DNA of 64,000 bases from Malacoraja senta (GCA_038087875.1 CM075996.1:2172001-2236000), one strand, 5' to 3'. Positions 1-64,000 are shown, counted from the stretch's first letter. The notes: a model not told the origin generated them from the sequence alone. Made by a program: numbers and translations.

Positions 1-45
1 ACTGACTACAATCTCACGGTGTACCTACAGAATTCCACTGGAATG
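1..45 (+). CDS. FLT3LG: FLT3 ligand-like gene, coding exon (5' truncated by window edge): ...TDYNLTVYLQNSTGM
   Basis: Frame 1 is open to a phase-0 donor ATG|gtaaat at 46. DYNLTV resembles the DYPVTV strand of human Flt3L (DYMITL in KITLG), which also lies at the end of a short exon. The phase matches the exon at 1332. Confidence 0.7.
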
Positions 46-338
46 GTAAATCACAATTCCCTGTTACACAGTTAATGGTTCTGGTTCATTATCCCGTGGT
101 AAACTTTGTCTGCGTGTGATGCAGTCTCACCGTCCCGTACAGGAATGCGATCGAGCTGCACACAAGTGCCACATGTGGGTGTAAAGAGGAAAAACACCAG
201 CAATTATTCGAAGGGTTTCGGCCCGAAACGTTACCTATTTCCTTCGCTCCATAGATGCTGCTGCACCCGCTGAGTTTCTCCAGCATTTTTGTGTACATTC
301 CACCCAAAATGTTGGGGCGGCGGAGAATTTGCTGCCTC

Positions 339-668
339 AAGCCCCTGTCCCACTTTCACCACCTAATTGGCGACCTCTGCCGAGTTCGCCCTTGACCCAT
401 ACTCGCAGCATGGACGCCACGAGGTCCTAGGAGGTCTTCGTAACTCTTCCTCGTGCTCGTGAGTGGTCTCCGCGTACTCGTGGCCTCAAGTGGGTCGTGG
501 CGTTTTTTCCAGCCTGATACTAAAAATGTCCACGAGTAAAAAAAAAAAAAAAAGGTCAGCATGGAAAAAATTGATACTTTTTACTCGTAGGTAGGTCGCA
601 GATAGTCGTGGGTCGGTAACTGGCCCGAGAAAAAAAAATGACTCGTAGCTAGTCGTAGTTGGTCTTAG
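339..668. mobile_element. Probable non-autonomous DNA transposon fragment (Harbinger-like end GCCCCTGTCCCACT)
   Basis: CpG-rich segment with internal cgag/ctcg/gtag iterations, starting aagcccctgtcccact. The other terminus was not found. Confidence 0.3.
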
Positions 669-1331
669 TGTTAAAGAAGGAACTGCAGATGCTGGAAAAT
701 CGAAGGTACACAAGAATGCTGGAAAAACTCAGCGGGTGCAGCAGCATCTATGGAGCGAAGGAAATGGGCAACGTTTCCTTCGCTCCATGCAGAGTTGAAC
801 AATCTCCACTATAGGAAATAGGCAACGTTTTGGGCCAAAACCCTTCCGGGTTTCGTCCCGAAACGTTGCCTATTTCCTTCGCTCCTGCACCCGCTGAGTT
901 ACTCCAGCATTTTTGTGTCCCCAGTAGCTTCGGTGTGGAAAGCCAGGCATCTGCACAATAATCTATCAATCCCTGGCTTTACAAATACACAATGATCTGG
1001 CCTCACTCACTCTATGGGCTGTGAGGCCAGATCATTGTGTATTTGTAAAGCAGGGATTGATAGATTATTGTGCAGATGCTGGTTTACACCGAAGGTGGAC
1101 ACAAAAATGCTGGAGTAACTCAGCGGGACAGGCAGCGTTTCTGGAGAGAAGGAATGGGTCGAGAGTAATATTTGAAATTCGAGAAATTGAATTGATATTC
1201 ATACCGCCGGGCTGGTAGGTGCCCAAACGAAATATGAAGTACTGTTCCTCCGATTTGTGTTTGGCCTCGCTCTGACAATGGAGGAACTCACCCCCCCCCC
1301 CCCCCTCCTCTCTTGTGTTGTGTTTCCACAG

Positions 1332-1475
1332 GACAGTTGCTGTCTGGATCTACAAGCCTTGTTATCGCTGAACCGATCGTTGGGACACCTCCACCGGAAC
1401 TCCGTGGTTCCGCTCCAATCTCTCGTCACCATCGTCATTAAGGAGATACAGCTCTTCGATGATTGCCCAGTCAAG
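1332..1475 (+). CDS. FLT3LG: FLT3 ligand-like coding exon (helices B-C): DSCCLDLQALLSLNRSLGHLHRNSVVPLQSLVTIVIKEIQLFDDCPVK
   Basis: Acceptor tgtttccacag| and donor AAG|gtgagt; 144 nt, phase 0/0. Aligns without gaps to human Flt3L [48 protein letters not shown] (48 aa), identical at C4, L7, L10, R15, L20, Q29, L31, V35, E38, I39 and C45 (by eye, recalled sequence). Confidence 0.9.
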
Positions 1476-1979
1476 GTGAGTCTTCCAAGTGGGAGTTAAC
1501 TGTTGAGGAAGGAACTGCAGGTGCTGGTTTCGATCGAAGGGAAGACACAAAAAATGCCGGAGTAACTCAGCGGGACAGGCAGCCCTCTCTGGAGAGAAGG
1601 AACGGATGACGTTTCGGGTCGAGACCCAGTCTGAAGAAGGGTCTCGACCCGAAAACGTCGCCCATTCCTTCTCTCCAGAGAGGCTGCCCGTCCCGCTGAG
1701 TTACTCCGGCATTTTGTGTCTGAGAGTTTACTGTAATTGTCTGTTTATTGTTTTCCTTCATCCATCCATGTCCATTGCCAAATATCACCCCCCTCCCCCC
1801 CCCCACCCCCACACTAACTGTATAGCCCCCTCTCTGGACCTACTTTCAATGTCAACTTTAGTTGGCCCTCTGGTCCAATCTGTGACACGAGGAACTGGGG
1901 GAGCACTTTTAAAATGTTTTCATATTTTGCTTGGGCAGCAGTATGATTATGAATTACTCTAACTTCAAGTAACCCTTGC

Positions 1980-1996
1980 TTTCTCTCTCTCTCTGA

Positions 1997-2029
<33 letters not shown>

Positions 2030-2692
2030 TGTTTCTCTCTCTCTCTGTCTCTCTCTGTCTCTTTCTCTCTCTGTCTCTTTCTCTCTCTGTCTCTTTCTCT
2101 CTTTCTCTCTCTTTCTCTCTCTGTCTCTCTCTGTCTCTCTGTCTCTCTGTCTCTGTCTCTCTGTCTCTCTGTCTCTTTCTCTGTCTCTTTCTCTCTCTGT
2201 CTCTCTCTCTCTGTCTCGCTGTCTCTTTCTCTCTCTGTCTCTTTCTCTCTCTGTCTCTCTGTCTCTTTCTCTCTCTGTCTCTCTCTGTCTCTTTCTCTCT
2301 CTTTCTCTCTTTCTCTCTTTCTCTCTGTCTCTCTGTCTCTCTGTCTCTCTGTCTCTCTGTCTCTCTGTCTCTCTGTCTCTCTGTCTCTTTCTCTCTCTGT
2401 CTCTGTCTCTCTCTCTGTCTCTCTGTGTCTCTCTCTGTCTCTCTCTGTCTCTCTCTGTCTCTCTCTGTCTCTCTCTGTCTCTCTCTGTCTCTCTCTGTCT
2501 CTCTCTGTCTCTCTGTCTCTCTGTCTCTTTCTCTCTCTGTCTCTTTCTCTCTCTGTCTCTCTCTGTCTCTTTCTCTCTCTTTCTCTCTCTGTCTTTCTGT
2601 CTTTCTGTCTTTCTGTCTCTCTGTCTCTCTCTCTCTCCGTCTCTCTCCGTCTCTCTCTGCCTCTCTCTGCCTCTCTCCGTCTCTCTCTCTCC
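1980..2692. repeat. ~710-bp (CT)n/(CTGT)n compound polypyrimidine microsatellite in an FLT3LG intron
   Basis: Seen directly; it explains the ER-rich ORFs 1814-2788 and 1954-2703. Confidence 0.97.
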
Positions 2693-3594
2693 CAAGTCGT
2701 CATACTTGGTGAGCCAAAGGGCCTGTATCTCTAAACTGCAGGCCCTTTGGCCACCGAGTCCGTGCCGACCATCGATCACCCAGTGCACTTATTCTATCCC
2801 GCACACACCAGGGACAATTCCCAGAAGCCTGTTAACCTGCAGACCTGCATGTTTTTGGAATGTGGGAGAGAACCGGAGCACCCGGAGAAAACCTCCCGCT
2901 GCCCTTGCTGTCAACTGTCGAGTTTTTCAGCATGGAAACACCAGGGACTTTGGGGTCAGGACCTTTCTTCTTCAGTCTGAAGAAAGGTCCCAACCTGAAA
3001 CGTCACCTATCCATGTTCCCCACAGATGCTGCCTGACCCGCTGAGTTACTCCAGCACTCTGTGTCTATCCTCGGCAGTGGGGGTGGTTAGTGCGGGTGTC
3101 AGGGGTTACGGGGAGAAGGCAGGAGAATGGGGTTGAGAGGGAGAGATAGATCAGCCGTGATTGAATGGCGGAGTGGAGTTAGGTCTTCATTAGTTCTTCA
3201 TCAGTCTGAAGAACGGTCCTTTACCCGAAACGTCACCCATTCCTTCTCTCCGGAGATGCAGCCTGTCCCGCTGAGTTACTCCAGCATTTTGCGCCTACTG
3301 GCGGAGTAGACTTGATGGGCCGAATGGCCTAATTCTGGTCCTGGAACCTGTGAATGTATCTCACCACAAGGGTGTAGTGACTGGTCTGTGAAGCTGGAGG
3401 GGAGATTTGAGAACGGCTTGGTTGCATCTGGACACAGCTGTCTGGCAGTGGTTTGGAGAATCTTGTCATCGACAGCCAAGAAATTCTTCAGGGAAATTAA
3501 TTCCTGACGAATGACCCGAGTTTGATGCTAAATTGCTGCCAAAGGTGCAAGGGTCAGTGTAGGGGAATAACGTGGTTGAGAAAGTCGAAGTCGT

Positions 3595-4282
3595 TTAGTT
3601 TACAAATACAGCGCGGAAACATGTCCTTTCGGCCCACGCAGTCCGCACCGACCAGCGATCCCCGCACAGGGGACAATTTTATATTCCTACCAAGCCAAGT
3701 AACCTATCTTTGTAACCGGAGTTCCCGGAGAAAACCCACGCGCGTCACGGGGGAGAAGGTACAAACTCCGTACAGACAGCGCCCGCAGTCAGGATGGAAC
3801 CCCGGGCCTCTGGCGCTGTGAGGCAGCAGCTCTACCCGCTGCGCCACTGAGCGACGTTGGTGCAGATCCTGCGTTCATTCTCCGTGTTTCGAGATACAGC
3901 GCGGAAACGGGCCCTTCGGCCCACCGGGTCCGCGCCGACCAGCGATCCCCGAACACTAATGCTACCCTGCACCCCCCAGGGACAGTTTTTTTAAAATACA
4001 TTTACCAAGGCAATTTGACCTACAAACCTGTACGTCTTTGGAGTGTGGGAGGAAACCGAAGACCTCGGAGGTCACGGGGAGAAGGTACAAACTCCGTACA
4101 GACAAGTACCAGTAACCAGTACTGAGTTGGATGATCAGCCATGATCATATCGAATGGCGGTGCAGGCTCGATGGGCCGAATGGCCTACTCCTGCACCTAT
4201 TTTCTATGTTTCTAATCGGGATCGAACCCGGGTCTCTGGCGTTGCAAGCGCTGTGAGGCAGCAACTCTACCGCTGCGCCACC
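3595..4282 (-). mobile_element. Two adjacent HE1-type tRNA-derived V-SINE copies (3595-3848, 3888-4282); the second contains an inserted CR1 3' tail
   Basis: Reverse-strand head ggcgcagcggtagag...ggttcgatccc, V-domain gtttgtacgttctccccgtgac, and tail gggccgaagggc...tgtatctc. Confidence 0.8.
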
Positions 4283-4356
4283 CTGACCACCTAAGGAGTC
4301 GACCGCAGAACCATCGCTCAATCTCCTCATTCTCCCTATACTTTTGCCTCCAATAG

Positions 4357-4498
4357 GAATCCTCTGACTGTCAAGTAACGCAATGGAATTCTAGGCATCT
4401 TCTCGAGACGTTGCAGGGAAACCTGCAGTCTTTTGATGCGGAATATAAGAGTCAGCAGTGCAACTTCAGTGCATGCGTTTTGCACACCTGCTCACCAG
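4357..4498 (+). CDS. FLT3LG: FLT3 ligand-like coding exon (helix D): ESSDCQVTQWNSRHLLETLQGNLQSFDAEYKSQQCNFSACVLHTCSP(G)
   Basis: Pyrimidine tract plus caatag| acceptor, and donor CAG|gtaagt; 142 nt, phase 0/1. NFSACVLHTCSPG matches human NFSRCLELQCQPD, and ESSDC matches PPPSC. Confidence 0.9.
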
Positions 4499-5154
4499 GT
4501 AAGTGTTTAGGAAGGAACTGCAGATGCTGGAAAATCGAAGGTAGACAAAAGTGCTGGGAAACTCAGCAGGTGCAGCAGCATCTATGGAGCGAAGGAAATA
4601 GGCGACGTTTGGGCCCGAAACGTTGCCTATTTCCTTCGCTCCACAGATGCTGCTGCACCCGCTGAGTTTCTCCAGCACTTTTGTCCACCAGGTAAATGTG
4701 TTCAGTTCAGTTTATTGTCACGTGTACCGAGGTGCAGCGAAAAGCTTTTGTAGCGTGCTAACCAGTCAGCGGAAAGACAATCCACGATTACAATCGAGCC
4801 GTTTGCAGCGTACAGGTGCGTGATATGGCAATGCGAAGGAAGGAACTGCAGATGCTGGTTTACACCGAAGATAGACACAAAATGCTGGTGCAACTCAGCA
4901 GGACAGGCAGCGGCTCTGGATAGAATTCATGGGACGCTGCCTGTCCCTGCTGAGTTACTCCAGCATTTTGTGTCTATCTTCCATGATCAGGGAATAACGT
5001 TAATGCAAGAGAAAGGTTCGATCAGAGATAGTCAGAGGGTCACCAATGAGGTCGATAATTTCAATGCTGTCCCTCCAAAGTCTAAAGTCAGCGGGTCAGA
5101 CAGCAGTTGTGGGGAACATGGATAGGTGATGTTTCAGACTGGGTTACTCCAGCT

Positions 5155-5680
5155 CTCTGTGAAACGTCACCTATCCACGTTCCCCACAGATGCTGCCTGA
5201 CCCGCTGAGTTACTCCAGCACTCTGTGAAACGTCACCTATCCACGTTCCCCACAGATGCTGCCTGACCCGCTGAGTTACTCCAGCACTCTGTGAAACGTC
5301 ACCTATCCATGTTCCGGCAGCATCTATGGAGCGAAGGAAATAGGCAATGTTTCGGCCCGAAACCCTTCCGGGTTTCGGCCCGAAACGTTGCCTATTTCCT
5401 TCAGGGTTTCGGCCCGAAAGGTTGCCCATTTCCTTCGCTCCACAGATGCTGCCTGACCCGCTGAGTTACTCCAGCACTCTGTGAAACGTCACCTATCCAT
5501 GTTCCCCACAGATGCTGCTTGACCCTCTGAGTTACTCCAGCATTCTGTGAAACGTCACCTATCCATGTTCTCCGCAGATGCTGCCTGACCCGCTGAGTTA
5601 CTCCAGCACTCTGTGAAACGTCACCTATCCGCGTTCCCCACAGATGCTGCCTGACCCGCTGAGTTACTCCAGCACTCTGT
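5155..5680 (+). repeat. Tandem array of a 66-bp Penelope-terminus-derived unit (gaaacgtcacctatccatgttc...ccagcactctgt)
   Basis: gaaacgtc recurs at 5161, 5227 and 5293 (period 66) and again over 5480-5680. The same unit occurs at 51535-51725 and 59900-60095. Confidence 0.85.
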
Positions 5681-5741
5681 GTCTGTATTCATCAGCATTG
5701 ATCAATCAAGCTGTTTTCTCTTTGAATCCCTGGTGTTCTAG

Positions 5742-6364
5742 GACAAGTTAAGGCAGTGTTGACGACCGCAGCAGGTTCCACACTGACCTCAGTGGGTGAC
5801 TTGGGTCATTTCACCGGTGGAGCCGACCAAATGCCAACGGGCACCGCCGTGCCGACGTCTCCAAGCGCGGAAACAAATCCGCCATCGCCATCGGGCAGCA
5901 CACCCCCCAACTCCTTGCCCAATGCAAACCGTTCACCTCCAGCCTCCAGCAGTGGGAATAACCCATCGGCAGTCAATGGCAGCGTGACCAACTTGCCCGA
6001 CAGTACGGATGCAACTCCATCCGCGACCACCGTTGCCCTGAACAATGCGTCAATGGTGGGCAGCGGCAGTCTGGCAACCTCCACCCCCGGCCACGGACCC
6101 GAGCCGTCGTCGGCCAATGCCAGCCTGACCAACGGGACCAACGCCAGTCAACTCAACATTAGCCAGACCAGCGGAGATGACCAAACCCAAGCCAACTCAA
6201 CGTCTCCGAACTTGGGCGCTGGGGAGCATGTCCTAGCCTCCATCGACTGCCGCACCGAGGGCGTCTCCACGCCGAGGTCGCGGATGGCCACGGTGGTGAT
6301 GGTGATCAGCGTGTTGGCCAACGCCACCCTCCTTGGCTGCCTCCTGCGGAAGAGACGCCGGCAG
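5742..6364 (+). CDS. FLT3LG: FLT3 ligand-like exon encoding a Ser/Thr/Pro/Asn-rich stalk, a transmembrane helix (MATVVMVISVLANATLLGCLL) and a basic stop-transfer (RKRRRQ)
   Basis: Acceptor ttctag|GA completes a Gly codon with the phase-1 G from 4498. The 623-nt frame is open (ORF 5756-6400 in the track); donor CAG|gtgagt at 6365 is phase 0. Confidence 0.88.
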
Positions 6365-7464
6365 GTGAGTGGAGACGGTGGCGAGGCAGGAGGAGGGTGA
6401 TGGATGGAGGGGGGGGGGAGGGGGGGGAGGTGAGGGAAAGGTCTGGTCCCACCTGTGTCCATATGCGGGACCTTTATCAAATCCTTTCTGAAAGGTCCAG
6501 GTACACTACATCAACTGGCTCTCCCTTGTCCATGTCCTAAGTACATCCTCAAAAAATTCCAGAAGATTAGTTAAGCTTAGTTAGTTAATTAGATTAAGAT
6601 TAGTTAATGATTTCCCCTTTGTGTGCTTCCACTACGGGTGCTGACTGTACGGAGTTTGTACGTTCTTCCCGTGACCTGCGTGGGTTTATCTCCAGGAGCA
6701 CTGGTTTCCTCCACACTCTAAAGACGTACAGGTTTGTAGGCTAATTGGCTTCGGTAAAGTTTAAACTTGTCCCTAGTGTGTTAGGACAGTGTTAGTGAGC
6801 GGGGATCGCTGGTCGGTGTGGACTCAGTGGGCAGAAAGGCTGTTTCCGCGCTGTATCTCTCAAGTCTAAGTAAAATATTTGAAGTTAAATTGAAGAATTC
6901 AAAATCAACCTCATTTTCATTTGTTTGGTAGACAAAAATGCTGGAGAAACTCAGCGGGTGAGGCAGCATCTATGGAGCGAAGGAAATAGACAATAGGTGC
7001 AGGAGTAGGCCATTCGGCCCTTCGAGCCAGCACCGCCATTCAATGTGATCATGGCTGATCATCCCCAATCAGTACCCCGTTCCTGCCTTCTCCCCATATC
7101 CCCTGACTCCGCTATCTTTAAGAGCCCTATCTATCTCTCTTGAAAGTATCCAGAGAACCGGCCTCTGAGGCAGAGAATTCCACAGACTCACCACTCTCTG
7201 TGAGAAAAAGTGTTTCCTCGTCTCCGTTCTAAATGGCTTACCCTAATTCTTAAATAGGCAACGTTTCGGGTCGAAACCCCTTCTTCAGATTCTTTTTCGA
7301 TGGTCAGCGTGGACCGAAGTGCCAATTTCAATTTCCTCGATGACTTTTTAAGGGGGGGCATCAATCAGCTTTAGAGGGAGACATTTCCAGATTGGGTGGG
7401 CTAAAGGGGAATGTTTCAGCGCTGTATCTCTAAACTAAACCACCCTTGTTTGTCTGTCGACTAG

Positions 7465-7554
7465 GCTGCTGCGCAGATGACTGAAATGGAGCCACTGGCA
7501 TCGGTCGGGGTGGAGCAGTGGGTCAGAGAGGCGGAGGAGCAGAAGGTGACATGA
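7465..7554 (+). CDS. FLT3LG: FLT3 ligand-like last coding exon, cytoplasmic tail AAAQMTEMEPLASVGVEQWVREAEEQKVT-stop
   Basis: Acceptor ttgtttgtctgtcgactag|, phase 0, unique sequence between repeats. TGA at 7552-7554; the exon continues to donor AAG|gtgagt at 7564. Confidence 0.7.
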   Translation, partial: AAAQMTEMEPLASVGVEQWVREAEEQKVT

Positions 7555-7947
7555 CGGGGAAAGGTGAGTGAAGTCACGGTCAAACCTGCTTTAGACTTTA
7601 GAGATAAAGCGCGGAAACGGGCCCTCGGCCCAACGAGTCCGCACCGATCACCCCGTACACTAGCACTATCCTACACACACGGTTCCTCCCACACTCCAAA
7701 GCCGCACAAGTTTGTTGGTTAATTGACTTTGGTAAAATTGTAAATTCCCCCTAGTGTGTGTCGGATAGTGTTTAGTGTACGGGGATCGCTGGTCGTACAG
7801 CCGAAGGGCCTGTTTTCAACGCTGGGGTCTCTAAACTACGATGCGGACTGATCAGCCATGATCATATTGAATGGTGGTGCTGGCTCAAAGCGCCGAATGG
7901 CACCTATGTTGCTATGTTCAATGGGACTTTGCGGAGATTGGGGCCAG

Positions 7948-8475
7948 TTTGTGTGTCTGTGTGTGTGTGTGTGCGTGCATCTGTGTGTGCATGTGCATGT
8001 GTGTGTGTGCGCGTGTGTATGCGTCTGTGTGTGTGTATGTGTGTGTGCGCATGCATGTGTGTGTGTGCGTGCGTGCATGTTTGTGTGTGTGCGTGCGTGT
8101 GCGTGAGCGTGTGTGTGTGTGTGAGCGTGTGTGTGTGTGAGCGTGTGTGCGTGTGTGAGCGTGTGCGTTGCGTGTGTGTGTGTATGTGAGCATGTGTGTG
8201 TGAGCATGTGTGCGTGTGTGCGTGCGTGTGTGTGGACGTGTGTGTGTGTGTGGGCGTGTGCTTTCGTGTGTGTGTGTGTGCGTGTATGTGTGGTGCGTGT
8301 GTGTGTGTGTGCGTGCGTGTATGTGTGCGTGTGTGGCGTGTATGCGTGCGCGGCGGCGTGTATGTGTGCATGCGTCTGTGTGCGTGCGTCTGTGTGCGTG
8401 CGTGTGTGTGTGCGTGCGTGATGTGTGGTGCGTGTGCGTGTGTGTGCGTGCGTGCATCTGTGTGCGTGTGTGTGG
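7948..8475. repeat. ~530-bp (TG)n/(CG)-interrupted alternating purine-pyrimidine microsatellite
   Basis: Seen directly; source of the HT- and CV-rich ORFs. Confidence 0.97.
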
Positions 8476-8528
8476 TGTATCTCTGATACTGACGCTGCAG
8501 CTGATGAGGGTGTTTCTCCTTGTTGCAG

Positions 8529-10845
8529 GGACTGAGATGACCGGACTCGGGCGTTCTCTCGGCGAGTCTTGCTTCGTGCTGCGTCCACCATCTCTATAGC
8601 TAGTCCTTTGGTCAATCCGTCACTCGCTGCCCTTGCCGTGAACAAGCCCTCAGCGGTCCAAGCTGCTACAGCCCCCAACCCTCCCCCCCCCCGGCTGCTC
8701 GTCGCAAGGACCGAAGATGGAGGAGCGGTCACCGGTGAACCCGCTGACAGGCCAGGAGCTCGCTCCACCGCCCGGCCAACCGTTGCCGCAAGGACTGGAC
8801 CGCTTGACCATGCGGCTGGAACAGTCCAATGGCGAGAACTGCCAACGGCCACCGCTCGGAGGAGGAGCCGGTCTTCTCATTGAAACATAAAATAATAGGT
8901 GCAGGAGTAGGCCATTCGGCCCTTCGAGCCAGCAATATGCTAGTGGCTGATCATCCAGAAATCAGTACCCCGTCCTGCTTTCTCCCCATATCCCTTGATT
9001 CCGTTAGCCCTAAGAGCTAAATCTAACTCTCTCTTGAAAACATCCAGTGAATTGGCCTCCACTGCCTTCTGTGACGGAGAATTCCACAGATTCCAACCCC
9101 ACCCTGTCCCAGGCAATGGGATAGGTCCGAGGGCCAGCATCGTGCGATGGGCCGAATGATCACCTTCTGAAATCTCCCGCTCTGAAAACAGAAGGTCACC
9201 ACTCGCTGCCCAACTCTTCCCCCGCGGAGCATCACGGACACAGAAGCTGACCATTCGGCCCATCTTCTGGTGATGTAGGGGAGAGCATCTTTGACTGTGG
9301 CTGCCTGGTATCGGCCCGAACGTCGCCCATTCCTTCTCTCCAGAGACGCTGCCTGTCCCGCTGAGTTAGGCCAGCATTTTTGTGTCTATCTTCGTGCCCT
9401 TGTTACTGACCCGCTGGAGGGCTGCTGTTTGCCTGAGGCGTTGCTTCCTTGCTGGCAAAGGATCACTCGAAACAAAAAAGAATTGCACTGAAGATATTTT
9501 ATCTGTGGACTTTGTTCGGCTGAGCTGTAATATTTTTGTTTTGTTATCGTTCTTGTATCTGCGGTTGTTTAGCCTGGCACGCCAACTATCACTCCCCCCC
9601 CCCCCCCCCCCCTGCTGGCCAGGAGTTACTCCAGTACTTTGTGTCTTGTCTTCGGCTTAAACCAGCATCTGCAGTTCCTTCCTGCACGTTGAAAGGAGAG
9701 GCTGCGTCGGGTGGGGGGGTTTGGGATGGTTTGAGATGGACAAGGTCTGGTGGGACGGCATCTCATCTTGGCACAGGCGGTGGTTGGCAACAGGGCTGTG
9801 GAGGAGTGAGAAATGGGCACCAGCGATGGGAAGTGCAGGAAAAGGGAATTCGATGCGTCTCTAATGTCCACCAACATTAGAGACGCATCATGGAAACAGG
9901 CCCTTCGGCCCAGCGAGTCCATGCCGACCAGCAATCGCCCCACACACGAGCACTCACCTACACGCACTCGGGACAATTTACAATTTTACCCAAGCCAATT
10001 AACTTGCAAACCTCCGCGTCTTGGAGTGTGGGAGGGAACGGGAGCGCCCGGAGAAAAACCCACGCGGGTCATGGGGGGAAACGTACAGACTCCGTAAAGG
10101 CAGCACCCGTAGTCAGGATCGAACGGGGTCTCTGGCGCTGTGAGGCAGCAACTCTACCCGCTGCCAGAGGTAGGGAAAGGAAGCTAGTACTGGTAGCCAG
10201 CTCTCCTCTCCCTTCATCCTGTCATTCCACTCGAGACCCTCGGTGTACCACCTCAACCCAATCTCCCCAACGCACGACCATGCATCTTGCCATTGGCAGT
10301 GTTAGCATTGGGAACTCGAAGCGACACTCATAAACTAACCCGTGTCCCCACACTAGGGGTTGCCAACTTCCTCGCTCCCAAATAAGGATCAAAAAGGTCA
10401 AAGTACGGGACAAATTCCCCCACGGCAGTTCGTTGAGCCACTCGACCCGTGGCTGGGTGAATGATGAGTTGGCCCCGGTGCTGGTCTGCACACAAAGCCC
10501 AGCCGGCGGGGGCCAGCTGAGGAGTTTTGGGCCAGGCGCGACGTTCAACTCATGAACCCGATGATCGGCCATGAGAAGGAGGGGCGGTGGTGGTGTTGGG
10601 CTAAACAAACCAATTTTAGCCCAATACACGGGATGTCCCGGCTAATACGGGACAGTTGGCAACCCTAGCCCCACACACACACATTGGATAGAAAGCCGTG
10701 TGCCTTTGTATGTATCAGTAGGTACTGTGTACTTAATGGGACCTTACTTAGTATGTTAATGTCTGCATAGCCTCGTGTCGCGATGATGTGGCTTGGAAAA
10801 CATATTTATTACCTCCTTAAAATAAAAGCAAATTTTTAATAATGG
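8529..10845 (+). other. FLT3LG: Putative terminal (3'UTR) exon of the FLT3LG-like gene, with poly(A) signal AATAAA at 10821-10826
   Basis: Acceptor tgtttctccttgttgcag| at 8528 (an alternative AG lies at 8500), unique GC-rich sequence 8529-8880, then repeats. An AT-rich UTR-like segment ends in AATAAA followed by a T/GT-rich stretch. The 3' end is inferred. Confidence 0.45.
10354..10668. mobile_element. hAT-like MITE with TIRs TAGGG(G)TTGCCAACT...AGTTGGCAACCCTAG
   Basis: Terminal inverted repeats, with the 8-mer ccccacac on both sides (10346-10353, 10669-10676). Partial opposite-orientation copies at ~16845-17038 and ~54088-54240. Confidence 0.75.
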
Positions 10846-12737
10846 TCGATTCTTTTCTGTGTGCAGGTAAACCTTATTGGTGTCTGTTTGGGCTGTGCTT
10901 GTGAAGCAATCCGAACCTTAACTGGGATGTAATGCTGGAGGCTCTATAAGGCGCTGGTCAGGCTGCATTTGGAGTATTGTGAGCAATTTTGTGGCAATCT
11001 TGTGTGGAAGGATGTGCTGGCCCTCGGAGAGGGTCCAGAGGAGTTACGAGAATTATCCCAGGAATGAGTGGGTTAACATATCGGGGATGAGCGTTTGACG
11101 GCACCAGGCCTGTTCTCGCTGGGGTTTAGAAGGATGAGGGAGGGGGGAGACCTCATTGAAACTTACCGAATAGTGAAAGGCCTGGATAGAGTGGTCAAGT
11201 TTATTCGTCACATACGAAAACAGATGTGCAGTGAAATGAAACATAGAAACATAGAAACATAGAAAATAGGTGCAGGAGTTGGCCATTCGGCCCTTCGAGC
11301 CTGCACCGCCATTCATTGTGATCATGGCTGATCATCCAACTCAGTATCCCCGTACCTGCCTTTCTCTCCATACCTCCTGATCCTTTAGCCACAAGGGCCA
11401 CATCTAACTCCTCTTAAATATAGCCAATGAACTGGCCTCAACTACCCTCTGTGGGTAAAAGTGGCAATGCTCGCGAATTGTGCAAAAAAAACTACAAAAC
11501 AGAATGGAACAGAATCACATAATACATATTTGTGGGAGGGGAAAAAAGAGAAAAAAACAGCAATTTAAAAAGACACCACCCAACAGGAAAATTGGTCCCG
11601 TGCGTTAGTCCCTGGTCCTAATGGCCTCTGGATGTGGAGAGGATGTTTTCACTCGTGGGAGAGTCTAGGACCAAGGGTCGTAGGCTCGGAATTTAGCTTA
11701 GTTTAGAGATACAGCGTGGAAACAGGCCCCTTCGGCCCACGGAGACACACCGACCAGCGATCCCCGCACACTAACACTGTCCTACACACACTAGGGACAA
11801 TTTTACACTTATCTCAAGCCAATTAACGTCTATTGTCTATTGTGTGAATGCAAGACTGCATGTGTGTGTGTGTGGATTAAAGAATGAGTGTGTGGGAGAG
11901 AGTGTGACAGAGAAATGTGTGTGTGTGGGTGTGCGACTGTGCACATCCAAGAATGCGTGCGTGAGAGAATACGCGTGCGAGAGAGTGAGCGAGCAGTGTG
12001 TGTGAGGCAGAGAATGTATGCAGGTGTAGAGTGAGTTAGAAAGTATGTTTGAGAGAGCGCGAGTGTGAGAGAAAGTGTATGTGCTAAGATGTGTATGTGT
12101 GTCAGGTGTGAGAGGGAGAGAGAGTGATTGTGTAGGAAGGAACTGCAGATGCTGGTTCATACAGAAGATAGACACAAAAAGCTGGAGTAACTCAGCGGGA
12201 CAGGCAGCGTCTCTGGAGAGAAGGAATGGGTGACTCCTTCGAGTCTGAAGAAGGGGTCTCGACCCGAAACGTCACCCATTCCTTCTCTCCTGAGATGCTG
12301 CCTGTCCCGCTGAGTTACTCCAGCACTCTTGTGTCTACCTTCGGTGAGAGTGAGTGTTGCTAATTGCAAATGCCTCGACATTGATGAACGGGGCTGAAGT
12401 GACTCAGATAAGCCCCAGAGGCAGGATGTTGGCTGAGGATGTGAGCTGACTGCTGCTTGTAGGGGCTTTTCGGAGGGACTGTTCCAGATCAATGCAACTA
12501 ATGATGAAAGGGTTGTAGAGAAGGGGGGGGGGGGCGTGCGTTACTAACCAGAGAATGATGACCTCAGCCCAATTGGGCAATCCCAGCACAAATTAGCAAG
12601 TGAGCTGTCCCCCACAAGTCAATCTTGCCTTCTCCTGAGATGCCAGCAAATGAATTGTTGGACTGAATCCAGTGTCAACGTGGAGCCCAGCAAATATGTT
12701 CAGTTTAGTTTAGTTTAGTTCAGTCAGAAACATAGAA

Positions 12738-13335
12738 AACCCTTCTGCAGTTGTACAGGGCCCTAGTGAGACCACACCTGGTGTATTGTGTGCAGTTTTG
12801 GTCCCCTAATTTGAGGAAGGACATTCTTGCTATTGAGGGAGTGCAGCGTAGGTTTACAATGTTAATTCCCGGGATGGCAGGACTGTCATATGCTGAGAGA
12901 ATGGAGCGGCTGGGCTTGTACACTCTGGAGTTTAGAAGGATGAGAGGGTATCTCATTGAAACATATAAGATTGTTAAGGGCTTGGACACGCTAGAGGCAG
13001 GAAACATGTTCCCGATGTTGGGGGAGTCCAGAACCAGGGGCCACACAGTTTAAGAATAAGGAGTAAGCCATTTAGAACGGAGACGAGGAAACATTTTTTC
13101 TCACAGAGAGCGGTGAGTCTGTGGAATTCTCTGCCTCAGAGGGCGGTGGAGGCAGTTCTCTGGATGCTTTCAAGGGAGAGCTAGATAGGGCTCTTAAAGA
13201 TAGCGGAGTCCAGGGGATATGAGGAGAAGGCAGGACGGGATACCTGATTGGGGATGATCAGCCATGATCACATTGAATGGCGGTGCTGGCTCCAAGGGCC
13301 TACTCCTGCACCTATTGTCTATTGTCTATTGTCTA
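12738..13335 (+). mobile_element. CR1 (HER1-type) LINE 3' fragment
   Basis: ORF2 C-terminus YRALVRPHLVYCVQFWSP..., then 3'UTR gatcagccatgatc...cctactcctgcacc and a (ctattgt)n tail. Confidence 0.9.
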
Positions 13336-13571
13336 TAAAATAGGTGCAGGAGTAGGCCATTCGGCCCTTCGAGCCAGCACCGCCATTCAATGTGATCAAT
13401 CAATCGATCAAATACTTTGTTGTCATTCAAAAATACACCAACAGGTGCAGGTCTGAACGAAATTTCGTTGCTTCTGGCTCACGGTGCAACATAAAACAAC
13501 AAAAGGATAAAAATATCAAATAGATAAAATTGATAAAATAGATGAAATTGATAAAATGATCATAGCTGATC

Positions 13572-16500
13572 AATCAAGAAGGCAAGATGGTGGCGCACAC
13601 AGTTGCAGCGGCTAAATGTTCTCCCGGTCGGTGTTTTGTGTTTTTTGTGTTCGCACATGTTGTCCTGCATACTTACTGTCGGGCGAACAACGTCTATAGC
13701 AAGCATGATCTTCTTAGGATTGGAGCTGGTCGCCAGCGGAGTGTGACAGCCGAGTTTGTCCGTTTACATAGGATCCCGGTGGACATAGCGAGGAGCCCCG
13801 GCTCTCCGTGGATTACCATCCCAGCGGGGAGGAGGCGAAGGCGGCGCAGAGAGAGAAGGAAAAAGCGAGGCTGCAGGGCCGGGCGAGCTAGCCAGGCTAC
13901 GGAGGCAGCCACTCAAACCACCGCTTCCCAGCCTGTTTCTCACCGACGCCAGATCCCTCACTAACACGATGGATGAACTGAGGCTACAAACTGCAACTAA
14001 CAACGCCGTGAAGGACAGCTGCATTCTGTTGATAATGGAGACATGGCTTCGTTTCACTCATTCCGGACTCTGCTATCGAGCTAGCAGGCTACACCGCACA
14101 GTGTCATGACAGGACAAGAGACTCCGGTAAGAGCAGAGAGGAGGGCTCTGTGTTGTACGTGAACAATAACTGGTGTACTAACACAGTGATTGTAGACAGT
14201 CATTGCTCCCCGGACCTGGAGTATGTGACTGTTAAATGCAGGCCCATTTATCTCCCTAGAGAGTTTACTGTCATGATAACTGTGGTATACATACCACCGG
14301 ATGCTAATGCAAACTCGGCTATCGGACAATTGTATGGTAGCACTAGCAGCCAGCAGAGCACATATCCTGACGGTGTTCACATCATAGCAGGGGACTTTAA
14401 TCACGCGGACTTGAAGGCAATGCTCCCCAAATTCTATCAGCATGTTAAATGTGCTACAAGAGGAGCTAACACACTGGACAAGGTCTACTCCAACATCAAG
14501 CTGGGCTACAGGGCTAGACTACTACCACACCTGGGCCAGTCTGACCATATGTCCCTGCTTTTAATTCCTGCATATGCCCCCCTCAGGAAAACTGCTCCTA
14601 CCATCACAAAGACCATCACAACTTGGCCTGATGGTGCCTCTCAGCAGCTGCAGGACTGCTTCGACAGGACCAACTGGGATGTGTTTGAACACCAGGACCT
14701 GGAGGTGTTCACAGACAGTGTACTATGTTACATTAAAAACTGCATGGACCCTGTCACAGTGGACAAACGCATCCGGGTCTACCCCAACCAGAAGCCCTGG
14801 ATGACCAGGGAGGTCCAGTGGCTGTTAAAAGAGAGGAACACCGTTTTTAGGTCTGGCGATAGGGCTTTATACAGCATGGCCCGAGCTAACCTGAAGAGAG
14901 TCATCAGAGAGGCCAAATCAGACTACAGAAGGAGGATAGAGGACCACCTGGACAGTAACAACAGCAGGCAGGTGTGGCAGGGGATCCAGTATCTCACCAA
15001 CTACAAGACCAACCTTGGAGCTGCTGAAGGTGACGCCTCGTTGGCAGAGGAGCTGAACCTCTTCTTTGCTCGCTTTGAAGCGGAGCCACCAGAGACAGCC
15101 ATATCACACCACATGGTCCACAGCAGCTTATCCCTCAAAATAGAGGAGCATGAGGTGAGGCGCACGCTGCGTGCCATCAATCCGAGGAAGGCTGCTGGAC
15201 CCAACGGCGTTTCTGTTGCTGAAGGACTGCGCAGACCAGCTGGCTGGAGTCTTTACGAGGATTTTCAACCAGTCTCTGGCCCAGTCCACTGTCCCACCCT
15301 GTCTGACGTCCTCCACCATAGTCCCTTGCCCAAAAAAACCACATTTCCAGCCTCAACGACTACCGGCCAGTCGCACTCACACCAGTGGTGATGAAGTGCT
15401 TTGAAAAACTGGTCCGGGGTCACATCACATCACTCCTGCCCCGAAGCTTTGACCCCCACCAGTTTGCGTATAGAGCGAACAGATCCACAGAGGATGCTGT
15501 AGCCACAGCCCTCCATGCTGCACTGTCCCACCTGGAGCAGCGGGGGAGCTACGTGCGGATGGTCTTTGTGGACTACAGCTCTGCTTTTAACACCATCCTT
15601 CCCCACAAACTGGTGGACAAACTGGGGGACCTGGGACTTCCACACTCCACCTGCATGTGGATAAAGAGCTTCCTGTCGGGTCGCAGTCAGAGAGTCAGAG
15701 TGGGCCGTCACACATCTACGGCCCTCATCCTCAGTACCGGCTCTCCACAGGGCTGCATGCTGAGCCCCCTGCTTTACACCATCTACACATATGACTGCAC
15801 CCCCGCCCACCACAGTAACACCATTGTCAAATTCGCGGATGACACCACGGTGGTGGGGCTCATCTCTGGGGGGGATGAGTACGCCTACAGGGATGAGGTG
15901 GAGCAGCTGACAGGGTGGTGTGGAGAAAATAACCTGCTCCTCAACACCTCAAAGACCAAGGAGCTCATAATTGACTATAGGAAGAAGAAAACGGACATTA
16001 CACCACTAATCATCGATGGGGACTGTGTGGAAAGGGTGGCGGATTTCCGCTTCCTGGGAATCCACATTGAGGAGGACCTGACTTGGAGCGTGAACACCTC
16101 TGCGCTGCTGAAAAAGGTCCAGCAGAGACTGTACTTCCTGAGGGTGCTCAGGAAGAACAACATCACCCAGAGACTGCTGCTGTCCTTTTATCGGTGCTCA
16201 ATAGAGAGCATCTTAACATACTGTGTATGCGTGTGGTACACCAGCTGCACAGCGGCTAAGAGGGAAAGCGCTCCAGAGGGCTATTGACAACGCCCAGAAG
16301 ATTATCGGCTGCCCTCTCCTCACCTTGGAGGACCTACACAGTTCCCACTGTCTCAAAAATCCCAGAAGATGATAAAGGACATTTTCCACCCCGGTCACTC
16401 CCTGTTTGAACTGCTGCCGTCAGGCAGACGGTACAGATCAATGAGGACAAGGACAAACAGACTCAAAAACTGTTTTTATCCCACAGCAATAAAAACACTT

Positions 16501-16712
16501 AATGTAGCCACCAAATGAGTACAGGTGTGCTACACATCAAAGGGACTGGGAAATCGACAGAAGAATGTGCTTTTTTTCATGTTATTTATTTTAGTTGTTT
16601 ATCTTAGACTTTTGCTCTAAGAAAATGTGTGCTCTGACTGGTTGGCATTTCGAATTTCATTGTACATGTTTACATGTTATAATGACAATAAAGTATTCAT
16701 TCATTCATTCAA
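13572..16712 (+). mobile_element. Near full-length Rex1/Babar-type non-LTR retrotransposon (APE endonuclease + RT), frameshifted
   Basis: Head caagatggtggcgc. Endonuclease motifs VYIPP, IAGDFN, GQSDH; RT motifs HQFAYR, DYSSAFNTI, GSPQG, KFADD. Tail aatgacaataaagta(ttca)n. The reading frame is split over ORFs 14150-15391, 15171-15404 and 15385-16287. Confidence 0.9.
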
Positions 16713-17369
16713 AATCAGTAGCATCAGCTGAGTTTCAGTCTAGTTTATTGCCACGTGTACCGAGGTACAGTGAAAAGCTTTTTGTTGCGTGCCAAATTGT
16801 CAGTGGAAAGACAATGCGTGATCACAATCAGTGTACAGATACAGACGGCCCCCGGGCCAAAACTCCTCAGCTAGCCCCCAGCCAGGCTGGGCTTTGTGTG
16901 CAGTCCAGCACCCAGGGCCAACTCATCATTCACCCAGCCAGCCAACGGCCGAGTCGCTCAACGAATTGCCGTGGGGAATTTGTCCCGTATTTTGACCTTT
17001 TGTCCCTTATTTGGGAGTGAGGAAGTTGGCCACCCTAGCCCGCAGATGCTGCCTGACCGGCTGAGTTCCTCCAGCATTTTGTGTTTTCTGTAACCATGGG
17101 AATTCTTCAGGGGAGCGGTCAACAGGTACCTTTGTTCAATGGCTGATGAGACAAGGTGCAGTTGTGAACAACTGCTGAGCTGGGTGGAAAGTCCCGAGGC
17201 AAGGTGTCGCTAAACAACACAGCACTCCCTCACTCTGGTAACTTGCGTGCTGGGAGTGGAAGACAAAGTGGGATAGACATACAACTAGTGTGTGAAGGGT
17301 GATTGATGGTTGGTGTGGACTCAATGGGCCAAAAGGCCTGTTTCCATGCTGTATGTCTAAACTAAACTA

Positions 17370-17752
17370 CACAATAGACAATAAACAATAGGTGCAGGAG
17401 TAGGCCATTAGGCACTTTGAGCCAGCACCGCCATTCAATGTGATCATGGCTGATCATCCCCAAATCAGTACCCCGTTCCTGCCTTCTCCCCATATCCCCG
17501 ACTCCGCTATCTTTAAGAGCCCTATCTTGCTCTCTCTTGAAAGCATCCAGAGAACCTGCCTCCACCGCCCTCTGAGGCAGAGAATTCCACAGACTCACCA
17601 CTCTCTGTGTGAAAAAGTGGTTTCCTCGTCTCCGTTCTAAATGGCTTACTCCTTATTCTTAAACTGTGTGTGTGGCCCCTGGTCTGGACTCCCCCCAACA
17701 TCGGGAACATGTTTCCTGCCTCTAGCGTGTCCAAGCCCTTAACAATCTTATA
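17370..17752 (-). mobile_element. CR1 LINE 3' fragment
   Basis: Reverse complement of the CR1 ORF2 C-terminus, 3'UTR and tail. Confidence 0.85.
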
Positions 17753-18039
17753 TGTTGGGAATGAGAGGGAACAAGAGGGAATGTGAACAAATGCCCCATA
17801 GAACGAATATCTGCTCCACGTGTGGGAGGAAGCCGGAGCCCTGGAGAAAACCCACGTGGTCACGGGGACAACGTACAAACCCCGTCCAGTTCTTTACTAA
17901 ACTGTGTAGGAAGGAACTGCAGATGCTGGTTTAAACCGAAGATAACACAACATGCTGGAGTAACTCAGAGGGACAGGCAGCATCTCTGGAGGGAAGGAAT
18001 GGGTGACGTTTCGGGTCGAGACCCTTCTTCAGAGTAGGA

Positions 18040-19090
18040 GTGAACAGAAGAGTAGGAGTGAACGGGTCCTTTCAGAATGGCAGGCAGTGGCAGAGTGGAG
18101 TGCCGCAAGGCTCGGTGTTGGGGCCGCAACTGGTTACCATATATATTAATGATTTGGAAGAGGGAATTAGGAGCAACGCTAGCAAGTTTGCGGATGACAC
18201 AAAGCTGGGTGGCAGTGTGAACTGTGAAGAGGATGTTAGGAGGTTGCAGGGTGACCTGGACAGGTTGAGTGAGTGGGCAGATGCGTGGCAGATGCAGTAT
18301 ATATAGATAAATGTGAGGTTATCCACTTTGGTGGCAAAAACAAGGGGGCAGATTAATATCTCAATGGGGTTAGATTAGGTAAGGGGGAGGTGCAGCGAGA
18401 CCTGGGTGTCCTTGTACACCAGTCACTGAAGTTGGCGAGCAGATACAGCAGGCAGTGAAGAAAGCTAATGGAATGTTGGCCTTCATAAACAAGAGGATTT
18501 CAGTATAGGAGTAAAGAGGTTCTTCTGCAGTTGTATATTGTGTACAGTTTTGGTTTCCTAATTTGAGGAAGGACATCCTTGTGATTGAGGGCAGTGCAGC
18601 GTAGGGTCACAAGATGATCCCTGGGATGGGCGGGGACTGTCATATGAGGGAAAGATGGAAAAGACTGGGCTTGTATTCACTGGAGTTTAGAAGGATGAGG
18701 GGGAATCTTATAGAAACATATAAAATTATAAAAGGACTGGACAAGCTAGATGCAGGAAAAAAGTTCCCAATGTTGGGCGAGTCCAGAACCAGGGGCCACA
18801 GTCTTAGAATAAAGGGGAGGCCATTTAAGACTGAGGTGAGAAAAAACTTTTTCACCCAGAGAGTTGTGAATTTGTTGAATTCCCTGCCACAGAGGGCAGT
18901 GGAGGCCAAGTCACTGGATGGATTTAAGAGAGAGTTAGATAGAGCTCTAGGGGCTAGTGGAGTCAAGGGATATGGGGAGAAGGCAGGCACGGGTTATTGA
19001 TTGGGGACGATCAGCCATGATCACAATGAATGGCGGTGCTGGGTCGAAGGGCCGAATGGCCTCCTCCTGCACCTATTTTCTATGTTACTA
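18040..19090 (+). mobile_element. CR1 LINE, 5'-truncated, degenerate RT and C-terminus
   Basis: [21 protein letters not shown] and ...GYGEKAGTGY followed by the 3'UTR and tail. Confidence 0.9.
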
Positions 19091-19472
19091 TGTTTCTCTC
19101 CAGAGATGCTGCCTGTCCTGCTGAGTTACTCCAGGCATTTTGTATCTATCTTTAATGAACTGTACAAGGTTACAATGGAGGAAGCTTAGATGTTCTTTCG
19201 AGGAGTGCTGGTTCGGTTGCTTACAGCACAGGTAGCATTCTCGCCCCTCGCTCAGACATGAAGGGACAGGCCTGGCAGCAAAGCCAACACCTGTGGGAAT
19301 ACACAAAAGTCACAAAACTGCTGGTGCGGGAAAACTTAAAATGATTAAGAAATACTGGAAAAACTTGGCAGGTCAGGACATATCTGAGTGATCACCTCTG
19401 ATAGACACAAAATGATGGAGTAACTCAGCGGGACAGGCAGCATCTTTGGAGAGAAGGAATGGGTGACGTTTC

Positions 19473-20235
19473 GGAGCACTGGTTTTTGATGATCAGCCAT
19501 GATCATATTGAATGGTGGTGCTGGCTCGAAGGGCCGAATGGCCTACTCCTGGACATGGATAGAAAGGTTGAGAGGGATATAGGCCATACGTGGGGAGATG
19601 GGAGTAGCCTAGAAAGGGCATCTTGGGTCAGCATGGATGAGAAGGGCTGAAGGGCCTGTTTCGTGACTGAAGAAGGGTTTCGGCCCGAAACGTTGCCTAT
19701 CTCCTTCGCTCCATAGATGCTGCTGCACCCGCTGAGTTTCTCCAGCATTTTTGTCTACCTTCTGTTTCGTGACTCGATGCCTCCAGTGTATTGGGTGACA
19801 TTTGCTCCATTCCATCACGCTAGTTTTTCCACGTTAGATATTGCAATACACTAATTTCTGACCAGGCCTGCTCTTCTTCCATGCTGTTCAAGTTTCACGT
19901 TGTCGACTAGAAGAGGCTGCACATCTGAAGAAGGGTCACGAAACAGAAGGTAGACAAAAATGCTGGAGAAACTCAGCGGGTGCAGCAGCATCTATGGAGC
20001 GAAGGAAATAGGCAACGTTTCGGGCCGAAACCCTTCTTCAATCATGAAACAGGCCCTTCAGCCCTTCTCATCCATGCTGACCCAAGATGCCCTTTCTAGG
20101 CTAGTCCCATCTCCCCACGTATGGCCTATATCCCTCTCAACCTTTCTATCCATGTCCAGGAGTAGGCCATTCGGCCCTTCGAGCCAGCACCACCATTCAA
20201 TATGATCATGGCTGATCATCAAAAATCAGTACTCC
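19473..20235. repeat. Inverted duplication with ~300-bp arms (19473-19773, 19935-20235) and a ~160-bp spacer
   Basis: The arms are near-identical reverse complements (compare ORFs 19503-19748 - and 19960-20205 +). Confidence 0.9.
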
Positions 20236-20989
20236 GTCCCTGCTTTCTCCCCCCCCCCCCCATATCCCTTGATTCCGTTAGCGCCCGGAGAAAACCCATG
20301 CGGCCACAGAGAGAACATGCAAACTCCACAAAGACAGCGCCAGAGTTTACTCCAAACTCAGTCCACCCCACGACAGAAGGGGGAGGAGTTGTAAAGTAAC
20401 AGGGGCAGAGTTAGGTCACACAGAAGGCGGTGGCTGCCAGGGGTGGTGGTGGAGGCAGATATACGATAGTGGTGTTTAAGAGACTTTTAGACAGGAGCGT
20501 GGATATGCAGGGAATGGAGGGAATGGAGGGGATACGGATCACACGCAGGCAGAGGGGATTAGTTTATCCTGGCATCATGTCCAGCACGGACATTGGGGGG
20601 CCGAAGGAAGGGCCTGTTCCTGTGCTGTTTCTGTTCCATGTTCTATGTTCTGCTGGTGGGGGGAGTAGATATGATCATTAATTTAGACACAAAATGCTGG
20701 AGTAACTCAGCGGGACAGGCAGCGTCTCTGGGGGAGAAGGAATGGGTGACGTTTCGGGTCCAGACCCTTCTTCCTGGTCTTTAATTTAGTTGGATTAAAG
20801 TACTGGACAAACAAATTATTAGCTCAGGGTGTTGGCAGATATATATATATACTATACTATATATATATTTTTAAAAAAAATTAGATCATCCTGATTCACT
20901 CTTGAGTAATAGCTAATCTTATCCGAGAAAAGCAAACAAAGTCCTCTCAAAGCAGGAAGTGGTTCTTGAGAGAGAAAATTCCGCACAGA

Positions 20990-21300
20990 TGGGGGAGGGG
21001 GGAGAGGGTGGGGGTGGGAGTGGGGGAGAGGAAGAGGGGGAGGGGGGAGAGGGGGTGGGGGGGAGGGGGGAGAGAGGGAGAGGGGGGGAGGGGAGAGGGG
21101 GATAGGGGGAGAGGGGGAGAGAGAGAGAGCGGTGGAGAGGGGGAGGGGGAGGGGGGGGAAGAGGGATTGGGGAGGGGGATTGGGGGGGAGGGTGGAGAGG
21201 AGGGGGTGGAGGGGGAGTAGGGGATGGGAATAGGGCCCATGGGAGGGGGAGAGGCGCGGGTATGGGTGGAGAGGTCATGGGGGGGGGGAGAGTGGATGGG
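20990..21300 (+). repeat. G-rich polypurine low-complexity tract
   Basis: Many G3-G7 runs separated by short A/T linkers. Confidence 0.9.
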
Positions 21301-22016
21301 GCATTATTTCAGCATCGGCTGGGTAGGGGTGAAGGTTATCCAGGGGGTCTTTAATAGATGGGTAAAAATGACAGGTCAATGCTGGTATCCCCACCCTCGT
21401 ATGAGAGAGACAAGTGTGTGAGACCTTCGTAGAGAGAGGCAGCGATTTCGCACGGATTCTGCAGCGTTTACAAGCACGCCCGCCTCACAGCGCCGGGGAC
21501 CCGGGTTCGATCCTGACCTCGGCGACCATCTATCCGGAGATCGCACCTTCTCCCCGTGACCCCGTGGGTTTCCTCCGGGTGCTCCGGTTTCCTCCCACGT
21601 GCGGGTTTGCAAAAGGGGTGAGAGAGGAGTTGGCAGAGACGTGAGAGTCACAGCACGGAGAGAGGCCCTTCAGCCCAACTCACCCATACCGGCCATGTTG
21701 CCCCATCTACAGTATGTTAGCCCCATTCACCTGCATTTACCCCATATCCCGACAAACCTTTCCTATCCAAATGGCTGTCAAATGCTTTTATTGTACCTGC
21801 CTCAACTACCTCCCCTGGCAGCTCGTTCCATACACCCACTCCCCCTCTAAGTGAAAAAGTTGCCCCTCGGGTTCCTATTACAGTTTTTGCCCATTGCTTG
21901 AACACTATAGACCCATGCTTAGATCAAAGTAACACAACTTGAAGTTTTTGTTACTATACCTTAAACACATGTAACCATACCTTAAACAAAAGCGCTGCTT
22001 TGCACTTTAGTTGCAA

Positions 22017-22100
22017 TTCTGCAACACACTTGCTCCTTTCTGCAACACACTTGCTCCTTTCTGCAACACACTTGCTCCTTTCTGCAACACACTTGCTCCT
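22017..22100. repeat. 21-bp minisatellite x4 (ttctgcaacacacttgctcct)
   Basis: Seen directly; gives FCNTLAP x4 in the ORF track. Confidence 0.9.
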
Positions 22101-22243
22101 CCACACTACACACTATTTCATTTTTTAGATTTAGATTTAGATTCCTTTATTGTCATTCAGACCTTTCGGTCTGAACGAAATTTCGTTGCCTGCAGTCATA
22201 CATATAATAAATAACAAACCACACAATAAACACAAATTAACAT

Positions 22244-22443
22244 NNNNNNNNNNNNNNNNNNNNNNNNNNNNNNNNNNNNNNNNNNNNNNNNNNNNNNNNN
22301 NNNNNNNNNNNNNNNNNNNNNNNNNNNNNNNNNNNNNNNNNNNNNNNNNNNNNNNNNNNNNNNNNNNNNNNNNNNNNNNNNNNNNNNNNNNNNNNNNNNN
22401 NNNNNNNNNNNNNNNNNNNNNNNNNNNNNNNNNNNNNNNNNNN
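22244..22443. other. Assembly gap (200 N)
   Basis: N run. Confidence 1.
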
Positions 22444-23604
22444 CCTTGTTCAACTCCATCTGATTATCAGCGCAAATCCCTAATATTCATTCCCTGTTAA
22501 TACGTTGACCCTTCTTGTGAAACTGATATGACTATAACATTATCACATCAGTACTCAGGGTCCTCATTAAGGCCCGTGCCGTTTACACTGCAAGCTCTCA
22601 GCCATTCTGCTCAGGCTCCCGTGGACTTACTGCAGTCGTAGGAGAGAGAAGTGGAACAGAACTGCTGTTAAATGTTCAGAATTGTTTTTTTCCCTGGGAA
22701 ACATGACACCTCACTGTATCAGCGCAAAATTGGATACGCCACGGATTCTAAATCTGGAGTCTCGGGGGAAGTGTTGGAAGCGCACTTAAGTTTGCAGAGG
22801 AGATGTGACTGCACGGCTCACGGCTTCTGTTGTGACCTTGAGATTGCTGAGATGCTAAAACTGGCAGAGTTCTCTCGACAGCCGCCTCTGCGGCTCTGTT
22901 TGTCCCCCCCCCCCCCCCCCCCCAAGCATTGCAGCAAACTAATAATACAGAGATCAGCGTGGGTGGAGATGGGGGAATACAACCTGTCGGCATTGAACGT
23001 GCCACCTCAGAGGCGAGCATGGGAGTCGACACAGCCAGCTCACAACTTTGTATCAGGAGGTGTGACCACACATTCTTCCAAAAGCCCCGCTCTGATCCCG
23101 ATCACTGGGAGACAATACACCTCACCCCCTCCATGACACACTAACCAACCTGAGGAGCACCTTCAGCAACAGACCGGTCCCACCAAGATGTAGTATGGAG
23201 CGCCACAGGAGATCCTTCTTCCCTGTGGCTATCAAACTGTACAACTCCTCCCCCCTTGTGTTGTGGAGTAGACTGAGACTGACTCCCCCCCCCCCCCCCC
23301 CCCATCGCCAATCTTTGCACATCCCCAATCCTTTCCACTCGTCACTTTAATTTCATGTATCTTGTGTTTTTATGACTGTTGGCAGATCGATTTCCATCCT
23401 GGGATAAATAAAGTTTTATCGTGTCGTATTGTTTCTGCAGGCCAGGAGGAGTGGATTTCAAGCACCAAGGACAGCGATTGCCTGCCCGAAAACTCCAGCG
23501 CCCTGGACAACACTAAGCTAAAGGCAGGCCACATGCAGAGGACATTAACCTTAATGTCCAATTAGCTGGGCCTGGTTAGAGTGGATGGGGTGGGAGCGTC
23601 ATGA

Positions 23605-24005
23605 GTTGGAGTTTAGAAGGATGATGGGGGACCTCATAGAAACCTACCAAATAGTGAAAGGCCTGGATAGAGCGGATGTGGAGAGGATGTTTCCACTAGT
23701 GGGAGAGTCTAGGACCAGAGGTCACAGCCTCAAAATTAAAGGATGTACCTTTAGGAAGGAGATGAGGAGGAATTTCTTTAGTCAGAGGGCGGTGAATCTG
23801 TGGAACTCATTGCCACAGACGGCTGTGGAGGCCAAGTCAATGGATATTTTTAATGCAGAGATAGATGGATTCTTGATTAGTACGGGTGTCAGGGTTTATG
23901 GGGAGAAGGCAGGAGAATGGGGTTAGGAGGTAGAGATAGATCAGCCACGATTGAATGGCGGAGTAGACTTGTAGGGCCGAATGACCTAATTCTGCTCCTA
24001 TCACT
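23605..24005 (+). mobile_element. CR1 LINE 3' fragment (second subfamily)
   Basis: LEFRRMMGDLIETY...RVYGEKAGEWG plus 3'UTR. Confidence 0.85.
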
Positions 24006-24370
24006 GGTGAACCTATGGACCGTTAGTGTCATATGTAACGAAATGGAACTATTAAATTCTTATCGGCTGAGTTTTTTGAGGCAGCGCCTCCTGTAGATCG
24101 CTTGAATGATGGGGAGATCGGTACCTGTGATGGACCGGGCAGTGTCCACCACTAACTGCAGCAAATATATCAAACACTCAGCCCTTGGGCCCAACACTAA
24201 TGTGTGGGGGGCTTCCGCCTGTCATAATGGGCTCACTGGACAAAGGGAAGAACCGGGGGTCTTACTTTCTGCGCCTCAAGGTCGGCTGTGGGAGGCGCCC
24301 CCCCCCCCAGTGAATAAGGGTTGAAGGGGGCCATGAGGGTAGAGGACGTCCGGGATGGTGGCAGTGGCTG

Positions 24371-24680
24371 TTTAGTTTAGAGATACAGCGCGGAAACAGG
24401 CCCTTCATCCCACCAAGTCCGCGCCGACCAGCGATCCCTGCACACCGACACTATCCCACACACACAGTAGGGACAATTTACATTTATACCAAGCCAAATA
24501 ACCTACAAACCTGTTCGTCCTTTGAAGTGTGGAGGAAACTGAAGATTTTGGAGAAAACCCACGCGGTCACGGGGAGAACGTACAAACTCTGTACGGACAG
24601 CACCCGTAGTCAGGATCGAACCCGGGACTCTGGCACTGTAAGCGCTGTAAGGCAACAACTCTACCGCTGTGCCACCGTGG
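24371..24680 (-). mobile_element. HE1-type V-SINE
   Basis: Head, V-domain and tail on the reverse strand. Confidence 0.85.
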
Positions 24681-25325
24681 CCTTCGAGAACAGCTGCAGC
24701 TGGGACTAATATGGTTCCAAAATGGAGCCTCTTGCCTACAGACTCAGTGGGCTGTTGTGCACATTCTGGAGTATTCGGGGGGGGGGGGAGGGGGGGGTTG
24801 TGCTCATCAATGTTGGTAGTCTTACTGAACTAGATGCAAAAAGGTATTTTACTGTACCTGGGTATACATGATAATAAAGAAACCATTGGACCCATCTACA
24901 CAGATTGTTGCTGGGATGAAGCTGTCCTTGAACCTGGAGGTCACGGTTCTCGAGGTGCTGTACCTTCATCCCGATGGTAGGCGTGAGAAGAGATATTGGT
25001 TGGTTCCCCAGATAACCCCCTTGTTCTTCAAGTGGTACTCGTGATATCTTTTACTTCTGAGAGAGCAGACAGCGTCTCCGACCAACATCTCATTGCCAAG
25101 ATATTAAAGTCAGGACTGTGAAACCAGACAATCTACTTCACTACTGCCTGAGACCATTTCAATCGCAAACATGCATGTTGTTTACGACCATAGATCTGGA
25201 TGGGAATTAAAGCTGCCTTTTATTTTTAACCAAATTAATTTAGAGGAAGCAGAAAGTGATTTGGTCTCAATGCCTTTGGGAGTTCCAAGTTTGATTTCTA
25301 CTCCCTGCTGGTGCAGTTATGCTTA

Positions 25326-28300
25326 GATACATAGATACATAGAAAATAGGTGCAGGAGTAGGCCATTCGGCCCTTCGAGCCTGCACCGCCATTCAATACG
25401 ATCATGGCTGATCATCCAACTCAGTATCCCGTACCTGCCTTCTCTCCATACCCCCTGATCCCTTTAGCCACAAGGGCCACATCTAATTCCTTCTTAAATA
25501 TAGCCAATGAACTGGCCTCAACTACCCTCTGTGGCAGAGAGTTCCAGTGATTCACCACTCTCTGTGTGAAAAAGTTTTTCCTCATCTCGGTCCTAAAGGA
25601 TTTCCCCCTTATCCTTAAGCTGTGACCCCTTGTCCTGGACTTCCCCAACATCGGGAACAATCTTCCTGCATCTAGCCTGTCCAACCCCATAAGAATCTTG
25701 TACGTTTCTATAAGATCCCCTCTCAATCTCCTAAATTCTAGCGAGTATAAGCCAAGTCTATCCAGTCTTTCTTCATATGAAAGTCCTGACATCCCAGGAA
25801 TCAGTCTGGTGAACCTTCTCTGCACTCCCTCTATGGCTATAATGTCCTTCCTCAGATTTGGAGACCAAAACTGTACGCAATACTCCAGGTGTGGTCTCAC
25901 CAAGACCCTGTACAACTGCAGTAGAACCTCGCTGCTCCTATACTCAAATCCTCTTGCTATGAAGGCCAACATACCATTCGCTTTCTTCACTGCCTGCTGC
26001 ACCTGCATGCCTACTTTCAATGACTGGTGTACCATGACACCCAGGTCTCGCTGCATCTCCCCATTTCCTAATCGGCCACCATTTAGATAATAGTCTGCCT
26101 TCCCGTTTTTGCTACCAAAGTGGATAACCTCACATTTATCCACATTATACTGCATCTGCCAAACATTTGCCCACTCACCCAGCCTATCCAAGTCACCTTG
26201 CAGTCTCCTAGCATCCTCCTCACAGCTAACACTGCCCCCCAGCTTAGTGTCATCCGCAAACTTGGAGATGTTGCTTTCAATTCCCTCGTCCAGATCATTA
26301 ATATAAATTGTAAATAGCTGGGGTCCCAGCACTGAGCCTTGCGGTACCCCACTAGTCACTGCCTGCCATTGTGAAAAGGACCCGTTTACTCCTACTCTTT
26401 GCTTCCTGTTTGCCAGCCAGTTCTCTATCCACATCAATACTGAACCCCCAATACCGTGTGATTTAAGTTTGTATCCTAATCTCTTATGTGGTACCTTATC
26501 GAAAGCCTTCTGAAAGTCCAGATACAACACATCCACTGGTTCTCCCCTATCCACTCTACTAGTTACATCCTCGAAAAATTCTATAAGATTCGTCAGACAC
26601 GATTTACCTTTCGTAAATCCATGCTGACTTTGTCCAATGATTTCACCACTTTCCAAATGTGCTGCTATCCCATCTTTAATAACTGACTCTAGCAGTTTCC
26701 CCACTACCGATGTTAGACTAACTGGTCTGTAATTCCCCGTTTTCTCTCTCCCTCCCTTCTTAAAAAGTGGGGTTACGTTTGCTACCCTCCAATCCTCAGG
26801 AACTACTCCAGAATCTAAAGAGTTTTGAAAAATTATCACTAATGCATCCACTATTTCTGGAGCTACTTCCTTAAGTACTCTGGGATGCAGCCTATCTGGC
26901 CCCTGGTGATTTATCGGCCTTTAATCCATTCAATTTACCCAACACCACTTCCCGACTAACCTGGATTTCACTCAGTTCCTCCATCTCCTTTGACCCGCGG
27001 CCCCCTGCTATTTCCGGCAGATTATTTATGTCTTCCTTAGTGAAGACGGAACCAAAGTAGTTATTCAATTGGTCTGCCATATCCTTGTTCCCCATGATCA
27101 ATTCACCTGTTTCTGACTGCAAGGGACCTACATTTGATTTAACTAATCTCTTTCTCTTCACATATCTATAAAAACTTTTGCAGTCAGTTTTTATGTTCCC
27201 TGCCAGTTTCCTTTCATAATCTATTTTCCCTTTCCTAATTAAGCCCTTTGTCCTCCTCTGCTGGTCTCTGAATTTCTCCCAGTCCTCTGGTATGCTGCTT
27301 TTTCTAGCTAATTTGTACGCATCATCTTTTGCTTTGATACTATCCCTGATTTCCCTTGTTATCCACGGATGCACTACCTTCCTTGATTTATTCTTTTGCC
27401 AAACTGGATGAACAATTTTTGTAGTTCATCCATGCAGTCTTTAAATGCCTTCCATTGCATATCCACCGTCAACCCTTTTAGAACTAATTGCCAGTCAATC
27501 TTGGCCAATTCACATCTCATACCCTCAAAGTTACCTTTCTTTAAGTTCAGAACCGTTGTTTCTGAATTAACAATGTCACTCTCCATCCTAATGAAGAACT
27601 CAACCATATTATGGTCACTCTTGCCCAAGGGGGCACGCACAACAAGTCTGCTAACTAACCCTTCCTCATTACTCAATACCCAGTCTAGAATAGCCTGCTC
27701 TCTCGTTGGTTCCTCTACATGTTGGTTTAGATAACTATCCCTCATACATTCCAAGAAATCCTCTTCCTCAGCACCCCTGCCAATTTGATTCACCCAATCT
27801 ATATGTAGATTGAAGTCACCCATTATAACTGTTTTGCCTTTGTTGCACGCATTTCTAATTTCCTGTTTGATGCCATCCCCAACTTCACTACTACTGCTAG
27901 GTGGCCTGTACACAACGCCCACCAGCGTTTTCTGCCCCTTAGTGTTTCGCAGCTCTACCCATACCGATTCCACATCCTCCAAGCTAATGTCCTTCCTTTC
28001 CACTGCGTTAATCTCCTCTCTAACCAGCAACGCTACCCCACCTCCTTTTCCTTTCTCTCTATCCCTCCTGAATATTGAATATCCCTGGATGTTCAGCTCC
28101 CAGCCTTGGTCACCTTGGAGCCATGTCTCCGTGATCCCAACTATATCATAATCATTAATTGCTATCTGCACGTTCAACTCATCCACCTTATTACGAATGC
28201 TCCTTGCATTGAGACACCAAAGCCTTCAGGCTTGTTTTTACAACGCTCTTACCCCTTATACAATTATGTTGAAAAGTGGCTCTTTTTGATTTTTGCCCTG

Positions 28301-28735
28301 AATTTGTCTGCCTGCCACTTTTACCTTTCACCTTGCTACCTATTGCTTCCGCCCGCATTTTACACCCCTCTGTTTCTCTGCTCACCCATTTAAGAACCCC
28401 ACCACCTCTTATTCTCTGTTTATTATTGTTTTCTTCTTTCACCCCTACATGTTGGGTCTGAGTGCTTTCCTTCTCTGCCTCCTGCCTCACACACTGTCTA
28501 ATAGCATTCTCTATTTGAGTCCCTCCCCCCAACCATTCTAGTTTAAAGTCTCCCCAGTAGCCTTTGCAGATCTCCCCGCCAGGATATCAGTCCCCCTCAG
28601 GTTCAAGTGCAACCCATCCTTTTTGTACAGGTCGAACCTTCCACAAAAGAAGTCCCAATGATCCAGAAATTTGAATCCCTGCCTTCTGCACCAGTCCTTC
28701 AGCCACGCATTTATCCTCCACCTCGCTCCATTAAT
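25326..28735 (-). mobile_element. CR1 (HER1-type) LINE, 3.4 kb: end of ORF1 (SGNH esterase) plus the whole ORF2 (APE + RT) with a few frameshifts
   Basis: ORF1 remnant 28538-28732 reads WLKDWCRRQGFKFLDHWDFF...KDGLHLNLRG. APE in 27374-28186 (GITETW, VYRPP, MGDFN, GKSDH); RT in 25421-26851 ([27 protein letters not shown]). Ends in a (ctatgtat) tail. Confidence 0.95.
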
Positions 28736-29124
28736 TAACTTTGCTACACCATTCTGGTATGGAATAGTAAGTGTAATAACCAGTGTGAAAAATCTATTTA
28801 AACATGTCTGGTGAGATTCACTGACATTGGACCCTGGGGAAATGGGAAGTCATTTCTGCCCTGAAATATAAATAGGCATTTTACACTTTACCAATTAGAC
28901 GCAGTCTAATAGAGACACTAGCAAGATGTGAACGTGTTGTGCCTATGTTGCAGAGTGAGGATGTTAATTTCACAAGCCTGAATAATGCCTTATCATTAAT
29001 TACATTTGTAAATGTTACCAGAGTGGCAAATTCAATCCAGATTGTCATTACATGAAGGACATTCAGTTCAAATTAATAAAAGAATGGATTAGAAACATAG
29101 AAATACAAAATTGCAGTGAATACA

Positions 29125-30340
29125 AGCCCAGACGATCCATTCTTTCATCATATGTCAGACTCGCCATCCCGAGAATTAAACTAGTGAGCAACGCTGCACT
29201 CCCTCAATAGCAAGAATGTCTTTCCTCAAATTACGAGACCAAAAATGCACCAGGTGCGGTCTCACCAGGGCCCTGTACAACTACAGTAGGACCTCCTTGC
29301 TCCTATACTCAAATCCTCTCGCTATGAAGGCCAACATGCCATTTGCTTTCTTCGCTGCCTGCTGTACCTGCATGCTTACTTTCAGTGACTGATGTACAAG
29401 GGCACCCTGGTCTCATTACACCTCCCCTTTTCCTAATCTGACTCCATGCAGATAATAATCTGTCTTCTTGTTCTTGCCACCAAATTGGATCACCTCGCAT
29501 TTATCCACAATTATACTGCATCTGCCATGCATCTGCCCACTCACCCAACCAATCCAAGTCACCCTGCAGCCTCACAGCATCCTCCTCGCAGCTCACACTG
29601 CCACCCAGCTTTGTGTCATCCACAAACTTGGAGATGTTACATTTAATTCCTTCATCTAAATTGTTAATATACTTTGTAAATAACTGGGGTCCCAGCACAG
29701 AGCCTTGCGGCACCCTACTAGTCACTACAGCCTTGTGGCACCCCACTAGTCACTGACTAGTGGGGGCTCAGAGAACAAGGGGGACATCGGTGTGTACATT
29801 GGTGATGCAAGCCATGGAGATACATACAGTGGGCACCATGTTATAGGAAATATATTGTCAAGCTTGAAAGGGGTCAGAGAAGATTTACGAGGATGTTGCC
29901 AGGACTAGAGGGTGTGAGCTATAGGGACAGGTTGAGTAGGCTGGGTCTCTATTCCTTGTTGCGCAGAGGATGAGGGATGATCTTATGGATGTGTATAAAA
30001 TCATGAGGAATAAATTGGGTAGGTGCACCGAGTCTCTTGCCCAGAGTGGGGGAATCGAGGACCAGAGGACATACGTAGGTTTAAGGGAAAGGGGAAAAGA
30101 TTTAATAGGAATCTGAGGGGTAACTTTTTCACGCAAAGGGTGGTGGGTGTACAGAATGAGAGGTAGTTAGAATGAGGAGGTAGCTGAGGCTGGGACTATC
30201 CCAATATTTAAGAAATAGTTAGACATACATGGATAGGACCAAACGCAGGCAAGTGGGACTAGTGTAGCTGGGACATGTTGGCCAGTGTGGGCAAGTAGGG
30301 CCGAAGGGCCTGTTTCCACACTGTATCACTCTATGACTAT
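29125..30340. mobile_element. Two decayed CR1 fragments back to back (29125-29760 -, 29840-30340 +)
   Basis: RT and C-terminal motifs with stops and frameshifts. Confidence 0.75.
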
Positions 30341-32136
30341 GACAAACGAGGGTTTGGTCATAGCAAGTGTCAGGGAGGCTGGCAAAGCCTTTCTATCATC
30401 CAGGCAGGTCCTCACAATTGCCAACGTTTGACATTTCTCCGGCTGTGACCCTGTCACGCCAGAGCGGAGGCTGGAAGCTGGTCAAAAGCCCAAGGCTGAT
30501 TTGGTGGGGAGTGGGAATGGGCAGATTTCCAGCCTCCTAAGCTGAGCTTGGTTTGACCCAGATTTTGTGCTGCAGTCTGTTTGGATGTACATACTGGGGG
30601 GGAAAAACATTCTCTTCATATCTTTATCCAGGACAGGCTGAATTCCTCGTTAGACTATAGAAAGCGGTGGGCACTGCCCAGTCCATCACGGGTACTGACT
30701 TCCCCACCATCGAGGAGATCTACAGAGAGTGGCGGGCATTGCCCGGTCCATCTGACCCCCGCACTATTGAAAGGATTTACAGGAGATGCTGCCTCAAAAA
30801 GGCAGCTGATATCATCACACCACCCTAGCCATGCTCTCGTCTCATTGCTATAATCAGGAAGGAGGTACTGAGCCATAGGGAGAGGTTAGGCAGGCTAGGC
30901 AGTACGAGAAACCCGGGTTCGACCCTGACTACAGGTGCTATCTGTAAGGAGTTCAGAATCAGAATCAGAATCACACTTTATTCCCCAAGTATGTTTTGCA
31001 ACATACGAGGAATTTCATCGACCGGGTCAGTAATACAATTAAAAGCAACAGATCACTCAAAAACACATTTTAACATGAGTTTGTACGTTCTCCCTGTGAC
31101 CGTGTGGGTTTTCTCCAGGTGCACCCGTTTCCTCCCACACTCCAAACACGTACGGGTTTGTAGGTTTAAGAAGGAACTGCAGATGCTGGAAAATCGAAGG
31201 TAGACACAAAATGCTGGAGAAACTCAGCGGGTGAAGCAGCATCTATGGAGCGTAGATGGAGCATATGAAGGAAATAGGAAACAGCATCTACGGAGCATAT
31301 GAAGGAAATAGGCAACGTTTCGGGTCGAAACCCTTCGGGTCGAAACCCATAGATGCTGCCTCACCCGCTGAGTTTCTCCAGCATTTTTGTCTACCTTCGG
31401 GTTTGTTTTTGATAAAATTGTCCCTTGGGTGGAGGACAGTGCTAGTGTACAGGGTGATGGGTCTGTTTACGCGCTGTATCTCTAAAAAGGTTTTTTTAAA
31501 GGGTGGGGAGTCAGAGAGTTTTTCCCAGGACCAGGAAGTCTCAAACTAGAGGGCACAGGTTTAAGGTGAGAGAGGAGAAAATTTAAAGATATCTGAGTGG
31601 GAAAGTTTATCCATACAGGGAGTTGTGGATATCTGGAATGAACAGCCAGGGGAAGTGGTAGAGCAGATACAATTACAACATTTAAAAGGTATTTTGACAT
31701 ACTTGGATAGAACAAGTGGGATTTGTATGGGTAGTTGTGGATGAGCTGGGCTGTACGACAGTGGGATTGTAAGAAGATAAATGAAGAGAATGTGAGTTCA
31801 GTGGAGAGCAGAATTTCATCAAAAGCTCACAACTTATGTAACACGCCAAAGGGTCAACGTTCAAGAGGCTGATGAGTTGTCAATTGGAAAATTGTGGGCC
31901 TGTATTGATCACAGCCAATAATCAGATCAGGAACTCAGATAACATCATAGAGCAGGCAGCTGTGGTCAGCTGTGGATAGCACTGGTCAGAATCCATGGAG
32001 GCTGCACAAAACGATGAGCATGTCAATGCGATGGTTTGTCTTTTCCACTTATAGCTCCCTCACCCCTAATCCAGTGTCCACACCTTTCCCCCACCTTCTC
32101 CCTCCACAACCCACCCTGAAGCCACTGACCCACTGA

Positions 32137-32453
32137 GGCGGCATAGTGGCGCAGCGGTACAGTTGCTGCCTGAGAGCGCCAGAGACCCCGGTTCGATCCT
32201 GACTACGGGCTCCGTCTGCACGGAGTTTGTACGTTCTCCCCGTGACCAGTGTGGGTTTTCTCTGGGTGCTCTGGTTTCCTCCCACACTCCAAGGACGTCC
32301 GGGTTTGTAGGCTAATTGGCTTTCGGTAAAGATTGTAAATTGTCCCCAGTGTGTAGGATAGTGTTAGTGTGCGGGGATCACTGGTCGGCCCGGAATCGGT
32401 GGGCCGAAGGGCCAGTTTCTGTGCTGTATCTCTAAACTAAATGAAACTAAACT
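32137..32453 (+). mobile_element. Full-length HE1-type tRNA-derived V-SINE
   Basis: A-box-like tggcgcagcgg, B-box ggttcgatcct, V-domain, CR1-like 3' end and (taaac)n tail. Confidence 0.9.
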
Positions 32454-32889
32454 AGATTACAATAAACTGGGGGCTCGAAGCAGCATCTTAATAACCAGGT
32501 GACTCTGGCCTTTCCTGAGGAAGTGCCTCTGGATGAGGATGACTTGCATCCTCTGGGTTTGTGCATTCAGAGGCCAATGTGTTCAGAGGCCAGGGGTTCA
32601 TCCCAATCACTGTGGCTTATTGGGGCAACTTTTTTACACAGAGCGTGGCGAGTGTCTAGATGGTGCTGCCAGGGGTGGTGGTGTAGTCAGATACAATAGT
32701 GGCCTTTAAGAGACTTTTGGATAGGAATATGAATATGGAGAGAAATGGATTATGTCTGAAGTCTGAAGAAGGGTCTCGACCCGAAACGTCACCCATTCCT
32801 TTTCTCCAGAGGTGAGAGGTGCTGCCTGTCCCGCTGAGTTGATTTTGTGTCTACAATGGATTATGTGTAGGCAGATAGGCAGATGGTTG

Positions 32890-33420
32890 GCAATTTGAGG
32901 AAGGACATTCTTGCTATTGAGGGAGTGCAGCGTAGGTTTACAAGGTTAATTCCCGGGATGGCGGGACTGTCATATGCTGAGAGAATGGAGCAGCTGGGCT
33001 TGTACACTCTGGAGTTTAGAAGGATGAGAGGGTATCTCATTGAAACATATAAGATTGTTAAGGGCTTGGGCACGCTAGAGGCAGGAAACATGTTCCCGAT
33101 GTTGGGGGAGTCCAGAACCAGGGGCCACAGTTTAAGAATAAGGAGTAAGCCATTTAGAACGGAGACGAGGAAACACTTTTTCTCACAGAGAGTGGTGAGT
33201 CTGTGGAATTCTCTGCCTCAGAGGGCGGTGGATGCCGGTTCTCTGGATGCTTTCAAGAGAGAGCTAGATAGGGCTCTTAAAAATAGCGGAGTCAGGGGAT
33301 ATGGGGAGAAGGCAGGAACGGGGTACTGATTGGGGATGATCAGCCATGATCACATTGAATGGCCGTGCTGGCTCGAAGGGCCAAATGGCCTACTCTTGCA
33401 CCTATTGTCTATTGTCTATT
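32890..33420 (+). mobile_element. CR1 LINE 3' fragment
   Basis: ORF 32883-33329 is the CR1 ORF2 C-terminus, followed by the 3'UTR and tail. Confidence 0.9.
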
Positions 33421-33879
33421 GCCATCTTTATCAGCACAGACATCGTGGGCTGAAGGGCCTGTTCTAGTGCCATACTGTTCTATGTTCTATGTTCCAGTGC
33501 TGGTTCCTGCTAATCACTGGTTAGAGTGCCAAATAGCCCATCTTATACTGTGCCCATAGTATCAATCCATTTATCAATGTCTCTCCTCTGGGATTATCTT
33601 TATGTCCATTAGTTTGCATCCATCTAGCTCCCCACATCACTCTATACGTACGTTCTCTCAAGCTATTTCCTGACATGCGAACATTGTCCTCTAAAAAGCA
33701 TAGAGTGATTTCAGTCAATGCTCTTAGAGTGCTGCCTTTAATAATTTATTTATGGAATATGTAGCTATGAATGTATTTAAACCTATATATTTAGCCAATG
33801 ATAAAGGAGTTGTCGTTACCATGGTTATTGCTCAGGCAGATGTTGCCATCGATGCACATTAATAAATGTCATAAGACTA

Positions 33880-34230
33880 AGGAAGTTCAGCATGACCTCC
33901 ATAACTCTTCCCACTTTCTGCAGATGCACAGTGGAAAGCATCCTATCTGGTTGCATCACAGCTTGGTTTGGCAATAGCTCGGCTCAAGGCTGCAAGAAAT
34001 TAGTACAGAGATATTGTGGATGTGGCCCAGTACATCACACCGACCAGATCAAGACCAGACCAAGACTCGCCACCATCGACTCCATCTACACTTCACGCTG
34101 CCTCGGGAAAGCAGACAACACAATCGAATACCACTCGCTGCCCCGCTCATTCCCGCTCATTCCCTCTTCTGTTGGTCAGAAGATGAAGAGGGTTGGAAAC
34201 ACGTACCATCAGATTCAGGATGTTATCAGA
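33880..34230 (+). mobile_element. Old Rex1/Babar-like LINE 3' fragment
   Basis: FCRCTVESILSGCITAWFGNSSAQ parallels FYRCSIESILTYCVCVWYTSCTA of the element at 13572-16712. Confidence 0.7.
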
Positions 34231-34231
34231 C

Positions 34232-34670
34232 TAATAATAATAATAATAATAGATTTTATTTATATAGCGCTTTTCAGGACTCAAAGTCGCTTTACAATTG
34301 AGAGTCAGGAATAAACAAAACAAAATAGAGCAGTAAGGCAGAGGGGAGGGGAACATGGGACTAAGGGTATGCAGAGGTGAAGAGATGGGTCTTGAGGCGG
34401 GACTGGAAGATGGTGAGGGACTCAGAATTTCGGACCGGTTGTGGGAGGGAATTCCAGAGCCTGGGAGCTGCCCTGGAGAAGGCTCTGCCTCCAAAAGTGC
34501 AGAGGTTTGATTTCGGAGTGGAGAGGAGACCAGCTGATGTGGATCTGAGGGACCGTGAGGGTTGGTAGGGGGAGAGGAGGTCAATGAGATAAGGGGGGGC
34601 CAAGTGGTTGAGGGCTTTATAGGTGAGGACCAGGATTTTGTAGGTGATCCGGATTTTGTAGGTGATCCGG
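34232..34670 (-). mobile_element. L2-clade LINE 3' end with (TAT)n tail
   Basis: APPYLIDLL...SRSLRS...RAFSRAAPRLWNSLP...FQSRLKTHLF. A similar fragment lies at ~48065-48305 (-). Confidence 0.85.
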
Positions 34671-34700
34671 ACTACTGACCAGCCTTCCCATAAACTAGGG

Positions 34701-34800
34701 TAGGGGTCTCCAAACTATGGCCCGCGGGCCACATCCGGCCCGCCATGACATGTTATCCGGCCCGCAGCAAGCTCGTAACACGTTCCGTGTGGCGGGCTAT
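34701..34800 (+). mobile_element. hAT/Charlie-type DNA transposon terminus
   Basis: taggggtctccaaactatggcccgcgggccacatccggcccgcc resembles hAT-Charlie left ends. Confidence 0.55.
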
Positions 34801-34801
34801 T

Positions 34802-35120
34802 TAGCACGGCGGCGCAGCGGTAGAGTTGCTGCCTGACAGCGCTTGCAGCTCCGGAGACCCAGGTTCGATCCCGACTACGGGTGCTGTCTGTACGGAGTTT
34901 GTACGTTCTCCCCGTGACCGTGTGGGTTTTCTGCGAGATCTTCGGTTTCCTCCCACACTCCAAAGATGTGCAGGTTTATAGGTTAATTGGTTTGGGTTTG
35001 TATACCTGTAAATTGTGTAGGCTTGTGTTAACGTGCAGGGATCGCTGGTCGGTGCGGACTCGGTGGGCCGAAGGGCCGGTTTTCGCGCTGTATGTATCTC
35101 AAAACTAAAACTAAACTAAA
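34802..35120 (+). mobile_element. Full-length HE1-type V-SINE
   Basis: Same head, V-domain and tail organisation as 32137-32453. Confidence 0.9.
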
Positions 35121-35885
35121 AAGCTTTTCACTGTACCTCGGTACATATGACAATAAACTAAACTGGATTGGGCAGTGAAAGCATTGACAATCCAGATGGA
35201 TTCTCATAATGATCCGATAGTTTCTTCCTGCTTGATGCTCGTGACACTGCCTCTCTATTCCAAATATATCCATCTAGCTAAATTTAAATTCCCTGCTGGC
35301 TTAATATTACATAAACCTCCAACTACTTTCACTTCAGCATACTGCTGATATCACACTTGGAGCACTGCGTGCATTTCTGTTCACCCAGCTACAGGATGGA
35401 TGTCATTGAGTTGGAAAGGGTAGAGAAGAGATTCGCCAGGATATTACCTGGGCTTGCGTGCTCGAGATATAGAGATACGTAGGATAGGATGGGATGGGAT
35501 GGGATGGGATGGGACATTTCTGTTTGCATCATAGGAGCATGAGGGGTGACATTATCGAGGTGCACATGGTCACGAGGGGCATGGATAAAGTGAATGTTCA
35601 CAGGGTAGAGGATTCTAAAACTAGAGGCCATAGGCGTTTAAGGTGAGAGGGGACTGATTTAAGAGGAACCTCAGGGGCAACGTTTCCACTCAGAGGGTGG
35701 TCCATATCTGGAATGAAATGCCAGAGGAAGCTATAGAAATAGTTACAAGTATTTGGACAGATAGATGGATAGGAATGGTTGAGAGGGATATGGGCTTAAA
35801 TGCAGACAGCTGGGACCAGCTCAATGTACCAACGATCAGTATGGGTCAACGGGCCTGTTTCACCACTGTACAGCTCTTTGCTTCT

Positions 35886-36320
35886 TTTTATTTTTTATTT
35901 ATTATTTTTTAAATTATTTTAATTTTATTAGAAGTAAGTACAATTGTATACAATCATGTTTTCATAATACATTTTATGTACAGCTTCTTATTTTTTTTAA
36001 TTTTTATAATAAAGAAGAAAAAGAAAAAGAAGTTAGATAATGAAAAATAGAAAAATGTGAGATATATAATGTGTGGAAAAGAAAAATAGAGAGTGAAAGA
36101 AGAAAGTTAAAGAATAGAAAATAGGAAAAAGAGAATAAAAGAAGAAAAGGGAAGAAAAAGAAAAAAGAGGTAAGGAGATTTTATTTATAATCTTGACCAT
36201 CTCTCGCCCAGTCACGAGTTAGCTTTTACAATTGTGTTGCACCATATGATTCCAAAAAGACGACAAATGGACACCAACTCGTTGTGAATTGGTCAAATTT
36301 ATCTATTAGGAGGAATCGCA
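35886..36320 (-). mobile_element. L1/Tx1-like LINE 3' fragment with A-rich tail, between 75-bp direct repeats
   Basis: The minus strand reads MRFLLIDKFDQFTTSWCPFVVFLESYGATQL-stop, then a pyrimidine-rich UTR and an A-rich tail. Confidence 0.55.
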
Positions 36321-36399
36321 TGGGACCAGCTCAATGTACCAACGATCAGTATAGGCCAACAGGCCTGTTTCACCACTGTACAGCTCTTTGCTTCTAAAG

Positions 36400-37385
36400 G
36401 CAGTGAAGAAAGCAAATGGCATGTTGGCCTTCATAGCGAGAGGATTTGAGCTGAGCAGCAAGGAGGTCCTACTGCAGTTGTACTGAGCCCTGGTGAGACC
36501 ACACCTGGAGTATTGTGTGCAGTTTTGGTCTCCTAGTTTGAGGTAGGACATTCTTGCTATTGAGGGAGTGCAGCGTAGGTTCACCAGGTTAATTCCCGGG
36601 ATGGCAGAACTGACATATGACGAAAGAATGGATCGACTGGATTATATTCACTTGAATTTAGAAGGATGAGAGGGAATCTTATAGAAACATATAGAATTAT
36701 TAATGGATTGAACAGGCTAGATGCAGGAAAAATGTTCCCGATGTTGGGGGAGCCCAGAACCAGGGGATACCGTTTAAGAATAAGAGTTAGGCCATTTAGG
36801 ACTGAGATGAGGAAACACCTTTTCACCCAGAGAGATGTGAATCTGGGAATTCTCTGCAACAGAAGGCAGTGAAGGCCAATTCACACAATGTATTCAAGAG
36901 AGAGTTGGATGTGGCTCTTAGGGCTAACGGAATCAAGGGATATTTGGGGAGAAAGCAGGAACGGGGTACTGATTCTGGATGATCAGCCATGATCATATTG
37001 AATGGCGGTGCTGACTCAAAGGGCCGAATGGCCTACTCCTGCACATGTTTCTATGTTTCCATCCTTACATTCCTGCAACTATACTTGCATCTACACAATC
37101 AGAGTGTATGTGCTGTTTAACAAGTAGTTATCTTATTATTGCATATGGAGTTAGGTATTGTCTTCAACATGAGTGGGTACAACCAGGTTTGATACTACTT
37201 TCTCTGGACGCTTTCAAGAGAGAGCTAGATAGGGCTCTTAAAAATAGCGGAGTCAGGGGATATGGGGAGAAGGCAGGAACGGGGTACTGATTGGGAATGA
37301 TCAGCCATGATCACATTGAATGGCGGTGCTGGCTCGAAGGGCCAAATGGCCTACTCCTGCACCTATTGTCTATTGTCTATTGTCT
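36400..37385 (+). mobile_element. CR1 LINE 3' fragments (36400-37065 and 37200-37385)
   Basis: KKANGMLAFIARG, RPHLEYCVQFW and 3'UTR tails. Confidence 0.85.
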
Positions 37386-37689
37386 ACTTTGGCTTTGATG
37401 GTTGAGAGCTTACCCTGGTGTTGTAGCACAAGTATTTTATGTTTTAATAGTAATTTCCTGACCACACTGGATCTTGGCTTTCCTTTCAACCCATCCATGG
37501 AATTGGCTCAGTGCTCTACAAGAGAGTGGATAGAGAAGTTTCACTTGAAAATTTCATTCCAGATTTATTCCTTCTCACGTTTCAGATTTCCCTGACACGT
37601 TTTCACTGTGCATAGATTCCACAGATAGACGCGTTGTTGTACACTGCTACTTTGCAATGTGTGACCATATGCTCTCAGCAGTTAAGATG

Positions 37690-38490
37690 ATCAAATCTCG
37701 GGTGGTTACCATAGCATCCGCGATGGGAAACCAAGACCGATTGGCTTCAACCCAGACAGATGGAGGAGAGTGGCGGTGCGGGGAGCCAATGGCCGGCTTA
37801 TTCGAGCGAAGCGGGGGTTGGTAGGGATTGGTAAACGCCGTGAAGTTTAACGCTGGCCCGGGCGTGGGATTGAGTGGACGGACGGTGCCGGGCGAAGTTT
37901 CAGTGGGGAGGAGACGGGAGCTGTCCGCTGTGCTGAAACGCGCACGGGGAGCTGTCCGGCTGCTGAAATACTCCACTCAACTTGGGCCGTATAGCTCACG
38001 ACTTGCTCCCCGATACCATACCATACCATAGGATAGAACTTTATTTATCTCAGGAGGGAAATTGACTCTGACGAAAGGCGTGGGTACAAAGGACTTACCG
38101 CCCATCGACAACAAGATTAATCCGTGAAACCATGACCCAATCGAATCGAATGTGCCTTGAGCACATGTAATCCGTCGGAAGAAAAAAACATGTCTCTATT
38201 TGACTATCTTGTCCACGGGACGCGTTATATTTCTGTTACAATCCACCAATAGAATTATCAAGGACGTTGGGAAAGAAAAAGGGGTCACTTTACTAAACTT
38301 CTGATAATATATTCCGAGCGGCCTTAAATTTCGCGATGGTTGCAACTGGAATTGTTTAGGGCGACCCGCTGATCAGAATATCTGCACACACTCGCGGCGG
38401 GGTCGTAGCTGGCGGCAATATGGAGATAAGGAAGGAACAATTGAGGAAATTGGCTGGTGACGGCCTGGGACGCCTGCACAGGTGAGTGGG
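37690..38490. promoter_or_regulatory. CpG-rich promoter region of an unidentified gene; probable non-coding first exon ending at donor CAG|gtgagt (38481/38482)
   Basis: High CpG density and no repeats. RFX X-box-like GTTACCATAGCATC 37705-37718; CCAAT/ATTGG at 37740, 37786 and 37827; GC-box gggcgtgg 37861. The CpG-rich, repeat-poor sequence continues to ~42600. Confidence 0.6.
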
Positions 38491-41400
38491 TTTTTTTTCT
38501 CTCTGAGAAAGAGTCGCCCCATAATTGATATGTACAACTGCCGTGCTAGTTTAAAGGCAGAATTATTCGTTGATTTCCCCGCGCGCGTTGCAGGCCGACT
38601 GATCTTCCCCTTCCGCATGTGTTTTCAAATGAGAGATTAACATCTTAGATATTGAATATATACCAGGAACATTGTCTTTCTTGCAATTAGCGTGTGTCCA
38701 ATGTGTCTGTAAACTGCCCTGCGATCCGGTTAGAAATGTCCACACCTACTATTGGAATCCATCGCCGGCGCTGTTCCACGATGCCTGCATTTCTGATCAC
38801 TCGTTTTAACCTTTATTTATAATCATTATATCAATTATTATTTGACTTGCAAGGCGACGGGCTCAAAACGAAGAACGAATATCGTAGGTTAATGATTAGC
38901 TGGGTGGGCTTAGTACAAACGGGCTGTGAAATTCGACATCCTTTAACGAAGATTGCATCCCCTCTTCCAATTATTGTGTTTTGGCTTTCCTTCATTTTGT
39001 ATTAAATTATCCCAGCGAGGTTTGTTTAGTGTATAATGTTGATATTCGTGTTAACTATCTCTGGGGAAATCCATCTTCGCCCCACATTGCTGACACCTCC
39101 TTACCTGGCGCTACTTTGGTGGATTGAGGACATTTCTAACAAGACGTGCACGTTCGAATGCTCCTTTTTCTGCCCCTAATCGTGTTCCATCCACTCGATC
39201 AATAGTCAAAAGAAAAATGAAGGATGTGCCGGCTTGCACCGACCAAGGATACGACATCTTGATTTTACAAAGTCAAAAAGGGCATTGACTTTACAGGAAA
39301 ATGGGAGTCTGTTTTTTTTTTTTTAACTCGGGAATGCATCAAATATGGACGATTCCTTCTGCGCTATAAAGCAGAGAATCGGCCACTTTGCGATAATATT
39401 GCATCAATTTAACTCTGATATCCTGGTGTACCATGTCACGGACTCATTTGCCCCAGTCTTGCGCCCGGTCATTCTGTTGAGTGATTTAAACCTTTCCTTC
39501 CACAAATTTGCCCGATTTACACTGATGCCGCCGAACAATACACGTCCAGTTAATTTTGCTCTTGAAGTTTAAAATAAAATGCTTATCGGATTTATATATG
39601 GCACAGGTTTAAACCGTTCCTTAGGCGATTACCTTACGCTAATTGCAATTGAATGGCTGCATTCTGGTAAAAAAATACCGTTGCAAACAAGCGATTTTCT
39701 GAATCATATCCTGTTTTGAATTCCTTCCCTTTTAGCTTGGCTGAAAGTCATTCCCCGTAGAAAAGAAATGATCTCTGGCTGATAAATAATTTAAGCGAGT
39801 GGAGCGCATTTCTGTCCTCGCCCTCTCTAATCATCCCTCTCTTTCTACATTTAGACCATCTTCTATCACGAAAGCAGGCAGATTTCGGCGGAATGTGTAC
39901 ATATTTAGCCCTGCTCTTAGTAATCTGCACCATACATGTTCTGCAGGCAGTAATATACTTATGATGGCAAGCTCTTGGCTGAAAGGCTGATTATTTGTGA
40001 CGATTTCACAAGCATATTATCATTCTAATCCTACTGGGGGTTGGATCGTGCGTTGAGTGATTTCCCCCCCCCCCCCCCCTCTAAATTGTAATTCCACAAG
40101 TGAAGTTGGAAATATTGAACGGTGAAGGGGTAGTTTTTATTTTAAACCGCTGCCAGTTATCAAAGCAAAACCGTTTTCAAGTTAAATGTTGAACCTAGGT
40201 GCTGCAAATACTAATAATTTGAGGGTTTCGCTATTTACCTCGTGTTACTCCAAAGCTGGCGTTAACCACTGCATAAAATGTAGTAACATGGTTTGGGGAT
40301 ATCAGTTTTAATTATATCACTAACAGACTACCAAGAGGGATTTTAAAATACAGAAAGTTACGTTATATTCAGCAATTTTATTGAATCCGATCCACCCCTT
40401 TTTATTAAACCCAGCCTTCTGAATTTTGTCCCGCTGAGTTACTCCAGCATTTTGTGTCTATCTTCAGAACGTTACCCCATTCTTCTCCCGTTACAAACTC
40501 GGGGGACCTGAGCAGGCGCTTAAAGACTGCATTTTTCGATATGATTATTTTCAATATTTCAGTGTAAACCGTGCAAGACCTACCCTTGCCGTGAAACGAC
40601 CCGCCCGCTCACAACTCCCTGAAACGTGCCCATCTAAAAATGGTCTCGAACGCCTTCCACTTGCTTCCTCTTTTAAAGAGTGAAATTTTTTATAAATGTC
40701 CTAAAAAAAACCGTGGCGGAATAAAGTCTAACGATGCTGTGTGAATGGCGAGTCTGGTTTCCGATTTGAAACTTCATCAAAAAAAGTCGAGAATTGATGA
40801 TAATCAGCCAGAAACCGTTGGCTCGGTGACCAACTAATGTTGCCGGCACGAAATCTGAGCAAATTGCCGCTTTGTGTTATAAACGCAATTATCTAACATC
40901 TACAACGACGGATCGGTTAATGATAACCCAAATCGTTAATAATTCATGTGATCAATTAGTCCTCGGCCAGGCAGGTTTCGTTTGAATCTCTTCCAGTCTA
41001 ATTATTGAATCCGCATTTAGAAATTCCTAGTTGTGTTGAGATCCAAATATCTGTGAATTATTTGTAAACCTTGTTCTGGTCTGAGATTCCCGCATGTTCC
41101 CTCCCATCCGATCTAGTTATTCATTGTTGTAGAATTGGCCGTTCAAAATTCAGTTAGCCATTGGCAAAAGGTATCAACCAACATTTGGGGGGGGGGGGGG
41201 GAGATGGTGTTTGCAGGGGGATTATTGTCAAAACGCTAAAATGCGACGAAATTATTAATCAGACCAACTCCGGGGCAATGTTTATTTGATCATCTCTGAT
41301 TAAAAATCCGTTTCTGTTTAATTTCAACGCCACGTCAAACGACTGTTCGCGTGCTGAGGATTAAGATTGATGAATTGGATTCCTGGATTATTGCTTGTAC

Positions 41401-44391
41401 CGGATGGGATTAGAATCAGGTTTACAATTCTAAAGGGAATAGAGGGAGGGGTGTGTGTGTGTGTGTGGGGGGGGGGGGCTGTTTGTGTACACACTGAATC
41501 GCACCAAAGATAGACACAAAATGCTGGAATAACTCAGCGAAATGTCGCCCATTCCTTCTCTCCAGAGATGCTGTCTGTCCCGCTGAGTTATTCCATCATT
41601 TTGTATCTATTTTCGGTGTAGCCCAGCATCTGCAGTTCCCTCCTGCACACTGAATCATATCAACCTGCCTCGCCACAACGCAAACTTCCACTGGCAAATG
41701 TATTTGTTGTAAACCACCCTTCTTTCTCACACGACCAGCTAACAGTCCCCGATGGGGTTTCTGACGACAACTCGCCTCCAGATATGCGATACAAAACGAG
41801 TTAGCTTTCCAAAGGTAGACTCAAAAATAATTCAATTTGCAACATAAATATCAGTAAACCATTTCCACTCGGATGAAAGGGAATGAAGGTAGACACAAAA
41901 TACTGGAGTAATTCAGCGGGTCAGGCAGCATCGCTGGAGAACGGGGAATACGTGACATTTCGGGTCGAGACTCTTCTTCAGACCCAAAACGTCACATCTT
42001 CCTTCTCTCCAGAGATGCTGCCTGAACCGCTGAGTTTTGTGTCCATCTTCGGTTTAAACCAGCATCTGCAGTTCCTTCCGACAGTTTAGATTTCCAAATT
42101 TGGGTTGGACCCAGAACTCACTAGTATTGCTGTAACTCATCCATAATTCAATCCCTGCCCTATAACCCATACTCTGATTTTTCCTATAATTATGTCCAGT
42201 GAAGATGAGCCATTAGTCAGATCTATAGCGATGTGTTGGTTCATTCTAAGTTTGGTTGCAGGCCGGCGGGTTTAATGTTGGAACGGGGAACACGGCGCTC
42301 ATTTGGAAATTTCCGGAACATTAAGGTGTCAAAGGCGATTTTTCCGTCGGTTTTTCCGATTATTTTCAATCAAAATTCCGGCCGGTTATTTAAACAACAA
42401 GCGTGGCGAAACATCGTGCCGCGGGGGCGGGGGCAACGTTCAAGGGACAACATCTCCCAAGGGCGGCTTAAGATGGGTAAAACGGCCAATGTCATCACTA
42501 TCACAGGAACAGAGATGAATAATAGATTTTAGATTGCCACGTGATCTGATCAAGAGGTCAGAGAATTCCTCTGGGGAACGAGATTCAGCAATTTATCCGC
42601 CCTACAGCGGTTTTAGATATCAAGTACCTTGCAAACGAGGGCTCTCAACGAGGGTACACAAAAATGCTGGAGAAACTCAGCGGGTGCAGCAGGGCTCTCA
42701 ACGAGGGCCTGAGCTACAAGGAGAGGTTGGGCCGGCTAGGACATTTTTCCCCTTGGAGCTCAGAAGACTGAGGAGTGATCTTATGGAGGTGTATAAGATC
42801 ACGATGGGAATCGATGGGGTGAATGCACAGGCTCTTTCTCCCACAGTAGGGAAATCAAGATCCCGAGGGAATGGGTTTAAGGTGAGAGGAGAAAGATTTA
42901 AAAGGAACCTGAGAGGTCCACAACATCAACCTTTCCTATCCATGTACCTGTCCAAATGTCTCTTAAATGTGGTTATATTACCTGTCTCAACTACGTACTA
43001 TAACAACCTCTGGCAGCTCGTTCCATACACCCACCAATCTCTGTGGGGAAAAGGTGCTCCTCAGGTGGCTATTAAATTGTTCGTCTCTCACCTTAAACCT
43101 ATGTCCTCTGGTTCTTGATCCTCCTGTCCTGGGGGGGGGGGGGGGAAATATTCTGTGCATTCACTCTATTTATTCCCCTCATGATTTTATGCATCTTTAT
43201 AAGGTGTCACCTTCTCCATAAATGATAGTTAAAAGACCAGGTTCCAATAGGCCAATTGTAGGCTAGGGTTTTGGGCGCCAACAATTGGGCTACCAGAGAA
43301 CCAGCTCATCTGTTGATGGCCCTGGTTTGTTCTTGTCTTTTCTTGCTTCTTCCACCCCCTTCCCCCCCTACTTTCAGTTTGAACAAGTCTCCCAACCCAA
43401 AACAGCATCTATCCTTTCTCTCCAGAGATGCTGTCTGACCCGTTGAGTTACTCCAGCACTTTGTGTCTATCTTTGGCATAAACCAGCATCTGCAGTTCTT
43501 TGTTTCTACCTTCTTGATTATGTTTAGCAAATTGGCCTCTAGATCTCATCTGACCTCAAATCTGCGACTTCATGAAAATACTATAGGTTTACCACCCTCA
43601 AAAAATGTTACCATCTCAGTCCATAACGTCTCTCCTAAGATTGTGACCCTGGTTCAATAAATGCCAGCCAGGGGAAACATCTGACTAAATAAGACACAAA
43701 GTGTTGTAGTAACTTAGCAGGTTGGGCAGCATCCCTGGAGAACACGGATAGATGAAGTTCCAGGTCTTGAGATTGGTTGTAGCAGGGAGGAAAGAAAACT
43801 GGAAGAGAGGAGGGGCGGGACAAAGCCTGGCTGGCTTGTAAGATTCCCTGCAATTCTTATGTTCGAATCTTGGAAATTCAGGAATCATCCGTTGGAAATG
43901 AATTCAGATTTGTAAATTGGACGCGCTGGAGACGGCAGATGCTGGAATCTGGAGCAGCTAACAATCTGTTGGAGGGGCTCTAGAACAAGGAATGTTGTGA
44001 CAAGCTGATTGTTTGTGTTCCAATTATGTGCTGCGATGAAAAGAAATGTAAATGCAAGAGTAGAGATTAGGGGGAGAAGGCAGGAGAATGGGGTTAGGAG
44101 GGAGAGGTAGATCAGCCATGATTGAATGGTGGAGTAGACTTGATGGGCCGAATGGCCTAATTCTACTCCTATTCCTTATGACCTTATGATATACAGGCAG
44201 ATGTGATGGTCGGCATCATTATCGGCACAGACATTGTGGGCTGAAGGGCCTGTTTACATGCAGGCAGAGGGGATTAGTTAAACCTGACACCATGTTCGGC
44301 ATGGACATAGTGGGCGCAAGGGCCTGTTCCTGTACTGCACTGTTCTATCTTCTATGAGTATTTTGAAAAGGACGAGTAAAGCACTATAGAA

Positions 44392-44693
44392 AGGCACAGT
44401 GGCATAGTGCTCGAGCTGCTTCCTTATAACACTAGAGGCCCGGGCTCGATCCGCTGTCTGTACGGAGTTTGCCTGTTCTCCCTATGACCACGTGGGTTTT
44501 CTCCGGGTGCTCCGGTTTCCCCCCCACACTCCAAAGATGTCACAGGTTTGTAGGTCAATTGGCTTCTGTAATAATTGTAAATTTGTCGCTAGTGTGTGTA
44601 GGACGGTGTTGGCGGACAGGGGTGATCGCTGGTCGGCGCGGACTCGGTGGGCCGAAGGGCCTGTTCCCGCGCTGTATCTCTAAACTAAACTAA
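44392..44693 (+). mobile_element. HE1-type V-SINE
   Basis: Head, V-domain and tail. Confidence 0.8.
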
Positions 44694-47031
44694 ATGCAAG
44701 TCTGCCGCGATTTAAAATATATCCCGAGTAATTAATAAGACATTTGGAGGATGCAATTATTCGTCAGAGGCTGTTTGACGTAATATTTGATCAGGAGTGA
44801 GACGATGTTCCCGTCAACGTTGGATCGACTGACACTGAATTAAAGTTATTGAGATGGTGCCAGAATTCTTCAGCCCCCCCCCCCCCCCCCACCTGGAGAG
44901 GCAGCTGTCAGCCAGAATTGCACGGCACAGTGGCACAAACTCCAGGCAAGGTCATCAGCCTGCTTTCCCTTTCCTCTGCTTTATTAATCTGTAAATGTCT
45001 TTCATTGTATATTATCCAGTTAACCCCAGGACGTGGGTCTTTGCATCCCGACTGAGCTACAGCTCAGGCACTCTGACCGTAGAATCACCAGAGCTCTGGC
45101 CTTCGTGTTATAGTCAAGCAAAGCCAGGTCTTTATTTCAAGAACGCTTTGTTCTTTAAGACTTTAAGGTCATGAGTCTGATGCTTGACGCATGCGTCACA
45201 GAACCCCTGGCGGTGTTTCGAATCTTCCTTTTATCTTTCGAATGTGAAGACACCAAGGTGGAATCGCAAGGAACTGCAGATGCGGGTTTACAAGAAAAGG
45301 GACAAAGTGCCGGAGGAACTGTAGAAGGCTCCCGACCCATAAACGTCACCTATCCGCCCAGTCTGAAGAAGGGTTTCGGCCCGAAACGTTACCTATTTCC
45401 TTCGCTCCATAGATGCTGCTGCACCCGCTGAGTTTCTCCAGCATTTTTGTGTACCTTCTCCAGAGACCTGCTGAGTTACTCCAGCACTTTGTGTCATTTT
45501 GTGGAAACCAGCATCTGCAGTCCCTTGTTTCCACTGCTGGAGTAACTCAGCGGGTCAGGCAGCATCTGTGGAGAACATGGATAGGTGACGTTTCACAGAG
45601 TGCTGGAGTAACTCAGCGGGGGGGGGGGGGGGGTTGGGTCAGGCAGCATCTCCGGAGAACATGGATAGTAACGTTACGAGGAGCTGCAGATGCTGGTTTA
45701 TACCAAAGACACAAAGTGATGGAGTAACTCAGCGTCTCTTGAGAACATGGATAGGTCTGAAAAAGGGTCTCGACCAGAAACGTCACCTATCCATGTTCTC
45801 CACAGATGCTGCCTGACCCGCTGAGTTACGCCAGCATTTTCTGTCTAACTTAGGGTCCTGGGGGATTGGGGTTGGGATTCTGGGGGTGCCTGTCCTTATT
45901 TTAAATTGCTTTAACAATGTTCCATGTTTGATGGTATTGGTTTATTGTTGACAGGAGGCTGTAAAAACTAAGTTTATATAAGGCAAAAGGACACAGAGTG
46001 CTGGAGTAACTCAGCGGGTCAGGCAGCATCTGTGGAGAACATGGATAGGTGACGTTTCGGGTTGTGACCCTTCTGATTGAACCGTCCCGGCTTGAAACGT
46101 CACCTAGTCATGATCTCCAGAGATGCTGCCTGAGCCATTGAGTTACTCCAGCAAGTTGTGTAAAGAGAGCAGCTTCAGCCCATTTTGAGACGGATCCATC
46201 CCAGGTTTAACACCTTGCATTACTTTAATCCTCATGGCTGCCCTAGGGGAATAGTGTTGGGTGGCAAAGCGTAGCTGTTCCATCCAGTCCCAATGGTTTT
46301 TCGTCTGGTCTGGTCTTGAAATTGTGGTCACTGCCGAACTAAACCTTTAATGCGGTAACCGCCTCGTGAAAGATCAGCCATTTTGTGAATATCTGCAAGA
46401 GTTACATTTGGAGACTTTCAAAATGATGACGAGATTTAAATCTATTTAAAAAAAAATCCATGCAGTGAAAAGCCTCAGTAGTATCCAGAACAGAATGAAA
46501 GGTTATTAAAGATAGCAACGATGCAATTACGCTGGAAAGGATGAAGAAAAGATTTACAACAATATTGCCTGAGTTGAGGGTTTGAGCTACAGAGAGATGT
46601 TGGGTCGGCTGCGACTCTATTCTTTGGAGTGCAGGAGACTGACGGGTGATCTTATAGAGGTGTATAAAATCATTGGGCAATATATAGGGTGAATACATAG
46701 AGTATTTTTCCTAGAGTAGGGGAATCAAGAGCCAGAACGCATAGGTTTAACGTAAGAGGGGAAAGATTTAATTGGAACTTGAAGGGCATTTTTTTCACAC
46801 AGAGGGCGATGGGTATATGGAACGAGCTGCCAGGGGAAATAGTTGAGATATTTAAATGACGTAGGCAGGTACATGGATTGGAAATGTGGAAGACCATGAC
46901 AAAGGAGCAGAATTAGGCCATTCAGCCCATTGAGTCAAACATGGCTGATCTATTATTCCCTCTGACCCCATTCTCCTGCCTTCTCCCCATAAGACTCAGG
47001 GGGTCTCTTTTGCCAAACACAGGCAAATGGG

Positions 47032-47158
47032 TCTGAGGAAGGGTCTCGACCCGAAACATCACCCATTCCTTCTCTCCAGAGATGCTACATGTCCCGCTGA
47101 GTTACTCCAATATTTTGTATCTATCTTCGATTTAAACCAGCATCTGCAGTTCCTTCCA
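47032..47158 (+). mobile_element. Penelope-derived short retroelement with a hammerhead core and a 13-bp TSD
   Basis: acaggcaaatggg at 47019-47031 and 47159-47171; CTGAGGA-A-GGGTC-TC-GACCC-GAAAC-ATC at 47033-47060. Confidence 0.75.
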
Positions 47159-48428
47159 ACAGGCAAATGGGACTAGCTTAAATGGTCATCTTGGCTGGCA
47201 TGACGAGTTGGGCCGAAGGGCCTGTTTCTGTACTGTGTGACTCTATGACTCTAAGTGTGTGCCTTAAACATTGTGTCATAGCAGAGCAGATGAATAAATG
47301 ATTCAGTCCTTCATTATTTACCGATCTTTGTCCGTAATCGTTGATATTTTTACCCAATTAAAAGTCTATTGATGTTTGAACATCGTTAGGGTCATCTTAG
47401 GTTGAAAGAAGCTGAAGTGAAGAGCTAGAAATGTCCTCTACCACCAGGAGTGAAGGTAAAACAGGTTCACCTACAAAATGATTTGCATTAATTTGAGCTG
47501 CATTCCATGGAGTTTAGTTGAGTTATGATCTAATTAAGATCTAATTTAAAAAAAAAAGATGAGGTAAATCAATGGGTCAAGCAGCATCTCTGGAGAATGT
47601 TCATAAGTCATAGACACGGAAGTAGGCCATTCAGCCCATCAAGTCCACTCCGCCATTTAATCATGGCTGATCTATCTCTCCCTATCAACTCCATGATCCT
47701 GCCTTCTCCCCATAACCCTTGACACCCAGACTAATCAAGAATCTGTCGATCTCCACCTTAAAAATACTCAATGACTTGGCCTCCACAGCAGTTTGTTCTC
47801 CACAGATGCTGCCGATCAGTGAGTTACTCCAGCACTTTGTGTCTTTTTTTTTGTAAACCAGCATCTGCATTTCCTTGTGTCTCTAAGTTCTAAATAAGTT
47901 GTACAAAATGGTCAGCTGTGATCTTGTGGGTGGTGGAGCTAATGGGTCTATTCTTGCTGTTACTTATGTTTTAAAGAGATTCAGCAGTCACTGGTCAGGG
48001 ACCCTGGATGATAGAGAGGCTAAAGATAGACGCTAAAAGCTGGAGTAACTCAGCGGGTCAAGTCAAGTCACTTTTATTTCTACAGCACATTTAAAAAAGA
48101 ACTCTCGTTGGCCAAAGTGCTTTACATTGGTGGAGATACTAACGTTATACAACAGTGGTTCATAGATTAAATACAAACATCACTACATACATACAGCCCT
48201 CGCTCAGAGGACGTCAAGAAAGGCTTGGGAGTAGAGATGAGTTTTAAGTCTCGACTTAAAGGAGTCGATGGAGGGGGCAGTTCTGATGGGAAGAGGGATG
48301 CTGTTCGCTGGAGAACGGGAATAGATGATGTTTTCGGGTCGAGTCCCTTCATCAGACTGAAGAGAGGCCATTCTGGAATGAGATAGATAGATCGTGGAAG
48401 TTTGTAACCCTTTCTCCATCCTTGATCT

Positions 48429-48733
48429 GGGTGCCGCGATGGCGCAGCGGTAGAGTTTACAGCGCCAGAGACCCGGGATCGATCCCAATTACGGGTGCTG
48501 TCTATACGGAGTTTGCACGTTCTCCCCGTGACCTGCGTGGGTTTTCTCCGAGATCTCCGGTTTCCTCACACACTCCAAAGACGTACGGGTTTGTAGTTAA
48601 ATTGGCTTGGTATAAATGTAAATTGCCCCAGTGTGTGTGTAGGATAGTGTTAGTGTGCGGGGATCGCTGGTCGGTACAGACTTCTCTACAGGGCCGGATT
48701 TCTTGTTGTATCACTAAGAAACCAAACTAAACT
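48429..48733 (+). mobile_element. HE1-type V-SINE
   Basis: Head, V-domain and tail. Confidence 0.8.
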
Positions 48734-48796
48734 TAGCCCTCCCAAAAAAAACAATCATTTTTTGTTTTTAAAGATCTGTTCCTTTCTGAGGTCATA

Positions 48797-50085
48797 GATA
48801 GATACATAGAAAATAGGTGCAGGGGTAGGCCATTCGGCCCTTCGAGCCTGCACCGCCATTCAATATGATCATGGCTGATCATCCAACTCAGTATCCCGTA
48901 CCTGCCTTCTCTCCATACCCCCTGATCCCTTTAGCCACAAGGGCCACATCTAACTCCCTCTTAAATATAGCCAATGAACTGGCCTCAACTACCCTCTGTG
49001 GCAGAGAGTTCCAGAGATTCACCACTCTCTGTGTGAAAAAGTTTTTTCTCATATCGGTCTTAAAGGATTTCCCCCTTATCCTTAAGCTGTGACCCCTTGT
49101 CCTGGACTTCCCCAACATCGGGAACAATCTTCCTGCATCTAGCCTGTCCAACCCCATAAGAATTGTGTACATTTCTATAAGATCCCCTCTCAATCTCCTA
49201 AATTCTAGCGAGTATAAGCCAAGTCTATCCAGTCTTTCTTCATATGAAAGTCCTGACATCCCAGGAATCAGTCTGGTGAACCTTCTCTGCATTCCCTCTA
49301 TGGCTATAATGTCCTTCCTCAGATTTGGAGACCAAAACTGTACGCAATACTCCAGGTGTGGTCTCACCACGACCCTGTACAACTGCAGTAGAACCTCCCT
49401 GCTCCTATACTCAAATCCTTTTGCTATGAAAGCTAACATACCATTCGCTTTCTTCACTGCCTGCTGCACCTGCATGCCTACTTTCAATGACTGGTGTACC
49501 ATGACGCCCAGGTCTCGCTGCATCTCCCCTTTTCCTAATCGGCCACCATTTAGATAATAGTCTGCTTTCTTGTTTTTGCCACCAAAGTGGATAACCTCAC
49601 ATTTATCCACATTATACTGCATTTGCCAAACATTTGCCCACTCACCCAGCCTATCCAAGTCACCTTGCAGTCTCTAGCATCCTCCTCACAGCTAACACTG
49701 CCCCCCAGCTTAGTGTCATCCGCAAACTTGGAGATGTTGCCTTCAATTCCCTTGTCCAAATCATTAATATATATTGTAAATAGCTGGGGTCCCAGCACTG
49801 AGCCTTGCGGTACCCCACTAGTCACTGCCTGCCATTGTGAAAAGGACCCGTTTACTCCTACTCTTTGCTTCCTGTTTGCCAGCCAGTTCTCTATCCACAT
49901 CAATACTGAACCCCCAATACCGTGTGCTTTAAGTTTGCATACTAATCTCTTATGTGGGACCTTGTCGAAAGCCTTCTGAAAGTCCAGATACAACACATCC
50001 ACTGGTTCTCCCCTATCCACTCTACTAGTTACATCCTCGAAACATTCTGTAAGATTCGTCAGACATGATTTACCTTTCGTAAATA
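48797..50085 (-). mobile_element. CR1 LINE, 5'-truncated, same young subfamily as 25326-28735
   Basis: ORFs 48888-49658 and 49550-50020 are nearly identical to the RT ORF 25421-26851. Confidence 0.95.
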
Positions 50086-50296
50086 GACGGTGGGTAAGGT
50101 ACCAAGAACAGCACCTATTTTACCCAGAATTAACATCTAGCTTCCTGAGTGAACTTCGGTGAACTTTGTAATCTTGTTGGCACCAGAAACTCTTGTGTGA
50201 AGTCTGCTGTCTGGTTTTACCGGGTTGTACCACAAAGCATTTGACTGTGCCTCGGTACACGTGACAATGAAGTATCATTGAACCATTGAATCATTT

Positions 50297-50580
50297 CATT
50301 TAGTTCAGTTTAGACATACAGTGAGGAAAGGGGCCCTTTGGTCCACCGAGTCTGCGCCGACCAGCGATTGGCGCGCACACACCAGCACTATCCTGTTAAT
50401 TGTCAATTATACCAAGCCAATCACCCTACAAACCCGTCCGTGGGAGGAAACCGGAGATCCCAGAGAAAAGCCACATAGGTCACGGGGAGAAGGTACAAAC
50501 TCCGTACAGCCAGCACCCGTGGTCGGGATGGAACCCGGGTCTCTGGCGCTGCGAGGCAGCAACTCTACCGCTGCCGCCCT
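50297..50580 (-). mobile_element. HE1-type V-SINE
   Basis: Head, V-domain and tail on the reverse strand. Confidence 0.75.
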
Positions 50581-52248
50581 TGTTGCCGGAGCTGAACCTT
50601 TCAAGGGCAAGTGAAGATGCACTCTTTGACGGCTGTATAATTGGTGTGGAAGGACGTGTGGAGATGAGTGATGAGCCACTCGCTGCGGAGTTTGCAACCT
50701 CTGGATCGCTGCCGGGACCCATTGGGGGAAATGTTGGCAGCGGTGTTTAAGTGTGAAAATATCCAGCTGAACCAATTTAGTTTGATTAGCATTTGAACTT
50801 TTTTTTAACTTCTAAGTCGGTCTGAAAATGTAACTTCTTGTTGAATGAGGTGTAGCTAAGCATTTAACAGAATGCTAATCTATAATTTACTGCTTAACAA
50901 CTTGTCTGCCGCTAAAAGGAAATTGATTTCCATGCGCTGTTGATTTCTCTCTGATAAGTATTTTCGTTCTTTGAAAAAGTAGTGGAATTTATTTATATTC
51001 ATTCAGCTCTAAGCTACCAATATGTTTTTCAGCTCTAAGCTACCAACACTGCAGGCTCTTGACTCCTGGTTGCAAACTATTTTAACTCCCCTTCCCATTC
51101 CCACACTGACCTTTCTGTCCTGGGCCTCCTCCATTGCCAGAGTGGGGCCACACGCAAACTAGTGGAACAGCACCTCATATTCCACTTGGGTAGCTCACAA
51201 CCAAACAGTATGAATATTGAATTCTCCAATTTTAGATAACTAACTTACACAAGATCCCCCCCCCCCCCAATTCTTCTCATCATCCTCTGTCCCTGTCTAT
51301 ATCCACTACCACCTATTATATCCACTTCCACCTATATTCCTTCCTCCGGCTTCACAATTCGTGCCTCTTCTATCCTTACCTCCTCTCTCACACTTTTGTT
51401 TTTTCATCTCTGGCATTTGTACAACCATCTGCCTATCAACCTCCCCTCCCCCTCGCTCACATGTATCCACCTATCACTTGCCAGGCTTTGTCCTGCCCTC
51501 CTCATTTGCAGCTTTCTTCCCCCCCCCATCCCACCCATGTCACCTATCCATGTTCTCCACAGATGCTGCCTGACCCGCTGAGTTACTCCAGCACTCTGTG
51601 AAACGTCACCTATCCATGTTCTCCACAGATGCTGCCTGACCCGCTGAGTTACTCCAGCACTCTGTGAAACGTCACCTATCCATGTGCTCCACAGATGCTG
51701 CCTGACCCGCTGAGTTACTCCAGCACGTTGTGTCTTTTTTTGTAAACCAGCAACTGTAGTTCCTCATGTCCAAGCTCTGATTGCCTGTGTTTCTCTGTGC
51801 CTCTGCCTCTCTTTCCTCCTTAAAGACCTGTCCTTTGCCCCAAATCTCTGCCTCCGTCCCAATACGTCGCTCGGCCAAAGTTAATTTTGTTTCATGGCAC
51901 CGTGGGCAATTGCTGTAGGATGTTTTGCTGTATTTAAGAGGTTTCATGGGTTATAGTTATCAGGATGGGGCACGGGCTCTAACGCAGGTCTGTTTCTGCA
52001 GAATAGACCCAGAGGGTTGTCAATCTGTGGAATTATGTGCCACAGAAGGCAGTGGAGGCGAAATAAATTATATATAAAATTATACACAAGGGAGAAAAAG
52101 ACGAAAACTACCTAAAATCATAAGAAAATGTAGTGGAGGGTGAATGAAATGTTGTGATAAAGCTTCAAGGGTGAATGACACTGAAATAGTTTAAGAAACA
52201 GTGACCTAGAGTTCCTCCCTCTTACACTTCAACCTCCTTGCCATTCTG

Positions 52249-52704
52249 TTTAAGAAGGAACTGCAGATGCTGGAAAATCGGTGAGACCAAGTGTAGGCTT
52301 GGCGATCATTTCGCCGAACACCTCCGCATTAACCAACCTGATCTCCCTGTGGCTCAGCACCTCAACTCCCCCTCCCATTCCGAATCCGACCTTTCTGTCC
52401 TGGCCCTCCTCCACGGCCAGATTGAGCACCACCGGAAATTGGAGGAGCAGCACCTCATATTCCGCTTGGGCAGCCTGCACCCTAGTGGCATAAACATTGA
52501 CTTCTCCAATTTCCGGTAGCCCTTGCTGTCTCATCCCCCTTCTCAGCTCTCCCTCAGCCCTCTGGCTCCTCCTCTACCTTTCTCCTTTCTTCTCCCCCCC
52601 TCCCCACCACATCAGTCTGAAGAAGGGTTTTGGCCCGAAATGTTGCCCATTTCCTTCGTTTCATAGATGCTGCTGCACCCGCTGAGTTTCTCCAGCACTT
52701 TTGT
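52249..52704 (+). mobile_element. Penelope-like element fragment (GIY-YIG C-terminal part, terminal repeat with hammerhead core, short inverted 5' piece) with a 16-bp TSD
   Basis: IGETKCRLGDHFAEHLR...PVAQHLNSPSH...KLEEQHLIFRLG...GIN. TSD cctccttgccattctg at 52233-52248 and 52705-52720. Confidence 0.85.
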
Positions 52705-53887
52705 CCTCCTTGCCATTCTGACGGGTGCTCTGTCCCCCTCACTAGCTGCCTGCTCCCACCACTTTGCCAGCTCTGTGTTTCATCGTGCCCAAGGTACAGT
52801 GTGCCAACATTGATGAGTTTCTCACTCTGCCCGGCAATCTGCCTGCAAGCTCCATACTGAGTCACTTGACCTTTTGCAAATCCTTTGCATCCTTCTCACT
52901 TTCCATCGAGCTTAGCAACATCAACACACTTGGGGGCATCTCTTATTCTTTGAACTTTTCTGCATTGATATAAATTTGGAGTCGCCGAGGCTCAATGCAG
53001 GTCCTCACGATGCCATCAGTAACTGCCCAGCAACTTGAAGGTAGCAAGGTGACCCGTCCTCTATGAACGGTCTCGACCCAAAACGTCACCTATTCCTTTC
53101 CTCCACAGATGTTGCCTGACCCGCTGAGTTCCTCCAGATTTTTGTCTCTATTCTTTCTAATCCATCACTCCCAAAGCTTAGTAATACTTTTTAATCAAAC
53201 ACAGGAACTCACGGGTCAGGCACTGTGTGTGTGGAGAGAATGGACAGGTGACGTTTCGGGTCACTACCATTGTCCTAGCTTGTAGAAGTCTCACTACCAG
53301 AAATGGCATCTGTCCAGAACTGTCTCCACAGATGCTGCCTGGCCCGCTGAGTTCCTCCAGCACTTTGTATTTTGCTCAAGGATCCAGCATCTGCAGTTTC
53401 TTGTGTAACCTTTTTTCCTGTTTGAACAACCTGCTACCCCAAAACTGGGTGGTTTTGCAGATAGTGAAGCTGGTTGTGAAAAAATTGCAGCAGGATCTTG
53501 ATCGATTGGCCAGGTGGGCTGAGGAATGGTTGATGGAATTTAATATGGAGCAAGATAAGGTGATGCTTTTGTGGAAATCTCTATACAGTGAATGACAGGG
53601 CTCTGGGTAGTGTTGTAGAGCAGAGGGATCTAGGAGTACAGGAGCATGGTCTTTTGGCACATTGGGCTTCAGAATATTGAGTAGAGGTTGTATAAGATGT
53701 TGGTGAGGCCACATTTAGGGTATTGTGTTCTGTTCTGGGAACCATGTTAAGGAAAGGTGTTGTCAAGCTGGAAAGGGTACAGAGAAGATTTACGAGGATG
53801 TTGCTAGGATTAGAAGGTCTGAGCTATAGGGAGAGGTTGAGTAGGCTGGGACTCTGTTCCTTGGAGCGCAGGAGGATGAGGGGTGAT

Positions 53888-54087
53888 NNNNNNNNNNNNN
53901 NNNNNNNNNNNNNNNNNNNNNNNNNNNNNNNNNNNNNNNNNNNNNNNNNNNNNNNNNNNNNNNNNNNNNNNNNNNNNNNNNNNNNNNNNNNNNNNNNNNN
54001 NNNNNNNNNNNNNNNNNNNNNNNNNNNNNNNNNNNNNNNNNNNNNNNNNNNNNNNNNNNNNNNNNNNNNNNNNNNNNNNNNNNNNNN
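53888..54087. other. Assembly gap (200 N)
   Basis: N run. Confidence 1.
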
Positions 54088-54526
54088 CCGCCGGCTTGGC
54101 TTTGTGTGCAGTCCAGCAGTCGGGCCAACTCATCATTCACCCAGCCACGGCCAAGTCGGTCAACAAATTGCCGTCGGAACTTGCCACTTATTTTGACCTT
54201 TTTGTCCCTTATTTGGAAGCGAGAAAGTTGGCAACCCTAGCCACAAGCGGAGTGGTTCCACAGAGTCTGAGGTTAGTGTTGTGCAGCGTTCAAGAGCCTG
54301 CTGGTTGTTGGGAAGAAGCTGTTCTTGAACCAGGAGATCACGGCTGTCAGGCTCCTGTACCTTCTTACCGATGTAGTTCCCTTCGATGGTGGGAAGGTGA
54401 GTACCCGTGATGGACCAGGCTATGTCCACTGCATTTTATAATCTTCATTCCTGGGCTTTCGAGTTGCCAAACCAGGCCACGATACAACTAGTCAATATAA
54501 GCTTTATGAGTACACCTGTAGAAGTT

Positions 54527-55112
54527 GCCTCCCCCCTCGTCTCCATTCAAGGACCCAAGCAGTCGTTCCAGGTGTGACAGAGGTTCACCTGCATCTCCAA
54601 CCTCATCTATTGCATCCGCTGCTCTAGATGTCAGCTGATCTACATCGGTGAGACCAAGCGTAGGCTTGGCGATCGTTTCGCCGAACACCTCCGCTCGGTC
54701 CACATTAACCAACCTGATCTCCTGGTGGCTCAGCACTTCAACACCCCCTCCCATTCCGTATCCGACCTCTCTGTCCTGGGCCTCCTCCATGGCCAGAGTG
54801 AGCAACACCGGAAATTGGAGGAACACACCTCATATTCCGCTTGGGGAGTCGGCATCCTGGTGGCGTGAACATTGAATTCTCACAATTCTGTTAGCCCCTG
54901 CTGTCTCCTCCCCTTCCCAACTCTCCCTCAGCCCTCGGGCTCCTCCCCCTCCTTTTTGCTTTCTTCTCACCGCCCCCCCCCCACCCCCCATCAGTCTGAA
55001 GAAGGGTTTCGGCCCGAAACGTTGCCTATTTCCTTCGCTCCATAGATGCTGCTGCACCCGCTGAGTTTCTCCAGCATTTTTGTCTACCTGGGCTTTTCCA
55101 GCATCTGCAGTT
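54527..55112 (+). mobile_element. Penelope-like element 3' fragment encoding the GIY-YIG endonuclease, followed by the terminal repeat
   Basis: FTC.SNLIYCIRCSRCQLIYIGETKRRLGDRFAEHLRSV...VAQHFN; hammerhead core at 54996-55023. Confidence 0.85.
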
Positions 55113-55599
55113 CTTTCTTACGCATCTGCAGTTCATTGTATCTCCAATGTTCATACCATTAGGTTGTAAGCTATCCAAATAGGATATCTTATGCTGTTCC
55201 ACCCGTTACTATCCATTCCCTCCACAGCTGCTGCCTGACCCGCTGAGTTCCACAAGCGCTTTCTGTTCTGAGCAACAATGAATGATAAAGCTGCGGTACC
55301 AGGGTGCTACGACGAGAGGGCAGCACAGAGCACAATTGTAATAGCAGGTAAGGCCACAAGATGGCAGAGCAGCTCCACGGAGGTAGTAGATTCTGAGGCT
55401 GGGAGTGTGTCAGAATTAACAGGGCTTCCCATGGATTGAATGAATGAATGAATGTCAATGTTTATAGGTGGTCTCAAGAAGTGTGTCAGTATTTACAGGT
55501 ATTCCAGGAAATGAATGAATGCGTGCTAGTATTTACAGGGGGGTTTCAGGAAGTTTGTCAGTATCGGTTTGTGAAAAACTTACTGCTCAGATTCTTATT

Positions 55600-56445
55600 A
55601 GATTAGATTAGATTTTATTTGTTGTCATTTGAACCCAGAGGTTCAAACGAAATTTGGTTTCTGCAGTTATACAAACAAGAAGAACCAAGACACAACACAA
55701 TTTACACAAACATCCATCACAGCGAATTCCTCCTCACTGTGATGGAAGGCAAAGTCTTGTCTCTCCCGTGCACTCCCCATTCTCCTCCCGATGTCAAAGT
55801 CAAAGCCCCCGGCGGGCGATGGTAAATAAGTCCCGCGGCCATTAAAGCCGCGCCGGGCGATGCAAGGCCGCGCTCCGGGTCTTGATGTTGGAGCCCCCGG
55901 TAGCGCTAGCAAGTCCCGCGGCCATTTAAAGCCGCGCCGGGCGATGTAAGGCCCCGCTCCAGGTCTTCTTCAACCCCGCAACTCGGGCGGGAGAAGTTGC
56001 CGTTGCGGAAGCTCCGAAAACCGGTCTCCCACCAGGGACCCGCGAGCTCCTGATGTTACCGTCCACCGGACCTGCGTCTGGAGCCTCCGAAGCTCCGGGG
56101 TCGGGCCGCAGCAGCGAGCCACCACAGCTCCTCCCGTTCCGAACTCGGCCAGCTCCGCGATGGTAAGTAGTCCGCAGGCTCCGCGACTGGAGCCCCAGGT
56201 CGTTCCGGTTGGAGGCCGCTCCACGGTGCTAGGCCCCAACGACAACGGAGACCCGACAGAGAAAGGTCGGGTCCTCCGTACAGGGAAAAGATTTTCAAAG
56301 TTTCCCCACCCCACCCCCCGCCCCCCCACACATACCCAGTTAAAAAAAACACTACAAACTACACTCAAACGAGACAAATAAAATAATAAAAGACAGACGG
56401 ACTGCAGAGGCCGATGCGACATGGGTCGCGCCGCCTACCGGAATC
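55600..56445 (-). mobile_element. CpG-rich non-autonomous retroelement with a Rex1-like 3' tail
   Basis: The minus strand ends ...aaatttcgtt...aatgacaacaaataaa(atcta)n. No ORF homology; internal ~80-bp duplication at 55828-55965. Confidence 0.55.
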
Positions 56446-56451
56446 TTTGTT

Positions 56452-57066
56452 CTAGAAGGAACTGCAGATGCTGGAAAATCGAAGGTAGACAAAATTGCTG
56501 GAGAAACTCAGCGGGTGCGGCAGCATCTATGGAGCGAAGGAAATAGGCAACGTTTCGGGCCAAAACCCTTCTTCAGACTGATGTAGGGTGGGGGGCCGGG
56601 AGAAGAAAGGAGAAAGGAAGAGGAGGAGCCAGAGGGCTGAGGGAGAGCTGAGAAGGGGAGGAGACAGCAAGGGCTACCGGAAATTGTAGAATTCAATCTT
56701 CATGCCGTTGGGGTGTAAACTGCCCAAGTCTGGTGCTGCCCCTCCAATTTTCAGTGGTGCTCACTCTGGCCATGGAGGAGGCCCAGGACAGAAAGGTCGG
56801 ATTCGGAATGGGAGGGGGAGTTGAAGTGCTGAGCCACAGGGAGATCAGGTTGGTTAATGCGGACCGAGCGGAGGTGTTCGGCGAAACGATCGCCATGCCT
56901 ACGCTTGGTCTCACCGATGTAGAGCAGCTGACATCTAGAGCAGCGGATGCAATAGGTGAGGTTGGAGGAGGTGCAGGTAAACCTCTGTCACACCTGGAAC
57001 GACTGCTTGGGTCCTTGAATGGAATCGTGGGGGGAGGTAAAGCGACAAGTGTAGCATCTCCTGTTG
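56452..57066 (-). mobile_element. Penelope-like element 3' fragment (GIY-YIG + terminal repeat)
   Basis: Reverse complement of the sequence family at 54527-55112. Confidence 0.85.
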
Positions 57067-58149
57067 CGGGTGGGAAGGGAAGAATTTTGTCTACCTTATT
57101 AAATCTTTCCCCTCACTCCTTAAATCTCTGCCCTCTAGTCCTTGATTCCCTCACCCTGGGAAAAAGTCTTTGTGCATTCACACTATCTGAGGGAGTCACT
57201 ATCTTGGGGGTTAGTATGGGCTAGTTGGCTGAATGGCCTTGTCCTGTGTCAGTATCAGCGACTGCCCCATCTGATGGGCAGAGCTTTTGTTGACCGTGGG
57301 TGGTGCAAAGGTGATGACCCCTCCACCCTGACCCTTGCTCTCCCAACCCTTGTACCAGTGTGGTTCGGTGTATGACTGGGACAGGAGATGGGTGAGAGAG
57401 GACCAGCGGCAGCAGGAGCCTCTGCAACGCTGTCCTCCTCCCTCACTAACTCCGCTGCTTGGCATCAATATCCATTGCATTCCTGGAGATATTTTTAGTT
57501 TGTTGAATTCCTTTCGAAATGCCTTTGATTTCCTCTCTGACCGGATATTGAGAATAATCCCTGACGATTCTTTTTGAGTTTCAAGGTATTTTCCATGTCG
57601 ATTCATTCACTTAAAAATGTGTGGCCCCACAGAGACAAGTGATGTCTCTTTCCAACTTATTATTTAAGTTTCCCCCACGATTCTCCGAATTACCATGTCC
57701 TGTAATTTCGGCTGATGAATGTGGGGAATTTTCACCCAACGGAAGGTTGGCATGAACTCGTTCAGTAGATGGGAAACCAGGATGCACTATCCACAGCCCC
57801 ATCATCACCTTGTCCACCGTTTACACTGTGAGAACTTGACACAGGGCCGTATTAAGGAACAATATTAAGAGGGAACAGAGAACGCTACAGCACAGGAACA
57901 GGCCCTCCAGCCCACAATGTCCATGCCAAACTTGATGACATTAAACTAATCTTCTCTGCCTGCACGTTGATCCATATCCCTCCATTCCCTGCATAGCCAT
58001 GTGCCTATCTAAGAGCCTCTTAAATGCCACTATGGTATCTGCCTCCACCACCGCCCCATAGCAGTGCATTACAGGTACTCACCACCCTCTGTGTACAAAA
58101 CATTCCCTGCACATCTCTTTTAAAACTTACCTCTCTCAGCTTAAATAGA

Positions 58150-58762
58150 AACACCGGGTGGTGCCAGCAATGGCTGCCTCACCAACAGTCTGTCTGTCCC
58201 TTTCTTCTTCGTTGCTTTTTTAGTATGTGTTACATATATGTTTTTAGTGTTCTTTAGCTTGTTTCATGTGGGGGGTGGGGGGAGGGGAGTTGGAGGAAAC
58301 TTTTACTAATCTCTTACCTCGACGGAGATGCGAGATGCGATTCACGTATCTCCGTCCGCACTGGCGGCCTTTGCTGGAGACCGACCGGGAGCTCCACCGC
58401 GGGAGCCTGCGGACTTTAACATCGCAGAGCTCGTGGTCTCTGGTTAGAGACCGACTTCGGGAGACGCAAGCAGTGTTAGAGTTTCGACCGCCCCCACACG
58501 GGAGCTTCGATTGCCCCGTCGCAAGGGCTTCGACCGCCGGCTGCGGGAGCTTCAACTGCCCCGAGGGAGAAAAATGAGGGAAGATTGGATTTTATTGCCT
58601 TCCATCACAGTGAGGAATGTGGGGAATCCGCTGTGGTGGATGTTTATGTTGACTTTTATGTAGTTGTGCGTCTTGTTGCTTTTATAGTATGGCTGTATGG
58701 TAATTCGCATATCATTGTACCTTATCTGGTACACCTGACAATAAACTGACATTGAAATCAAT
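58150..58762 (+). mobile_element. CpG-rich non-autonomous retroelement related in layout to 55600-56445
   Basis: Head ...cagtctgtctgtc, T-rich stretch, G-run, gaaactt...aatct. Shares ccttccatcacagtgagga with the other copy; tail cattgtacctt...gtacacctgacaataaa. Confidence 0.55.
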
Positions 58763-61010
58763 GTCTTCTGTTCTTTGATATTTACACCCTGGGGGAAAAA
58801 GGTTTTACCCTATTTATGCCTCTTATATTTGCATATGGAACCAGAGGCAATGGCACGGGGGGTGTTACCGGGAATAAACATTACCGGGAGTAAATGTGAA
58901 GTTACATCTGCACACAATGGAGCCACAGGTAGATTTGGAGCACAAGGGAGTACAGTTCAACGCTGATGTCCGCCACTGTCGGTGTGGAGTTTGCATGTTC
59001 TCCCTGTGACCGTGTGGGTTTCCCCGAGCTGATCCTGTTTCCTCCCACGTCCCAAAGGTGTTGGTAATTAATTGGCTGGCGATGGGATTGCTCTGAGAGC
59101 TGCGATAGACTCAATGGGCTGAATGGACTCCCATGTTGAGAATAAAGTAAAATAAATGTATACGCAGCTATACAGTCAGATCGCCTATGATCTGGGTTGG
59201 GACAATAAGTTTCAGGCAGACCAAAGAGCGGGGTCTTTCACTGAGTTGATGTTCTTCCAGCAGCACTTGATCTCCCTGGAGGCAGCCTGTAAATCAGAGA
59301 GTCCTACATCACGGAGCTGTTCAGGATGAACCGTGACAAGGATTCTTGAATCATTCTCCAAACTCTCTTGGCAAATCTACACTCTGCGAAAAGGTGACTG
59401 AGCTTGGGTTTGATGGAGCTGTACAGAGAGCCATTAGCTGTAGTTACTGGTGTCCACATCCTCACTAGTTCCACATGGGTCATGCTGAATGGCAGTTACT
59501 TAATTGAATGACGTTATGCTGTTCGTTAATAATTGTGATAAATAGCATTAATAAAAGAAAACACGTCTGTTCTGGTTTCCTGCGCCCTCCCTCTCAACTG
59601 AGTAACAGATGCGGACTGATTAGATTCGAGAGACCAGCCTCCCCTCATTGGCATTGCGATGAACTTCTGTTAACCAGCACTCTCCTAAAGCATTCCCGCA
59701 TCTCACCATCCATGTCTTCCTACTGTAGTGGGAACACAACAATTGCAAATGTTTCAGATTCAGATTCAGATTCAGAAAACTTTATTGTCTGTCGTAACTG
59801 AAAATCTTCTGTTGGTGTTCTTCTCCCAGAGAACTGTCGTTTGTTCGACTCCTGGATCTTACTGAATGGCAGAGCAGGCCTCAAGGAGGGTCCCGACCCG
59901 AAACGTCACCCGTCCTTTTTCTCCAGAGATGCTGCCTGACCCACTGTTACTCCAGCACTTTGTGAAACGTCACCTATCCATGTTCTCCAGAGATGCTGCC
60001 TGACCCGCTGAGTTACTCCAGCACTCTGTGAAACGTCACCTATCCATGTTCTCCACAGATGCTGCCTGACCCGCTGAGTTACTCCAGCACTCTGTGTCGA
60101 ACAGAGGAGGTGAGGTATCTACAAAGTACTCCCGTTAACCACATGAACAACAAGTCAGCAAATGGGAAATCCACTCCACGTGGATCTGGCTGAAGGATTA
60201 ACATAGAGCACAGAAATGTACTGCACTGAAACAGGCCCTTCGGCCAACAATGTCCGTGCTGACCATGATGCCAGGCCTCTGCCTGCACGTCAATTGATCA
60301 ATTTCCCCCCTGGTATAAATAGTTCTTTCGTATTATATTGTATCGTGCATATCCATGTGCCTATCCAAAAGCCTTTTAAACACCACTATGGTATTTGCCT
60401 CCACCTCCACCTCCACCACCATCCCTGGCAGTGGGTTCTAAGCACCCACCACTCTCCCACTCCCAACATACTGAAGCCCATTATCTCAGTGCACCAGTAC
60501 GGAAACAATTTCCCCACGTGCTCACCAATAATTAATCACCCAAACTGACTGAGTTTACAGATTTCCTCATTTATTTGTTTGCTGGTTGAGTCCGATCCAA
60601 TGCAGTGAATCATCACGCACTGTTTTTCTTTACGGCAGGAAAATATATCAGGAGGTCAGTGCGTATCTTTCACAGATTTTTTTTCGAGAGGCCAATGTTA
60701 ATACTTCAGACAAATAAATGTCTTATTTATTTCCTTCCCCTGGAGAAGAGAGGCCTCTTCATTAATGGTCTTGTTGGGAGAGACGTCTTGGCAGGTTGTT
60801 GGCCATTAATTCCATCTGGCCTTGTCAAGATGCACAAACATGCATGAGACTGACACAAACTGTTCTTGGGAGACAGAGGCTGGTCAGGCCAGTGCCACCA
60901 CGGATGAGTCACTTCCCGAGGGATTTACTGAATTCCATTCCAGTCTCATCTCTCATGGTGCCTTTCCATGTCTCTGGACTCAGTCCTGCAGCTGACCTAA
61001 CTCACTGCAG

Positions 61011-61161
61011 ACAGACACAAAAAGCTGGAGTAAGTAACTCAGCGGGTCAGAACGCATTTCGGGTCGAGGCCCTTCTTCTTCAACCCAAAACGTCCCCTAT
61101 TCCTTTTCACCGGAGATGCTGTCTTCAATTTAAACCAGCATCTACAGTTCCTTCCTACATA
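61011..61161. mobile_element. Palindromic Penelope-derived short element with a 14-bp TSD
   Basis: ctaactcactgcag at 60997-61010 and 61162-61175. Confidence 0.7.
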
Positions 61162-61394
61162 CTAACTCACTGCAGGTTCCATACATCCATACAGTCATAC
61201 AGCATGGAAACAGGCCATTCTGCCCAACTCATACATGCTGACCAACACAGACCATCTAAACTAATCCCATTTGCCCACGTTTGGCCCATATCCCTCTAAA
61301 TCTTTCCTATCCATGTATCTGCCCAAATAAATTTTAAATGCTGTTACTGTACTGTACTGTACCAGCCAACTACCTCCTCTGGCAGCTCCAGTTG

Positions 61395-61695
61395 TTTAGT
61401 TTAGAGATACAGTGTGGAAACAGGACCTTCGGCCCACCAAGTCCACGTCGACCAATGATCACCCGTACACTGGCTCCATCGACTCACTGGGGACAATTTA
61501 CAATTACACCAAGCCAATTAACCTACAAACCTGTACGTCTTTGGAATGTGGGAGGAAACCGAAGATCTCGGAGAAAACCCACGCAGGTCACGGGGAGAAC
61601 GTACAAACTCCGTACAGACAGCACCCGTAGTCAGGATCGAACCCGGGTCTCTGACGTTGTGAGGCAGCAACTCTACCACCGTGCCACCTTGCCGC
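61395..61695 (-). mobile_element. HE1-type V-SINE
   Basis: Head, V-domain and tail on the reverse strand. Confidence 0.85.
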
Positions 61696-62409
61696 CCGTA
61701 CTTACTACAATACACAAGCTCCCAGTTTTTCAATGAGTCGATATTAACATGTCTATCTCCGTTTTTAAACCCCTCGACCCTCCCTCTCTGCAATCTTCTG
61801 CAGCCTTCGGAAGAGAACGTTGCACTTCTCAATGTGATTTCAAAATCCTGGAATCTAACCCGTTCACCACTGAAGGCAGTGTTTTTAGCAGCTTGGGCCC
61901 CGAGCTCTGCAAACTATTTCATCGGTCCACCTCTCACCCGTTAAGATGCTGCTTATAGATTTGGTTAAAGCCTATAGATTTGTCCTAGTGTCATCTAAAT
62001 TTAACTGATGCACAAACCGGGGTGTTTACCTGTGTGCTCCTTGCTAATATTTATCTATCACTAGATCTTTTTCCCATTGCTGTTTGTGGGAGCTTCCTTG
62101 TTCAAATTGGCTGTTGTGTTTGATACATCATGACTGTGGCTGCACTTTGAGCAAGACCTTCATAGCTGGCAAGATGTGGTGGGAGTCACTAAACAAGATG
62201 TTTTTCATAGTCCATGATCTAAATAGAAAGGAGATGCAGGAGTGGGAAATAAATTACCTGCTCTATAGTAATGGAGAACAAAGCCTTAGCAAAGTGCTCT
62301 ATGACCGCATAGTCATTATTTAATGTGGTGTAGATAGGGTGGCACAGTGGCATGGCGGGTACAGGCACAGCCTCAGCCTCAGAGCTCCAGGGATTCAGAT
62401 TCAATCCTG

Positions 62410-62760
62410 ATAGAGTCATAGTCATACAGTGATACAGTGTGGAAACAGGCCCTTCAGCCCAACTTGCCCACACCAACCAACATATCCCAGCTACACTCGT
62501 TCCACCTGCTTGCATTTGGTGCATATCCCTGCAAACCTGGCTTATCCATGTACCTGTCTAACTGTTTCTTAAATGTTGGGATAGTCCCAGCCTCAACTAC
62601 CTCCTCTGGCAGCTTGTTCCATACACCCACCACCCTTTGTGTGAAAAAGTTACACCTCAGATTCCTATTAAATCTTTTCCCCTCCACCTTGAACCTATGT
62701 CCTCTGGTGCTCGATTCACCCCTTCCCTGGGCAGGAGACTCATGATGCACTCCTCTCCTG
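62410..62760 (-). mobile_element. CR1 LINE 3' fragment
   Basis: GESSTRGHRFKVEGKRFNRNLRCNFFTQRVVGVWNKLP and a (ctatga)n tail. Confidence 0.85.
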
Positions 62761-64000
62761 ATTTTACACACCTCTCCCTGTGACCATGTGGGTTCACCCA
62801 GGTGCTCCGGTTTCCTCCCACGTCTCAAAGACGCGCAGGTCGGTGGGATAATTGGCGTTTGTAAATAATCTCCAGCGTGTAGGGGAGAGGTAGACTCAGG
62901 GGCAGGTTGATGGGGAAATGGGGAGACTAAAGTGTAGGATTGGTACCATTGGGTGCTGGGCGGTCGGCGTGGACTCGGAGGGCTGATGGGGTTATTTCTG
63001 TGCCACATCATCTGAGATGTCCAGCATCAACCAGCTTACAAAATAAGGGAGTCTTCACGCTCTTAATTTTAGCATTTAGCAACAACCGTTAACCACAGTG
63101 ACGGCGACTTGTAAGCCACACAGTAACGAAATGTTCAGACACAGGAAAACCGAAGCAAATATATCTGTCCCCATGGACACTGACCCCCATTAATTCTTCC
63201 TCTCAATAACAACTTGCGTGGAATAGGCATCTTTTGGCAGAGAGAAACCACTCCAAAGTAAATCGGGAGGTGACATTCGAGGCTGCTGATGCCAGGATCT
63301 GGAGCAAGAACAAACTACTGGAGGAGCTCAATGGACCCCGCGGGCACCCTCGTGGAGGCAGAGGCACGGTCAATGTTTTAGGCCTGGATCCAACCTCAGG
63401 ACTACAAACAACCTGGGCAGCAAGTTGACACCAGAGCAAAGGATGATATTTTTATGGAGTTTCTTAAGGGAGGAGGGAAGGAAAGGAGTTTAGGGAGGAG
63501 ATTGAAGAAGTTATGGAACCAGTCAGCAGAGGACAGGGCCATCTGAGGTGGATGTAGGGACTTGAGAATGGACATGATGGAATACAGGAGGAGTGTACAT
63601 CAGAAAAAGAGTCCCGGCCCGAAACATTATCTGTCCATTCCTTCCACAGATGCTGCCTGACCCATTGAGTTCCTCCATCACTTTGTGTTTTGCTCAATCA
63701 GGAGAAGTGTAGACCACAGCCCAGAGATCGGGCTTGTTCAATGCCAACCAACTTCTATTCTTTCATGCTGCTGAACAAATGCTGAGTGACGATGCCTTAC
63801 AAACCTGTGCACTGATTGATTCCCTCTGACCTTACGGAACCAAAACACTTTGTAGCAAGAACCTTTGGTACATGAGGTAGTAGATCTAAAGATTAATCTC
63901 AGCCTCCACAACCAGGTCAGTAAGGTCCATGATCTAAATAGATAGGAGACTTTGTGGGGATGCAGGAGTAGGAAAGAAATGACCTGCTCTATAATAATGG

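Follow-up and report, generated by a model that had tools for sequence, protein, structure and literature searches.

Putative minimal type I hammerhead motifs at the end of a Penelope-like element, dispersed as short insertion fragments

Introduction

Hammerhead ribozymes in the pseudo-LTRs (pLTRs) of metazoan Penelope-like elements (PLEs) were described in 2014 (Cervera and de la Pena, PMC4209133), and their association with PLEs is therefore not new. That study describes a type I core with no real helix III, a palindrome at 15.2-16.2, a G10.1-C11.1 pair and an unpaired base between 9 and 10.1 as a conserved feature, all of which are common to the skate motif, as is the pLTR position. It also reports a 2-bp helix I in Drosophila virilis Penelope and, as in the skate, dispersed single motifs (there in the thousands, and ascribed to truncated PLEs) and close opposite-strand pairs. 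The skate motif differs from that of Schistosoma in its helix II (4 bp versus 7-8) and helix I (2 bp versus 4-5), and cartilaginous fish do not appear in the text parts and two supplement files of that study that were searched.

Three other systems bear on this locus. The Anolis Poseidon element PAc (Frangieh et al. 2024, PMC11167929) carries its ribozyme upstream of two reverse transcription start sites that define a tail, and inserts from uncut RNA with both strands primed; the skate family resembles it in each respect, as far as its sequence can tell, with starts that would lie about 65 and 95 nt past the cut site. Neptune and Nematis elements (Craig et al. 2021, PMC8557442) share with it a C-terminal GIY-YIG with CCHH, a CX2-5CxxC linker, heavy 5' truncation, inverted 5' copies and a one-ended tail (30-40 nt versus ~28 nt in the skate), but the skate target duplications lie in ordinary sequence with no clear microsatellite bias. 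Non-LTR retrozymes (bioRxiv 10.64898/2026.07.22.740005) are likewise pLTR-derived and non-coding, and the skate has tandem arrays of 66 bp; unlike retrozymes, its ribozyme-bearing copies are monomers or inverted pairs.

Results

The window analysed here is a 64-kb stretch of DNA whose features are collected in Table 1. At three places the motif lies 97-101 nt past the stop codon of Penelope-like GIY-YIG remnants. The initial annotation had placed it directly 3' of GIY-YIG sequence at 52617, 54996 and 56549, which is correct as to its downstream position and overlooks this gap. The remnants share 54-63% identity with RT-GIY-YIG proteins of sharks and rays, the one at 54527-54894 matches Pfam PF01541 at 23.5 bits (cut-off 22.6), and they belong to a protein family in which the C, C, H and H residues of CCHH are invariant across a 17-sequence alignment (A1). 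No RT part was found by tblastn in the truncated copies of the window, and weak RVT_1 matches occur upstream of GIY-YIG in the relatives P0005 and P0008. Penelope and Poseidon have no linker zinc finger; here a linker is present, as CX4CxxC in the relatives and as CxxC with a mutated first cysteine in the window copy, hence a different clade. Under the published linker rule (PMC8557442), the element, found in skate-like DNA, is probably an endonuclease-bearing PLE of Neptune/Nematis type, an assignment made from one linker motif, with its first cysteine changed in the window copy, rather than from a tree.

Towards its 3' end the element consists of GIY-YIG, a pyrimidine-rich spacer of ~100 nt, the minimal type I hammerhead, ~65-70 nt and an optional tail of ~28 nt, and the repeated units are likely to be the 3' pLTR ends of that element. 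The downstream motif was absent from the viral and metagenome contigs searched, and protein alignment against viral contigs recovered no relative among 135 candidates. An intact spacer joins only subfamily B to GIY-YIG DNA; for A the connection is one deleted copy (1071-1286), and for C there is none in the window, so that A or C could be non-autonomous.

The strict pattern CTGANGAAN{8,16}GAAACGT has 10 matches in the window, against a mean of 0.01 and a maximum of 1 in 100 shuffles. All 16 positions first annotated carry the motif or a close variant. An audit of these found seven fully intact cores (2977+, 19667+, 32763+, 45363+, 54996+, 18032- and 56576-), in which core, 4-bp stem II, ACGU palindrome and NUH are all kept, and only five of the seven keep a stem I of even 2 bp. 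The remaining nine bear out the remark that some copies carry point variants, with a single extra G in stem II (12245+, 7288-), an extra A following GAAA (1631+, 48355-), a lost palindrome (47033+, 52617+, 41981-), a C10.1xC11.1 mismatch (3206+) or loss of C3 (20041-, a local inverted duplicate of 19667 including its flank). A profile search recovered 80 pieces, all derived from a single unit of ~100/125 nt and together making up 10% of the window; only 19 of them extend to C3, and the CUGANGA half is missing from most. The motif copies first noted are thus real and their total was under-counted, whereas a density of about one working core per 4 kb is not supported, with only seven intact in 64 kb and none inside a tandem ribozyme array. 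Longer stems I of 7 bp (47033) and 8 bp (45757) were rejected as native, as they derive from target DNA and an inverted arm, respectively.

The core is shared far beyond the window. Among 37 metagenome loci of relatives with room behind the ORF (protein identity up to about 66%), 12 carry a strict core on the sense strand within 300 nt of the ORF, some of them identical or near-identical and so not independent, and in the other 25 the strict motif was not found; the antisense strand has none in 37 and shuffled sequence a mean of 0.008. Distant relatives keep only the core, with unrelated flanks (identity 25-28%). In an alignment of 7 window cores and 16 relatives, the latter selected as core-bearing, 84.8% of cells are paired and 9 of 10 pairs show two-sided change, a level reached in 0 of 500 shuffles and by slid controls only to 20-49%. 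The compensatory changes fall in stems I and II. Stem II was described as variable yet paired, which is so across the alignment (94.6% of cells, two-sided change in 4/4 pairs, G10.1-C11.1 kept as a pair) and fails at 48355-, where it is damaged, and at 3206+, where it is mismatched. Within stem I, all 23 rows keep the 2.1-1.1 pair, which shows 8 two-sided changes; 21 rows keep 2.2-1.2, and the outer pairs form in 12 and 6. The palindrome, whose proposed role in dimers is supported, is ACGU in 21/23 rows; the exceptions are AUAU in L016 and one window mutant. The extra base after A9 is an invariant A (column 14); this base and the ~2-bp stem I had been flagged as anomalies, and both are published features (PMC4209133).

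The three subfamilies are 78-82% identical, and their differing columns number 0/14 in the core against 21/77 elsewhere (p=0.034), so that the core is better conserved than its flanks. The CUGANGA and GAAA boxes, U16.1 and H17 are invariant among subfamily majorities, and differences at N17, 1.1 and stem II preserve H and pairing. Per-copy conservation (mismatches 6/286 in the core, 98/1799 elsewhere) was rejected as evidence because copies had been chosen for intact cores. Because the same core stands behind the ORFs of relatives, with unrelated flanks and compensatory stem changes, the assignment of the motif as a putative minimal type I hammerhead at the end of a PLE holds, and a cut after GUC/GUU is supported as the predicted site. 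Rfam hammerhead models had no match in the window at gathering score or at E<=10. This null result and the non-independence of copies within one window might suggest a chance resemblance amplified through sitting in a repeat; shared core, spacing and position behind relatives' ORFs, with flanks at random identity and two-sided pair changes, make this hardly credible, and it is already largely refuted.

Predicted folding is less favourable to activity. Stem II probability in A and B copies is 0.00-0.05 once 15-30 nt of downstream sequence is included, the core being predicted to pair instead with the downstream pyrimidine stretch, while the same prediction gives 0.5-0.8 in 6 of 7 relatives; 2977 (subfamily C) is the only window copy tested with a stable predicted stem II. 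Stem II is thus predicted to misfold in two of three subfamilies, in a nearest-neighbour model that leaves out protein and co-transcriptional order. The 2-bp skate stem I has a predicted probability of 0.03 or less, against a length of 2-4 bp in relatives, and a modelled ACGU duplex gains only about -3 kcal/mol. The stem II prediction, the short stem I, the absence of cleavage in 8 of 9 Xenopus dimer elements tested and the unimpaired insertion in vitro of Anolis ribozyme mutants would fit a motif that is a relic, or that acts without catalysis as a promoter, splice or RT-stop signal, with A and B no longer cleaving. We consider this unlikely, given the absence of core differences among the subfamilies, the cleavage of the Anolis ribozyme despite its protein dependence and the blindness of the folding model noted above. 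The dispersed copies are short and mostly broken insertion fragments, and the proposal that they cleave is not supported.

Exons of FLT3LG matching P0048 lie at about 1-45, 1332-1475, 4357-4498, 5742-6363 and from 7465; single exons had no Pfam match, and the gene was identified via P0048, which matches Flt3_lig (E 1.9e-10). The sense cores reported in FLT3LG introns are there, all three (1631, 2977 and 3206) in one intron, and core 7288 is antisense. The cores at 2977 and 3206, 229 nt apart, form a complete nested geometry (each has GUC, the ACGU palindrome and 2-bp stem I arms that match) with a stable predicted stem II at 2977, and could be read as a double hammerhead that cuts the FLT3LG pre-mRNA and affects the gene. 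The forced double-hammerhead fold of 2965-3260 lies 31.8 kcal/mol above the minimum-energy fold, 3206 is without its 10.1-11.1 pair, and a same-strand neighbour within 250 nt is, by our estimate, unremarkable at such density; such cutting is very improbable, and an effect of the copies on FLT3LG is unlikely.

The ends of the pieces look like those of retrotransposon insertions. The 3' ends of 71 non-tandem pieces are bimodal (37 at model columns 96-115, 24 at 126-134), exact target duplications of at least 9 nt flank 9 of 27 insertions examined against 10 of 2000 random pairs, and of 15 neighbouring minus/plus pairs, 10 carry a tail on just one arm and none on both (p=0.07, weak alone). The 5' ends pile up on the 5' half of the ribozyme, where 34 of 38 pieces reaching columns 6-25 stop; over the 20 columns before these, the figure is 15 of 53 (p 3e-9). 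The predicted cut site is spanned by 59 of 80 pieces, so templates were uncut or re-ligated. An enrichment of 5' ends at that site was rejected (3/69 within two columns, like neighbouring stretches), with one suggestive case at 45679-45756, as was a spliced form at CAG|T, since every upstream-extending copy retains unspliced AGT. The copies thus have the appearance of insertions that are truncated at the 5' end, in many cases inverted, and accompanied by tails and duplicated target sites. Separately, in contigs from sequencing runs compared with 54500-55160 (about 99,000 and 108,000 contigs from two of four runs), loose ends accumulate just past 55080-55089, as a short 3' end common to many copies would produce, although contigs do not show start or end sites as such. 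Summed depth exceeded that of GIY-YIG over the unit, a figure that does not measure copy number and is given no weight here.

Table 1. Features of the window and their coordinates
Feature	Position	Strand	Remarks
GIY-YIG C-terminal remnant (1286-1191), then core-less A-type unit	1071..1286	-	
FLT3LG exon	1332..1475	+	81% identity to P0048; AG/GT borders
Head-to-head pair	1500..1722	.	Tailed inverted arm 1509-1627 (-); sense arm, core 1631, palindrome broken by extra A
Intact core, subfamily C	2977..3004	+	G10.1-C11.1 to A-U two-sided change; sense, FLT3LG intron
C10.1xC11.1 core	3206..3234	+	229 nt past 2977, same intron; 9-nt target duplication
66-bp head-to-tail array, subfamily C unit from G12	5139..5690	+	TRF period 66, 8.3 copies; no CUGANGA, no stem II; nested B-type pair
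Cut-off unit, core 7288 (extra G)	7252..7290	-	Antisense, last FLT3LG intron
Head-to-head pair	12130..12345	.	Tailed inverted arm; sense arm, core 12245 (extra G)
Tailed short unit, intact core 18032	17903..18035	-	1-bp stem I
Short insertion from C3, intact core	19667..19762	+	No stem I; 13-nt target duplication; inverted duplicate 19941-20041
Short insertion, intact core 32763	32757..32855	+	12-nt target duplication
Head-to-head pair	41884..42082	.	Variant core 41981 (-); tailed arm on +
Short unit, intact core 45363	45358..45458	+	
Fourth locus, same 66-bp junction	45533..45678	-	
Head-to-head pair	45679..45855	.	Inverted arm begins at predicted cut site and would supply 8-bp stem I; core G8A
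Tailed short insertion, variant core 47033	47032..47160	+	13-nt target duplication
Variant core 48355	48305..48362	-	Palindrome and stem II damaged
GIY-YIG C-terminal remnant, no hammerhead behind	51063..51236	+	tblastn E 3e-18
Second 66-bp array	51537..51764	+	TRF; tail at end
PLE insertion	52250..52706	+	Inverted tail ~52250-52280; GIY-YIG to 52519; core 52617-52644, palindrome broken; end without tail; 16-nt target duplication
5'-truncated PLE copy	54525..55120	+	Frameshifted GIY-YIG 54527-54894 (Pfam GIY-YIG); intact core 54996-55023; tail
Longest 5'-truncated PLE copy	56448..57085	-	tblastn P0005 E 8e-39, P0006 E 2e-40; linker, broken GIY-YIG remnant, 98-nt pyrimidine-rich spacer, intact core 56576-56549, tailed downstream unit
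Third 66-bp array	59880..60100	+	TRF; first unit with stem II and degenerate core

Discussion

The initial annotation saw in these copies an amplified non-autonomous family. That such a family stands apart from the PLE is not supported: the pieces begin raggedly at the 5' side, carry inverted arms and tails, and fall into three subfamilies (80% identical) of which one continues into GIY-YIG DNA. A self-propagating SINE- or retrozyme-like family, mobilised in trans by the PLE protein, would combine an internal promoter, an RT start site and transcription from dispersed copies. Upstream DNA is missing from 65 pieces and present in 4, the 5' ends of short units are clustered, an internal promoter exists in Penelope (PMC2377424), and pLTR-derived non-LTR retrozymes occur in one chondrichthyan (bioRxiv 10.64898/2026.07.22.740005). 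Further, four loci share a single junction of the 66-bp array, which shows that a derivative has been mobilised. Conversely, the 5' ends are not fixed and scatter over 20 nt and beyond, short copies of type B match the GIY-YIG-bearing copy at 54996 with 97-100% identity along ~90 nt, no tandem array holds a whole ribozyme, which is the retrozyme definition (bioRxiv 10.64898/2026.07.22.740005), and the one clear derivative is without the ribozyme 5' half. Taken jointly, this family model is rather unlikely. The arrays themselves were rejected as retrozymes: their internal units start at G12 (9/9) and have no CUGANGA or stem II, and so cannot self-process.

For truncated insertions of the PLE itself, a mechanism may be borrowed from the Anolis element (PMC11167929), which belongs to a different clade (Poseidon). 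The element protein would nick DNA and start reverse transcription internally on an uncut RNA template, using one or the other of two positions 3' of the ribozyme; synthesis would mostly halt in the ribozyme 5' half, yielding insertions of 100-125 bp, and seldom continue into GIY-YIG. Priming of both DNA strands would produce head-to-head pairs with one tailed arm. The ribozyme would be under selection in active master elements, where it probably cuts slowly as an ACGU-paired dimer aided by protein, and would be a passenger in dispersed copies, most of which are truncated, carry mutations, misfold or stand next to an inverted arm.

A quite unlikely variant places the ribozyme at the extreme 5' end of the element mRNA, held off by a conserved competing helix until released by protein. 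Transcription would begin three bases ahead of C3, in a CAGT that resembles an initiator, a start that would account for a stem I of 2 bp, and reverse transcription from the first pLTR would run off that end, mass-producing the 100/125-bp units. If true, dormant cut sites gated by protein would be very numerous in the genome, including in introns such as those of FLT3LG, and the insertion ends would locate where PLE transcription begins, and where RT starts at each of its two sites, to the single base.

The new details are the pile-up of 5' ends on the ribozyme 5' half and the ribozyme-less 66-bp tandem derivative at four loci. They come from a dense natural record in one cartilaginous fish, and literature searches found no description for that lineage. 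The record extends to a second PLE clade the agreement with the in vitro model, in which uncut RNA is primed internally. This agreement, the sharp stop zone on the ribozyme and the mobilised derivative that lacks it bear on the purpose of PLE hammerheads.

Hammerhead cores in the window and in distant relatives

The motif in the window is a genuine minimal hammerhead of Penelope-like elements (PLEs), here in a host group new to it, and most of the copies that bear it are dead fragments. All 16 sites listed in the initial annotation hold the motif, but only seven retain the core, a 4-bp stem II, the ACGU palindrome and the NUH triplet together, and five of these otherwise complete cores keep the 2-bp stem I. 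The strict pattern matches ten times in the window, against a shuffled mean of 0.01, and an Rfam search of the window reported no hammerhead. A profile drawn from 11 copies in the window recovered 80 pieces (6,415 bases) of a larger family to which the cores belong, in three subfamilies (A, B and C) that are 78-82% identical between and 90-96% within; hammerhead position C3 is reached by 19 of the 80. The core at 20041 is a local duplicate of that at 19667.

Some distant relatives carry the same arrangement. Scanning metagenome contigs with an alignment of GIY-YIG (PLE endonuclease) proteins gave 56 loci, 37 of which could be searched for a core, with the end of the ORF present and 200 nt beyond it. 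A strict sense-strand core lies within 300 nt past the ORF in 12 of the 37 (shuffled average 0.008), though several are identical or close, so that independent cases number fewer than 12; the antisense strand of the same 37 has none. Cores that are one-off or degenerate stand in the same position at about eight further loci. The sequence flanking the relatives' cores shares 25-28% identity with the skate copy. When seven window and 16 relative cores are aligned without gaps, nine of the ten proposed pairs change on both sides, and all five measures surpass every one of 500 shuffles and lie far above slid controls, in a test inflated by relatedness. Direct evidence comes from pair 2.1-1.1, which switches from U-A/U-G in the skate to A-U in relatives, and from pair 2.2-1.2, which is C-G in two metagenome loci. 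The core is also better kept between subfamilies than its flanks, as the same annotation had expected of a ribozyme, with subfamily majorities in the window differing at none of 14 core columns and at 21 of the other 77 (p=0.034). In more distant relatives (L010:3269, L013:1945, L016:1125, L032:3548), further variants resembling a hammerhead lie 346-474 nt past the ORF; their stem II and stem III sequences differ, with an AUAU palindrome in L016.

The extra A after A9, first noted as a caveat, matches a conserved feature of PLE hammerheads, along with G10.1-C11.1 and the palindrome, and the short stem I has a precedent in the 2-bp helix I of D. virilis (both in excerpts of PMC4209133). The same excerpts describe single motifs scattered in their thousands through coelacanth and Xenopus, and monomers that do not cleave and dimers that cleave at a low level. 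In a review, the presence of hammerheads in PLE repeats is taken to be general (PMC6765202, in part), and retrozymes are reported in one chondrichthyan (bioRxiv 10.64898/2026.07.22.740005, in part). Literature searches found nothing for hammerhead ribozymes in elasmobranchs (supplements may hold a chondrichthyan example) or Penelope/Neptune in sharks and cartilaginous fish, and nothing on point for Penelope in skates.

The parent element

Five GIY-YIG remnants in the window, all broken or partial, match shark and ray proteins with reverse transcriptase (RT) motifs upstream; an RT extension was found in none of the five. Among proteins, the GIY-YIG piece comes closest to those of the skates Leucoraja erinacea (87%) and Rhinoraja longicauda, followed by sharks and a stingray, so that the DNA would come from a skate or a near relative of skates. 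The association of core with GIY-YIG coding sequence stands for three of the five remnants, where the core lies 97-101 nt past the stop codon. At its C-terminus, the zebra-shark gene model P0004 continues into the 3' UTR with LMKGLRPKRQ, the peptide that translation of the same hammerhead core would give (protein only). The protein relatives carry a CX4CxxC linker and CCHH, which mark Neptune/Nematis and not Penelope/Poseidon (excerpts of PMC8557442), and on this motif the element would belong to Neptune/Nematis.

Origin of the copies

The 3' ends of non-tandem pieces form two groups, at profile columns 96-115 (37 of 71) and 126-134 (24 of 71), the remainder being cut short; the second reflects the PLE tail, an optional 3' extension of about 28 nt. 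Exact flanking duplications of 9-16 nt occur at 9 of 27 insertions examined, against 10 of 2000 by chance. Adjacent minus/plus pairs have one tailed arm in 10 of 15 cases and two in none (p=0.07), and in an eleventh pair the tail follows an internal deletion. The predicted cut is spanned by 59 of the 80 pieces, and no enrichment of starts near it was seen (3 of 69). In the Anolis PLE, reverse transcription begins inside the RNA at either of two positions past the ribozyme and is primed on both strands, the main template is uncut RNA and the ribozyme requires protein; RNA-seq ends at the cut site were not found, as far as excerpts of that study relate (PMC11167929). The ends, duplications, paired arms and spanned cuts of the window fit this model, in which reverse transcription would be primed internally at two downstream sites, on both strands, with uncut RNA as template. 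In marine relatives L002, L044, L051, L026 and L030 the end that bears the ribozyme is likewise present a second time in inverted orientation, an insertion pattern as in the window.

With ten tandem units and a duplicate dropped (69 pieces), a 5' stop zone is evident: 34 of 38 pieces reaching columns 6-25 end there and four run on, the figure for the preceding 20 columns being 15 of 53. Target duplications directly abut several of these ends, which are therefore true insertion ends. The pieces could end there by run-off, if transcription starts just before C3, or because RT stalls at stem II and the C-rich spacer. The promoter of Penelope lies within the region that is transcribed (excerpts of PMC2377424). 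CAGT upstream of the core in B copies agrees at five of six positions with the human initiator consensus BBCA+1BW (PMC5287114). It also echoes D. virilis, whose intron ends at helix I. CAGT is absent from the relatives, and readings as initiator or 3' splice site are therefore both weak.

Host gene and predicted folding

A Rhinoraja protein with a Pfam Flt3_lig domain maps onto five exons, which bears out the FLT3LG identification, and cores 1631, 2977 and 3206 all lie in sense within one intron, in line with the claim of sense copies in FLT3LG introns. Within the gene, only cores 2977 and 3206 would make a plausible cis pair, and forcing them into a double hammerhead costs a predicted 31.8 kcal/mol. 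The purine-rich core of A and B copies is predicted to pair with a downstream pyrimidine stretch, which lowers the stem II probability to 0.00-0.05; the C copy at 2977 keeps 0.86 and six of seven relatives 0.5-0.8. The ACGU duplex contributes about -3 kcal/mol in the model. An inverted arm such as those at 1631 and 12245 would base-pair across the core or the cut site. Self-cleavage of the window copies is putative.

Coordinates of features in the window
Feature	Position (strand)	Remark
FLT3LG	1 to about 7520 (+)	five exons
FLT3LG intron	1476-4356	
FLT3LG stalk exon	5742-6363	long, Ser/Thr/Pro-rich, about 200 aa including membrane helix; likewise in Rhinoraja protein P0048
LINE remnants	14036-16287 (+), 25421-28225 (-), 48888-50119 (-)	RT and endonuclease domains; unrelated to PLE
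Local inverted duplication	19600-19767, 19941-20100	takes in PLE insertion and its flank
Assembly gaps	22244-22443, 53888-54087	200 bases each
Inverted arm	45679-45855	range takes in direct arm; inverted arm starts at predicted cut site, joined to C3 of direct arm, giving 8-bp stem I; core carries G8A; rare route to long stem I
Pyrimidine tract and CAG/T just before CUGA	54989-54995, 52610-52616, 56577-56583 (-)	resembles initiator and 3' splice site equally
66-bp tandem derivative	5139-5690, 45533-45678 (-), 51537-51764, 59880-60100	fixed junction at foot of stem II; four dispersed loci

A tandem derivative without the ribozyme

The junction of the 66-bp derivative, from unit end to G12, occurs 11 times, always in subfamily C. 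Its repeat unit has neither CUGANGA nor stem II, the 5' half of the ribozyme, and it is thus not a retrozyme as defined in excerpts of bioRxiv 10.64898/2026.07.22.740005. That one junction recurs unchanged at dispersed loci whose 3' ends are normal implies mobilisation of a master copy that was already tandem, and since this derivative lacks CUGANGA and stem II, its mobilisation suggests that the ribozyme is dispensable for that process.
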